From Orbicella franksi (taxonomy: Eukaryota): DNA of 64,000 nucleotides. A model generated the notes under the pieces. The model did not search any database, was not told the origin of the DNA, and saw nothing but the letters and a program-made list of their open reading frames with translations. Positions 1-64,000 of the stretch are shown piece by piece; position 1 is the stretch's first letter; every line of letters begins with the position of its first letter. The stretch is taken from contig OZ116706.1 of NCBI GenBank assembly GCA_964199315.1, forward strand, positions 26,908,001 through 26,972,000, given 5' to 3'. The translations under genes and the position numbers were made by a program.

Positions 1-797
1 AAAATCTCTCTTGCTTTCAAAGATGTAAATAGAAAATCTTTTAATTCTATCAGAAAATTATCTTTTGAACTGCATAAAATCTAAATAAATTGTTCCTATG
101 CTTTTGAAATCACAGTCACCATAGCTGTTGCAGGTAGATCTTAAAATATTGTCTGCATTTGTATTTTGGCACACAGCCATTTCAAATGTAAATTTTATTT
201 AGTCTACCACTTCTTTTTTTCTAGAAAGACTTGTGGATATGACATCACCATTTTTAACAAATAAAGCACTGTATTCTTTGGCACCTTTAAAGTAATACCA
301 CGATTAATATGCATACTCTAAAGTAACTTTCTTTGCTTCATTAAGCCACAAATGTTAAACAGTCAAAACGATATATTATCATTTTCTCGTGGGAGTATTT
401 GCTAGAACAGGCAAAAAGTATGTGATGACACATGGTGCAAAAGAATCTGTACTGCCTCTACTCGCTGTCTGTTTAAGGCTAGCAAACTTAAATCCTTTAT
501 GTTTTCTTCATGTTTTCTTTTCAGTTTTGGTTAAAAGGACAAGCAATGCTTTACGATTCCAATTATTGTAATGTTAGAAAAAAATGCTCTCAGCTTAGCC
601 AGAAGTTAAACTTTTCGTTTTATATTTTTGACCACAAATGACCTTGTTGGTTGTTTTCTTTCTAAAAGATTGCTGTGTGATTTACTTCTACAGATCCATC
701 AATGTGTTGATAGCTTACAGAAGCTAAGTTTAAGCTGTGGTTGAGGCGTCTGTGTGCAAAAGAGTTAAGAAGTGCTAGCACACTTCTCATCTGCAAA

Positions 798-953
798 ATG
801 AACTTCATAATACACATATTCTGCCTCCTCGTGACGCTTGTCTGTGGTAAAGAATTGGAGGAACAATACCAAAGACTACCAGATGCCATAGCTGTTATTG
901 GGAGATCATTTGAATACTTTTTACCCCCTCGAGATGGCAAACAGCAATACAAG
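798..953 (+). CDS. DAG1-like: Dystroglycan-like 1, coding exon 1 (signal peptide, start of CADG domain)
   Basis: ATG at 798, MNFIIHIFCLLVTLVCG hydrophobic leader, LPDAIAVIGRSF, ends ...QQYK then GTATGT donor (phase 0). Confidence 0.85.
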
Positions 954-1517
954 GTATGTTGTGAATCAAAGCAGATGCATACTGTGAAATGAATATCACT
1001 TAATCCAGTGAAGTATCAACAATCAATATTGGTGTTAATTGAAAGAGGCGTTAATTACACGGATGGAAGACTTGCCCCTAAAAAAATCAATTAAAAAGAA
1101 CTGCATCTTCAAAATACCACATGCCTGGTCAGGTCTGATATTTGTTGAAAGTGCAAAAATACAGAATGTTTAAATGACTCAAAATATTACTTAATACCAC
1201 AAGCTTAGAGACAATGAAGTTGTGTTTGATAATTATTGCAAGGGTGGGGAAACTGGAATTTTAGGTGTTGTCATGCAACTTTTGATATAAAGCATTGACA
1301 GTGTCCACAATGCAACACTGTTTCAGAAACTAGAATGATTGTGGCAGCATTGATTACCAGCTACATTTTGAAGAAACAGAATGTTCGTTTAAAATGGGCA
1401 TTTACACATTCAAAAAAAGCCCCTTTGTAGTGACACTACTAAGAAGAAATTAAGCAGGCTTATTAAAAAGTGCAGGCAGCTTCAAAATAAGTAACAAGTC
1501 TTTCTTGTGTCTGTTAG

Positions 1518-2034
1518 GCCTTAGAACAAGGAAAAACAGTGCTACCTAAATGGCTGTCTTTTGATGCAACCAAGAACCAAATTTATGGGTTACCCTTAAA
1601 GCGAGACAAAGGGAGAGTTGATATTGAGGTCCATCTAAGGGACAGCGGATTGCACAAGGCTGTTTTCTCTATTGATGTTCAAGACTTACATACCATGTTG
1701 GAGAATAAATCGATGATGTCAAACGAGACAAAGGTTCCACCCTTTACAGAACCACTTTGCTCTCATGGAATGCCCGTCACTGTTGCCACTGTTCAGTTTG
1801 ATCTTCATGTGGGGGAGCTCTGTGGAGAAGAGAGAATGAAACTCATGAGACAACTGTCAGAATTCATCGACGTGAACATAGCAGACCTTCACATGTCAGC
1901 TGGAAAGGGACATAGCACAGCATTTGGGTTCAAAAATATTGTGATGATAACAGCAGGACCAGGAAATGTAGCTGATCCCAAGAAGCCTGGTATTGTAGTT
2001 TCCTGGAAAATTGGCTGTGAAATGGATATTGCAG
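1518..2034 (+). CDS. DAG1-like: Dystroglycan-like 1, coding exon 2 (alpha-DG N-terminal CADG + S6-like domain)
   Basis: Acceptor tttcttgtgtctgttAG; ALEQGKTVLPKWLSFD...QIYGLP...GPGN...VVSWKIGC; donor G/GTGTGT (phase 1). Confidence 0.88.
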
Positions 2035-2998
2035 GTGTGTAGTACAATAATAATGTTTTGAAACCAGTGAGACTTTGATTAGGGAGTTATGAGTTATGGT
2101 GGCCCCCCACCCCTCAGGGGATGGCAGAAAAATTGGGTGGGGTGTGCAGCCTGCTTCTAAAATCCTGTACCCTATTTAAGACCAAACTCTATGATTTTCC
2201 CTACTCTATTTGTGACCTGATCAAAAAGTCCCGCTATAACATATGGAGTACATTATTGAGTTGTAAAATTGTAAATAGGAAGTTTGAGGAGCACTCAAGA
2301 AGCTAGAAGTTGTCCTTGGCTGTGCCTTGGGTGACTCTTATGCTTCTTTTGTTCTCTCCAAACTTCTCATGTTCGTGAAAGCATGAATCAATGCTACTGT
2401 TAACTAGTAAATTACTAGGTCAGATCTGACACATTATGATGGAAGATAACTGGCAAGGGACTAACATGCAGGCTTTTAGCCAAACGGACATCCAGGCACC
2501 CTGTGGATGCGGCCACTTATTAAAGAAAATCATTTTATTTTTCATATTTTGCTTGCTAAATTGTTCATTTGAGCAGGCCCTATAGCACATTTTAGATGCC
2601 CACTTTTCAAATCTTGGCTAACAGCCTGCTAACATGTGCATGTAATCCAGAGGGACTGGCAATACTTATTGGTGTAAAAGTTGAGCAGAAGAAACGCTTA
2701 ATAATTATGCAGTCACGCTAGTGGAATCCATTCTTTGCTTGCCCAATGAACAAGTGAAGTGTTTTGGGAAAAATGTCTAAAGCTGATTAAGGTAAGGCTT
2801 GAAATAAATTTTTGGAGGCTACGTGAGAATGACTTTTGGAACAGTTCATCATAGTAACAGCTTGCCTAAAGGCCAAATTTGAAAAATGGTTTTCTTTGCA
2901 CTCTGACAAAGTTGTCAAAAGTGGCCAGCTGCTGATGGATATTGTGGCACTCTGCTGGGCAGTTCTGTTCTTCAATGCCAGGTTGTTCAAAACTCTAT

Positions 2999-3198
2999 TG
3001 TGTTGTTCCAGAAAATATCCATACCCCTCCCACAGAAGGTTTTTCAGCTTGAACCCCCACCCCACCCCTCCAGAAATTCCATTTTAGTGTCATACTTTCC
3101 TTCAAAAAATTGGGCTTTAGAATCCCCCCCTCCCCCCCCCCTCCCCCTTGGAATTTCCGTTAACCTTCCTTGGGGTTGGTATGGATATTTTAGTGGAC
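2999..3198. mobile_element. MITE-like interspersed repeat, family A, copy 1
   Basis: Terminal inverted repeats tgtgttgttccagaaaatatccatacccc ... ggggttggtatggatatttt; second copy at 8691..8893. Confidence 0.6.
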
Positions 3199-3759
3199 AA
3201 AAATTAATTCTTTGGTTAACTTTTTATCCTGGGTTAGCATTAACTGGCTTTCAAACAACCCGGCTCAGGTACTTGCATCACAAGCAGCAAATTTGCTGGC
3301 TACTTTCTGAAAACAGCTATCTAATTCAAAATTTTCTTTAAACCCTGTGAGCACCAGCACTAAAGAGGTACCAACTGGTTCCTCCAAACCCAATTTTGTT
3401 TAAAAAATTAATGATTGAGTTGTTAAGTGTTGGTTGCAAAATACTTGAAATTATAAACTTATTAAATGAGTGGGTGGGCAGAATGGGAAAACATTTAACT
3501 TCAGTTCATAACATACTGGCCAAGTCCAGAGAGGTCAGTGCAAACTGACCAAGAGCCAAATAGTTTCCTGTTTAGCCCAAGCTATCTCTGCCAGTTATTG
3601 CTGTATTGTGCAACAGACAACTTTTCCTGGTCCACCTCAGTCACCTTAGACCCTACACACATGTTAGTTTTTATATCTGTAGGATTGTGTTGGCAAGACC
3701 AAATGGTGGTGTAAAAAAGCAATGTACTTAAACCACGTATTGTTTTGTTTTTGTCATAG

Positions 3760-6700
3760 GAATAAAAATGGTCTCTCTTTTGAAGTCCAGTTCTGAGCAG
3801 GGAACATTTAAACAATTTCTTGAAGCCCCTGTTAGTGGGTGGCATATTGTAACTGGGCAGCCAAAACCTCATGAAAAAAGGGTACGTCGACAAGTAAGCA
3901 ATCTGTTTCCAACTCCAGTACTGACTGGCACGTCTCCAACACCTTTGGCCACAATGGCTCCACCATCATCTATTGCTCCCAGTATAACTGTCATGCTGGC
4001 TACTACAACAGGGAGTCCCCTTCCTGTTAACACTGTACCTGTCATTCGGAAGTCAATTGGCCAAATGACCTTCTTCACTGGAAGAGCACTTCGATATCAA
4101 ATCCCAGCTGATATGTTTTATGACCAACAGGATGGCAACACAAGAAATCTAAGGCTAGAGATGAGAACAGGTAGTCTTGGTCAACTTCCCTCCTGGATAA
4201 TGTTTGACTCACTGAATCAAGTAATTTATGGCCTGCCTTTCGGAAGTGACAGCATTGGATTGTACGAGTTTGTTCTCAGTGCCACTGACAATGGTGGAAA
4301 AACTGTATCTGACCGCTTTAAAGTACAAGTGTCCGACAGCCTAACCTCTTTCACTCACATGTTTACAATTTGCCTGAATTATGACTACAAAAAATTCATA
4401 AATGATGTTGGGATTCGACTTCAGCTAATGAGAAAAATTACCAACTACTATGGTTTGGACTTGTCTCAGTTACATCTTGCATCCTACACGTATGAACATG
4501 GTGCCATTTTCTTTGCATTCAAATTCGAGTTATCAGACCAGAACTGCAACAGTAAAAATTTGCAAAATCTCATAGATGGCTTTGGCAGAAATAATAGAGA
4601 ACTGAATCCAAACTTTCAGACATACCTCCTTCCAGAGTTTGACATACTGTATGGCTTTCATGAGGGAATTGAACTATGTACACCAACTGCTGCTGAGAAT
4701 TCCATACCTGAAGTAAACAAAAAAATTGGTCAACTGAGTGTGTCTTTGGGACAAGGAATGCACTTCATCATCCCATGGAACACATTCTATGACCCACAGG
4801 ACTTTTACACACGTAACTTGAAGCTTGAAATTAGAACAAAAAATGGTGAAGCTCTTTCTGCAACCTCGTGGATTGGTTTTAATTCTTCAGAGCAGGAAAT
4901 TTATGCCCAACCAAATGCTTCAAATTTAGTTGGACACCACAAGTTTCGCATAGTTGCTATTGACAGTGGAGGACTTGAAACTTTTACCAGTGTGAAGGTG
5001 CTTGTAGTGGATGACACAAACCGTTACAATCATGAGTTTTCAATCCTCCTTCGAGGCTATAGCTATGAAGACTTGGCAGGAAATACTAAAAACAGGGTGT
5101 TCTTATTGGAAGCAATTGCTAAATACTATCAGCTAAACTTAACTAGTGTACGCATCGCCAAGTATCTCGAAGGAGTATCTTTTCATTTTAGGTTTGATTC
5201 CATTCCATATGGGGAATGTGACAATCCACTCTTGAAAAGGATCATAGATGGCTTCTGGATTGATGATAAAAAAGAGGTCAATGAGTCATTTGTAACTGCC
5301 CTTAGAGAAGACAAAATAAGAATTTTGACTGGCTACTACTTTGGTATTGGACCTTGCGAAGGCATTACACCCAAGCTGGAGAGCAGCCCAGAAGATCAAC
5401 AACGTATTATCAAAAGAGAAGTGTCCCAGGGACAAGCAATACGCTTCCATGTTCCTTACGACACTTTCTACGACGAGTATGAATTTTATACACCTAACTT
5501 GAGGCTGAGCATTAGGACAATGGAGAATAAAGAACTTCCACTGTCCTCTTGGATTTTCCTTCACTCCAATCAGCAGGACATTTATGGTTTACCTTTGGAT
5601 ATCAGTACAGTTGGACGTAATGATTTTCGCCTTGTTGCAAGAAATAGACAAGGAAAGGAAGGATTTACTACTTTGACGATCACTGTCTTGGAAGAAAACG
5701 TAAATTATGAAAACAACTTCACCATCCGCATTGAAAACTACAATGCAATCAAGAGAGATGTTTTCCAGAGAGTGAAACTGATAGATAAAATAGCCAGTTA
5801 TTATGACTTGGAATACAACAACGTTAGGGTTTTGAGTCAAAACCCTGATACATTTACTTTTGGATTTGATACTGTTCCGGCTGGACCATGTGACGACCCA
5901 AATCTTTTAAAGGTGAAAAGTGGGTTCTGGAGCGACAGAAATATAAATCCAAAATTTGTGGCAGCACTTTCTCCAGATTTTAATGTAATTTCTGGTTATT
6001 ACCAACTTTGTGGAGAATATATGAACACTCCACCAGTAACCATCAACCCTACAAAGCGCCAAACTGTATTCGAAGGACAAGCAATGAAGTACCCTATTCC
6101 TAGAGAGACATTCTATGACAAGGAAGATGGGTACACCCACCAACTCAAGTTGTTCATGACAACGATGAAAGGAGAAAACCTGCTACCAACTTCATGGATT
6201 CTTCTTTTTGACTCTCCACAGCAGGAAATTATAAGTTTACCTATAGGCAACAACAAAATTGGCATGCACAGGTTTTACTTGACTGCCACTGACAAGGGAG
6301 GGTTTAGAGCTTCCGATGAAATTAAAGTGGAGGTGTTGGAAGATACTAATATCTATAACCACAAGTTTACTATTGTCATTGATGATGCTACAGTTGCAGA
6401 CAATGTGAATTCAAGAGTGATTTTTGTGGAGAAGCTTGCAACTTACTTTGGAGTGGACTTTCATGATGTTCGTGTCCGTAGCTATGGTCCAGATGTTCCA
6501 ACTGTCTTCCAGTTTGCCATCCCAAATCTAGCATGTGATGACCTACGGCTGTTGAAGTGGAAATCCAGCTTTATCATGAACAAAAAGTTAAATGAAAACT
6601 TCATTAATGCTCTTCGTCCCGAGTTCCTAGTCTCTTCTGGCTCGTTCGAAGGCCTGGACATTTGCCAAACTCCTGAACCACCAAATAATACACCTCCACA

Positions 6701-8228
6701 ATTGTACAATCACATTGATCGGCTGGATGTATTCCAGGGACAAGGGTTACGATTTCACATTCCTAATGACACATTTTACGACAAAGAAGACCTCTACACA
6801 CCAAACTTAAAGCTAGAAATGAGGACAATAGATGGAGACAAACTTCTCAGGACATCTTGGATACTCCTCAATTCTTCACACCAAGAAATTTATGGCTTGC
6901 CTTTTGATGTTAATAGAATTGGATTACACGAGTTTTTGATGGTGGCTGCTGACAAGGAAGGAAGTGAGGCCTATGATGCATTTGAAGTGAGTGTGTCGGA
7001 AGACAACATTCCTTACAGTCACAAGTTTAACATTCTGATTGACTATGACAATGCTACCTTCATGGACAATGTGGGAATCAGAGTGCTCCTGTTAGACAAG
7101 ATAGCCAGTTACTTTGGAGTAAACTTCACCAGCGTGCGTGTGGTCAGCTACACTCCTGGAATTCTATTTACATTCTATTTTGATTTTTTGCCATATGAGG
7201 AATGTTCTCATCCTACCTTGGCAAAGTTCATTGATGGCTTTTGGTTTGGCAATGATTTGAATCCACAGTTTGTAGTGGCACTTGCTCCAGATTTTAGGGT
7301 GGTATCTGGCTCTTATGAAATGCTTTCTCCATGCAAAGTTGTTGCACCGCCTGTTGCTGGTTTAGTTGCAGATAGGCCTGGTGGAATATGGTGGACTTAT
7401 GCAATTATACCTGCCATTGTACTTGCCATTGTTCTCCTTCTCATTGGGTGCTGTGTGCTAATCCTTATGGGATGTTGTCGAAAGCAGAAAATGACAGGGG
7501 CAGAGAAAACAACCTTCATCTACAAGCGAAAGCCAGTTGTCCTCCAGGAAGAGTACGAGATCAAGGAACAGCTATTGAAGCAGCCAATAGTCCTGCCAAA
7601 TGAAAAGCCCCCTGTGCCACCTGTGTACCCACGCAGCCCTGTTCTAGGTGGTGACAGAACACCACTCTTGATTGAGGAAGCGAAGTCTGTTCCCTACCAA
7701 GCACCGACTTTCATGTCTAGTAGACAAATGGCAAGTGGTGGTGGCAGTAGCAATGTTGCATTTGCTGGAGGCAATGGTGGTGGAGCTGGTGGTGGTGGTG
7801 GTGGTGGTGGTGGTGCTGGAGGTGCTGGAGGTGCTGGAGGTGGCGGCGGTGGTTTAGCTGGTGGCAGCAGTGCAGCTGGTGGCGGTGGTGCAGCTGGTGC
7901 TGGTGGTGCAGCTGGTGCTGGTGGAGGAGTTGGTTCTTTTAGTGGTGCTGGGGGTGGTGCCTTTGGTGGTGGAGCTGGAAGCGGTGGCGGCGGCAGTGGT
8001 GGCAGTGGTGGTGCAGTGGGCAGCGGTGGTGGTGTTGGTGGCACAGCTGGTGGTGGCGCTGGTGGTACTGCTGTCAGTTTTAGTATGGCTTCAGGTGGTG
8101 GTGGTGCTAGTTTTAAGCAGACTTCATATAGCTATAGTTACAGCAGCAGTGGGGGAAGTGTTTCTGGTGGAAGTCGCAAGGTAGCTTATTCTGGGTACAG
8201 GTTACCTCCAGCCTATGTGCCACCATAA
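3760..8228 (+). CDS. DAG1-like: Dystroglycan-like 1, coding exon 3 (furin site, 5 CADG+SEA modules, TM, Gly-rich tail, PPxY)
   Basis: Acceptor ttttgtttttgtcatAG, in phase with exon 2 (G/GA ATA AAA ATG); 1486-aa ORF with repeated TFYD.(E/Q)D motifs; TM IWWTYAIIPAIVLAIVLLLIGCCVLILMG; stop TAA at 8226. Confidence 0.93.
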
Positions 8229-8690
8229 ACTCATCATATTAATAAACTGAAGCACTCTCTTGACAGTTTAAGTGGCTTGCTGACTGAACTGAAGTTCAAG
8301 TATCAAGGGACAGTAATTTGTTAACAGTTTGTTGCCATCAATCTTCTATGGGAGCCTTTGAACCAGCCTCCTACAATTTACATTTTGCTCATTACGCCAA
8401 CTTGGAAGAAGATTAGATGACAAGCCCAAAGAGCATCTTCTATGTACATGTCCTGGCAGATGCAGTAACATGACCAGTTTTGTTAATTAATGTTTCCTAC
8501 TTGTTTTGTTTGATGTTGTTTTAGACCAAAGTAGAAGTCAGTAACAGTGGATATCTCCCAAGCGAGGTAGGAGCTAGGTGGATATCTTCTGCTCACCATC
8601 CCTGAGGAGAATAGTAGAGTTTTGGTATCTTGTTACTGGTGATCAGCTTTAGACAAAAAGTGCAGATTTGTATTGCCATATTTAGGCAAG

Positions 8691-8893
8691 GTGTTGTTCC
8701 AGAAAGTATCCATACCCCTTCCATGGAAGGTATTATTAGTTTAAACCCCCACTTCCTGGAAATTCAGGTTTAGCTTCATACTTTCCTCTAAAAATTTAGG
8801 CTTTTGACTCCCCCCCCCCCCCCCCCCCCCTCCTGCTTGGAATTTCTGCTAACCTTCCTTGGGGTGGGTATTGATATTTTATGGAACTATACA
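8691..8893. mobile_element. MITE-like interspersed repeat, family A, copy 2
   Basis: Same TIRs (gtgttgttccagaaagtatccatacccc ... ggggtgggtattgatattttatggaactataca) and C-run core as 2999..3198. Confidence 0.6.
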
Positions 8894-9147
8894 ATGTTAA
8901 AAGAACAAACTGTCGGTGCTGTTTGAAAACCAGAAGAATAATGTTCCTGTTCAATAGGAAATAAATCAGAGCACATAAAAACAGTTTGGTCATTTATGCA
9001 GACAATTATTATTTAAACTTGATGTAGAAAATCCTTCTTTTGATGTTGAGTATAAATTTGCTATTGTTAATCCTAAGTTTAAGGCTTGTATTGTTAGAAA
9101 TAAGGGTTAAAACGGCCCAATTAAGCATTTAAATTTGACTTACAGGT

Positions 9148-9289
9148 ATAAAATATTTTTTAAAAACATTATAAAAAGTTTAAAAAAAGCTCAAAAGCTA
9201 GGCGACGTTTCAATGTTTTCACAACATTATCAAGTCAAAAAGTTAAGAACTTTTTTAACTTTTTATAATGTTTCTAAAAAATATTTTAT
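9148..9289. repeat. AT-rich inverted repeat (~42-bp arms) flanking a small internal hairpin
   Basis: ataaaatattttttaaaaacattataaaaagtt... pairs with ...aactttttataatgtttctaaaaaatattttat. Confidence 0.7.
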
Positions 9290-10567
9290 CGCAGTTTTTT
9301 GTAGCTAAATGTTATTAAAAAATTTGACATAGGAATATTTTGGAAAGAATAGACACTTCTTCAGGTCTGAGGCAAGCAGCAGAGACTATTTTAAAACAAT
9401 GTGCTTTAAATAATGAGCAAAATTACTATTGTTCACCAAGTGGAAAGTTGACCATAAGGGCTTGACATAAAGGATTTCATCCCATGCGAGCCATTGATTT
9501 TTCTACCAATTTTTAAGTTAAAAGAAGTTGCATACACTGAATGTGATACAATAGTTAATTACAGTATCCACTTAGTACTTCTAGACTAGTATTAGGTCTT
9601 CTTATGTTGAAATAATTGTGTGCTTCTTAGCTACAAAACAGACTTCAATTCATCATGTCATATCTGGAGTCTTTATCAGCTTTATCAGGAGAGCAGAATG
9701 CTTCAGTAAATATTTCAGGTGTTTTGCAAAAAGTCCTTTCCTCCCAAGTCTTGGACTGGTCACTGAGTTTTAAAAACTCCAACTGCAATCTTTGTACATA
9801 ACAGTTAGATTCAGCATTGAAACTGTAGGATCTTCAATTTCTCCATTCTGCACTCCTGTAGGTTTTCAGGGCAGTATTGCCAAAATATGAAATAGTAACT
9901 TTCATTTAATATTGAATTGAGATGCTATACTAAAAATAATGGATTTAAGCATGCCTTCAAGTTTCGATGATTCCATTATATGGTCCATAGTTGAACAAAT
10001 ATGACAGTACAATGTGGTCAACTGGTTCTTTTTGCTTTAGTCTGATGATCCAGTAAAGCTTTGGAAGTGTTATTTTTTTAAACAAATAATCTTGGAAAAT
10101 AAATTTCAGCTGTTTAATGGATAACTTTTGACTTTTTTTTTTCTACAACTGCCATCCATTTTAAATATCTATATGCATTGTTTGGCTTTGGAAATGCAAC
10201 AGCATGGGAAGACATAGATTCCAAAGGCAATCGAAGGATTGGTTTGTCGGCTATTGACATCAAATAATTTAAGAACCAAACCTAAAGGTAGCCCTATTTT
10301 GAAATATTAATATTCACACTTGTCTCCAAAGCTTCTGGGGATATTTCTAGCAAAAAGGAATCTCATCAACATTGAAGGAAGCTCTCCTGCTTTATTTTCT
10401 TTAACCCCAGAGCCAGGTTTAATGGGATTTCTTTGGGTGAAACCACTCTCATTAGACACTCCCCTGCTGAAACAAAGCACAAGTGCATGGAAAATCCCAT
10501 CAGGGATAATCTTGGCTAAGCATGGCTTGCTGAAACAGCTCCCATACTTGTTTAGGATAGGGTGGTG

Positions 10568-10961
10568 GGATCATGTGTGCCAAAAGCATCTGCAGCTGAC
10601 TGTTGATCGATACCCTTGATCAATATCCATTATCCTCAATCAACACTCGATTGATACTTGATCAACACCTCCGTTGATACTCGATCAACATCTCGGGCGA
10701 CAGTTGGTCGAGAGTCAACTATGTTTCAAAGACAAGCCACTGAGTGTCAATCGTCAATTGACCAAGTACAGTTAGTCAATCGTTGACCGCCTGTCTATCA
10801 GGTGTTGATTGAGATGTTGATTGGGTGTCAATGGAGTATTGATTGAGATATCTATCGCGTGTCGATCAAGTGTTGATCAAGGGTTCATCAAAGGTTCATC
10901 AAGGGTTGATCAAGGGTGTCTATGGGCACTTGACTGTGGATGCCCTTAGTACACGTGATCC
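10568..10961. mobile_element. MITE-like element rich in (t)tgatc/tcgatc motifs
   Basis: Imperfect TIRs ggatcatgtgtgccaaaagcat ... atgcccttagtacacgtgatcc; no coding capacity. Confidence 0.55.
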
Positions 10962-11659
10962 AAAATGTGAACAATTTGCAACTATTAGGCTGTGACAACA
11001 ACTTGTTCTCTTGAAGGGTGTGGGACAGTAGAAATTAAGTCAGACAACCCCACCCTCGTAGGAACAAACTTTTGCTAAATGAAATGTTTACTTACCTAAT
11101 AGGTAAATTAACTGCATACACAAAGGGACATCTTTGGGAGTGTAATTATTCATATATGGAAGCTATCCTTTACTGATGGGTCATATGTGATGTTTATATG
11201 TGGTTTGAATGAGAGCAAAATATTCTTACTCCATGTTTCTTTATGCTACAGTAACTAGAATCATGCACTGACAGCGGTGGGCCAAAAGGCTTGCAAAAGG
11301 GTATCCCTTGGACAATGCAAATGAAATGCTTTGAAAAACCCGGGACCAAGACATAGGGTGTCTACAAACTGGGTAACTAACTGTGATATTGCATAAGCTA
11401 CAGTTTTCACTGCGGTTTATGCTTATATGCTCATAGCATTTGCATTATGCTTAATAACCTTTGCCGGCAGACCTACAGGAGAGACCCACATAAAAAACGA
11501 ACAGCAACATGCGTTCTCCTGACCTATTATTAAAAGGCTTGCTGGCCTATTGGTTAGTTCAAGCACTTGCTGGGGAAGTTGTCTTGTGTTCTTACTACTT
11601 GCAGTGCCTCTGTCCAGCCAGGAGTATAAATGGGCACTAGCCAATAATTGGAGTAGCCT

Positions 11660-11810
11660 GACACAATACTGAGGGGTGATCTGTGATGGCTAAAATCCCA
11701 TTAAGGAGTGGAGAGGGGGGAGGGTGTGCTTAGCAATACTCCTATCTGCTTCATGATACAGAACCCAAAGTTAAGTGCTAAGAGCTATGAGCCAGCTGTG
11801 CTCAACAGGC
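11660..11810 (+). mobile_element. Degenerate SINE 3-prime fragment (same family as 47930..48219 and 63425..63709)
   Basis: Reverse-complement similarity to the other two copies (gatggctaaaatccc...agcaatactcct...gcttcatgatacagaa). Confidence 0.45.
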
Positions 11811-12752
11811 TTTAATTTAGATTAGAGTGGATTTGTTACTTCTATCAATCCATCAGGTGTCTAGTGATGTAAATTGTACTTAGAAGTGCTTCTACGAGGT
11901 TAGGTGGCATCGCCTGGACATGTTTCCACTTAACAGTATAAAAACTACAATTCAACGGGCTATTGCATTAAAAATGTGCATCTACGCCCTCCCCCCCCCC
12001 CCCCCGGCCTACCCCACTTAAATTGTGGACTGGTCATTCAATCATTTTCTCACTCCTAAAGAAAGTCATTAAATATAGTACAAAAGAAATTCATTAAATA
12101 TGTGTCTGAATACCTACATAATTCCATAAAGTTTCTGGAAATCCCATTACGTTTCACCCATTACTCCCACTGCATTCCTATGTTCCAGCTTAAGAATTCC
12201 AAGATTTTATTCCTCAATGTGAAGGGCGTAGGGGTCCACAATTTCTGAATTTTGATGCAATCTCAAAACTATGGGCCATGAGATGGCCCATAGTTTTCTT
12301 TACACAGGGCGACAGATTGTGAAACCGTGCTGTCTGAGGGTAACCGAAAATAATACATTCTAATATTGACAAGTTTAAGTTCTACAAATAGCAAATATTG
12401 ACAATAAGCTCATTTCCATATGAAATGAGTCAAAAAGTTTTGCACTACACCTCATTTTGCGAGTCTTGGAATTAAAATATTATACATTCCCTTGCGATGT
12501 CTTTACCTTTCTGAGACGTTTTCGTTTCAGTTCATATCCCGTATATGGCTTCATCCTCTACCTGTGCCGTCTACCATAGCAAAGCTAAACCGATAGCTGA
12601 GTTCTTTTTCTTTGCCATTTGCCCGCAGCCAACACAATTTTGTTCAGCGGTGAATAAAATAAAAGAAGCAAGGGACGGGGAGAACTGGAAAGAGTCGGTT
12701 CCGTCTAGGACAGCCTTCCGCGCTCCAGACTAGAATGGATTCTCTATGGCTT

Positions 12753-12923
12753 CTAGCCTGCAAACAGGGTCCCAGCGAGGGCGAAAAAAAATATCCTGTG
12801 AGCGAAGTGACCCGTTTAGTGCGAAATATATATTTTGAGCGAGACGAACGCTCTCCTCGTCACCAGACTGCTCTCGGCTAGCCCCGCTCGCCCTAGACAG
12901 GGAGCCTGTATGTTCGCAGGCTA
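12753..12923. mobile_element. Short MITE-like element
   Basis: TIRs tagcctgcaaac ... gttcgcaggcta. Confidence 0.5.
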
Positions 12924-13208
12924 TATAGCTTCTAAAGCTTTGGCTTTTCAGTCAAGGAGCCTCAACGTTCTTACAAAAAGAGGAATTCTATGATATCGAT
13001 ACCATCACTATGAAAACATAAACTGAACAGTGACAACCAAGAGAAATTCGAGATTAACGCAACGGCTTGTGCTCATGCAAATGTTATCAATAACTTTGAT
13101 GTATCTGCGGGTTCATATTTTTTGCATGTTTAAAAAATCGCAAAACCGCAACGAAGTCAGTTTCAGTTACGGTGGTTTCCGCAAGCTCCCGACCAATCAG
13201 AGTAGGAA

Positions 13209-13372
13209 CAGGGGCGTAATTAGGGGGGGGGGGTCCTGGGGTGCCCATTACCCCCTTTTTTGTGAGCCTTTTAAACAACCTACGGCAGTTGGCGAAATCT
13301 GGTGAGTACCCTCACTTTGACACAGTGTGACCATCCCCCCCCCCTTTTTAAAAATCCTGGTTGCGCCCCCTG
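13209..13372. mobile_element. Short MITE-like element (CAGGGGCG ends, hAT-like)
   Basis: TIRs caggggcg ... cgcccctg, internal G and C runs. Confidence 0.5.
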
Positions 13373-13739
13373 AGAGGAACTTGCGGGAAACATTTGTGAT
13401 GTAAATTACCCAGCATGCAAAAATCCACGGAACTCTTCTTGCCCTAGCCTAGCCTCCTACGCGGACGCTCTTTGGACTCGTCAAGAGGCTAGTCCTGATC
13501 CTAGCCTGAAATGTCAATCAGCTCCACCACCCACCCCCCCCCCCCACACACACACACACACACTCAGCGTAATCCCCCGGGATAGAGACTCTCTCGCCCG
13601 GGGATTAGGTTGAGGGCGGAAGATGACTGGCATTTCAGGCTATTCCTGCCCTTGAGGCGTTCTCAGCAGGAAATGAAAACGTAGTTGAATTTTATCTGAG
13701 TTTCGACCGTCTCCTGGTATAGAAATCACTCCTTGTCGG

Positions 13740-13772
<33 letters not shown>

Positions 13773-14759
13773 AAAAAGGGGAAAAAAAAACTTGCTGTGA
13801 AAGTAAAAACAAACCTGGTTTGGCGTTGCTCTACTGACCACACTCTTCCTCCCGGAACTGCCATTAGGATAATCTAAGGTAATAATTTAAGCCACAAACG
13901 TACTTGCGGTCTGTGAATGCCAAGTAGATTAGTTGTTCCATTCAGACATCCGCTTTCAGGCGGAAGCGAGGTATTGCCCACACCTCATTTCTCGCGCAAT
14001 CACAACTCATCACTGCCAGCCAAAGCCTAACGCAAAAGTTCGAGTCACGTAATCTTCGAGACCGCCATGACAACCTTGTCACGCGAGAACCTTCCAAAGA
14101 ATGCGGCATGGTTACTGGAGGTTGACACTCTTCTAATAACTTTGTTATCGACAGAAAAGAGGATCATTATTTTTAGGATGAATTTACCTTATTACATGTA
14201 AACGGTTTTTTAGTATATAACGAGATGAAGAAAGAGAACTGAGTAGTGAAACTTGCGGATTGACGCCCATAAAAATGTATTTCTGTCAACTGTCAACTGT
14301 TCGGCGTATCAAGAAGACAAGGTTAATGGAAACACAGTTCTTACTGACCCCACTATATATAAGGCGTGGTCAGCTAAAGTCTTATCTTTCGGTACTTAGA
14401 TCAAAATTGGCTAAAAATAAATACGAAAGACAAATAAATAATGCAAAATATTTCCTCGAAAGACTACTTTAGTTTTGAATAGAAGCCTAGGAGCCTATGA
14501 AAAGCGTGAAGAAAAACATGTCTGCAAAGGCAGAAATAAACAAAATAAAAAACTGACTATAAAGAAAGGTAACAATACAATAATGACACTGACCGGAATA
14601 AGGACAAGTGTAATATGGGTCGAACCATCTAAAGGGGAATTGGAAAATGGAAATGAAGTTTGTTTGTTTTGTTTGTTTCTTTTAATTTATTTTCTTTCTC
14701 TATTTCATTTTTTTTTTCTGAAAAATTGAAAACGAAGATTGACAGCTCCTCAAACGTTA

Positions 14760-15150
14760 TTGCAAAGCTGATTTAGATATTAAGTTAGTTTCACTACATT
14801 TAAGGTTACAGACATGTTCAGCGTGAAAGATTCCTTGAGGCAGAGTCTCCGTTCGCGTGTCGTTTATAAATTGACATGTGCTGGCTATAATTCCTGCTAC
14901 ATTGGTGAGACCACTCGCCACATTTGTACACGTGTCGGAGAGCACCAGGAGAGCACCTTGTGTCGGACAGGGCTTCGCATGTTTACAATTCAAGCACTTA
15001 CAGTCATCAGGGACTTGTCGTGACTCGTGCTCTGCAGAATCTTTCACGATTCTAGACTCTCCGGCCTCGAGTTTTCAAGTAAGGTAAGATAAAAGACGGA
15101 AGTGCTGTATATTAAGTGGGAACAGTCCAACTCTAAACCAACCCAGGCAC
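14760..15150 (+). mobile_element. Degenerate Penelope-like retroelement remnant (GIY-YIG endonuclease fragment)
   Basis: SRVVYKLTC...CYIGETTRH..TRVGEH GIY-YIG signature, then a frameshifted FKHLQSSGTC...FTILDS...YIKW segment; frameshifts and stops. Confidence 0.75.
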
Positions 15151-15297
15151 TTAGATTTGTCTCTTCCTTTTTAATTCTTTTTGATTTTTTGTTTATTTTA
15201 TTTTATTTCCTTATTTCTAGATAGATATATACATATACTTCATGAACTTGAACAGAATAAATTTATAGAGCGATCGACTCTGAGAGGAGCAGTGTAG

Positions 15298-15377
15298 ATA
15301 ATAAACAATAGTAGCAAGACTTCAATTCATCGTTTTATTGCAATAAAACGATGAATTGAAGTCTTGCTACTATTGTT

Positions 15378-15383
<6 letters not shown>
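15298..15383. repeat. Perfect spacer-less 86-bp palindrome
   Basis: 15301..15340 is the exact reverse complement of 15341..15380, extending 3 bp on each side. Confidence 0.95.

Positions 15384-15430
<47 letters not shown>
15381..15430. repeat. (TA)n microsatellite
   Basis: About 25 TA units seen directly. Confidence 0.95.
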
Positions 15431-15431
<1 letters not shown>

Positions 15432-18012
15432 TTTTTCTGTTGATGATTGTTTGTGTTGTTCTTTTTTTTGCTGTTAGTGTTTTTGATTCTGCTTCAACTG
15501 CTATTGTCGCGCGCGAAATCCCTTGTTCCCAGTGTATTCCAATATTTATCTTACGGTGTAATTAAAGTAATCATGGATACAGTGAAAATTCAAATGTACA
15601 AGCGTCGAACATTTGCAGCTGAAGTTTCCTTTTTGAAAATTGCTGTCACTCCGCTGTTTTTACCACCATTTGAAAATGAAGTGTTATCATTATCGACTGA
15701 AATTTCGAGAGTATTGCACACGCGCAGATAGCCTGCACCTGGTTTAATTCAATGTCGACTGCTAAGAACCACAGAAATGGACTTTAGCAGATTTCACTGC
15801 AGCGATAACCTTATCGATTCCAGTTAATAAGGTGAGACAGGCGATAACGTCAGATATCAGAATTGTTCATTTATCAGTTTCTCACGGTGACCCTTAGGTG
15901 GTCACGGACCGACAATCTGTTAGTGTAGATATATCGGTAATTGTTGGGTTGTTAATGAATTTTGGTCCATGCAGACGTTTGCAAGCTGCTCCAGTTGCAA
16001 CTGTCTTTGAAGCCGGTGGCTTTACACATGTAGCCTCTTTTCACTACGTGTCTGAATAAAACTGCATTTGCCTGTTCACAGCTGGTTTGATTTCTTATAT
16101 CCCAAATCTTTTCAGATCTTTTCAGAGTCAGACATGATTTGATTATCCTGTGTCTGTCCATTTTATTTAGCTTTATATATATGGTTTGTTTTAGCAGCAA
16201 AACAAAGCTGATTAACTATGAAACGAAGTTTATCCCGAACATCATATGTGCTGTAATGGCTTTTATTGCATTATTAATCACCCAAAGGATTTACTTTATT
16301 TTCGTCCCAAATAATTGAATTTGGCAATTGAGCTCAATTGATTTTACTCGAAGGACTTTAGGAATGCATTGTTCAGAAGCAATGTTTGCTTCTCTGTGTA
16401 TATATTTACTCGTTGTATTAAGTTTTCCTGCTTTACGGTTTGTGGCTGTGTGTTTTTTCTTTCTTCGAGGGAGGTAAAAAGATTAACATCGGTAATTTCT
16501 CAAGTCCTATACAGTGAATTAAATAGTCTCAGACGTTTTTTGATTTTGTAGGCAGTAAACCAGATCTTTCACAGTGTGTAAGAGCTATTAAAACTTTTAA
16601 AAACCCCGAAACCAAACTCTGAAAACAAACAACGACCTGACAAGCTCTAGTGTGCTAGACTACTCCCGACAACTCCAACAAAAATATCTCAAGATAAGAA
16701 TTGTCTCCCCCGGTGTCCAACCCTTCTTTCACTCGAGGACTCGAGCTGGCTGTCCTTTGTTAACAAGGTCAGAAAATTGTGTCTGTTTATAAATACACTA
16801 CAAGAATACTGCGCATAATTGATGTTATTTGTTAGAACAAAAGTCAGCGTTCATTAGTCAAGCCGTTTAGTTTTTGAAACTCAGTCAAGCAAGGAGTTTT
16901 CGTCCAGTGACTACTGAGCGAAGCCTTTCAGATGCACGCCAGCTATCGGGTAAAAAATGTGACATTTGATACTGAAAATCTTCCGTTTTCTTCCAAATTC
17001 CTTCTGTTTCTAAAGAAAACATAAATCTAATTTTAAAGGGATTAACTTAGCCTTAAAACGAATTCTTAGCCAGTCTTATCTATAACGGGAATCCCATCAC
17101 CCGGTTAGGTGAATATTTGGTGTTTTGAGCAAGAGAAGGCACTCCTGTGTGACCGGGGAAATTAAATAGCGCAGCTTTCGTCCATCGGCTGTCATCACAT
17201 CCAACGCAATTCGATACCATTTGGTGTAGGATTCCATCCATCTATTTCTTCTGTCATCGAAAGGTCAGATCTACAGGAGCGTGGCGACGCTGTAAAAGAT
17301 CGAGAGGGAAAACATATGATAGAAGTCGATTAAATCAAGCGTAACACTACCCGGTTATTCGAGAAATTAATTCGACTCTCATTGTTTGTAAACTTTGGAA
17401 GATTCCATGCTGTAGTTGAGTGTAAAGCTTGACGGGTGAGCGGAAAACGCGCGATTCTCCGGCTTTCACAAAACTTGGACAGCATCGGTGGGTTTTTTGA
17501 CTATTTTTGCAATCTTTCAGGTTGAATGAAACACCCATGGCTTTTCATTCGCGTGGAATGTGTTGTGGTTAAATCCAGCTACTTGGAATTTCTGTCTCCG
17601 TCAAAATGCACATAAACTAATCTCTGTACCTCACTACGGCTTCTTTTTGGGTTTTAAGGTGCAAATATTATTCTTGTGTGTTAATCTTGGTGCTTATTTA
17701 AGGCTCAGCTGGCAGAGTACTAGCCGAACAAAGAAACAGAGCCGCGAGGTATAAATATAAAAATTATAGAACAACCGTATGTCATCGATCGGCCCTTCAG
17801 AAGATGGGCGGATATTTGTTAATATTTACTCGTTAACCATTTCCTTTAGCAGCCGAGCCAAGCAAGCGATCGAGGAGTCATCGAGATTGCACGTATTCTT
17901 CTGAAATACAGGGTCTCACTGTAACCGACGCTGATTAATCTCTTTAACCCGTTCTACTTCACAGAGATACTGCGTTGTATAGAGGCTAGTCAGACTATCA
18001 AAGACCTTGGCC

Positions 18013-18192
18013 ATGAACTCAGCAGCGTTTCTTCTTGGTTTATTGCTAATTTCAGTAGCGCTCGCCGCTGGAGAAAACCAACAAAGCGACATTCTGCCGT
18101 CGAGTGAGAGAATCGACAGTGCCGTAGCAGTTGTTGGAAGGGCTTTTGTATATTCTCTGTCAAACCAGGCAGGGCATAAAGACGAATACAAG
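18013..18192 (+). CDS. DAG1: Dystroglycan paralogue 2, coding exon 1 (signal peptide)
   Basis: ATG at 18013, MNSAAFLLGLLLISVALA leader, SAVAVVGRAF, ...EYK then GTAAGT donor (phase 0); same position as in paralogue 1. Confidence 0.88.
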
Positions 18193-21100
18193 GTAAGTGT
18201 TGAGTTGTAAGCGGGGTGCTAACTAAAACGACATACCGACCTTTCTTTTAAATAAATTGTGGGGTAAAATAAATACACATTGATCTTTGTTTCCACACAA
18301 ACGGATTTGTGTTGCGAAATTTATTTGACTTGTTTGATACAGTCCCTACGATAGATTTATGGCACAAGCAATTTCTATTTTTTTTCCGCTTGGCACATGG
18401 CACATTGGGGTTACCTAAAGTAATTCATCCTTCTGCAGAAATAAAGAATGTAATCCTAGCATTTGAATCATTACGAGTATATTGAGTTAGCGCTGAATTG
18501 GCCGCATGCTTGTCACTGCAAATATAATAGCGCTAATACATAAGTGCCCGCAAACACACTGAGTTGTAATTTAGGATGAATAAAACGCTGGCTTGAAAAC
18601 TAACGTGTTTTAAGAACGTGCAAAATTTTTTATTGAGATAGCATGTGACAGCTACGAGGAATGACATCAAAATTCTTGGCGCCGGTTTAGGGTCGGCCAC
18701 GCGTCTGTCAAATTCGCGATTAACCCGCTGAAGCAAGCGTTTTTAAGGACACATTCTGCGGCATATAGCGGATAAGCGCGCGTAAATTTTCTTTATAAAA
18801 CGGCTTCTTCTTGTTCTTTAGCGCCCCGTTGTTGCGGTTTGGCAGAGACAAAAACTAGGGTGTAGAATAGAGATATTAAACCCGCTGAAGTGTCAAATAG
18901 ATGAAATGCAGAGGGCATACCACTCATAGCTAGAAATTCTTTCAAAACCGCGCTCTTATGGTTCGTCAAGGATCTGTTTTATCAATTCATCCGTGACTAA
19001 ATGAGAGACTTGAATGAGACATTGCGATGCTGTTATCAGGCTTGAAAAGGAAGGAAAAGAAAAAGAAAATCTGTTCAGCGATTTGTGTTTTTGTAGTGGA
19101 CAATTCATATTTGTCTGTGTTACATATGACGTCTGGCCTCTGGCAAATACGACTTCCGGACTGATTTAATCTCGCCCAACTCCACCTCGAAAATCAATCG
19201 AAAACAAAACATTGATTACATTTTCCAAATGATTTCTAGGTTGTAAAAATCAATTTCACTGATAAAGAAACAAGTTCCCTTTCTCGTATCTATATAGGCA
19301 GATCTGCTTAAAACATGATTTATAGATGCCGTAATTGAGACTCCATTTGCAAAAAGGATGGTTTTCCATACCCGCGACTTTTTGTGGCTTGCGGTTACCC
19401 TTCTTAACAATTAAACACCTGATGTATGTCGTGTCAAAGGTCCTGTCAAATTAAGGCGTTGTGCGTGACCGCATTGTCGACCACAATTTGACCAAAATTT
19501 TATTATTTCCTTTACTGTCAATATCGGAAATTCTGGAAAGGTCTAATTTTAACAGAAGTGTTTTGAATTTGTCCGCATTTGTTGCATTGTTCCGAGCATA
19601 TATGTATAAATATGTCTGGCTGCTTGCCCAACCCATATCACAAGGGAAGTCCATGTCGAAATCATGGCTTATATGACAGGAAGTATCAACTCAGTAGTTG
19701 TTCCTGTTCAACCCTTGTAACCAGTGTTTGAATAACAACAGAAACTTTCACCAGCGGCATATTTTGACTATTATATTTCAAGGAAATCTGTCGCTGGGAA
19801 TTTGAGTCAATGCTACATTGAATAACTTAAGTGAACGCTTCCTTGTTTCGCATGGTGAAGACACGTCAAGATTTCACATAAATATCAGCTAGAACGACTA
19901 ATTAGCGGATTAGCGCACAAGCAGTTTTTTTAAATTGGTAATGGTATTAGCCATCAGATATAGGTCATATGCTAAGAAGCTGCCATAACTCGCCAAAATT
20001 TAATATCGACCCCCTTCAGATACTTCGTGAACGACAGCAGTTGCGGCAAGATTTATACGATTCTAGGAGTTCTCTATTTTTACTGTTTTAAACATAAGTA
20101 GTATAAGCTTCAAATTGGTACTCATAAAGTGTATCTTTACTTAGCACGTGCATATTTTAGTAACATATTTCTCCACAGAAATGATATTCTAATGGCCAAT
20201 TTCCTACATGCGATGCGCCTACGGGGAATAATGGTAGTTGTATTCATCATCTTGGACTGAATATTTGTTTTGTTGAATACAACTACAGCGGAACTGAACC
20301 CTGCCTTACGGCCACGCCGTTAATACAGCCACCTCTTCATTATAGCCACACTATTCTGGCTGGAACAAAAGCTCGAAGTCAGTTATTTTCTTATTTAAAG
20401 AACCCTTTTAATACAGGCCACTCAGTTAATACGACTAGATTTTTGCAGCCCGTTGGTATAGAGGGAATTGGCCATTGTTCGCCCACGTTCTTAAGGCTTT
20501 ATAGAACATTTTATCTCTCAAAAAAAAAATCAAAGATAAAAATTAAGGAAAATCTTGTGTAATAACACGTGTGTAGACTTGTGTTTTCAAAACGTGATGA
20601 TGAATTTGTCAGAGTCGCGTGTGTTTGACCTAACGAAGGGACCATGTCGCGCGAATCATGTTGAGAAACGTGCCTTGCACGAGACGAATCGCCCTGTGTG
20701 ACAAATTCGGCCATGATCACGCGACTGTGGCAAGCGTTCGCACGTGTAGGTGAACATGAAGGCAAGTCACTGCAAGGTTGTGTCAATGATTAACCAAAAC
20801 ACTTGCAAGAGTTGGGTTATTATGACAAGCAAACTATGTCTTTAAACCCGGATCTACACACTACCTAGACTTGCCACAAGTCGACCTCAAGAGTTGCAGG
20901 GTAGAATAGCTAAGAGAACGAAGCGAGCGCCGAGATTTTACTTCTCGAAGCGGCCGAGCGAGCGATGAATCGAAGTCGCGAGAGTTCCGGCAGGTCATAA
21001 ATAGACAAGACGAAGGACTTTTGTGAAAATCTACACCTTGCCCTGAAATCAGCGACGTCTTCTAACGTTCATGAGGGTGATCAAACCCTAAGAATTTCTG

Positions 21101-21408
21101 TATCCGTCCGTGGTAATAATTAAGTGATCAGCAACCTTTTCACTTGTTAGTGATTGACTCCCTAGCAATCTGAATTATAGCAAGAGAATATGATCGTAAT
21201 CTCTTAGTTATAGTCATTCCAAGGCCACCTCAAATATAACGACTGTGCTCACAGGGTTTCAGACCGACAAGACCCCTTCTCAGGACTGAAGGCCATTCTC
21301 AATCGGATTAGCCCAACGGACAAATTACCCTCATATTTCTTGACGAGCAAGTGAATGTTTTTTCATTGATAAAAGTATTCTCTATCCCTTTTATGTTCCA
21401 CCCACCAG

Positions 21409-21928
21409 GTTGTTCAGAGAGGGCAAGCTTCGTTACCTCAATGGCTGTCTTACATCGAGGAGAAATCTGTGCTGCTAGGCGTGCCGTCATGGCGCGACCG
21501 AGGTGACATTGTCATCGATTTTCAATCAAAGGATGGAAATACGGAACATTCCCTGAACATCCAGGTAAAAGACATGCTTGACGAAGTGTCACAGCCTTCG
21601 CCACGCTCTAACAATACCAAGACTTCTTCTTATTCCAAACCAAAATGTCCCAAGGGGTTACCAGTGGCAGCTGCCTCTATCGTGCTGGACTATCATTTGG
21701 AGAAAGTTACGGGAGAGATGAGAGTCGAGATCATGAACAAAGTAGCTGACTTTGTTGACGTGGATGTGAAAAATCTTCACATGTTAGCGGGCAAGGGACA
21801 CAACACCGCTTTTGGGCTAAAAGATGTGATAACAGTCACAGCAGGGCCAGGCAATGTGGGGGATTCCAAGCAGCCTGGTGTAGTGGTTTCTTGGCAGATC
21901 GGCTGTGGAATTGACATACCAATTGCTG
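21409..21928 (+). CDS. DAG1: Dystroglycan paralogue 2, coding exon 2 (N-terminal CADG + S6-like domain)
   Basis: Acceptor ...cccaccAG; VVQRGQASLPQWLSY...LLGVP...GPGN...VVSWQIGC; donor G/GTGAGT (phase 1). Confidence 0.9.
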
Positions 21929-22452
21929 GTGAGTTTGAAAGTACATTAATGTCTTTGAAACCCTTCATTTATTCGCGGGTCAAAGTGATAACTCTCTATA
22001 CTTTCTGAGAATTTATTGCGGTATCAGTTCAGCGATCGATAAATTTCTTGCAAAGAAACCGCGATAGGAGGAATCGCAAAGGGACTGGGAACAACAGCTA
22101 CGACATATGATACATTTAATTTCTTTTTTTTTTTCAAACCTATTTTCATGTAACGTGGTAGATAAATTTCCACTCAAAGGAACTATAAGGAGCTAATCTA
22201 GCTTATAACACAGGGGCTCGTTTTAGCGGGGTTCTGTTCCACTGTTTTGGCGGCTGTTTTGGCCGGACTGAAGAATATCGTTCGTTATTTCGGAGACTTT
22301 GTTTTAAAGGAATTCGTTATATTGGGTTCCAGGTCAAGTTATTTTGAACCATGGGACTCTTTCTTGATTTTTACCTTTCTCCACTCTCAAGTTTCTCGCA
22401 AGTGCACTGAAAAAACACATTTTAAACTCGAATTGTTTTCATGTTTTCTCAG

Positions 22453-24437
22453 GAGTACGAATAGCTTCTTTCCTCAAATCCAGTACAGAGACGGGATCCT
22501 TTGGTCCAGTGCTTGGTCTTCCTGTGACTGAGTGGCACGTATCCATTGGTTACCCCAAACAGCCTCGACAGAGAGCCCACAGGCAGGTGGTTCAGGACAA
22601 AACTCCTAAAGTTGTCAAACGATCAACAAAACGAGACGTTCGAGCGATCCAAGCGACTCCAACACCGACCTTGACTGTGGCACCTCCCACGTCTGTTGTC
22701 GCTAGTGTCACGATAACTGTTACTAGAACAAGCTCGGTGGCTCCGACCTCGACTGTGGCACCGACTACAACTTCGGTGGCTCCAACGACCACCGAAGAAC
22801 CGACAACACCTACTACTACAAAGCCACCGACCACTACCGAAGAACCGACGACAACGGAGACACCAACCACTACGAAGCCACCGACCACGACTGAAAAACC
22901 GACTACTGCCGAAGAACCGACGACTACGAAGCCACCGACCACTACCGAAAAAACGACAACAACGAGGACACCGACTACTACAGAGCCACCGACCACGACA
23001 GAAAAACTGACTACTACCGAAGAGCCGACGACTACGAAGCCACCGACCACGACAGAAAAACCGACTACTACCAAACGACCGACCTCTACCGAGCCACCGA
23101 CCACAACCGAGAAGCCGACGACAACTGAAGAGCCTACCACGACTACAAAGCCGGTAGCCGCATCGGCAAAACCGACTACACCCGAACAGACGACGACAAC
23201 AGAAGCACCAACTACAGAAACGACGACCACAGATGAGATACTGATCACCACAGAAAGACCAACACCATCTGAGAAGCTCAGTACCAGAGAAGCACCCGCC
23301 ACAGAAAAACCTAATCCACAAGTCCTTAACCATATTGATCGTATAGATGTTTATCGCGGTCAAGCGCGTATGTACCACATACCCGTGGATACATTTTACG
23401 ATCACCAAGACTTCTACACACCTAATCTGACGCTGTCGCTGAAAACGAATCAGTGGAAGCCGTTGTCCGAGGTGCCTTGGATTAAATTCGATCCTGAAAA
23501 GCAAGTAATCTCTGTCTTTGCTGTCGACGAGGGAGCTATCGGAATTCACGAGTTTTTCCTCGTTGCTGCTGACAGTGATGGAGAAGAAGGCTATGACGCT
23601 TTTGAAGTGAACATCTTGAGTGATTCTTCTGTTTCTTACAATCATCGATTTAGCCTTAAACTTGACTATGATTATAAGACCTTCTCCAGCGACTTTAACG
23701 TCAGATTACAGCTGCTTTCCAAACTTGCGGAGTATTTTGAAGTGAACTCCAGTAGTGTGAGAATTGTCTCGTTCACTGAGGGCTCCGTGATCTCTAAGTT
23801 CCAGTTCGATTCCTCTACCGTCCCATTCGACGACTGCGATTTTCCACTCAGGGAAAAATTTGTCTCTGAGGATGTCGACGAAGATGGCGACAGTGTGAAT
23901 CCTGATCTTAAGAAAGCTCTTGAACCCGATTTTCCAGTCCAATCTGGTTCGTATGAAGGCCTTGGACCTTGTAAGGGTGGCGATGGAGTGGCGGTGACGA
24001 AACAGCGATCGGGTGTGTCGAAGACGTACATTATCATTCCAGTGGTGATCTTAGCAATTGTGTTATTGATCATCGGCGCTTGCCTGTTCGTTATCATACG
24101 CTCGCGACGCCAGCGAAAACTTTCGCTGGAAGATCAGAAACTTTTCGTGGATAAACGCAAACCGGCCGTGCTTCAGGAAGAATATGAAGTCAAAGAAAGG
24201 TTACTTAAACAGCCTCTTGTCCTGCCAAACGAGAAGCCACCCCTTTCCCCTCCGGTGCAGCCGCGAAGTCCGTCCTTAAAGCACTCAGGCAGCGACCCAC
24301 CTCCATCGGCCGGGTACCAGGCTCCCTCCTTCACTTCAAGCAGACAGCCAAGTATTCCAGGAACTCCCAGTAGCAACAGCCCTCGAAAGCCAGGATATTC
24401 AGGTTACCGGCTACCCCCGGCATATGTGCCCCCGTGA
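22453..24437 (+). CDS. DAG1: Dystroglycan paralogue 2, coding exon 3 (mucin, CADG, SEA, TM, PPxY tail)
   Basis: Acceptor tgttttctcAG in phase (G/GA GTA); 642-aa ORF continues to TGA; TM YIIIPVVILAIVLLIIGACLFVII; LVAADSDGEEGYDAFEV. Confidence 0.94.
22821..23144 (+). repeat. Coding minisatellite, 6 x 54 bp (18-aa unit KPPTTTEKPTTTEEPTTT) in the mucin domain
   Basis: Units start at 22821, 22875, 22929, 22983, 23037 and 23091. Confidence 0.9.
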
Positions 24438-24857
24438 GAAAAACAAAATACAGGAAAAGAAAAATAGTTGGTTCTACTGGACCTCGGACGATAAAGATTA
24501 AAAAACCGGAAAATATCCATGCCATCGAGGTATACGATGTAAACTGGACAAACTACCATAAAGATTTCGAGTAAAGAGCTGTAGCACTTTTCTGCGCTTT
24601 TGCCTTCTTACAATTTATTCAAAATTCTAGCCGAGTTTATTTGGCTTGTGATAAACGAGTTTGTGACATGCTTGGCGTGGATATGACAACACGAACTCCA
24701 AACAAGGTCAAAATAAGGCGGTCAGAATATCGGCTAAATACAAGGTAAATGTGATTTGTCCAGTACGTAATGCGAAACAAAGCGCGCGCTGGCTTCTTAC
24801 ATTATTAGTTAAATTTATAGTTATAGTGTATTCATCTAGACCTACACTAAAACACTG

Positions 24858-25216
24858 AGGCCCTTTCCACATAACGCCGGAGGAATTTAAAAGTGGAAGT
24901 TTCATTCTGAAAACGTATCAGATGTCTTCCGTCCACACTGCGCCGGAGGAATTTAAAAACGCAACAATCACCGGTCATTTTGGATTTGTGTTTGAGGAAA
25001 ACTCGGTCAGGGAAGTCACGTGATTATCGTGACGCCATCGTTTTCAAGAAGCTCCGTGTTCAAAATGTTTTCCGTCCACACGAGAACGAAAATTCCTTTG
25101 GTTTGCAGAGCGTTTTCAACAAGCTCCGTTTTCGCGACGAATTAGCGTGGACGGGAAGCCTAACCGTAGAAACTAAGCTGCGTTTTCAAATTGCTCTTGC
25201 GCAGTGTGGACGCTGA
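24858..25216. mobile_element. Non-autonomous DNA transposon (PIF/Harbinger-like MITE), family B, copy 1
   Basis: aggcc..tccaca ... gtgtggacg TIRs; ~360 bp; near-identical body to 28327..28683 and 53542..53898. Confidence 0.7.
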
Positions 25217-26096
25217 TTAAGACAAATGTTTCCATTTTTTATCGCAAGTGAAGAACAAGCGGTCTTGTTTTGGTTCAGCACGTCCTGGCAACTAACGAGC
25301 TAATATCCGCTTCATAAGCCTATCCCGCTTCAAAAGTAACATTCCTTCACGAAAACCTAGATCAAAACGAAAAAATCCGTCAGCCAGTTTAAAGAAGCTC
25401 AGTCACGGTATTTTGATTTATTTTGGGCACGCACAAAATTACCTTTGAATTGAAGGAAACTTGAAAATAATGGTTCACTAAGATAGAAAGACACCAAAGA
25501 GATAATAATAAGTAATAAAAGAACAAAGATGGTTGAGGATGGAGAAGATTAACACGGATTACAAACGACTAACCTAAAAAAAAAATTTTGCTTAACTTTT
25601 CGTGATGCGCAAACTGTGACGTACCTCCTTTAGGGATTTCCTTGTTAAGCGATAAGCAAGTTACAAAAAATTAAGTCGTGAATCAAATGACCCCAAAAGA
25701 TTTGCCTCGGATAATTTTGTCAAGAATGCGGTAAATAGGATAAAAATAGAGGATAAACGAAAAAAAAAGATACAGTTTTCATATTGAAATAGCGCATTTA
25801 AGGAGCATATTGATTTGTAAGAAAAATTTTTACGTATATCTTGAGATATCATATCGTTATCGACGCTGTTAATTTTTTTTTTTGCCAATTTTAACCATAC
25901 TTAATCAGAATATATGTATATCTTTACCAAGGTTATAATCTCTGTATTTGACTACTTCGTTAAAGGCTAAACAGATTAAAGATATATTTTTAACTGATAT
26001 GTTTGCCAAGTTTGTTAATCCTGCCAAAAACAATTATTAACCAGTGTGGCGACCTGTGTGTTGTCAACGGCACTGTACAGAACCAAAGACTCTGTT

Positions 26097-26381
26097 TAGG
26101 GCGGTTTTCAATTGACTGCCGTGAACCACTTTGGCCAATCACGAAAGACGCAGACAATCTAGTGAACCAATCAAAACTTAAAGCAAACACGTGTAGCCGA
26201 CGCAAAGCGCGGGAAAACGTCTGGCAAACGAGTCAAGCAAGTCAACAAGCTAGCAAGTCATGATTGGTTTTGGTTTAACTTCTCATTGGTTGAAAAGTGG
26301 CGTGAGTTTTTTAAACCGATCATTGGCGTAGAAATTCAAAACGAGTTCAAACGTAAACGTACTTAATTGAAACCCGCTCTA
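26097..26381. mobile_element. MITE-like repeat, family C, copy 1
   Basis: TIRs tagggcggttttcaattga ... aattgaaacccgctcta; inverted homologue at 40786..41243. Confidence 0.65.
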
Positions 26382-27337
26382 TAAACGCGGTTTAGACAGA
26401 GTCTTTGATGTTACCTTAAGCAGTTTATGTGTAAATGTAAAAAACAACATGCAAATGGGCCGTGCCTCTCTAACAATGGGGCGTTGGAGCCAAGGCCAAA
26501 TGCCTCGCTTTCCTGACTTTTAGTACTTTATTGAGTATTAGCTTAAACCACTGGCCGTCTTATTGGCAAACTAGCAATCTGATTGGCTTCAAACACAGAC
26601 GACGTTTATCGATCGATAGTCAGTCCTCATTTTCGCCTCTAGAAGGTTACAAATGTTCCGTGAGGAAAAGTTGAAGCCGATTAAGGGAGCGATTACGCTA
26701 TCCAATTGAACACTATGATAGACATTTCAATGTGCTTATGTCTTGAAACAACCGTTCAGTTCATGAAAAGTTGCCACACCCACCATGATTTCGTTCTCTC
26801 ATTGGCCAGTTCAATTAGGAAAGGGACATCATATCGACCGCCGAAATGCCATCATCGACTGAACAAAACGCAGATGAAACAAAACAGTGGAGTGACTTGT
26901 TTCAATGTAAAATTTTAGCCAGTTTAACTGCATGTCATCTTCAGTTGAACACGGCGGCTAAGCAAAAATGGGCACGTGGAGGATTTTTTCGGTGGTTATT
27001 CTAAAAATGCTTTGTTGATATCAATCCTCCCTACCACACACCAACTGGTTTGATGCTAAGTGTGCTATCTCGATATAGCAGATTTCCAGTCTCTAATGGA
27101 AATTACCACGTGATAATTAGAGGTCCTTTGCACGAGCCAGTCACATGATACAAAGAAAGAACAGTCACTCTTGACTGAAACGCATGACTGGTGTGGCTGC
27201 GCAAGCTTAGTAGCCAGTAGATATGGTCCTGCCCACGTGACTTATATCAACCAATGACTCGACACGAGAAAACATTCTTGGAATTAATTCTAACCCCCTA
27301 TAAGGTACATTCATTTCTTTCCTGAAGATCTAGTGGT

Positions 27338-27577
27338 CCGGGCTGTTCAAAGCCCGATGAAGCTAACCCAGGATTAGTGAGAATTTTGATTCCAGGTTTG
27401 TAACTTTTCGGTGAGGTTTTCTGTTTGTAATGTTTGTCCTTCAGTTTTGAGTCTGAACAATCTCAAACTACACAAAAAATCAGCAGTAAAAAATATTTTT
27501 ATACAATAAAAATTAACACTTCTGTTAACTCTTAAACCTGAGTTAGAGTAACCAAGCTTTCAAACAACACGGCCCTG
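27338..27577. mobile_element. MITE-like repeat
   Basis: TIRs ccgggctgttcaaag ... ctttcaaacaacacggccc; a partial copy lies near 3225..3265. Confidence 0.55.
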
Positions 27578-28326
27578 AGAAAAGGTCACAAAATTCTTGA
27601 ATAGCGGTAGACCTTTTTGTAATAAACACGTTGTTTTTCGGCCCAAGCTGAATATTATTATTTTTCTGCCGATTTTATGGGCTGAAATATTTTTATGAAT
27701 ATTCCTAGATTATAGCTTATGACATTTCTGTTAAAGGATGTATATTGGGGTATCAATTACGTGTTTGGTGCCTAGAAGGCGTTGAAGTCATTTAGGTGCC
27801 AGACTACAATTAAGCAATTAAGCCTGATATGAAACAAAAAATTTTTGCAGACATATTTATATTAGCATCGAACATACGGCTAGAGCTGTTTTTGTTGTTT
27901 TTTGGCTGTACATGTTTCGCCGTTTAAAGAAAAAAAACCATATAATTGAATAGTAATTACAAAGTTTCAACACAACTGAAACTATATTCTTTTCAAAATC
28001 TCAGTCTGAGGTTTATTCTTAAAATATGCTTAGAAAATTTTGCAAATTTCAGAGTGTACATCTAATTAGCTAAAAATAAAGATATAGGACAACTTTCACA
28101 ACGAAAAGTGTTTTATTTTATGTAAAGCATCGAAACAGTTTCTAATTCTAGAATAAATTTTACACATAGTTATCAAGGACGCTAGCAATATTGGTGGCAA
28201 ATATTGCTCACCTCTCAGGATTGAACGCGATTACTGTTTGACAAGTATTTCATATCTGGCTAACTTATTAAAACATTTTCATATTTCTTTAAAATTGACA
28301 AGATTATGTGTGTTTTGTTGATTTTT

Positions 28327-28683
28327 AGGCCCGTCCACTCTACGCAAGAGAAATTTGAAAACGGTGTTTTCACTCTGAAAATTAAAACGCATCAAATGTT
28401 TTCCGTTCACACAACACCGGAGAAATTTGTAAACGCAACAATCAACTGTCATTTTGGATTTGTGTTTAAGGAAAATTCGGGCAATCATAGATTGGTACCG
28501 TGACTTAATCGTTTACGAAAAGCTCCGTTTTCAAAATGTTCTCCGTCCACACTAAAACCCAAAGCTGGCGTTTTAAATTCCTCTGATTTGAAGAGCGTTT
28601 TCGAAAAGCTCCATTTTCGTGACGGATTACGTAGAAATATAGCTGCGATTTCAAATTTCTCAGGCGTAGTTTGGGCGGAGCCT
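28327..28683. mobile_element. PIF/Harbinger-like MITE, family B, copy 2
   Basis: Starts aggcccgtccac, ends gggcggagcct; same body (gaaaacggtgttttcactctgaaa...aagctccgttttc). Confidence 0.7.
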
Positions 28684-29909
28684 CATACGCGAGGACACTT
28701 TGTGATGCCAGTTACAAAGCGCGTGCCTGCATAAGCTAACCAAACGTTCAATCCGGGACTGATCTACTGAAGAGAAAAATTATTTAACTATCAATAGTGC
28801 CAGATCGTTTAGTGCAAAGTCAGTAAGCGGACAAATCATCCTTGTTGTTAGCGTGTTAGTATAAACTTACATTTATCATTCTTAGTTTAATAGAACAAGT
28901 TTGAAAATCAAATTTTCACCGTCAGAGGGGAAGAAATTCGTGTGCCAGTTTTTACTATTTAGTTTACATTGAGCTTAGTTTTACATTACCTTTACATAAC
29001 TGAATAAAATACTTTCAAAACATATTAAATGGTTAAAAATGGCACTTTTTGCCTCATAAAGTCTGCTGATTTTTTTTTTTGTCTGTTCTGTTATCCCATG
29101 TTTCTTCTTGTCTCAATTCTTTCAAGTTTACAAAAATCTTAATGTGCTACTCGTATTTCACAGAAGAATGAAAAATTCCTTAAATTATGTCAATTTCAGT
29201 GAATAAAAGCTCGCGAGAAAGTTCGTCTTTTGCCCTTGGCTCATTTTTGAATCACCTTGAGCAATGAATAATTTTATCCAAAGTAAAAACTAATCAGAAT
29301 TGCAAAAGAAGTCGAGAGCATCAAGCACAAATAATGAATTTTGCTAATTCGAACTCTGTTTACATTGTTTTAAATACAGTGGATTAACGTAAGTTCTAAC
29401 TACTGTAAAAAAAATCTCGCACCCAACAACTGCAAAGCTTTACTGAAACACCAAACACCAATCATGTCAACAGTGATTTAAGACTAACTTCACCACGGTC
29501 AGTGGCAAGGTGAAAGCGGTCATGCGCACTGAAAACTAGCTTGAACATTACTTTTTATTCTCTTGTTTACTCGATGTCTGAATGCAACGGAGTTTCCGCT
29601 CGGAAAATTTGCTTGCGAATGTTCAAATTGCGGCTATTTACAAACTTATCCTATAACTCTGTGTAAGTTGGTTTTGAAGCTTAATTATAAAGCCAGCTAG
29701 CGTTCCAGGGAGCATTTTCTTTAATCGCCTGGACATTACCTCCATTCGATCTCACGCCATTTTTGAGTTATTTGTCTCACTTTAGCCTCACCCCAAATGC
29801 TTTTTAGCTCACGAGAGATTTTGCACTCCTGTGTGTGAACAAGCACGGGAACAAAAGGCCTTTTCATCTAGAAAACTAACATGCAAAAATTAATTTTTGT
29901 TCTCTGTTA

Positions 29910-32756
29910 CTACGTTACTGGATTGTCGCTTTTGTTAAAACCTGAGAACCATTTTGATACATTTCCGTCTGGCTCCAGCAAGCTGGAAACTTTGGTTTTG
30001 ATCAGACCAACCATGGAATTGTCTCTTTCCATTTCTTGTTCTCGTTCGTCTTCTTCGTCATCATCGCCAAGTGTGAACACAACCGGTGGCTTCTCTCGGG
30101 TATCCCGCACGTCCCGCGAGTCCCGTGAAAATAGTGACCCGACATCTGGGAGAAGTGATTTTCCTAGACTCGCTTTACTTTTCCTCTGTGGTTTAGTTCC
30201 GTTTGGAATTCCTCCTTTACTCTTCCCACGCCTCAAATCTGGCACAGAGGTATTGAACGAAGTGAAGAAGTCGTCTTTCGCCCTCAACGAACTTTTCCAG
30301 CTATTCCTCCTCTCGTACTCTTCATCGTCCCAAAAGTCAAGCGTTGATTGGCTAGAGTAGCTGTTAGAGCCCAGTGCGCTGTAAGATGGTTTGCCGCGCG
30401 GCACACGGCCATTGGTGTACTGGTGCGGATTTGTGTAGTCTTGGTACTTGACCTCGATCAGAGGAAAACTTTCTATGCCCAGGCCACCCCGACTCTTGAC
30501 GGCCGAGACGTGATTCCAAATGGGCGTCGGCTTGGTGATACAGGGCGTGTGTTCATCATCAAAATCTGTGTCAAAAATCGATTTTTCGTGGTCGAACTTA
30601 TCTTCAAGGCCTTGCTCACTGGGTGCGTCAAACAGAGAATCAGGGTATTCGTCAAAGTCGCTCTCCCTAGAAGCTCTTCTATTACTCTTCCGCTCACCTT
30701 CGCCGAAATCATAATCATAGTTATCAAAGTGTTCTTGAGTTCTCTGATGATAATCAGAACTTATGCTATGGCGGCGGCCTTGGGAAAGAATTCTTTGTTG
30801 ATTATCAGAGGTGGAACTATGTCGGCGAGCTGGGATATACTGGGAGAGTTCATACTCTGACGCGTTACTTTGACGACAAATAGACTGCCGATGGACAGAA
30901 CCGTCGTCTCTCGTGAAATCGGGACGCCTTCGTGCGTCTTCGTAACGTTGTCGCTCACTTCGTACATCTTCGTATTCTCGAGGCTTGTAAATGTACGATT
31001 CGCTGTCATCAGAATCATCGAAGCTAGTTTTCTGACATTCTTCACTGTTCTCGGAATCTTTCTTGTCGTCGCTTTGTGCGCCTATGGATATGTTCAACAT
31101 AGATTTCCCAAAATCTCGTAGCTTATTTGAGAGAGAAGGCAGCGTTGTTTGCCCGGCTGATGTTGCCCCCACTGATTCGTTTGTTGGTGCAGAAATGTTA
31201 AGCATAGACTTTCCCAAATCTTTCAGTTTCGACGATAAACTTAGCCCAGAAGTTGAGCTTTCGCCGAAAGGTTTTGTTGCCTCTTGTCTCTCCGCAGTTT
31301 CCGCTTGGGAAATGTTCAACATTGACTTAACACCTTTCAGTTTTGTAGAAATGTTTCCTGCGATGTCGGAAAAATTCATGTCGAGTACCGCATTCAACAT
31401 GGACGGCTCTTCCTCGTCATTGTTCCTGTACGTGTAATAAACAGGAATGTCCAGGGGGGGTCGCTCTGTGTCGTCGTCATCATCATCCCACATGGCTCGG
31501 ACGTTGAACGATGCTCTGTCCTTTACGTTGAAAGGAAATTTGAACGGGTTATTTTGATTGGCAGAATTTTTGGTTCTGTCTGTTGCCGCCGCCGTTCCTT
31601 GCCTGGGGTGACCTCCTGTCGCGTTTGGTACTGTCAAATGTTTACTCGAGGGACTACCATTTGGAATATTCGCCTTTCCACCATGATCTTTCCCGTCCTC
31701 TCCTACGCCGTCTTCCTTAGAGTTATTAGATACTGACAGCATCGAGGGGTAACGGTTGTTAAAATGTACAGTGTGCGAAGTGAAGTCCATTGTACCGTCT
31801 TCGTTTCTTCGCCGCAGCGTTCGAGGTGTTCTCTTCTCTTGGACAACAGGGCGTTTAGTTTTGCTCCTTTTCACTAAACAAGAAATAGTAACCGGGATTC
31901 CTACCACAGACAGAAGAATAGCAACAGGTATAAAATGTGCCAACCAACCCCATTGAAAAGGAGGGTCTGGTCCGAACAATTTGGGATCGCAGGCTCCAAA
32001 GAATTTGAAGTGCGCACTTTCGATTGGAAATCTTGTAGTGAGCGCATTTTGAAACTTCTGCTCAATGACGTTTGTTTCTTCGTCAAGTATCCTCGATCTA
32101 AGCTTGCTGTAAGTGTCTTCATTACAAGGAGAATAAGGAATATTCGCAAATACAATAGTCATATTTCTCGATGCTTTGTTAAACGACTTGACCAAGATTT
32201 TGGCTGGTTTTTCGTTGAAACAATAGCGTGCCAACTTCGTGGCGAAGTCAATTCTCATTTCCACGTTTGTCATAAACCGCTGAAAATTTGTTCCTGTAGT
32301 TAAAATCAATTCATGGCTGTACTCAATGCCGTCCTCTTTCACACGAAGCTTGAAAATAATTTCATATTTCAAATCTCCTTTAACGCCGTCGACAACGACT
32401 TTATAAGTGAAGATGCCCACGTTGCCTGGAAGAGGAAAGCCATAAACCTCCCGACTTTTTGCATCAAACTGTACCCACGAGGTTTGAAGAATCTTTCCAT
32501 TGTTAGATGTCTTCATTGTAAAGCGAGGGTTTTTAATTTCACCGTTCACAGCATCAATAGTCTGTTGAGGGATAGGAATTCGGAATGCTCGCCCAACATG
32601 CGCCGTGCCTTGGAAAACGTTTGGCGTTAATTTTGTTGTGGCAAGAGTAGAACGACTTGGGCCGGTGGAACTGGAGCTAACGGAAGATGGCTTCTCGGTT
32701 GAGTTTATGGACACCAGCGAAAAAAACACCTTGAGAACCGTAAGTGCTTTTGACAT
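29910..32756 (-). CDS. Divergent dystroglycan-module membrane protein (signal, CADG, SEA-like, TM, ~650-aa cytoplasmic tail), 948 aa, single coding exon
   Basis: Uninterrupted 948-aa ORF with an in-frame stop just upstream; hydrophobic N-terminus; SWVQFDAKSREVYGFP..VG (human DAG1 SWVQFNSNSQLMYGLP..VG); Cys pair PC...GAC; TM at ~31872..31946. Confidence 0.85.
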   Translation of the reverse strand: MSKALTVLKVFFSLVSINSTEKPSSVSSSSTGPSRSTLATTKLTPNVFQGTAHVGRAFRIPIPQQTIDAVNGEIKNPRFTMKTSNNGKILQTSWVQFDAKSREVYGFPLPGNVGIFTYKVVVDGVKGDLKYEIIFKLRVKEDGIEYSHELILTTGTNFQRFMTNVEMRIDFATKLARYCFNEKPAKILVKSFNKASRNMTIVFANIPYSPCNEDTYSKLRSRILDEETNVIEQKFQNALTTRFPIESAHFKFFGACDPKLFGPDPPFQWGWLAHFIPVAILLSVVGIPVTISCLVKRSKTKRPVVQEKRTPRTLRRRNEDGTMDFTSHTVHFNNRYPSMLSVSNNSKEDGVGEDGKDHGGKANIPNGSPSSKHLTVPNATGGHPRQGTAAATDRTKNSANQNNPFKFPFNVKDRASFNVRAMWDDDDDDTERPPLDIPVYYTYRNNDEEEPSMLNAVLDMNFSDIAGNISTKLKGVKSMLNISQAETAERQEATKPFGESSTSGLSLSSKLKDLGKSMLNISAPTNESVGATSAGQTTLPSLSNKLRDFGKSMLNISIGAQSDDKKDSENSEECQKTSFDDSDDSESYIYKPREYEDVRSERQRYEDARRRPDFTRDDGSVHRQSICRQSNASEYELSQYIPARRHSSTSDNQQRILSQGRRHSISSDYHQRTQEHFDNYDYDFGEGERKSNRRASRESDFDEYPDSLFDAPSEQGLEDKFDHEKSIFDTDFDDEHTPCITKPTPIWNHVSAVKSRGGLGIESFPLIEVKYQDYTNPHQYTNGRVPRGKPSYSALGSNSYSSQSTLDFWDDEEYERRNSWKSSLRAKDDFFTSFNTSVPDLRRGKSKGGIPNGTKPQRKSKASLGKSLLPDVGSLFSRDSRDVRDTREKPPVVFTLGDDDEEDEREQEMERDNSMVGLIKTKVSSLLEPDGNVSKWFSGFNKSDNPVT

Positions 32757-35700
32757 TGGAGAAGAGACTTCTCTGCTTCATGAGAGCGGCGGACTTAAGC
32801 TCTGTTCAATACTGGCCGCTGCTCACGGGTTGATACAGCCAAACAAAACTTTAACTGGCAATGTGTCGCGACACGCCTGAAAGGGGAAAAAATAGCTTAA
32901 TTTTAATATCTGATAAGTTGACACACGGACGGAACTAATAGCTTTTGTGTAACTCTAACCATTAACCAAAACACAAATTGTTTGATGCCTAAAAGACGGA
33001 ATATTGACAGAAACAGATTTAAGATTATAAAGCGAGGTGGATAACTATAAGTTTTATCTGTTTAACGAAGATTAAAGTAGATAACAGCACTTTTCAATTG
33101 TATGATTGAGGGGAAGCAAGTTTTCAGATTTAAGTTAAAGTGTTGCGCTTAAGATCGGAGAATTATACGCAGTTCCAGAACTTATATCAAATACATGTCT
33201 CGCTACTACTTTGAGGAATTTTTCGGCAGTTTGTAAAAGTACTGTGAAAATGTTTTCGATTTTTTCTAAACAGGAGTGCCTCAAAAACATGACCGACGCA
33301 TATTGGAAAATATATCAAGTCTAGAATGAAAACGTTCTGTAACCGCAATTTCATGATTTGTTCTCTTGTTGTTGTTGTGGCTTTTATAAAAGCCTTAAAC
33401 GACTTGGGTGTACTTTGTGGCTTCAAAACAAGCTTTTTCAAATACACAAAACAGGTATACAATAAACTAGTTCACCATGGTAAATTTAACCTCTCTGGAA
33501 CCTTGCCTTGATAGTCAAGCGCACAACACGTTCTTTTGGGATGCAGAACTGCGGTTGATGGAAAAATATATGTAAATCTTTGAAAATTTGCACTACTGCT
33601 AAATGAAGTTTGAGCATTTCTCAGTTCACAAAATTGTTCGGGCTCCAGTTTGGCAGATTTCTCCAAGTATTAAATTTTCCTGTGCATTGCAGCTGGGAGT
33701 TGACGTCATCGAGGCATGTTTGTACTTTAGGTAAGAAATTAACTGGTGGGAATCCAATCACAGATATTATTCGCGTCTTTAGTCCTGGGAAAAAATAAAA
33801 GCAGGCCTTAGACACGAATCAAAACATCGTTATAATGCTGTGTAGCTATGTGGAGCCTGCAAATTTAGAGATTTGGGAGTTTCAAACTTGAAGCGCAGTC
33901 TTGTGCAGCTCTTCACCAAACTTGAATTCTAGATTGTTTGTTGTTTGATAAATCTTTTGCATTAATTCGACGAAGTCTTTTGTTTACTAGAGAATAATCT
34001 CTTCAGAATAATCTATTTTGCATATAACAACTAATTTTCACAGTGTAAAGTGTGGAATTAAACAAAAGTGTCTTAAAATAGCTGAAAATATCTGAAATAA
34101 GTTTATCTCAATGTCGTTGAGATGGACAATTTTAGAAGAAAAACACACATTAAATTTTCGCATTATATGCGTAATAATTCATCACTAAAATGATTTGGAA
34201 AACACTGCAGGATTCGTTACACTATAAATTAAATTACCTTGGTCATAATCGGTTTCACAGGCTTATAAACATACCAATAGAAACTTTAAACTTCCATAGG
34301 AAAATTCTCTTATACGGAAGACGGATTCGATGGCTTTTGTGAACGGCAAATTTTCTTTTTCATTTGTCTGAATTTTTTTGTGATCGCGCTTTAAGCAGAT
34401 GTTTCAGTTACTCGCTAAACAAGGCAACGCTAAATATGACCGTAATTGCATTCCTTTTGTGTACAGTACAAGATTTCTGTTTACGTCGTAAAATTAATAC
34501 CATTTGCTCATATTTTGGAAGAAATTTACACCACGAAAACTCTTGTAAACCTTTACAACGTCAAAAAAATCATGCGTAATTTCCATACTTCGCATCAGAT
34601 CTGACAGATTTAACATTTGTAAAATAACGACGCTTTCTTTGCTAATTCCGGTGTACTTTAAACCCTCTTTTATACAGTTTGAAAACAGTAGATTTCTTTA
34701 AAAAATGTGATGTCAACATAGAAAACTGTGTTTGATCATGCAAAGTCCCTTAAAGAGACTGTTGACGAACTCTTGAATAGCAGAAAAGATAAAAATTTTC
34801 CATACTGATGGCACCTGCTCTTTAGAACAATTATGCAGCATTTCAATGGAATTTGTACCTCTGTGTTAGACGATTCCATAAACGATCTTGTTATGTAAAA
34901 CTCTATTGCGGCAAGACAACCTCTCCCTGACTCAGTGAAGCACTTAGATAGAGCGTTCCTAGTTCGAAGCGTCATTAAAGAGCCATTTTCTTACAGATCA
35001 CGCCGGGATTCCTTCGCTAGGAAAAAAAGTATTGAATAATTTAGGCCGTGAACAAAACTTAATTACACCCCGTCTGTACACATGTCTATAATTGTTACCC
35101 GTTCTAACAGAAATATGAAAATTTAATCATCTGCAATTTGATCGCCCACTTCCTACGCATGCGCTGAACACAGCATGAGGTTAATAAAGCACGGGCATGT
35201 ATTGTCGGGCCCAGAGCTCTACTCTGTCAAGGACGATCGCGTCTTGCGATCTGGGTCGAGACTATGCTTCTTTGCTGTTACGTTACGTAATTTTAACACT
35301 CTACACAAAAAAGTTTATTCAGTTTGTCTTTCGATTAGCGCTAGCAGTTAGTTTACAAGACCGATTATCACGAGCATGCACGCTTGATAATTTTAGCTGG
35401 GCGAAATTCATATTCATATTACAAGAAATTAGTTGCCAAATTTCAAAAGCTCTATTTGTAACTTTTTTTATACCGAGTTAAAATAGCCCCTCTGTATTCA
35501 GAAGAGTGTTACGAAAAATTCCATCTGGTAATTATAGGCTTCCAAAATCAACTCCACCAAACAAGCGTTATGAGCAAAATAAACCCAAGTGTTATTTTAG
35601 GAATCATTAAATATTATATCATAAAGATCTCTTATTCCTTTTTTCTCCTAGTTGTTAAATTTACTAGTTATCATTTTCGTTTAGTAGCAGGTGTGCAAAA

Positions 35701-38589
35701 GCAGCTTATTATTGCCATGACGACCACCGTAAATAAGTTTTTATTTAGCGTTGTTCGTGATTATTTCATCTCCAGCTAGAATTTACAGGACAACGTTGGT
35801 TGCATCTTTCAAGAAATATCTGCTTCTAAAAGTCTAATCTAGGTAAGGAAAATTTAATACTTCAGCAGCACATCAGTTATCTGGAATCTAGACTTTCCGC
35901 TTTAAAACATATCTTGGAATTGTACGCAATGTTTTCTAGCATTGAATTTTATCTTTGTTTAGATTCGTTCTCAGTTAGTTGTTTCAGTAACGAACTAAAC
36001 TGTTTGGCAGAAGTTGATTCCGATAGCATGTTTTGCATTTTATTCGACGGTAATATCATTCCTTAAATCTCATGTTAGGTCTTTTATTTATTGCTGGCTA
36101 AGAATAAACTTCAACGGCAATTTTTTAGCGAGCTGCAATATTGTTAACAGGTGGTATTTAAACTGTCACATTCGGTGTTATCTGAAGACAACAATTGTAG
36201 CCGCTATTCTACGGAGGAGAAAAACCCACAAAGAAAAACATTGACGTTTGTAAAGGATACACTGTCTCCTATTCAAAGAAGCTTAAAACTGAGTTTATGG
36301 TGAAAAGATAAGCAAAGACAAACGACAGGAACCTGTTTGGACGTGAGTACAGCTAAAAATGACAACGGAGAAAGGAAATGGATTTTAATGTCGACCTGAT
36401 GCTCAGGGATTCGTTAAAAGGTTTACAAACCTCTGCACGGAATTCCGTAAATAATTACTTTCTGTAGTTAATTTTGTAGACTCTGACGTAGTGCTGGTTT
36501 TATTCAGGTTTTCTAACATAATTTGAAAGATTTCACCGTAGCTATCATTTTACTAACAGTCACAAATTTTGAACCGAAATACGCAGAGGCAATACGCAGG
36601 TCTTTATCCAACATTAAAGTGAAATTCTTATGTAGGTGTAAGGAAGGAAAATTATTTTTCGAAAACGGTAGAAAAAAAAAATAACTGTAAAAAACCACAC
36701 TGCATAGAAACAAAAACTGTCGGGCGAATAAAGAGAAAAATTGACATTATTTTTGATGTTCCCGTTAAGTATTTCGTTTTAGTTTCACCCTCGTTGATAA
36801 CAAATCTCTCTGGCGTGAAACATTGATCTTTGCATTCAATATGATTCGATGATTTAAAAACAGTCAACGCAAAAAGACACCTTATGACATCTCTTAGAAA
36901 TTTTTCTCTATTTGTGGAGTGAAAATCAATTTACCCAGAGCGGGCGGATTTAATGTAGACGGCTATTTCAACACTAGTTTACTCAGACATCGCCTTAAGC
37001 GTTTTATTTAATAATCTGTCTATTGTTTCAGAGCTTTTGTTTCTAATAAACAAAAGCTTAAACGGAACCTAAAATTATGCCACTGATTATCAGTAGCAAT
37101 CAACACAACTCTTATAACTCAGCACGTCTTTGCCGCGCTAAAACATCAAGTTTTTGTGCCATGTCCGTGGATGTCGAATTGTGGCGAGAAGAGTTAGATT
37201 TTCCTGCAACAGCTTTACTGCGTGAGTACATATACTTTCTTTCATTCAGGAAATTGTTCAGGACTCGAAAATCTTTGTTCGCCAAGAAGTCAGATAAACA
37301 AACGTGTGAAACCATTTAACGTTTGATAGCTTCATCTGTACCTATTACTCTTACATTGCAGAGAATTTGTACAATTTGCTGGGATTTGGGGCGTAAGGTC
37401 GCCAATAGTGCTATTGTCTGTCTCAAAATGATAGCATTCTCAATGTCCAATTTGTATTTTATTTTTAAAGTGGCTTTACTATACACATTGATGTCTTTTA
37501 TTGCACGGGTTTACAGTCCAGATATAGCCGGATTTTCGAAGGGTCCAGGGGCTATTTTGTAAATTGTTTATCACCTGCTATTATACAAACGGTGCGCCTC
37601 AATCAAGAAATGCAAACAGCTAAAGAGGTGCTACAAAGAACGAAATATCTAACTTTTACTGCGTGTGCAATGGACAATTAGATACCAAAATATTTCTCCA
37701 TGTCTGGCATGAACAGTTTATACAAATAAAGCTTGTCGCTGGCTTTTTCCGTTTTGACAATTTTACCCAGAAATCTGCCCTATTCCAAAAACGATTTCAA
37801 CATTTGAGAATCTCCTGGTAGTTACATGCAATTGTGCGGTTATTCCTTGTATCAAACAAATTTACGCTTGATTTTCCCACTGAAGTATAAAACCAACATA
37901 ATTCAGATTCGAAAAGTTATGCAAATGTTACACGATGAATGCCTCCGGTCTATTGTTTTGAGCCTAAGTTTTGAAGTGTTTTGCAAAACCTGTTCTGAGC
38001 TATATGCAAAGTATCTAAAGCAAAGCAATTAAGCCAAGTTTACGAAGGTTAAATTGCGAAAGCGAAACACTGTTAAGAATGGGTACAATCTGGTCATCGT
38101 ACATTCTTTCCATCTATGTAGCGTGTTAATTTTTCATTTTTGAGCGACGTTTCGTGAAAAATGACCTGATTTTACATGCAGGCTCACTCTGATATAACTT
38201 ATATAAATCAATTCAATTTATTTTCTGCTACCAACATTTTCACATCGTTTCAATAAGACAAGTTCGATTCATTTCAAAGTCCAACCTCAATCATTGCTGA
38301 AAATGACTTGTAAAGTATTGTCTGCCAGTTAATTTTCATGTATTTTACACTTACTTAAAAGAGGAAACAGGACTATGATATATTTCTGGTTGAACTAAGC
38401 TTCTTATAAAGGGAAAGCGACAAATTTAAAGTAACAACGTCGTTTTTACGATATTGAATTCTCTGATCATTCCAAATTCCCTACTCTTTCTCGTCCTTTG
38501 AGGCTAATTTTATGTTTTTTTGTTTTTTGCACGTTCCAGGCTGATGAAACAACATACAAAGCTGACAATTTCTTTCACGTAAGGACGAG

Positions 38590-39666
38590 ATGTCATGCAG
38601 ATCAAGGACATTGTTAAGAGAAGTGATTGACTCAAATCACAGAAAACTAAACAGAATTTCGTGTTTTGCACCGCCGAAGTCAAACACTTTAAAACACCTC
38701 CAAAACGAATTCAGAAAAACAATCCCGCGTCCGCGATATGCATTCGTCACCTTGGTGATGTGCGGAGATGAGTATATTAAGGGGGCACTGACCCTCGCAT
38801 GGTCTCTGAGGCAACAGAAAACTCAACACGAATTGATTGTCATGGTAACACCTGACGTCAGCGTTCCCGCAATGAAGCTACTGCGCAAGCTCTACGACCG
38901 CGTGATAAAGGTGCAATACATCAAAACGAGGGTGAAAAGCGCATTGCGAGGGAAAAAGTACCGCAAAGAGGATACTTGGATTGAATACAGCTTATCAAAG
39001 GCGCGCATGTTGAAACTCACAGAGTACGACAAGATCATTTGGTTGGACGCGGATTCGCTGGTTCTTAACAACATTGACGAACTCTTTGAGCTTCAAACTC
39101 CGGCTGGCGTTTGTTCAAGCATCCGAAATCACGACTATTGGCACGGGTCGAAAATACCCGAACTCGAAATAGAAAATTCCGTCGAAAACAATTACGGTGT
39201 GCACGGCTGTACCATGGTTCTTACGCCTAACCTAGATCACTATCTGCTAGCGAGTTCGCTTCCTCAAATAGGAACAACAGCGAACTTTGTTGGACCCGAT
39301 GAATACTTCTTTACACAGCTGTACAAAACTGAATGGCATCATATTCACGTCAAGTATGCCTGCACGAAATGGTTCTACGAAATGAGGGATGTAAAACCCG
39401 AGGTGATTCATTTCTCTGGGGACAAGCCGTGGGAGGACGAGGAAGACTGGGAAGGAATACGCAGGTGGAGAGAGGCAACGGAGGGCATGGTTCGAGTCTG
39501 CCCGAAAATGTCGGATTTATTCGTCACACGAAGTCGGTCGAGTTCTCAACGAAGTCAGGACGAAGACAAGTCTTCGGAAAGTAGCAAAGTCTCGTTTAGG
39601 ACTCAAAGTTCTGAACTAACATTGAAGTTAAATGGCCTCCACAGTTTCCAAGAAACCCTTGAATAA
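38590..39666 (+). CDS. Glycosyltransferase family 8 protein (glycogenin / baculovirus P13-like), 358 aa, intronless CDS
   Basis: YAFVTLVM.GDEY..GALTLA.SL, KLTEYDKIIWLDAD (DXD at 39046..39054), NIDELF, IHFSGDKPW; no signal peptide or TM helix. Confidence 0.88.
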   Translation: MSCRSRTLLREVIDSNHRKLNRISCFAPPKSNTLKHLQNEFRKTIPRPRYAFVTLVMCGDEYIKGALTLAWSLRQQKTQHELIVMVTPDVSVPAMKLLRKLYDRVIKVQYIKTRVKSALRGKKYRKEDTWIEYSLSKARMLKLTEYDKIIWLDADSLVLNNIDELFELQTPAGVCSSIRNHDYWHGSKIPELEIENSVENNYGVHGCTMVLTPNLDHYLLASSLPQIGTTANFVGPDEYFFTQLYKTEWHHIHVKYACTKWFYEMRDVKPEVIHFSGDKPWEDEEDWEGIRRWREATEGMVRVCPKMSDLFVTRSRSSSQRSQDEDKSSESSKVSFRTQSSELTLKLNGLHSFQETLE

Positions 39667-40499
39667 ATACGGTATATTTACAAATATAACAATTACAGTT
39701 GGGTCTCCTAAGGTCTGGGTTTAAAAGTTAATTAAAATCTCGTTACACTGAAAAATTCTCGAACAAGAGCTATGTTTGATACCGGAAATGCTAGTTTCAA
39801 CTGAATGCTTTACTTTAACTCTGTAGCCTTATTTTAGAGATTTCACACCCAGTCAAGTAGACGGGGAGAGGGGGTGCAAGAGGGAAGGGATGGGAGGAAG
39901 ACAACTGCAACGCTTTACTCCACTTTCCATGACTACTCTCCCTGGATGGGACGTTAGTCTATCAAAGGCTATCTCCCCCCCCCCCCCCTGCAATCAGCAT
40001 TTTTCTGAATTTGTTTGAAGAATTAAACTTTTAATATTCAACAATCTTCTTGTGAACATTTTCAACTACATAAATATATTCTGACAGCTTAAACGATATA
40101 GCAATTAATTTACTAATGGTTGAAGAAATATGTTATTTCGACAACTATGCTTGAAATGTAACAGGTGATAGCTCTTAGTTTAATTTTCTGTTAGTTCGTT
40201 TCGTCTGTAGTTAAAATATCATTGACGTAAGGAGACAACACATAAGCCATGAAGACGATATTTTAACTTTGCTCGAATACCATGTTAGTATGGCATTCTC
40301 CAGTTTTATAAGTTACTCTTTAATACGCTTTCTCTTAATAAACCTGTTTCTTTTTGTATTTGTAAATACGCAGAATTAAGTTTTTCAACAAGCAAACGCA
40401 GCTAAGAAAAACAAAACCCGTCACGTGCGATTTGCTTCCAAATATGGAGTTAAATACAGCCAATCAAAGGGCAGACATGAAAGCACGTGATCAGCCCAA

Positions 40500-40595
40500 T
40501 CAGATGCGTGTTAACTGGTGCCAGATGTGAGCAGGAAAGAAGTCTTCAAGCTTCTGAATGATAAGGTTTAGCGGTGTGGAAATCCAGCTCAAACA
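40500..40595 (-). CDS. ST7: ST7 terminal exon 18
   Basis: [31 protein letters not shown]; the WHQLTRI end is identical to the human ST7 isoform-b-type C-terminus. Confidence 0.92.
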
Positions 40596-40785
40596 CTGTA
40601 ACATTAAACAAAGGCAAAAATTACCATACAAAACATCACGTTAGCAATGTGCAAGAAAAATTCAGAAAAATGCACAAAAATGCACAAAAATGCACATTCT
40701 AAAATGCAAAACTTTGTTGACAGTGTCAGCAATTTCGGGAAGTATTTCCTGGGCACAATCTACGAATAAAGCAGAAGACTCGAAC

Positions 40786-41243
40786 TAGAGCGGTTTTCTC
40801 TTGAGGGTCGAAAAGTAATTGGTTTCGCACTTTCTATGCTACACGATTGGCTTAAAAAACTCGCGCCACTGTTTCATCCAATCAGAAGTAAAACAAAAAC
40901 TAATAGCCCATTTCCGAGTTGCCTTTTGCCTCTGTGTCAAAACGACACTTCGGGCGAAACCATTCATATGAAAATGAGATCCGCCTGCAGGTTCATTGTC
41001 TCGTAAATCTAACTCATTTTCATATGAAAGATCTTGCACAAAAACTCGTTTTGAAACAGAGGTACTAGGTAACTCGGAAATGACCTATTGTGACGCGTTC
41101 ACACACATTTTCCCGCGCTTGGCGTCAGCTTCATGTTATTGCTACAAAGTTTGATTGGTTCATTGTATTGTCTGTGTCCTTTGTGATTGGCTAAAGTGAA
41201 TACCTTGATTTTGATTTTACAACACTCAATTGAAAACAGGTCT
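40786..41243. mobile_element. MITE family C, copy 2, interrupted by a nested element
   Basis: TIRs tagagcggttttc ... tcaattgaaaacaggtct; both halves match 26097..26381 in reverse orientation. Confidence 0.65.
40902..41089. mobile_element. Nested MITE inserted in family C element
   Basis: TIRs aatagcccatttccgagttgcct ... aggtaactcggaaatgacctatt; absent from the homologous copy at 26097..26381. Confidence 0.65.
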
Positions 41244-41293
41244 GACTAAACAAAACTAACTGAAAGGTTCGTTTGAGCAGACTTGCTACTTAC

Positions 41294-41433
41294 AGTTTTG
41301 GCCGCGTTAGCCATAGGTTCAGGGAACTGGTGCGTAAGAAGAGCCAGCATTGCAGTGAAGGAGCACAGGGCAGCAGTAAACAGAATGAAGAAAGGAAGCT
41401 CTTTTTTGGGGTAAATGGAGAGTTCATGATGAC
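41294..41433 (-). CDS. ST7: ST7 exon 17
   Basis: [47 protein letters not shown]; donor gtaagt, phase 0. Confidence 0.93.
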
Positions 41434-42083
41434 CTGAAAGATTACAAATGAAAAATGTGACATTCTTCAACTTAGGATTTTCCTAGCATTTGAGCATAAG
41501 CGCTTACCACGGCTGTATATATGGGTTAATAACGTATTTGTCTAACACGTGTTATCAGTTTGCATTTATTTTTGCAACCGGAAAAAATGTATTTACAGAC
41601 CCTCACGTAGCACATATCACATTTTAAAACAATTTTTCCTCACACTATTTGACCATGGCTTCTCTAGCGTGGTTTCATGGCTCAGTTGGTAAAGCTTTGC
41701 ACTTGCGATGTTCTCTTGAAATTGTTTATTAATTGCAAACAATTGCGAAGGTCCTTTCTCCAATTTGCGCACAGAAAATTTCATTCACATTCTTTATACA
41801 CATCTTAAAGCCTTGTACAGAGGCAGCAAAAACTGATATACAATACAGCCGCCTTAAGATGGCGGTCAATGAAGCGAACTGCATGCAAAGCACAAAAATA
41901 GACCATTTTTGTATTCTCGGTCTTGGACTGGAACTAGCTTGCAACTGAGGCTAATGCAGGGAGTCTCTCCTAATGCAAATGACATCAATCTCCGCTTTTT
42001 AATGATCTGCCCCCGCAGGAGCCTCCATTGCAAGCTAGTTCCAGTCCAAAACTGAGAATACGAATATGGTCTGTTGTTCTTAC

Positions 42084-42176
42084 CTGGCAGAAGTTCTCTG
42101 TCAGCGTTCTCAGTGCATGCTGGGTAAGGATGAAACAAATGCCCCTTCTCCAGGGGGTAGGGGACGAGACGAAATG
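42084..42176 (-). CDS. ST7: ST7 exon 16
   Basis: [31 protein letters not shown]; phase 1. Confidence 0.94.
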
Positions 42177-42469
42177 CTGTAAACAGACACAAAATAAGCG
42201 TTAGGCGCTTGTTCAGTTTTTCCTCAGGGTCACCCATTTGGGGGTACCCGGAGGTATTAACACTGAGGATGACCCAGTTTTATAGCCGAGGGTCGAATTT
42301 TGCCATTCGTCTGCACGAGTTGGTAATTTCAAAGGAACAAAGAGAAACTAGCAAACGAGCGAAAAGAAAAAGTTTCGCCGTCCTCAAGTTTCAAATGTCG
42401 GTATCAAATGAAGTAAGAAGAAACAAACTTGAAAAAACAAAACAAAACGAGCAAAAAAAGCGTCCATAC

Positions 42470-42620
42470 TTCCTTCCCATGTACAGTGTAGTAAGTTCAG
42501 AGCACCTTCCACCCTTTTCCAGTGAGGTAAATGAAAAAACGCGTAAGCTATCGCTTCGCTGTCTCCTCGTTTTAAAATATGCTCTGGAGGTAGAATCAGA
42601 CTCTTCTGCTCCAGAAGATA
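42470..42620 (-). CDS. ST7: ST7 exon 15
   Basis: [50 protein letters not shown]; phase 1. Confidence 0.94.
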
Positions 42621-42993
42621 CTAAAAGAAAAAAAGATATCTTGACACTGTGGCATGGAACAAACCGCAAACAGTAGTTGAAACATTGGCACGTCCAGTTG
42701 ATTGGCATTCTACATCTCCACCTCCTAGCTAAACTCTTTTCTGATTCGCCTAGCATTGTGGAAACCAACAAAACGACGTCGCAAATTGATTGAACATTTT
42801 TAACAACAACTAAAAAAAATGAAACTTCCTCTCCTATCTTTGGCTAACTTTTAATTGTCAATACATGAATCAACTAGTCTACATTGCATATTCATTTGGC
42901 TTGTCCGTTGTGTGTGCATCATCTCTGTCTAAAAGGCTACAATGTAACAGATAGTACGCGATCATAAATTTGATGGCTTTTAAAAGTTCTTAC

Positions 42994-43096
42994 TTTAGGA
43001 ACATGAGGATTAAACTCCACTGCTCTATGTATGGCTTCCACAGCCGCCATCTCAGTAGGACTTAGTCCTCTTTTTGCTGCGATCTCAGGAGAGAAT
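42994..43096 (-). CDS. ST7: ST7 exon 14
   Basis: [34 protein letters not shown]; phase 0. Confidence 0.93.
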
Positions 43097-43332
43097 CTGC
43101 AGAACAAAACAAAGTATTTGAAAATTGAAGTTCAACACAGTTCTTGGACGGGGATGTTATAAGGAAGTTAAAAGAACTTGGCCTTCAAACTCATATGATA
43201 GTTGCACCTTGGCACGGTTTTCTTTTGAGATACCCTCAATTTATTTTACATTTTCTGACCACTCTCTGCCCATTAAAAAAAACTTTTCATTTACTAAATA
43301 ATGCAGTTAAAGCAGCAAAATTCTTTGCTTAC

Positions 43333-43405
43333 TTGTCGCAGACTGCTCTCGCTTTGAGAAGAGCAGCTGAGTAACATATAGTGGCTGACTTTGGAAGACT
43401 TATAT
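43333..43405 (-). CDS. ST7: ST7 exon 13
   Basis: [25 protein letters not shown]; phase 2. Confidence 0.93.
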
Positions 43406-43501
43406 CTGAGGAGGGAAAGACACGATTAATCTTTTCAGCCAATGCATATATACAATGGAATTAGCAAAAACCAAAGTCATATTTTTTAGTTCCATTCTTA
43501 C

Positions 43502-43523
43502 CATCATATTTGGCTAGAACTTG
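43502..43523 (-). CDS. ST7: ST7 exon 12 (22-nt microexon)
   Basis: QVLAKYD+G between cag and gtaag; required to restore phase and matches human AVLAKYDD. Confidence 0.88.
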
Positions 43524-43645
43524 CTGTTACAGGAAATAATAAAGAAAAAAATCCAAATCAGTCAGTTTTAACGTAAGTTATAATATCTGCTAACCAAATA
43601 AATGGAATTAATAACTCTTAAAAATTAACAGCTTGTGTTAAATAC

Positions 43646-43738
43646 CTGCACTTCTGAGTAAGCTTGTATTTCAAGTAAAGCCTCGAGAAGATTTTCATGG
43701 ATGTTAAGAACACTCATGAGAGGAAATTCTTTCATAAG
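43646..43738 (-). CDS. ST7: ST7 exon 11
   Basis: [31 protein letters not shown]; phase 0. Confidence 0.93.
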
Positions 43739-43912
43739 CTGAGAACAAAAATAACATACTTACAAACTAAAAAAAGAGATCTGGGGGATCCTGGTACATG
43801 TATGGTATGGTAAGGTTAGTCCTGAACTGACAGGAGGGTGGGGGGGGGGGGGGGGGTGGTGTGTATGTATTTCTATTAAACTACAGCTATAAACTTGAGA
43901 ATGTAAACGTAC

Positions 43913-44010
43913 ATCTCTCATCATTTTAATGGCTTCTTTGACTCGTCCAAGCTTTCTTGCACACATGGCTAGCCTGCGTCTTATATAAACACACACATTG
44001 GTGTCTCTTC
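43913..44010 (-). CDS. ST7: ST7 exon 10
   Basis: [33 protein letters not shown]; phase 0. Confidence 0.93.
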
Positions 44011-44586
44011 CTGAAAGAGTAAAGAGTGTTAAGGAAAGATTGGTGAAAAGGTGACATTTAATGTTTTTTTTTTTCTTTCATCTTCCAGCAGTAAACTTTT
44101 CTGATACCACTGAACTTAAGCATGTGATGAAAAAAGTTTTGAGCCATTTTAGCAATGCTCTCTTTTTTGATAAGACTACGACATGGTACCACAGACATAA
44201 CTTTTTAAAATTTCCTGACTTTTTCTTGATAAAAATGAAATTTCCCTGACCAAATTAACACAAAATGTCAGACATAGTAGTGGCTTCTGGCCTCAACTTA
44301 CCACCGTCCTTTCCATTCGCTCATTAAGATATATTTAACATATTTTCCTTCTTCATTAAGGAAAAACATTGTTGAGATCACAGTTATCCCAAATGTTTCT
44401 TCCAGCCTTCAGTGGTACTAAATCAGCCGTGTTAAATTAATTCAATTTTCCCTGACTCAAAATAAAATTCTCAGACTTTCCCTAACCTTGAAGAATTTTT
44501 TCCCTGACCATTTTCTGACCTGTGGCAACCCCACTAAGAACATTTTTATTTTCAATTCTTTGTCAAGTGATTTGCTTGTCACTTAC

Positions 44587-44683
44587 TGTGTAAGGCTTCC
44601 TCTTTTGTGTCAGGGTTTACAGACGTACTGTTTCTTAGCAAGGCTTCACTGGCCTTTAATGCTTGTTTGAATAACTTTTCAGC
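44587..44683 (-). CDS. ST7: ST7 exon 9
   Basis: AEKLFKQALKASEALLRN...EEALH; donor gtaagt, phase 1. Confidence 0.9.
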
Positions 44684-44932
44684 CTGAAAAATACAATCAT
44701 GTGCAGTTCATGACATAATCATAAAACATTTGGTGACTTAAAACTTAAAATGAGATTTTCATAGCGAGTCAGTGCACATTGTTTAATTCACTGAATTCTT
44801 CCCTTGAAATACATCAGACTTTTTCATCACAATTTTCTTAAGTCTTCTTTAACTAAAAATCACTGAAAACCCTAAATCACTATTGGGGTTGACCTGAAAT
44901 AGCCGTTCTTCGTAACATTTGGTCATTCTCAC

Positions 44933-44987
44933 CTCTAAAATGGTTTGTGCCTCCTCCTCTGCTAATAAAATAAGTGCTGTAGGACAA
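44933..44987 (-). CDS. ST7: ST7 exon 8
   Basis: CPTALILLAEEEAQTILE; phase 0. Confidence 0.92.
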
Positions 44988-45285
44988 CTGCAACAAATCA
45001 AATTATAATTACAGCACTTAACAGAGAAACTACAATACATTGTATTTTTACTCAGTGCGTGCTAAATTAGCCAAGAGCAAAAGGCTTTTTCCTTTTATTC
45101 TGCAGTTAACTCTTCAAAGCAATTTTGTCTAAATTATCACAAGCGGCAAGGTGAATCATGACACACATGCATGATGCTGTCTTGATCCCTTCTATGCCAT
45201 CCTGGGAGTCAAATGATGAACTTTATCAGTGAGAATATATCTATTACTATAGACAGAAAAACAGTTTTTCTACATGAAAACATAC

Positions 45286-45364
45286 CTAGAATTATGTTCT
45301 AAAGCTTGATGAGCTGTCTTGATTCTCTTCTCTTGATCTCTTTCTCGCCACGCTCTTAACATTA
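45286..45364 (-). CDS. ST7: ST7 exon 7
   Basis: LMLRAWRERDQEKRIKTAHQALEHNS; phase 2. Confidence 0.9.
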
Positions 45365-46021
45365 CTACAACAAAACACAAGTAAATGCTGTAAAATCTTA
45401 TCACATAGGATAGTTAAGAAAAGGATGATTCTTCAAGGCAAAGACAGCAAATACTGTAAGTACTTACATGCATTTCCCTAACAATGAAAATCAAGCTGAG
45501 AACTCTTAAGAGAATGATATACATGTGTATTGCTTTTTACATTGTTTGGGCAATAATCACATCTTTAACTTGAAATATTCTTTCATGACAGTTCTTTTTC
45601 AGAATTGAAAAAGAAAACAGCAACAACATTTTATAAAAAATAAATTGTAAATTAAAGTGAATCGATAATAAGGAAATTAAAGCAAATCTATTATTTTTAG
45701 AGTGTCGTCAAGTGGCACTTTCATACACTTCTATAGTGATGGAATGATCTGATCTGTTCAAAGAGTATACAACTGTAAATTCATAAAAGTAGACAGTCTT
45801 TTTTCGAGACTTAACTTGCAAAATAATCAGTGGGTATGCTAAATTATAACTGCAGTAAAGTTGCTTAATTTTCAAAAAGGTAAACTGATCTAAGAAGCAT
45901 AGAAGTGTTTGTTCATCAAGCAATGTTCTGGGCTGATTTGTTCCCAGCCTGCACACCTGCATCATGACTTCAAGTCATATTGCCCTGTCATACAGTCAAT
46001 AAGTCCTTAAATAATACTCAC

Positions 46022-46073
46022 ACTCATCAGACGGCTCTGCACTTTCAGCATCAGCATCACAAGTAAAGAATGT
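46022..46073 (-). CDS. ST7: ST7 exon 6
   Basis: TFFTCDADAESAEPSDE; donor gtgagt, phase 1. Confidence 0.9.
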
Positions 46074-47289
46074 CTGTTACAAAAAGAGTTACTTGTAAAA
46101 ATAATAATTATCATATATGTATTAATTCAAGGGCTACACAAAACCCCCTCAATTCTAGCTTGCCCTTTGGACAAGCAGTTCTCACATTTTGCTTGCCCTG
46201 GTCAAGCCTTAGGTTTTTTTTTTATTAGCTGGCAAACAAATTGCCTGGGCGCTTGCCCCTTGGGCAAGTGAGTGAGAATGGATAGTAGTTTGCCCGGGAG
46301 GGAAATTTACTTGCCGTGAACGAATGGACAGCACTTTTTGCAGCACTTTTTTAAAATCAATTCCTTGAGAAATCTGACAATAAAGTAATTGAATTAAAAG
46401 GCAAGCTTGAAATTTTTGATTTCTTCAATGCAGTGCAGTTAAATATCTAAGGAAACATGAGGACATGTTAACAATGTAAATTATATCGCCTTCTGGAAAC
46501 ATGGCAGGAAATTTGGGACTGTTAAAATGGTTGTGTCTACAAAGATGATGGAATTCCCGCAGACTTTAATGTAAGAGTGAAAACTCAGTAGTAGGTGACA
46601 ATAACTACTGTAGTCTACAAGTTAAAATACTGTGAAATGTTAGAAAAGTAAAAATATAATCAGACTTTGGCCAACTGGTATTTCTGGGGGATTTTCCATT
46701 CAGCCAAAACTCTGTGTTCTACCATTAGAGCACTCTTGTTAAAAAACCATGTTAGTTCAGAGGGCCAATAACTAAAATCAAGCAATCAGATTGCTCCATT
46801 GCCAGTCCAATATTCTCTCAGTTTTGGACTTAGTACTGTCTGGGGACCGAAGGATTTTTTGGTTGCTTTATAAATTATAGCTTTTGCCTGTGGAAGAACT
46901 TGCTTTAAACAGAAAAGATTCCTTATCTTTTTCTTCCAACTCTCTTTCCCTTTGGGTTTGTTTAACTTCAGACATGAGTCTACACCTAGTTGGTTCCCAA
47001 TCAGAATTGTGCCGTTTTTTCCAGTCCATGATTGTGGCATTCTTTCCAAACATTTTCAGCTGTGTAATAAATCTTTTATTAACCAAGCTTGCTCCCGCCA
47101 CACTGGGAGAATATCTGCCCTCAGTCCTTTCCGTATGGACCTTGCTGCGCTCAGCTTATACTGTCAAGACCTTGGGCCAGCATTCACCCAGTGCGGCCCT
47201 TCCTCTTGGTTAATAACTTAGTAGTATGTAGTTTAGGCACACACATCTTAAAAATATGGTTAAACAGGAACATTACTGCGAAACATTAC

Positions 47290-47359
47290 CTGATGATCTT
47301 GAGCAGATAAATTCATGTCATAATAAGTCAACGGTTCTTTTCCGGTCACCCAGTAATAT
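47290..47359 (-). CDS. ST7: ST7 exon 5
   Basis: [23 protein letters not shown]; phase 0. Confidence 0.93.
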
Positions 47360-47465
47360 CTGGCAAAAGCAAAATTGTATATTAAAATGTATGCCTGCAA
47401 CAGGAAAAACAAGGAACTACAGGTTGAGTTAAAAACAAAACACTTATCAAAGAAGGCATTGTTAC

Positions 47466-47520
47466 CTATTATATTCTGCACCTCGGAAAAGATTTCCAGG
47501 ATTTCTCCAAACTTTACACT
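47466..47520 (-). CDS. ST7: ST7 exon 4
   Basis: [19 protein letters not shown]; phase 2. Confidence 0.93.
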
Positions 47521-47929
47521 CTTAAAACAGAGATCAAGACAGTTTGTCAATAACAAGCACAGTAGAATAATATTCAATTGAGTGGCTGGATGCTTAAAAA
47601 AGTTTTTGAAAGCCCAAGAGAGGGTCCTTACTGGACACAACGGGCATATTTGAGACAGCACACAATATTGTTTTTTTGACCTTGACACCTCTGCAGTACC
47701 TACATGTAAGCTAAAAGCTATGAACTTAGTTTAATCTGACTCTCATTGGGAGTTACATTTAACTCTAAACTAACAAAACAAATTGTTCTCAACTCAAAAA
47801 CTAAACTAGGACTTAGCTAAATGTGAAACACTGGATACCGACACTGGAAAAAGGAAGCATTTTGTATAGTCTGTTTATCTGAATAGGATAGAGACACTTG
47901 CTAAAATTTGTAAGTCTAAAAAGGTCATA

Positions 47930-48219
47930 AAGTCTGCATGCGAGCCAAGTGGCTCATCAGGCCACAGCTTATCACGATTTTGGTAGCATGAAGTGACTAG
48001 CAGTATTTCTACTCCCCCCTGGATGGGATGCTAGTCCATCGCAGGGTTACCCCCAGCATTAAGTTCATCGGTATCCATTTATACACTTGAGTAGAGAAAG
48101 ACACTGTGAGAGTAAAGTGTGTTGCCCAAGAACACAACACAATATCCCCGGCCAGGGCTCGAACCTGGACTGCTCGATCCAGAGACGAGCGCACTAACCA
48201 TGAGGCCACTGCACCTCCC
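47930..48219 (-). mobile_element. tRNA-derived SINE
   Basis: Minus-strand head gggaggtgcagtggcctcatggttagtgcgctcg...ggttcgagccc with Pol III A and B boxes; body shared with 63425..63709. Confidence 0.75.
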
Positions 48220-48900
48220 ACTGCTAACATTTGTGAACACTTTTAAATAGGAAGCACTTTATTGAAAGGGATTTTAAAAACTCTGCTAGTGAGGTACACT
48301 CCTAGATGAGAAGGACTCTGCTCTTATGTAAAAAAAAAACTTTTTTTAAATTATTTTTTATTTTTTTTATATTTTACTTTTTTTATGATAAATACTTGCA
48401 CATATAAGAAGCCTCTCTGCAATAACTACAGGTAATCATATGGATGCGATTTACACTCCAAGTGATATTTGAAAATTCTCTCAAAATTGCGCGAGCCTTT
48501 AGGTGAGTATAATTTGAAAGAATTTTCAAGTGTCACAAGTAGTGTAAATCCTTAATCCTCATACGTTTACTTGAACATTTTTATTATATGACTGAGAAAA
48601 TCACAAGAGCATGCATTTTAATTTGCACTGCAGTGAAAATTAAAAATAAATTAGCCTGCTCTCAGCCAATCACAATGAAGTTATTTTGTCAGTCTTATAC
48701 GTGTAATAATGTATTTAATTAGTAAATAAAAAAGGCTTTAACCACATTCATTAAATCAATATTATTATAAACCCTACAAAGAATTGAACAGGGGATTTAA
48801 CAAAAAGTGTAGAGAAAGACCTCCTAACCTCTGCAGGCTCAGGTTAGCCAATAGCAATTCCCCCCCCCCCCCCCCACCCCTGTAATCTGTTCTCACATAC

Positions 48901-49027
48901 CTGCTACATTCTGTTGTGTATTCTGTGGTGTATTATCAGAGCTACCCAGCAGTGGACCAAGATGAGATAACGATACATGTTCTATGAAAGATGTACCATA
49001 CTTCCGAAAGTACCACCACTCAAATAT
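48901..49027 (-). CDS. ST7: ST7 exon 3
   Basis: [28 protein letters not shown]...; donor gtatgt, phase 1. Confidence 0.93.
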
Positions 49028-49078
49028 CTGTGATAACAGAACGAAAACATGGGAATAAAAGCAACTAAATTACCAAGC

Positions 49079-49163
49079 TATGAAGACATGATTGATCATC
49101 GCAGTTATACACACAACTGCTTAATTTGTGTGTATAACTGCGATGATCAATCATGTCTTCATA
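49079..49163. repeat. Perfect 38-bp-arm hairpin (9-nt loop) in ST7 intron 2
   Basis: tatgaagacatgattgatcatcgcagttatacacacaa / ttgtgtgtataactgcgatgatcaatcatgtcttcata are exact reverse complements. Confidence 0.92.
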
Positions 49164-50411
49164 TCTTTCTCTGCAGTTCAAATATATGATATTTCATATA
49201 TTCCCTTGCATAAATTACCAAGCATTGCCAAAGATGCCTGAATGAAAGAAGTTACTGTAAAATTCTGGTTATGGACTCTGGGTGGGGGAGGGGGGGAGGG
49301 GTTTAGGGGACTTAGAAATTAACAGAAGGGCTACTGGCTACAATTTTACTGTATTTCATGGCCATGTTATTTGAAATAGTAGACACCTACATGTAACTAA
49401 TGATACTATTATGAAGTCATTGCCATTTATGATGGACTAGAAAATGTGAAAACTGATGATTGACATCTTTAAGGCCATTTACTTTCATCAGGTGAAACTC
49501 CTTGCAAGGCTAGCAATTACAACATTATAGATGGTACAGTTAAAATGAAAAGCCAAATTTTGTGATATGACTCAAATATTTTTCTCATTGCAAACGTGGA
49601 TTGAATGATGGCATCGAAACTTATATTTGAACTACATTTTGCACCGGTACCAAAAATCTAATGATTATAGATGTTTCTTTTTGACTAAAAATGTTTTTCA
49701 CTGGAGGAACTTTTTTTAAAGACCATATAACCACTTTAAGTAAAAATCTACTTATGTTCTATCACAAATGCTGTTCTCTGATTGGCTACCCTACTCAATA
49801 TCTATTTCTGTTGTAGATAGTGAGTAGCCCAGCAGTGTACATACGCTTGTTATGAATATGAAGGGTACTTCTTTACGTTTTTGAAGTGTCTGTGAGGTGG
49901 ATTTAGATAATGTTTTGAACGACTAGTAGATTTATACTAAAACAATTAGATTATTTGCTCTCAATTTCTATGCCGATAATTGACCCAGGCTGTGCCCTCG
50001 TCAACTATCACACGATAGAAATCTCAAGCTCATGATCTAATTGTTTTGTAGAATACACGAATCTAGAAAAATCAATTCTTCATGAACACAAAAGGTTACA
50101 GCCACAGTAGTTTTATTTGTAAGGCTCTTATGGATGTAAGATAAAAAAGTATGAAAAGATCTATTAAAATGTCCTCTTGCAAGAGCAGAAAAATTTTCAA
50201 GAACATTATTGAATAACCAGAGAAAGTGTCTCACATCCAGTGAAAATTAAATGTAAATTAAAGTAAAATTCAATGGGTTGGAGTCACATTCACGAAACTA
50301 CATGACTAGTACATATTTATTTAGTGAGACTGTGTCACAACAGATGCTTGGCTGAGTCAATAAACCAACATGGAAATCTTTGCTGGATGACTAAAACACA
50401 ACTAGACTCAC

Positions 50412-50494
50412 AAGAATTATCCCAGATATGAATGAAGATGTTCCCGTGAGAGCAACATAAAACTTAGGAGTCAATGTGTTCAGGAATAGAATAG
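50412..50494 (-). CDS. ST7: ST7 exon 2
   Basis: [28 protein letters not shown]; donor gtgagt, phase 0. Confidence 0.93.
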
Positions 50495-50689
50495 CTGAAA
50501 AAAAAGATAACCATTTTAATTAGTATTTTATGGTGATTTAAATGTGATATATTAGAGATACAGAGAAATCCTGATTTAAAGAACCTGCAATGGTAAAAAA
50601 ACTGGTTTGAAAAGTTGGCAGTTCAAGAAATCCAGGATAAAATTACAATGTTTGACTGAGAGAGGTAAAAGACATTTGGTTCACTGAAG

Positions 50690-51090
50690 CCCAGAAGGGT
50701 GCTCCCAGAAAAGTTGGGTGGGGGTGTGCAGCCCACTTCCCAAAACCCGTACCCTATTTATGACCAAAATCTGTGATTTTTTCTACACTATTTATGACCT
50801 GGCCAAAACTTTGATACCCTATTAATGACCATTGCAGCTGGCACAGTTGCCCTAAACATAAGTTATGAAGGGCTTTTGTTGATGGTCTTATTGATAACGA
50901 TGAAAAAGTAGCTTCTTCTAAGCAACATACCCAATTCAAGACTAGAGTGTTAAAACCATACCCTATTAAAGACCAAAATGGCCAAAATCGATACCTTATT
51001 TATGACCAAAATGGCTGAAAACCCTACTCTTTGGGGCTGCATGTACCTATATAACCCATATAAGGGAGTACCTGCGCACCCACCGGGTGG
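50690..51090. mobile_element. Interspersed repeat with repeated ccctatttatgacc motif (partial copy at ~2110..2230)
   Basis: ggggtgtgcagcc...aaacc..taccctatttatgaccaaa shared between the two loci. Confidence 0.55.
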
Positions 51091-52104
51091 GGGTGGGGGT
51101 TCAAGTTATTAGAAGGTCCAAAAACTCTAGGGTTTGACAAATCAGGTTTCCACTTTTCATCCAAGAGCCTGTTGTTATTGAAGGCATTGAAGAGATACAA
51201 TGGCTTACAAGTTGGTACATAAGAGCTCAGTCCTCTGAAGTATGAAGTGTGAAAAGGATTGCCTTTCACCAGCTTTATTCCAGCTTTTTTTATTAGTTTT
51301 GTTTCTCTGCCCACTGTATTTTCACCACAGATTGAGCAGCAGGGTAGTTACAAGTTTGTCTTTTGAAGCAGGACATTTTATACGCATAACACCTCTTTCA
51401 ACCCAGGAACAGAACACCAATGGTTGATTGGCTCGCAACTATTTATACACTGAGAAGCAATGTGGGTATACTTGTACAACTGGAAGTGTCTGAAGGTTGT
51501 ACAGTACAGAGTGGAAATCATTTTAACATTAACTAACCAAAAAAACAATAGTGTAAGAAACACATGGTTTGGAAAAAATATTTCAAGTTCATGTATGACA
51601 GAGTGACTGCTATCTTCCCTCCCCTCCCCAAACTTAAACAAGACTTTCAATTCCATGAAGTAGTATAACTACCAAAAAGATCAAAAGGTCATTCAACAAA
51701 ATACAACCTTAATTTTCTTTAACATACAATCTAGGGCTACAAATATGAAAGCAACCTCAAAATGGACATAATTATAAGCTCATCTTAAATCTAATGCATT
51801 TTAGTAAGTTGCATTTGAAAAAAAGAGTCAAACGCAAACAATGAATGCGAATCGGTAAAAACAGCTGACAACACAGTAACATCCGGTCTGTCCTTTTCGA
51901 TTCATTTCTCGAATAAAATTCGTCTCGAACCAGAAAAAAATACAGCAATGGAACTAAGTATCCACATTTAAAATGCAACTGATTTATTGTCTACGATATT
52001 ACTCATTTTACCTGTAATTACCAGGGAGATTTGCGTTTTTTAGGAAAAAAAGGGAGAGAGCGGCGCAAATTAATTTCTTGATCAAATGAAGATCGATAAC
52101 TTAC

Positions 52105-52264
52105 CTAAATTTAAGTTTTCCTTCAGGCGAAGTGGAGTGCGAAGTACATAGAGCAAGAAGATAACCAGAAGAAACCAAAACCCCCACAGATACGTCCATG
52201 ACCAGCCGATCCATTGCTTAATTTTACTAATTGATCGCTGAACACCGCTCGTCTCGTCCGCCAT
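52105..52264 (-). CDS. ST7: ST7 exon 1
   Basis: MADETSG...[36 protein letters not shown]; donor gtaagt, phase 1. Confidence 0.93.
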
Positions 52265-52352
52265 TTTGGATCACTAAAAATAAAACCTACGCGCTTGCGC
52301 ACAATGGCTCAGTTCTGCACGAGATCCAGGTTTCGCGCGGTTAAACCGCGCG
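52257..52352 (-). promoter_or_regulatory. Putative ST7 core promoter / start-codon element (TISU/YY1-like, NRF1-like, E2F-like motifs)
   Basis: CAAAATGGCGGA spans the ATG (10/12 to SAASATGGCGGC); gcgcttgcgc at 52291; tttcgcgc at 52331 overlapping the inverted repeat cgcgcggtt-a-aaccgcgcg; local CpG enrichment. Confidence 0.4.
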
Positions 52353-53541
52353 CTTTGCAATGTCTTTTCACACAAAATACACCAAACAAGCCAAGGATAA
52401 CGCTATCCACTGAAGAAATCACTATCCAGCGGATAACGTGGTTTGTTTTGTCAACACTTATCCATTAGATAGCAATTTGTCCGGTGGATAGCGTTATTCA
52501 GCCCTCGATCAACTGGAGCCAGTTGTACACAGCCCCGTTACAGTCACAAATTCGTGCAATACAGTTTTCGAACAATACGTTTTCACAGAACATGTACAGT
52601 TGCCAATTCGAACTCGGTTATTTTGAATTCCCCAAATAGATATATGGATGAAGGAAAAATAAAAGAACTAATTGATTAACCATAAGTGAACAAAGGAACA
52701 AGGACGACAAGAGACAGTAGAATCAGCAAGGCTAACTTTTGACAAAGAGACAATCCACCCAGCAGCTTAACCGGCGAGTCACAGTTTTCAAATCTTTGTA
52801 ATGTCTGTTGAGATTGAATAAATGGCACGTCGGCTTGGCTGTCCAACGCGCCCAATTTAATCACGATATTTATGTGTGTCCGGATGAGAAGTGGAGACAA
52901 AATGTGAACAAAACAACATCGTTACTCTGAAATCCGCTCAGAGCCTAGCACATCGAATGGTACCGACATCTACCATTCGATGTGACCGACACTTTTAAAA
53001 CACGCATATTGTGTCACTTAAATTTCTTAGCCATAACAGCTTAATTATTTGATAAACTCAAGATGAAAGATTCCGCTAATCTGCCTAATCACCAAGACTC
53101 AAGCACAAGGGTCAAGGATGTATGTCAAGATATCTCCGTTGGTTTCTATCCGGAACAAAAGGTACAATATCGATATCAATCTAATAGAAAGGTCGGCTCT
53201 TTACTCTTCGTAATTTTCTTCGTTTGAATTTTTTTTTTTTTAAAGCAAACAAACAAACAACAACAAACAAAAAGAAACAACTGAAAACTTCTAATTACAA
53301 CGCGAGATTTGAGACTTTTGAAAACTGACTCAATATTTTGTACCTCAAGTAGGGCGCAGTTCATCTTGCACCTTGAAGTACTTACCTTCAGTGGTTTCTC
53401 TCAGACAACCCTTATCACCAGCTTACGTAAACTCAAGGCATCTTTTTACTTTACATAAAGGTAATTAATTTAGCCGGCAAAAGACACACAACTAATTGTC
53501 GGCTCTTATCTAAGTGAAACTAACAAAATCACGCAAGAGTT

Positions 53542-53898
53542 AGGCCCCGTCCAACCTACGCCGAGCAATTTGAAAACGGAGGTTTCACTCTGAAAATGTA
53601 TCAGACGTTTTCCGTCCACACTGCGCCGGAGGAATTCAAAAACGCAACAATCACCGGTCATTTTGTTTTTGCGTTTGAGGAAAACTCGGTCAGGGAAATC
53701 ACACGATTATCGTGACACCATCGCCGTTCGAAAAGCTCGATTTTCAAAATGTTCTCCGTCCACACGAAAACACAAAGCCGGCGTTTTCAAATTTGAAGAA
53801 CATTTTCGAAAAGCTCCGTTTTCGTGACGGGTAAGTGTGGACCGTAAGAAAGAAAGTTGCGTTTTCAAATTCCTCCCGCGTAATGTGGACACCGCCTT
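53542..53898. mobile_element. PIF/Harbinger-like MITE, family B, copy 3
   Basis: ttAGGCCCCGTCCA ... TGTGGACACCGCCTtaa with TTA/TAA-type flanks; homologous to 24858..25216 and 28327..28683. Confidence 0.7.
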
Positions 53899-56537
53899 AA
53901 ACAGACTTCATTCAAGTTACTCGTTCAGAGAAATCTTGTGATGCGGAAACACCTTGCAATTGCAACGTTGCGCAACAGTTTTAGTGGACGTGACTAAGTA
54001 TAAATATACGCTGAATTTTGCGCAGGATTTCTAACGTTGTAAGCAAGTTCTAAAATGCTCCAGACGACTAGTAAACCACCAAAAAAGAATGAAATCCCAG
54101 CTCAGTACTTAAGCTTTCAAAGGAGAACTGATAAAAATCATCTTACTGGGTTAAAAGTTGAAAAGGCGGGAGCAAAGAGCGTAATCGTGTCACGTAATTG
54201 CACGCAATGAACAAACCAACAAAGTTCAATGTTGCAGAACTTCGCGTGCTTCAAGTTACGCCTGACAGTTTCAGGAAAAGACTAGACATTGCACGAAATA
54301 TAATGTTCTATCGGGTGTCTGCATGCTGGACATTTTCAAGTCTAAAGATTTTTGTAAAAAAAAATGGTGTTTGACAGTACATTTTGGGATGTTTTATCGC
54401 TGAAAACTCCTTCCTAATTTACAGTATTATATTTACAGCGTTATTCTAATGAACATAAGGTTTTCTACCCAAACATGGCTGACCCTGCTCCTTGAAATTT
54501 CATACAATCCTCCTAGATCCTGAATTCACTGTTAAATTAATTATCTAATTAGAGGAGGGAGTGGACAATAGATTGCTGCCTGATTTCAGAAAGTTAGACG
54601 ATAAAGGGAGACATGAGAGTGTTCCTGACGAAAAGAAGATGTTGTTCTATTGGGCACGTGCGAGTGCTCATCTGTAGGAAAGCTGCAGATGATTACCGTT
54701 TCAAATGGACAACTGAAACAGTGGCCGTCCCAAGTCCATATGAAGGAGGGAGCGGTAGAGCATCAGGCTTTAAAAAAAACCCTTGAACTGGGGCAAGATT
54801 TACGGCTTATAATGGGCCAGGAGGAATTAAATGGGGTGACCTTGTGGATGTCCCATAAGACATTTAGACCATTTGACGTCTAAAGAAATGAGAATAAGAA
54901 AATTTTCCCGCAAATATAAACTCTTCCTTTACACCAACGTATTCCGTAAACTGAGAAAGAGCCTTGTTATAGCTACATTTGTCTTAAATACCTTGAGTAT
55001 TCAGACTGTTAATATCTCAGAAATCCGAAAAATATTCCGCACTATTTGCCACCAGACTAGCCGTATTTCGTGCTACGCTTGCAACCTCAGTAGAAATACC
55101 GTGAAAAACCGCGAACTGGTCTCGGGCATTTTAGGCTACATTGTACGAATTCCTTCTTGACACGCGCCCTACTAGTTTGGGAAATAAAATCACGCGAAGT
55201 GAAGCAAACATTTTTCGACCTCGGTGGGATCTGATCGTAATCGACATCCTGTGGTTTGATTTCCCTTCAAGGCAAACGCCCATTTTACCAACCCTCACGT
55301 CCGCTATCTCACAAGAGTCACGCACAAAGATACCCCAGTGATCGATCGACCTATCTTATATTGCTCGTTCGGATCTTTTAAAATCAACAACTAGTGGAAT
55401 GCGACTAATATATCTTAAGCTTAAGTATTTGGTTAAACGAGAACAAAAGAGGAGTTAAGGACCATAAAGCGAAAATTGCAATTCATTTTTCTCTTTATTT
55501 GAGATCTAGGCCGCATAATGGAGAAAAAGCAAAGAAAAGGTACTTTTAGCAGAGTGGCATGGCAATCGGGCCACACTAACTGTACTCTCCCGTTTCTCTG
55601 GTTGTTCCATTCCTCTGCACATTTTGGCTTCATTGCTAAAATCAATTTTTGCATACTAATGATGCCTTATCTCCTTTTCCGACGAGATTATTTTCTTTTT
55701 CATGGAAAAGGCTCTGTTCCCTGCTGTTCAAACAGGCAAAACGGGCCGTTTTCAATTCGTATTTTGAACTAAGATGCTTAAAAAAATCCTGGCTCAAACG
55801 GATGTATCTATCGTGTTAAAGGCAAATATAAATTTGTTACTTTAAAGCCCGTGGTGGCTCGTAGTCGCACAATTACCAACCCGTTGTATTGGTGCTGCCG
55901 GGAATAAATTTTCGCCTTCTCAAAATGTAGCTCTGTTCCTAGTCTCTTGAAAACTGACCTTTCAGCGCTGACTCATGACTGCAAGAACCCTTAACATTCC
56001 TGACTAAAAGAGACCTGTATATTTTATTGAGAAGTTGCGCTGTGGGGGTTCGAGAGCACGGTGCGCGGTTCCCACTTGAACATTTGAGTTTCAAAACCTC
56101 ATAATTACGTATCAATGGGCAGGTGTTCAATAATTACATTCTTTTTGCGTCAGTGGAAATAGCAAGGACACTCGGCAGTTTCAGAAGTTCAGGCATCCAG
56201 GGTACTCTTAAATAGCTATTAATAACTGAATAATGACTTTGGTGTCTAGATGATATTTTTGATCGGGGTAAATTCAGTGAACAAATAAAAAGAAATCATT
56301 GTTGCAGATCCCTACCTAGACTGAAACATTTTCTAACAACGTCCTGTTTGTGAAAAGCAAAAGAGTCGGCAGGTTGCTACGTCGATAAAGCTTTATTTGG
56401 AATATAGCCTCTAGACTGCAAGAGCTCGGTTAAGAAATATGAACTGCCAGCAATGAGCAAACCTGGAAAAATTGAAGCCACATTAATGTTAGAGAGAGAC
56501 TGCTGATAACAACGCTCAGTGATGAATTACAAGACAA

Positions 56538-56701
56538 CGAGCAGTCTCTCTCTTGCTCGAAAATCCGCGGGGAAGAACGCAAAGAAGTGAGTACGTAAGT
56601 GAGGGCTTCGCATATCACGCTCGCACGCTCACGACCGCTCACTTCTTCTTTGCGTTCTTCCCCGCGGATTTTCGAGCATAAGAGAGACTGTTCGCACTCT
56701 A
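56538..56701. mobile_element. Palindromic MITE-like element
   Basis: cgagcagtctctc...ctcgaaaatccgcggggaagaacgcaaagaag pairs with cttctttgcgttcttccccgcggattttcgag...gagagactgttcg. Confidence 0.65.
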
Positions 56702-57261
56702 ATGAATCACTGGAGTCAAAAACTGAATCCGTGACTATATTCATTCAACTACAAGGCCGAAAGCATAGCTTTCTTTAGTACTTTCTTGTATCCCGCTGCA
56801 AGTCTGCACGCTTCCTACGTTTTGTCGTCTTGTTCGAGACCTACATGCGATGGCACGCGCGCGAGAGACACGCGAGAGAATCAAACGCACGGACTTCATA
56901 CGTCTCTATACGCAAGCCCCCAGTCATTCATTTGCAAAACGTTTCCTTGTGCGTGCTGTCTAGAAAGATAATTTGTTCAACAGGGCATTCACAACAGTCT
57001 ACACCCATAGAAAGTAAAAATACGGTTCTCAAGTTGACAAAACATTTTTTCCGGATCGACGTTCTGGCTACAGGAATCTAGCTATTTCCTTTTTCCACTT
57101 TCTGGATCAAAGTGTCTCCCTTGTTTTCAGTTAATTACGTTGTTTCGACCTTCTTCCTTGACTAAACTGCTTCCAAACTACGGCGTCTTGTCCGTAAAGA
57201 CCATGGTTCGATCTTGACTGGCAGTTAATAGTTCAGTCTCACCTCCATTCATTTTCACATT

Positions 57262-57448
57262 AACAAATCGAATGTGGTTTAGTGTTGTCTGTACTCTTAT
57301 CGATAACGATATGCGTCATTACAGTGGTCAAAATGTTGTGGACTCATGAGGAGCAGCCGAGTGAGTACACAACAAATTTTGACCGTTGTGATGACGCATA
57401 TCGTTGTCGATAAGAGTACAGACAACGCTAAACCACATGCGATTTGTT
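57262..57448. repeat. Long imperfect hairpin (~85-bp arms), probably MITE-derived
   Basis: aacaaatcgaatgtggtttagtgttgtctgtactcttatcga... pairs with ...tcgataagagtacagacaacgctaaaccacatgcgatttgtt. Confidence 0.8.
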
Positions 57449-59902
57449 TTTTACCACAATATCAACGTCAAAGAGAGTGTTTTGTCAGAGCGTGACCAAG
57501 AGCGTGACACACGAGCAGCGTTGTCTGGACTCTTATCGACAACGGCAAATTAACCAATCAGATTGCGAGATTAGTAGCAATTGTGGTAAAATTGTAATTT
57601 GCATGTAAATCTTATCGGGATCACATCTGAAGCAATGGGAAATTGTTTGCACCGTCTGCTTTCGTATAAACACTGGTGATCTTCAATTCAGTGATTCGTG
57701 CCTTTTCGAACATAGCGGAAAACCGCGGGTTTACGGAGCAATCCGAAGCTTTCCTGTTTTGATTGTCTTTTCCTCCGCAATGCTATCATAGTGATGCTAT
57801 GAATGCTGCGCCGGTTTTACTTGTGAGGTCTTTAGTGAGAAATTTAAATAAGAGTAGTGGGCAAAAGTGACATCATATGGGCACGAAAAACGTAAAATTG
57901 CACCACCAGTTAAACTGAATGCGATGGGAAAAAAAACTACAACATTTCCGTCCATTCAAGTGTTCAGTCGCATAATTATAGTGCGAAACGCGTTTTCGAT
58001 TTGATGTGGAGGTTTGCGCGCGAACAAATTGCCGCAAATGAGCTGACGGATTAAATTCAAGTGCAAAATTCACACTTACACAAGATTACCGCGAATCTAT
58101 CTACTCACGCCAAACGGAACAAATCTTGTTAGAAAGTGGAAAGTATCATACTAACATGATTACAGAGATGATTGCTGTCTTTTAAAAATCGATTAGCTTC
58201 TTAAGAAGTGTAAATACAAATGTAAGCTACCGGAAAGCTTCATCAAGAAAGTGGCGAAATAAGTGAGTGCCGTCGAATCGGGTTTTGAACAAATTGAACC
58301 AGTCTTTAATTCAGTCAAGTTCATGAAAAATTCCTCATAATAAAAATACTGGCTGAAAATCGTCTGATGACGTCCCTTGAGAAAGCAACCGAAAAGAAGT
58401 TGAGCCGTGTTTAAAAGATGTTCGTCTTCATAATTATAATTTTTTTTCAAGTCTTTCCACACACTCGTTAAGACGTGAGCATAATAAAATTTGACGAGCT
58501 AATAATCAAGGCGGCGGCCGACAACAACCCACTCTTTTATCTAACGCTTCTTTAATTATTTCGCTGTTCGTCGCACACCATCCGGTCTTTATGCTTTTAT
58601 TTCCTACGGCTTTCAAAGACCAATTGTGCTGCTTGCTAAGTGAAATGATGACCTCTAGCACGAACATGTTCGTCGGCCGTTTAACCCGTTACTGTGAAGT
58701 ACGCCTCACTGATCGAGCCGACGCGCTGATTTTTTTACATTGTGTGTATTAGCAATCGCAGAGTTTGTAATAGCATTTTTGTTGTCAGTAATGTTAATAG
58801 ATTGTTTACGTCGGGACAAACGTTTTTGTACCCCCGACATATTATCATAAGTGAGACAAAGCACACAAAGAGCTCGTCACTAGCTCTGACTGAGCGGAGC
58901 GTTTAACGCGCACGTATGAAACACGTCTAGCTTACGAGAAGAAATCTGGATCTTTGAAGTTTAAAAGAAGAAAGCAAGAGGTTTCCCTGTTTAAAGTCGT
59001 TAAATTTTGAGTTAGTCTATTCTAAATGCCGCCCTAATAGCCTTAACACGATCATTAGGCGAGCATGACACCCTTATACAATTCAATGAAGAAACGCTAA
59101 TTACTCAAAGACGTCCGCTTTCTTCAAGTAATAATTCACTTGGGATAAGGAGCGTCGGCATGTTAAATAACTCCACCTGTGTCGATAAATGGAAATCAAT
59201 GAAATCATTTAGCTTGGTTATAAATTCATTTAAACGAGGTCATCGCGTCCAACCTCGCCGATGCATGAAAAGGTGGTCCTTATAGCAGAACGCTAAGCAA
59301 ATTAGATTGTAAACTTGTGGGACCCGCAAGTGAAACATTACTGTTGACACTAAATACTGGTAAAAGGTTTAAATATACAAACAAACTGATCAAAACTCTC
59401 TATTGTTCTTATGTGGCTTTACTGTGATGAAAAAGACCTCATTCAATATCAATTACAAACGTTTCTTAGAATACTTAAGGTCGTTTTATCGAGCTGTTTC
59501 GCCAGTTAATGCAATACACTGACTGATGGGTTGTACGCTGATGAACGGACGAAAAAAAAATCTGGGAGTTATTTTCTATATTGATACTTCGTGCGTCAGT
59601 GAATTTATACTCTTGTATGAATAATAGCAATAAAGAGATTGTTCTTCACTTCAAGCGCGCCGCCCTTTAATTCGACTTGAGTTTTATCGTCTGGACCAAT
59701 CAGAACTGCTATGAGCTATGTACTATCTTAAGCGCTATTGTGAAGTAATTTTAATACCCCCAAACTCACATACCAAAGAACTGAGCAATGATATATAGCT
59801 AATACAACGCAGACGACAGTTTTAATAGCTTGAACTCTACGGAGACACACGGGATTGTTAATAATAGCGCGCGCCAAAAATACGGCTTGGACGACATTTA
59901 AG

Positions 59903-59976
59903 ATGCAGATCAGCAATGTTTGGCTTTTCAGTCTCCTTCTATTTACATTTCCGACCCATTCGACATCTCACTGGTG
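59903..59976 (+). CDS. WNT2: Wnt2 exon 1 (signal peptide)
   Basis: MQISNVWLFSLLLFTFPTHSTSHW-W, donor gtaagc, phase 2 (human WNT2 exon 1 also ends in SWW). Confidence 0.85.
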
Positions 59977-60129
59977 GTAAGCTATGTCCAACAACCTCCA
60001 CTTTAAGAAGATTATGAGAATATCTTGATATCCTCTCTAGGAATTGTTCACAGTTCACTGAATTAATGTTGAACTCAGTGACTTGCGGGTGCTAAACAGA
60101 ATTGATTTGTTTGTTTGTATGGTCACTAG

Positions 60130-60359
60130 GTTTATGTCGCAAGTGTTCGCATTGGGTGCTAAAATCATGTGTAATAACATTGCCGGACTGGTTAACTACC
60201 AACGGCAACTCTGCCGAGAGAACCCAGATGTTATGGTTAGCATCGGAAAAGGTGCAAAGCTCGGTGTAGAGGAATGTCAGCATCAGTTTAAAGACCAAAG
60301 ATGGAATTGTTCTACTGTGGCGCGAGATGTGAGCGTGTTTGGAAAAGTTATGCGTAGAG
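60130..60359 (+). CDS. WNT2: Wnt2 exon 2
   Basis: CNNIAGLVNYQRQLC..NPDVM...ECQHQFKDQRWNCST; donor gtaaga, phase 1. Confidence 0.92.
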
Positions 60360-60703
60360 GTAAGAAATTATCCCAAAATTCATCAAAGCTATTTCTTTTA
60401 TAAAGCGTTTATTAGGAGTTTAGAACTACGGAAATGAGCAATTATTCAGTAGAATCAGAAAAGTAGAGGAACCCGTTACAGACGGTGAAAGTCACACCAA
60501 AAAAGCGTTTTAAGAGCGAGAGTGTCAGTTCTTCAGATACTTAATCTTGACTGATATGACTTCAAGAGTTACTCAAAGCACTCGTAAAGTTGATCAGTTA
60601 CATCAAACAGAAACCAAGGGACAAAAACTGTATTAAAAGATCAAAACCTTTTTCCTTAGTCAGCGGGTTTTAATTTTATTCTGTTTATCTTGACTTCTGA
60701 CAG

Positions 60704-60969
60704 CGAGCAGGGAGAGCGCGTTCGTGTATGCCATTTCTTCAGCTGGTGTTGTTCATGAAGTGACACGCGCGTGTAGTCGCGGCGAACTTAGAGATTGCAC
60801 TTGCGACACGAATCGCAAAGGAAGAAGTCGGAAAGGCTTCGAGTGGGGTGGATGTAGCGACAACATTGCCTACGGTCTGAGATTTGCCAAGTTATTTGTG
60901 GATTCTCGGGAACGAGAGCGAGACGCCAGAGCAAAGATGAACCTCCACAACAACTTTGTCGGACGAAGG
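60704..60969 (+). CDS. WNT2: Wnt2 exon 3
   Basis: [30 protein letters not shown]...[16 protein letters not shown]...[11 protein letters not shown]; donor gtgagc, phase 0. Confidence 0.93.
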
Positions 60970-63424
60970 GTGAGCTACCCATTCATCTCTTGCTTAAAAT
61001 AATTTGCTAAGGACAGGAAATTATATCATAGTTACCTCGCTGTCCGTTACAAAATTTACAAAACTGTTCACTTATTGATGCATTAACTGTTAGGCCAAGC
61101 TTAACATGGGTTAACTAGATCGTAAAGTAGTCACTTTCGTTTTCAAAGTGTTGTTGAAAGCCTGCACTTATATTTCAAAGTGGATTCTTCAAATTCATTT
61201 ATTTCCCATGTGTGTTGTGTCGAACAAAAGACCGGGATAAATGTTTGCTTTGAAAACTTATCTCGTGATACAACGTCGGTGTATGTTACTATAACAGCGT
61301 AGAGGATATAACCTTTCAAAATTTTCCGTTTGTGAATATTGACGCTAATCAAAGTTTAGTTTAGTTTCCAGCCTTGAATTTTCTTGACTCTACATTGTGA
61401 ATTAACAGCCACGATTTCCAGTCAAGCTCTGCTTGCTCCTAAGCTCAGCTTACAAGAGTTAATCCTTAATTCAATTTGTTTATATCCAGCAGATCAAAAC
61501 AGAAAACATTGCTGATTTAGCTTGACCGGTTATATTTATGTAACCCGCGTGGCGCCAAATCTTTTTACACTTTTCCTGTTTCGTTCAGAGATCGTATTTA
61601 AGAATACATACCTGTCTTAGTTACGCTTCATAAGACATTGAAAGTGAAGAGCTCTTACAACGATAAATACAGGAAATCAAGTTCGTAAGTTCAGCGTGGA
61701 CACACATTTCCTCTACAAAGAAGCGCCGGACGATAAATGAGTTTCTAAGCACGAAAACTTGTTTAAGTCTGCTGCAGCTAAAAATTCTATACTTGGTCCC
61801 TTGTTACTGACTAAACCTTGTCCGGTTCGCCAATTACTGAAACAGAAAATCGACACAGTAAAAATCAAGATTGGAACATTTTCCAATATCACTTTGGTAA
61901 CCAATGAAAGCACACAGAAGAATTTTTTCAGACCGTTTCATGTTTTAGCCCCAGAACTTTAAAAAGTTTGAAAACCATCACCGAGGTGAATGGAACATCT
62001 TTGTCCGAAAATTAATGCATTCCAGACAACTCGATAAACAGTTGCCAAGTTTTAAAACAACACAGTCGAGTTAAAAAGCGATAAACTGATGCCAACATTT
62101 CTTGCGGTTAAATTGTCAAAACAGGCGAATATCATGGGAAAAATGTCATGGGAACAGACTAGAATTTTAAAGCGATCACGAAACATCATGCTATTTTTGA
62201 AACTAAATTATGGCTTCAACATTAAAAGGTCATACGTAGGTTAAAATATAGAGTTATTAACAACTTTCTCCAAAATGCTCCTTTCTATTCTCCCGGGTAT
62301 TCTTTGCTCATATGAGCCGATACTATCAATCACTCAATCTTTAGCGAGGGATTCTTGTATCGACTTATAAAAACCCGGAGATAGGTAGCGTGGTTCTGTG
62401 TTAGCATGTTCTTGCGGTCAGAGTTTTCAAGAGCTGGTTTTGTGTCAGTTTCCTGTCGTTATCAAAAATAGAAATCTCTCAAGAGCAGAGGACCTCAGGC
62501 AATTTCCTTAACAAATCAGATATTGAATCTCAAATGCCATCACGTCTTTTACTGTCAAAATGAAAGGCTGCTATGTATTTTTATAGGCTTGTTTGTTTGT
62601 TTGTTGATTTGTTTAGCCAGCTCATTCCTCAAGGTATTTCACCTTCTTCCGGAGTTTCAAAATGTCTTAGATTTAATCTTTGCCAGTTCGGAAACGAGAT
62701 ACTAAAGAAATGCAACATGAAACAACACAGCAGATTGACATTTATAGTTACACGTGTCATTTTTTCTGGCATTTGTGATCCCATAGCAACTCAGGGCATT
62801 ACAGACTGTAGTGTAATAAAAGGCAAAAGTTCTTTACCCAAGTTTTCTACTCGCGAATGATAGATGGTTCCAGCCGATTTGGCTATCACCGCCTTACAGA
62901 ACGAGGATGAGTAGTTTAATATTTTTAATTGAGAATATTTAGGGAGACATTTTTCCTCCTTATGTCCTTCCGAGCGAGCTATCGAGACAGCAATAAACTG
63001 AAAATTAGAGGCCTCAGTGTGAGTCCGCGCCAATTTGGAATCACTCTTACGATGGACTTTTCAATGACTAATTATATTACCAGCCCAAACTCCCATACGA
63101 GGGCGCTCACAATTATTTCTTAATTAATCTTGCAGACTGTCCAAATTAACCTTTAACTTTGGATAGTGTCCAAATTTTACAAGTAATCTAGATAAATCTG
63201 TACACAACATAATTAATAGTCAAGAGGGCCACATTTGAAAATAATTGGATTTCAAAATTTTGCCCGTCCTCGGAATTTTTTTTTTTTCATCCAATTAGAT
63301 CCACGTTTGACAGCATGTAGTCCTGTTACATACACTAATTATGAGTAAAATAAAATACGAAAATGTTGGGTATTGTCGTCAGCTGTGAAATGACAGCAGA
63401 AAAAAACCTTTGTCGCACTAGTAA

Positions 63425-63709
63425 GGTAAGGTTGTCGTCATAAAACTCAAGTGCCCCACCAGGCCGGAGCTTATCCCGGTTTCTGTAGCATGAAGCGACT
63501 AGGAGTATTTCTACTCCACCCTGGATGGGATGCTAGTCCATCGCAGAGTTACTCCCAGCATTAAACTCGCCGACCTGGGTGGAGCCGGAGAGGCACTATG
63601 AGAGTAAAATTTCTTGCCTAAGAACACAATAAAATGTCCCCGGTCAGAGCTCGACACTGGACCCTCAATCCAGAGGCGAGCGCACTAACCATGAGGTCAC
63701 CGCGCGTCC
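63425..63709 (-). mobile_element. tRNA-derived SINE (in Wnt2 intron 3)
   Basis: Same family as 47930..48219: ccctggatgggatgctagtccatcgcag body, gagcgcactaaccatgagg tRNA-like head, short (aaggt)n tail. Confidence 0.75.
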
Positions 63710-64000
63710 ACAACCGCACCGGTGCTTATAAGAAAACGGGGAATTATCCCCCTGCTATGAAAAGAAGTCAGAGAACAAATTAACCTGTTTCAGGCGTACC
63801 GCTGGTTGGAGAGAACCGGGAAAATAGGCGAGAAAAAGAAAGTACGGAAGGCAGCGCCTCTCTCCTCTCTCCTTTTTTTCTCTCACCGTTATGAAGCCCA
63901 TGCGCTAGTGGGGGGGGGGGGGGGGGAACAGTTGCGACATAAGCATAACGCTCTTCTTAAACTTATATTCAGTGAGGACATGGTTGGCAAAAGCATTAAG

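Follow-up and report, generated by a model that had tools for sequence, protein, structure and literature searches.

Three dystroglycan-module genes of the coral Orbicella franksi belong to a probably ancient cnidarian gene-family locus

In the sea anemone Nematostella vectensis, dystroglycan (DG) carries six IG2_MAT_NU modules (Adams & Brancaccio 2015, PMC4582122; Brancaccio & Adams 2017, PMC5216574). In both papers cnidarians are taken to possess a single, short-mucin DG, and published accounts of DG evolution give the Nematostella protein no cleavage site. For the synthesis of the laminin-binding glycan, 12 of the 13 enzymes have been reported in Cnidaria (PMC8478517). The window, the whole stretch of 64,000 nucleotides analysed here, contains three genes with DG modules, par1, par2 and par3 (Table 1). 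Their positions and architectures had been proposed in a first-pass annotation and were borne out. We describe the locus by gene structures, domains, motifs, fold, transcription, conservation and synteny, and read it, with a probability of roughly 0.75, as part of an old cnidarian DG-family locus in which par1, par2 and opposite-strand par3 keep a fixed order in stony corals. In the published literature we found no description of the cluster or of the par3 family, in line with the expectation that the cluster would be the new element; repeated modules are already published for the six-module Nematostella DG.

Table 1 Features of the dystroglycan-family locus, in positions of the window.
Feature	Product	Length (aa)	Position	Strand	Remarks
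par1	dystroglycan	1713	798..8228	+	multi-module, no G|S site, Gly-rich
par2	dystroglycan	894	18013..24437	+	single module, G|S kept, mucin-rich
par3	DG-like orphan type I membrane protein	948	29910..32756	-	single exon/ORF
GT8	glycogenin-like GT8 glycosyltransferase ORF	358	38590..39666	+	conserved par3 neighbour, non-DG

The par1 gene has exons at 798-953, 1518-2034 and 3760-8228, joined at canonical GT/AG splice sites. Its product begins with a signal peptide, IG1, an S6-like domain, a furin site (RVRR|Q) and a Thr/Pro linker of ~55 aa, the latter being its only mucin-like region. The linker is followed by five CADG+SEA modules, all of them full according to the module HMM, a transmembrane segment (TM) and a cytoplasmic domain carrying a Gly-rich insert and a C-terminal PPAYVPP. 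Pfam places a_DG1_N2 (PF18424) in exon 2 (1.1e-8) and He_PIG and DAG1 (2.9e-29) in exon 3. Both the five modules and the Gly-rich tail of the first-pass annotation were confirmed, with Gly making up 51% of ~145 aa. The C-terminus reads GYRLPPAYVPP and includes a PPxY motif. Motif inspection found the G|S autoproteolysis site in none of the modules (0/5). The par1 exon is transcribed, as 96-97% of its sampled words are present in RNA-seq contigs from at least 10 runs, polyA libraries included.

The par2 gene (exons 18013-18192, 21409-21928 and 22453-24437) is 99% identical to XP_020605093.1, annotated as 'dystroglycan-like [Orbicella faveolata]', and matches a_DG1_N2 (PF18424, 5.4e-11) and DAG1 (7.1e-20) in Pfam. 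Its N-terminal part consists of IG1 and S6 domains and basic sites, then IQATPTPT, and leads into a mucin of 216 aa with 44% Thr and 17% Pro. The single module found by the module HMM carries the G|S site (FTEG|SVIS), which among the three genes is present in par2 only. A TM follows, and the cytoplasmic domain finishes in PPAYVPP, with a C-terminus identical to that of par1. Both proteins thus carry the C-terminal PPxY, a dystrophin/utrophin WW-binding motif, which is absent from par3.

The inverted gene, par3, was found as first described, with one module and no alpha-DG N-terminal domain (no Pfam match; ~45 residues precede the module). On the N-terminal side lie a conserved hydrophobic helix and a short linker with ~25 aa of Ser/Thr, then a single CADG+SEA-like module (module HMM) lacking G|S and a TM that bears a WGWLxH...VVGIPVxIS motif. 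The tail of ~650 aa is of low complexity and has no match in Pfam or in Atlas. It contains the conserved short motifs HTVHFNNRYPSMLS, YTNPHQY and SKWFSGF and three KL+xxGKSMLNI repeats at 472, 510 and 545. Aligned RNA contigs cover the par3 ORF and its 3'UTR with zero splice joints, and a fraction of 0.2-0.7 of the sampled words was found in RNA-seq contigs, so the transcript check supports both the par1 exon and the par3 ORF. More than 30 intact orthologues were collected, with identities of 45-99% in corals and 35-37% in Nematostella and Actinia. Hence par3 is a conserved, transcribed DG-like protein without the dystrophin-binding motif.

The AF2 model of par3 (pLDDT 78) was compared with known structures using Foldseek. 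The top PDB match is 8yt8_O, a chain of the dystrophin-glycoprotein complex (E 2.8e-17, TM 0.62), and the DG proteolytic domain 8uf4 is matched as well. In Swiss-Prot the top matches are residues ~465-778 of mammalian DAG1 (E 1e-17 to 5e-19, TM 0.62). A reading of par3 as the alpha/epsilon-sarcoglycan of the coral, or as a DG copy decaying into a pseudogene, is highly improbable. Alpha/epsilon-sarcoglycans do have a cadherin-like and SEA-like ectodomain plan in common with par3 and are its second-best fold match (E 1e-10, TM 0.35, Swiss-Prot), and the Pfam DAG1 score of par3 (PF05454, E 2.4e-6, 27.6 bits) barely exceeds the cut-off of 23.3 bits. However, par3 has no Sarcoglycan_2 (PF05510) match even at E 1, a separate Sarcoglycan_2 locus exists in the same genome (G000:C10:16.66 Mb), and the DG fold match is better by 7-8 orders in E-value. 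Decay is contradicted by the 948-codon ORF, which is intact, conserved over its full length in >30 taxa and expressed. We conclude that par3 represents an old DG-like family with the ectodomain fold of mammalian DG residues 465-778.

A careful, unrooted tree of 88 modules separates these genes further. All DG modules, bilaterian ones included, form a clade (100/95), and the par3 family (98/99) falls outside it, so par3 is no shortened version of par1 or par2; this placement could partly reflect a long-branch effect. All three genes are transcribed, and Pfam, fold and phylogeny together identify them as genuine members of the DG family. The cluster-type DGs of cnidarians, par1 and par2 among them, form a cnidarian-only clade (99/92), and none of the three genes groups with bilaterian DG modules.

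At least two further DG genes lie on the same chromosome, outside the window: an 8-module copy of par1, ~98% identical and 38.5 kb upstream, and a 'far' DG with a giant mucin at C9:13.94 Mb, 13 Mb from the cluster. The far DG is the more bilaterian-like and groups with bilaterian DGs (99/91). Its cleavage Gly is followed by SVIMTWTND and its tail contains YEPPPPFY, motifs that are presumably closer to human DAG1 than those of par2. In calling par2 nearly canonical, the earlier reading was right about the full DG plan, but the most canonical DG of this genome is the far gene.

Two further coral assemblies repeat the order and orientation of par1, par2 and par3, on ENA contigs of 1.77 Mb and 0.56 Mb. 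In Oculina, locus tags G019679 and G019681 are found with LOC144653420 on the same chromosome, and Montipora-like assemblies hold gene pairs on shared contigs; for complex corals linkage means the same contig, with par2 >10 kb from par3. With 1:1 orthologues of all three genes in robust and complex corals, the cluster is Scleractinia-wide in both clades, judged from Orbicella, Oculina, Stylophora, Montipora and Acropora and from identity levels. The anemones Nematostella and Actinia show a two-gene form of it, in which a six-module Gly-rich DG adjoins a par3-like gene. On Nematostella scaffold DS469637.1 a GT8 gene and the par3-like gene are followed by a convergent DG of 1904 aa, and in Actinia the two genes are 11.6 kb apart; no par2-like gene was seen beside the anemone DG. 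The GT8 ORF of the window (Pfam Glyco_transf_8 3.3e-14; PDB glycogenin-1 6e-17) likewise has orthologues in both anemones, no more than ~6 kb from the par3-like gene. The cluster is partly common to sea anemones and no local novelty, and is thus most likely an old cnidarian family locus.

Both introns of par1 and par2 match in position and phase, with a first exon of 156 and 180 nt (phase 0) and a second of 517 and 520 nt (phase 1), respectively. The shared introns and the shared GYRLPPAYVPP end are real, but they do not lend the support for tandem duplication that was first drawn from them: they also occur in the anemone DG and are ancestral, hence no evidence for a recent event. A recent tandem triplication restricted to this coral's lineage and followed by subfunctionalisation is accordingly very unlikely. 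It would suit the adjacency of the three genes and the likeness of par1 and par2 in introns and C-terminus, and a truly recent event did take place nearby, as the upstream par1 copy illustrates. Against it stand the 1:1 orthologues in robust and complex corals, the neighbouring par3 and DG genes of anemones, the ancestral introns and C-terminus, and the position of par3 outside the DG clade. At the level of genus or family, triplication is contradicted by the coral-wide orthologues and the anemone adjacency, and in this narrow sense the term 'lineage-specific' does not hold.

The split of par1 and par2 may be older. One reading, to which we give somewhat less than an even chance, places their tandem duplication in the stem of stony corals, after the anemone split; the ancestor would have been an anemone-like, multi-module, Gly-rich DG, and par2, after shedding the Gly insert and the inner modules, would have kept or regained G|S. 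All scleractinian modules including those of par2 indeed form one clade without anemone modules (SH-aLRT 97; 93/80 in the 88-module tree), the C-terminal tree unites par1 and par2 at 63/89, and no par2-like gene was seen beside the anemone DG or among the matches of a database search. Two rare characters point the other way. All bilaterian DGs, the far DG and par2 retain G|S, which par1, the anemone DG, u105 and u021 have lost through deletion of the Ser; the Gly-rich insert is confined to these same four, so that a coral-stem duplication would require par2 to regain G|S and lose the insert. Moreover, the AU test rejects neither par1+anemone (p 0.11) nor par2+anemone (p 0.34), and gene conversion among neighbouring genes could mimic a coral-only clade. 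Inner modules of coral and anemone show no 1:1 pairing in trees, and every cluster-type tail ends in YSGYRLPPAYVPP.

Cleavage, glycosylation and the binding of ligands, including laminin and dystrophin, are predictions from motifs, and any role of par3 is conjectural. From its sequence features par2 would be an alpha/beta dystroglycan of the conventional kind: a furin-type site is accompanied by a TPTP motif of the O-mannosylation type, its long mucin could bear the matrix-binding glycan, its SEA-like domain may be cleaved at the retained G|S autoproteolysis site, and the beta-subunit tail ends in a PPxY suited to a dystrophin WW domain. With the same N-terminus and dystrophin-binding end, par1 would carry its N-terminal domain on a five-module Ig+SEA stalk and have a flexible Gly-rich spacer ahead of the PPxY; with the Ser of G|S deleted it is presumably unable to cleave itself, and it is probably the counterpart of the published six-module Nematostella DG. 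In par3 just the membrane-proximal DG ectodomain is kept, together with its own conserved transmembrane helix; the protein most likely resides in the same membrane neighbourhood and would signal to partners other than dystrophin. The three differ in features that bear on function, namely the cleavage site, the mucin, the number of modules and the dystrophin-binding motif, so a division of labour is plausible; contacts with mesoglea or skeleton are possible uses put forward in the first-pass annotation.

More tentatively, cnidarians may ancestrally have possessed several DG-family receptors, namely a DG of bilaterian type bearing a giant mucin, a cluster-type DG and a par3 type, as opposed to the one unusual DG known to date. 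The cluster type would be cnidarian-only, would have expanded its Ig+SEA modules repeatedly and would have split into the cleavable par2 and the uncleavable, Gly-rich par1. The par3 type, with its own TM motif and a dystrophin-independent tail, would predate the split between cnidarian and bilaterian DGs, have stood beside DG for hundreds of millions of years and be related to the DG-like proteins of Hydra and jellyfish. We regard this fuller history as possible, though rather more doubtful than the locus-level reading.

Compared with known systems, par3 resembles alpha/epsilon-sarcoglycan in being a single-pass protein with a cadherin-like and SEA-like ectodomain and neither alpha-DG N-terminus nor mucin, but it is nearer to DG in sequence and fold, and its tail measures 650 aa instead of about 100 aa. 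Hydra vulgaris LOC136088736 (XP_065669333.1) and Sanderia malayensis EP00794_P006799 are uncharacterised medusozoan proteins in which a single DG-type module close to the N-terminus is combined with a long, unrelated tail. In the juxtamembrane and TM region they bear a motif (of the WLKxxxP...xxGIPVxISC type) that resembles that of par3 and differs from that of DG, whereas their tails are not alignable with that of par3; the 88-module tree neither joins nor separates the par3 family and these medusozoan proteins with support (96/54, 83/22).

Like the Nematostella DG, par1 lacks an alpha/beta maturation site and has IG2_MAT_NU modules arrayed in tandem within one large exon, a short mucin, a cytoplasmic (Gly-rich) insert, the IG1 intron, the S6 mini-intron and an identical AYSGYRLPPAYVPP end; it differs in having five modules against six and in being one of several DG genes in the coral. 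Vertebrate DAG1 is the counterpart that par2 resembles, from IG1, S6, the basic cleavage site and the TPTP motif (IQATPTPT) through mucin, IG2 and SEA with G|S to the TM and a tail ending in PPxYVPP, although par2 belongs to the cnidarian-only clade and the far DG is the gene that groups with bilaterians. As corals encode, in addition, the G|S-bearing, mucin-rich par2 and a far bilaterian-like DG with a very large mucin, the published six-module form is one branch of the family. This changes the choice of gene for functional work on laminin, DG and dystrophin in cnidarians, and the family offers natural variants for testing the effects of cleavage, stalk length and tail spacing.

Three large ORFs in the window carry the Pfam DAG1 signature. 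Homology-guided splice models with canonical GT/AG sites define them as the dystroglycan (DG)-module genes par1, par2 and par3. Proteins encoded in the window share 99% identity with entries of Orbicella faveolata. With a module HMM, five full Ig plus SEA-like modules were counted in par1, against a single module in par2 and in par3. An alpha-DG N-terminal domain is found in par1 and par2, its domain 2 being encoded by exon 2 in both, and is absent from par3. Par1 has a basic cleavage site (RVRR↓Q), a Thr/Pro linker of ~55 aa, no alpha/beta autoproteolysis site (G↓S) in any module and a cytoplasmic tail of which ~145 aa are 51% Gly. Par2 displays basic sites followed by IQATPTPT, a 216-aa mucin region that is 44% Thr, the G↓S site FTEG↓SVIS and a short, conventional tail. 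The C-terminal PPxY motif of both reads PPAYVPP. Par3 has neither basic cleavage site, G↓S nor C-terminal PPxY, only ~25 aa of Ser/Thr linker, and a tail of ~650 aa. The first-pass annotation was therefore accurate in its description of the modules, tails, domains and motifs of the three genes. The window also contains two exons of a Wnt gene.

Table. Positions of the DG-module genes and of other features discussed in the text. G000 is the coral genome (497 Mb) and C9 the chromosome that carries the window, at C9:26908001-26972000.
Feature	Location	Strand	Description
par1	window 798-953, 1518-2034, 3760-8228	+	1713 aa
par2	window 18013-18192, 21409-21928, 22453-24437	+	894 aa
par3	window 29910-32756	-	unspliced ORF, 948 aa
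par3 residues 1-20	window 32697-32756	-	MSKALxVLKLFFSLVSINST
GT8 gene	window 38590-39666	+	glycogenin-like ORF, 358 aa, no obvious signal peptide or TM
GT8 counterpart	locus L001, 17145-18185		
GT8 counterpart	locus L002, 3761-4669		
Wnt gene	window 60083-60403, 60724-61002	+	two exons, Pfam wnt 2e-18 and 2.4e-30
Upstream par1 copy	C9, start ~26870234, span to ~26879700		~38.5 kb upstream of par1
Duplicated block	C9:26848001-26886402 vs C9:26894201 through window 15396		tandem, at least 38 kb
Distant DG	~C9:13941298-13952000	-	loci L015, L018
Sarcoglycan-type exon (L021)	G000:C10:16657617-16657775	-	alpha/epsilon type, Pfam Sarcoglycan_2 33.2 bits, cut-off 24

RNA-seq contigs match the par1 exon and par3. 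For the par1 exon, 96-97% of the sampled words are present in 10 or more RNA-seq runs, which come from several studies and include polyA libraries; for par3 the share is 0.2-0.7, in RNA runs from no fewer than four studies. Contigs of a polyA run cover the par3 ORF and 3'UTR with zero splice joints; such coverage comes from Logan contigs only, and one of the runs behind it may contain DNA. Raw reads of RNA-seq runs X23 and X24 gave no alignment to par3 and its upstream region. Full-length spliced transcripts of par1 and par2 orthologues (P0103, P0016) are found among the Logan contigs.

Judged by its predicted fold, par3 is a real DG relative. The AlphaFold model, with 21 orthologues as input (pLDDT 78), is composed of an Ig sandwich (residues 46-140) and an alpha/beta SEA-like domain (148-252) followed by a transmembrane (TM) helix. 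Among protein data bank entries it best matches 8yt8_O, a dystrophin-glycoprotein complex chain (E 2.8e-17, TM-score 0.62), and a further match is the juxtamembrane proteolytic domain of DG (8uf4). The best Swiss-Prot structural matches are residues ~465-778 of mammalian DAG1 (E 1e-17 to 5e-19, TM-score 0.62), with alpha/epsilon-sarcoglycans next (E 1e-10, TM-score 0.35). We rejected par3 as a sarcoglycan because it does not match the Pfam Sarcoglycan_2 profile and because a distinct sarcoglycan locus is present in the genome, the exon L021 on C10. A pseudogene was likewise weighed and rejected. Searches with the par3 tail returned nothing from Pfam at E≤1 and no usable match from the ESM Atlas feature search; an all-against-all representative search matched it in anthozoan par3 orthologues and nowhere else. 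The TM and tail motifs that are strongly conserved are HTVHFNNRYPSMLS, three KL+xxGKSMLNI repeats and YTNPHQY. The first 20 residues are near-invariant among corals, Actinia and a distant lineage (P0084), a conservation unusually high for a signal peptide.

The motifs of the three proteins, read together with established DG biology, allow a proposal for how the three proteins may work. By analogy, par2 would mature like vertebrate DG, with a glycosylated alpha subunit that binds LG-domain matrix proteins and is held non-covalently on a beta subunit, which in turn would recruit dystrophin via PPxY. For the matriglycan pathway, 12 of 13 enzymes are reported in Cnidaria (PMC8478517). Par1 could represent an uncleavable, longer-reach version with a flexible Gly-rich spacer ahead of the same dystrophin-binding end. 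Since par3 is devoid of the N-terminal domain, mucin and dystrophin motif while its TM and tail motifs are conserved, it probably links a DG-type ectodomain to intracellular partners other than dystrophin.

The cluster is old rather than local. For each gene, orthologues occur in many corals, including Oculina patagonica, Stylophora pistillata, Montipora foliosa and Acropora cervicornis. On a 1.77-Mb ENA contig par1, par2 and par3 match the window in order, orientation and spacing, and all three properties are also kept on a 0.56-Mb contig (556919 bp) from a more distant species that is ~41-57% identical. The Oculina locus tags are G019679 and G019681, and the par3 orthologue of this coral maps to the chromosome that carries them. 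Montipora-like assemblies likewise have the genes on shared contigs, on which transposable element insertions have moved par2 to a distance of over 10 kb from par3. PMC5730576 dates the split of robust and complex corals to 245 My or more, and our inference is that the three-gene set is no younger. In anemones, the par3-like gene P0081 of Nematostella (scaffold DS469637.1) stands tail-to-tail with a 1904-aa gene, the DG of Adams & Brancaccio, which has six modules in its large exon, and in Actinia tenebrosa 11.6 kb separates a 6-module DG from the par3-like gene. No par2-type gene was seen between the anemone DG and the par3-like gene. The glycogenin-like GT8 gene lies within ~6 kb of the par3-type gene in coral, Actinia and Nematostella, in varying orientation. 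With the same cluster in other corals and a DG plus par3-like pair in anemones, the lineage-specific origin proposed in the first-pass annotation does not hold.

In one further cnidarian taxon, four ENA contigs of 142378, 667441, 1331797 and 1941489 bp (P0144, P0021 and P0168 clusters) all carry a par3-like gene together with a Gly-rich DG of a single module. The 1941489-bp contig additionally bears a G↓S-containing DG without the Gly insert. These contigs suggest a comparable cluster beyond the named corals and anemones.

For module relationships we used a careful, unrooted IQ-TREE analysis of 88 modules (support as ultrafast bootstrap/SH-aLRT), and a quick tree of 103 modules is consistent with it. 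Members of the par3 family, from corals, Actinia, Nematostella and three further lineages, make up one clade (98/99). In the unrooted tree it falls outside the clade of all DG modules (100/95), a position that could be exaggerated by rate acceleration. The cluster-type cnidarian modules (par1, par2, anemone DG and the cnidarian-type proteins u105, u021 and u168) make up one group (99/92), and bilaterian DGs are joined by a third coral type, the distant DG (99/91). All scleractinian modules fall together (93/80; SH-aLRT 97 in the quick tree), which at face value implies that modules expanded separately in corals and anemones. The representative search also yielded medusozoan proteins, for instance from Hydra (LOC136088736) and Sanderia, in which a single DG module at the N-terminus is followed by a long unrelated tail. 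Their juxtamembrane/TM motif resembles that of par3 more than that of DG. Such motifs hint at, without proving, a cnidarian-wide par3 type.

On the date of the par1/par2 split, sequence trees and rare characters conflict. Common introns and the C-terminal GYRLPPAYVPP had been taken as evidence for tandem duplication; both are present in the anemone DG and therefore carry no dating information. Two scenarios are roughly equally likely. A split before corals and anemones diverged, followed by loss of par2 in anemones, would fit two characters that tie par1 to the anemone DG, u105 and u021 and are not found in par2, namely a one-residue deletion removing the Ser of G↓S and a Gly-rich cytoplasmic insert. 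However, coral par1 and par2 are joined, if weakly (63/89), in the careful C-terminal tree, as would fit an origin of par2 in the coral stem, although gene conversion between neighbours would blur such trees. The coral-stem origin in turn needs a reversal of both rare characters in par2. The AU test rejected neither par1 with anemone DG (p 0.11) nor par2 with anemone DG (p 0.34).

Whole-genome searches revealed two more DG loci on the chromosome of the window. The upstream copy of par1 is ~98% identical to it. Its exon 3 encodes eight modules in an ORF of 2154 aa, and the m1-m3 triplet is repeated in a 2007-bp in-frame tandem (99.45% identity). The surrounding duplicated block is 97.5-98.5% identical and the region is without Ns. 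Either a very recent duplication or retention of a second haplotype may account for the copy. The distant DG combines an IG1/S6 N-terminus, a furin site with a TPTP motif behind it (RRRVRR↓AAGGIGFTPTPTP), a Ser/Thr mucin longer than 1500 aa that extends across several ORFs, a single module with KFSPG↓SVIMTWTND and a tail containing YEPPPPFY and PPAY. This gene may represent the genuine coral orthologue of DAG1.

Module number is highly labile. The par1-type proteins P0096, P0091 and P0105 have 6 or 7 modules, and by the module HMM some proteins contain 14-20 DG modules, among them P0146 (5993 aa). In the par2 orthologue of Montipora foliosa (P0045, XP_068701737.1), near-identical modules at residues 529-740 and 761-972 are a very recent internal duplication.

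Public annotation names the coral genes 'dystroglycan-like', 'dystroglycan 1-like' or 'uncharacterized protein'. Our literature search found no report on the cluster, the par2 type, the par3 family or a giant-mucin DG, and only incidental mentions of dystroglycan in work on Scleractinia. Cnidarian DG mucin regions are said to be much shorter than vertebrate ones (PMC8478517). The multi-module, uncleaved DG of Nematostella with its cytoplasmic insert is already published (PMC4582122, PMC5216574). Overall, the three-gene cluster is a fresh variation inside the known DG family rather than a lineage-specific system, and is relevant to those working on DG and on cnidarian matrix biology.
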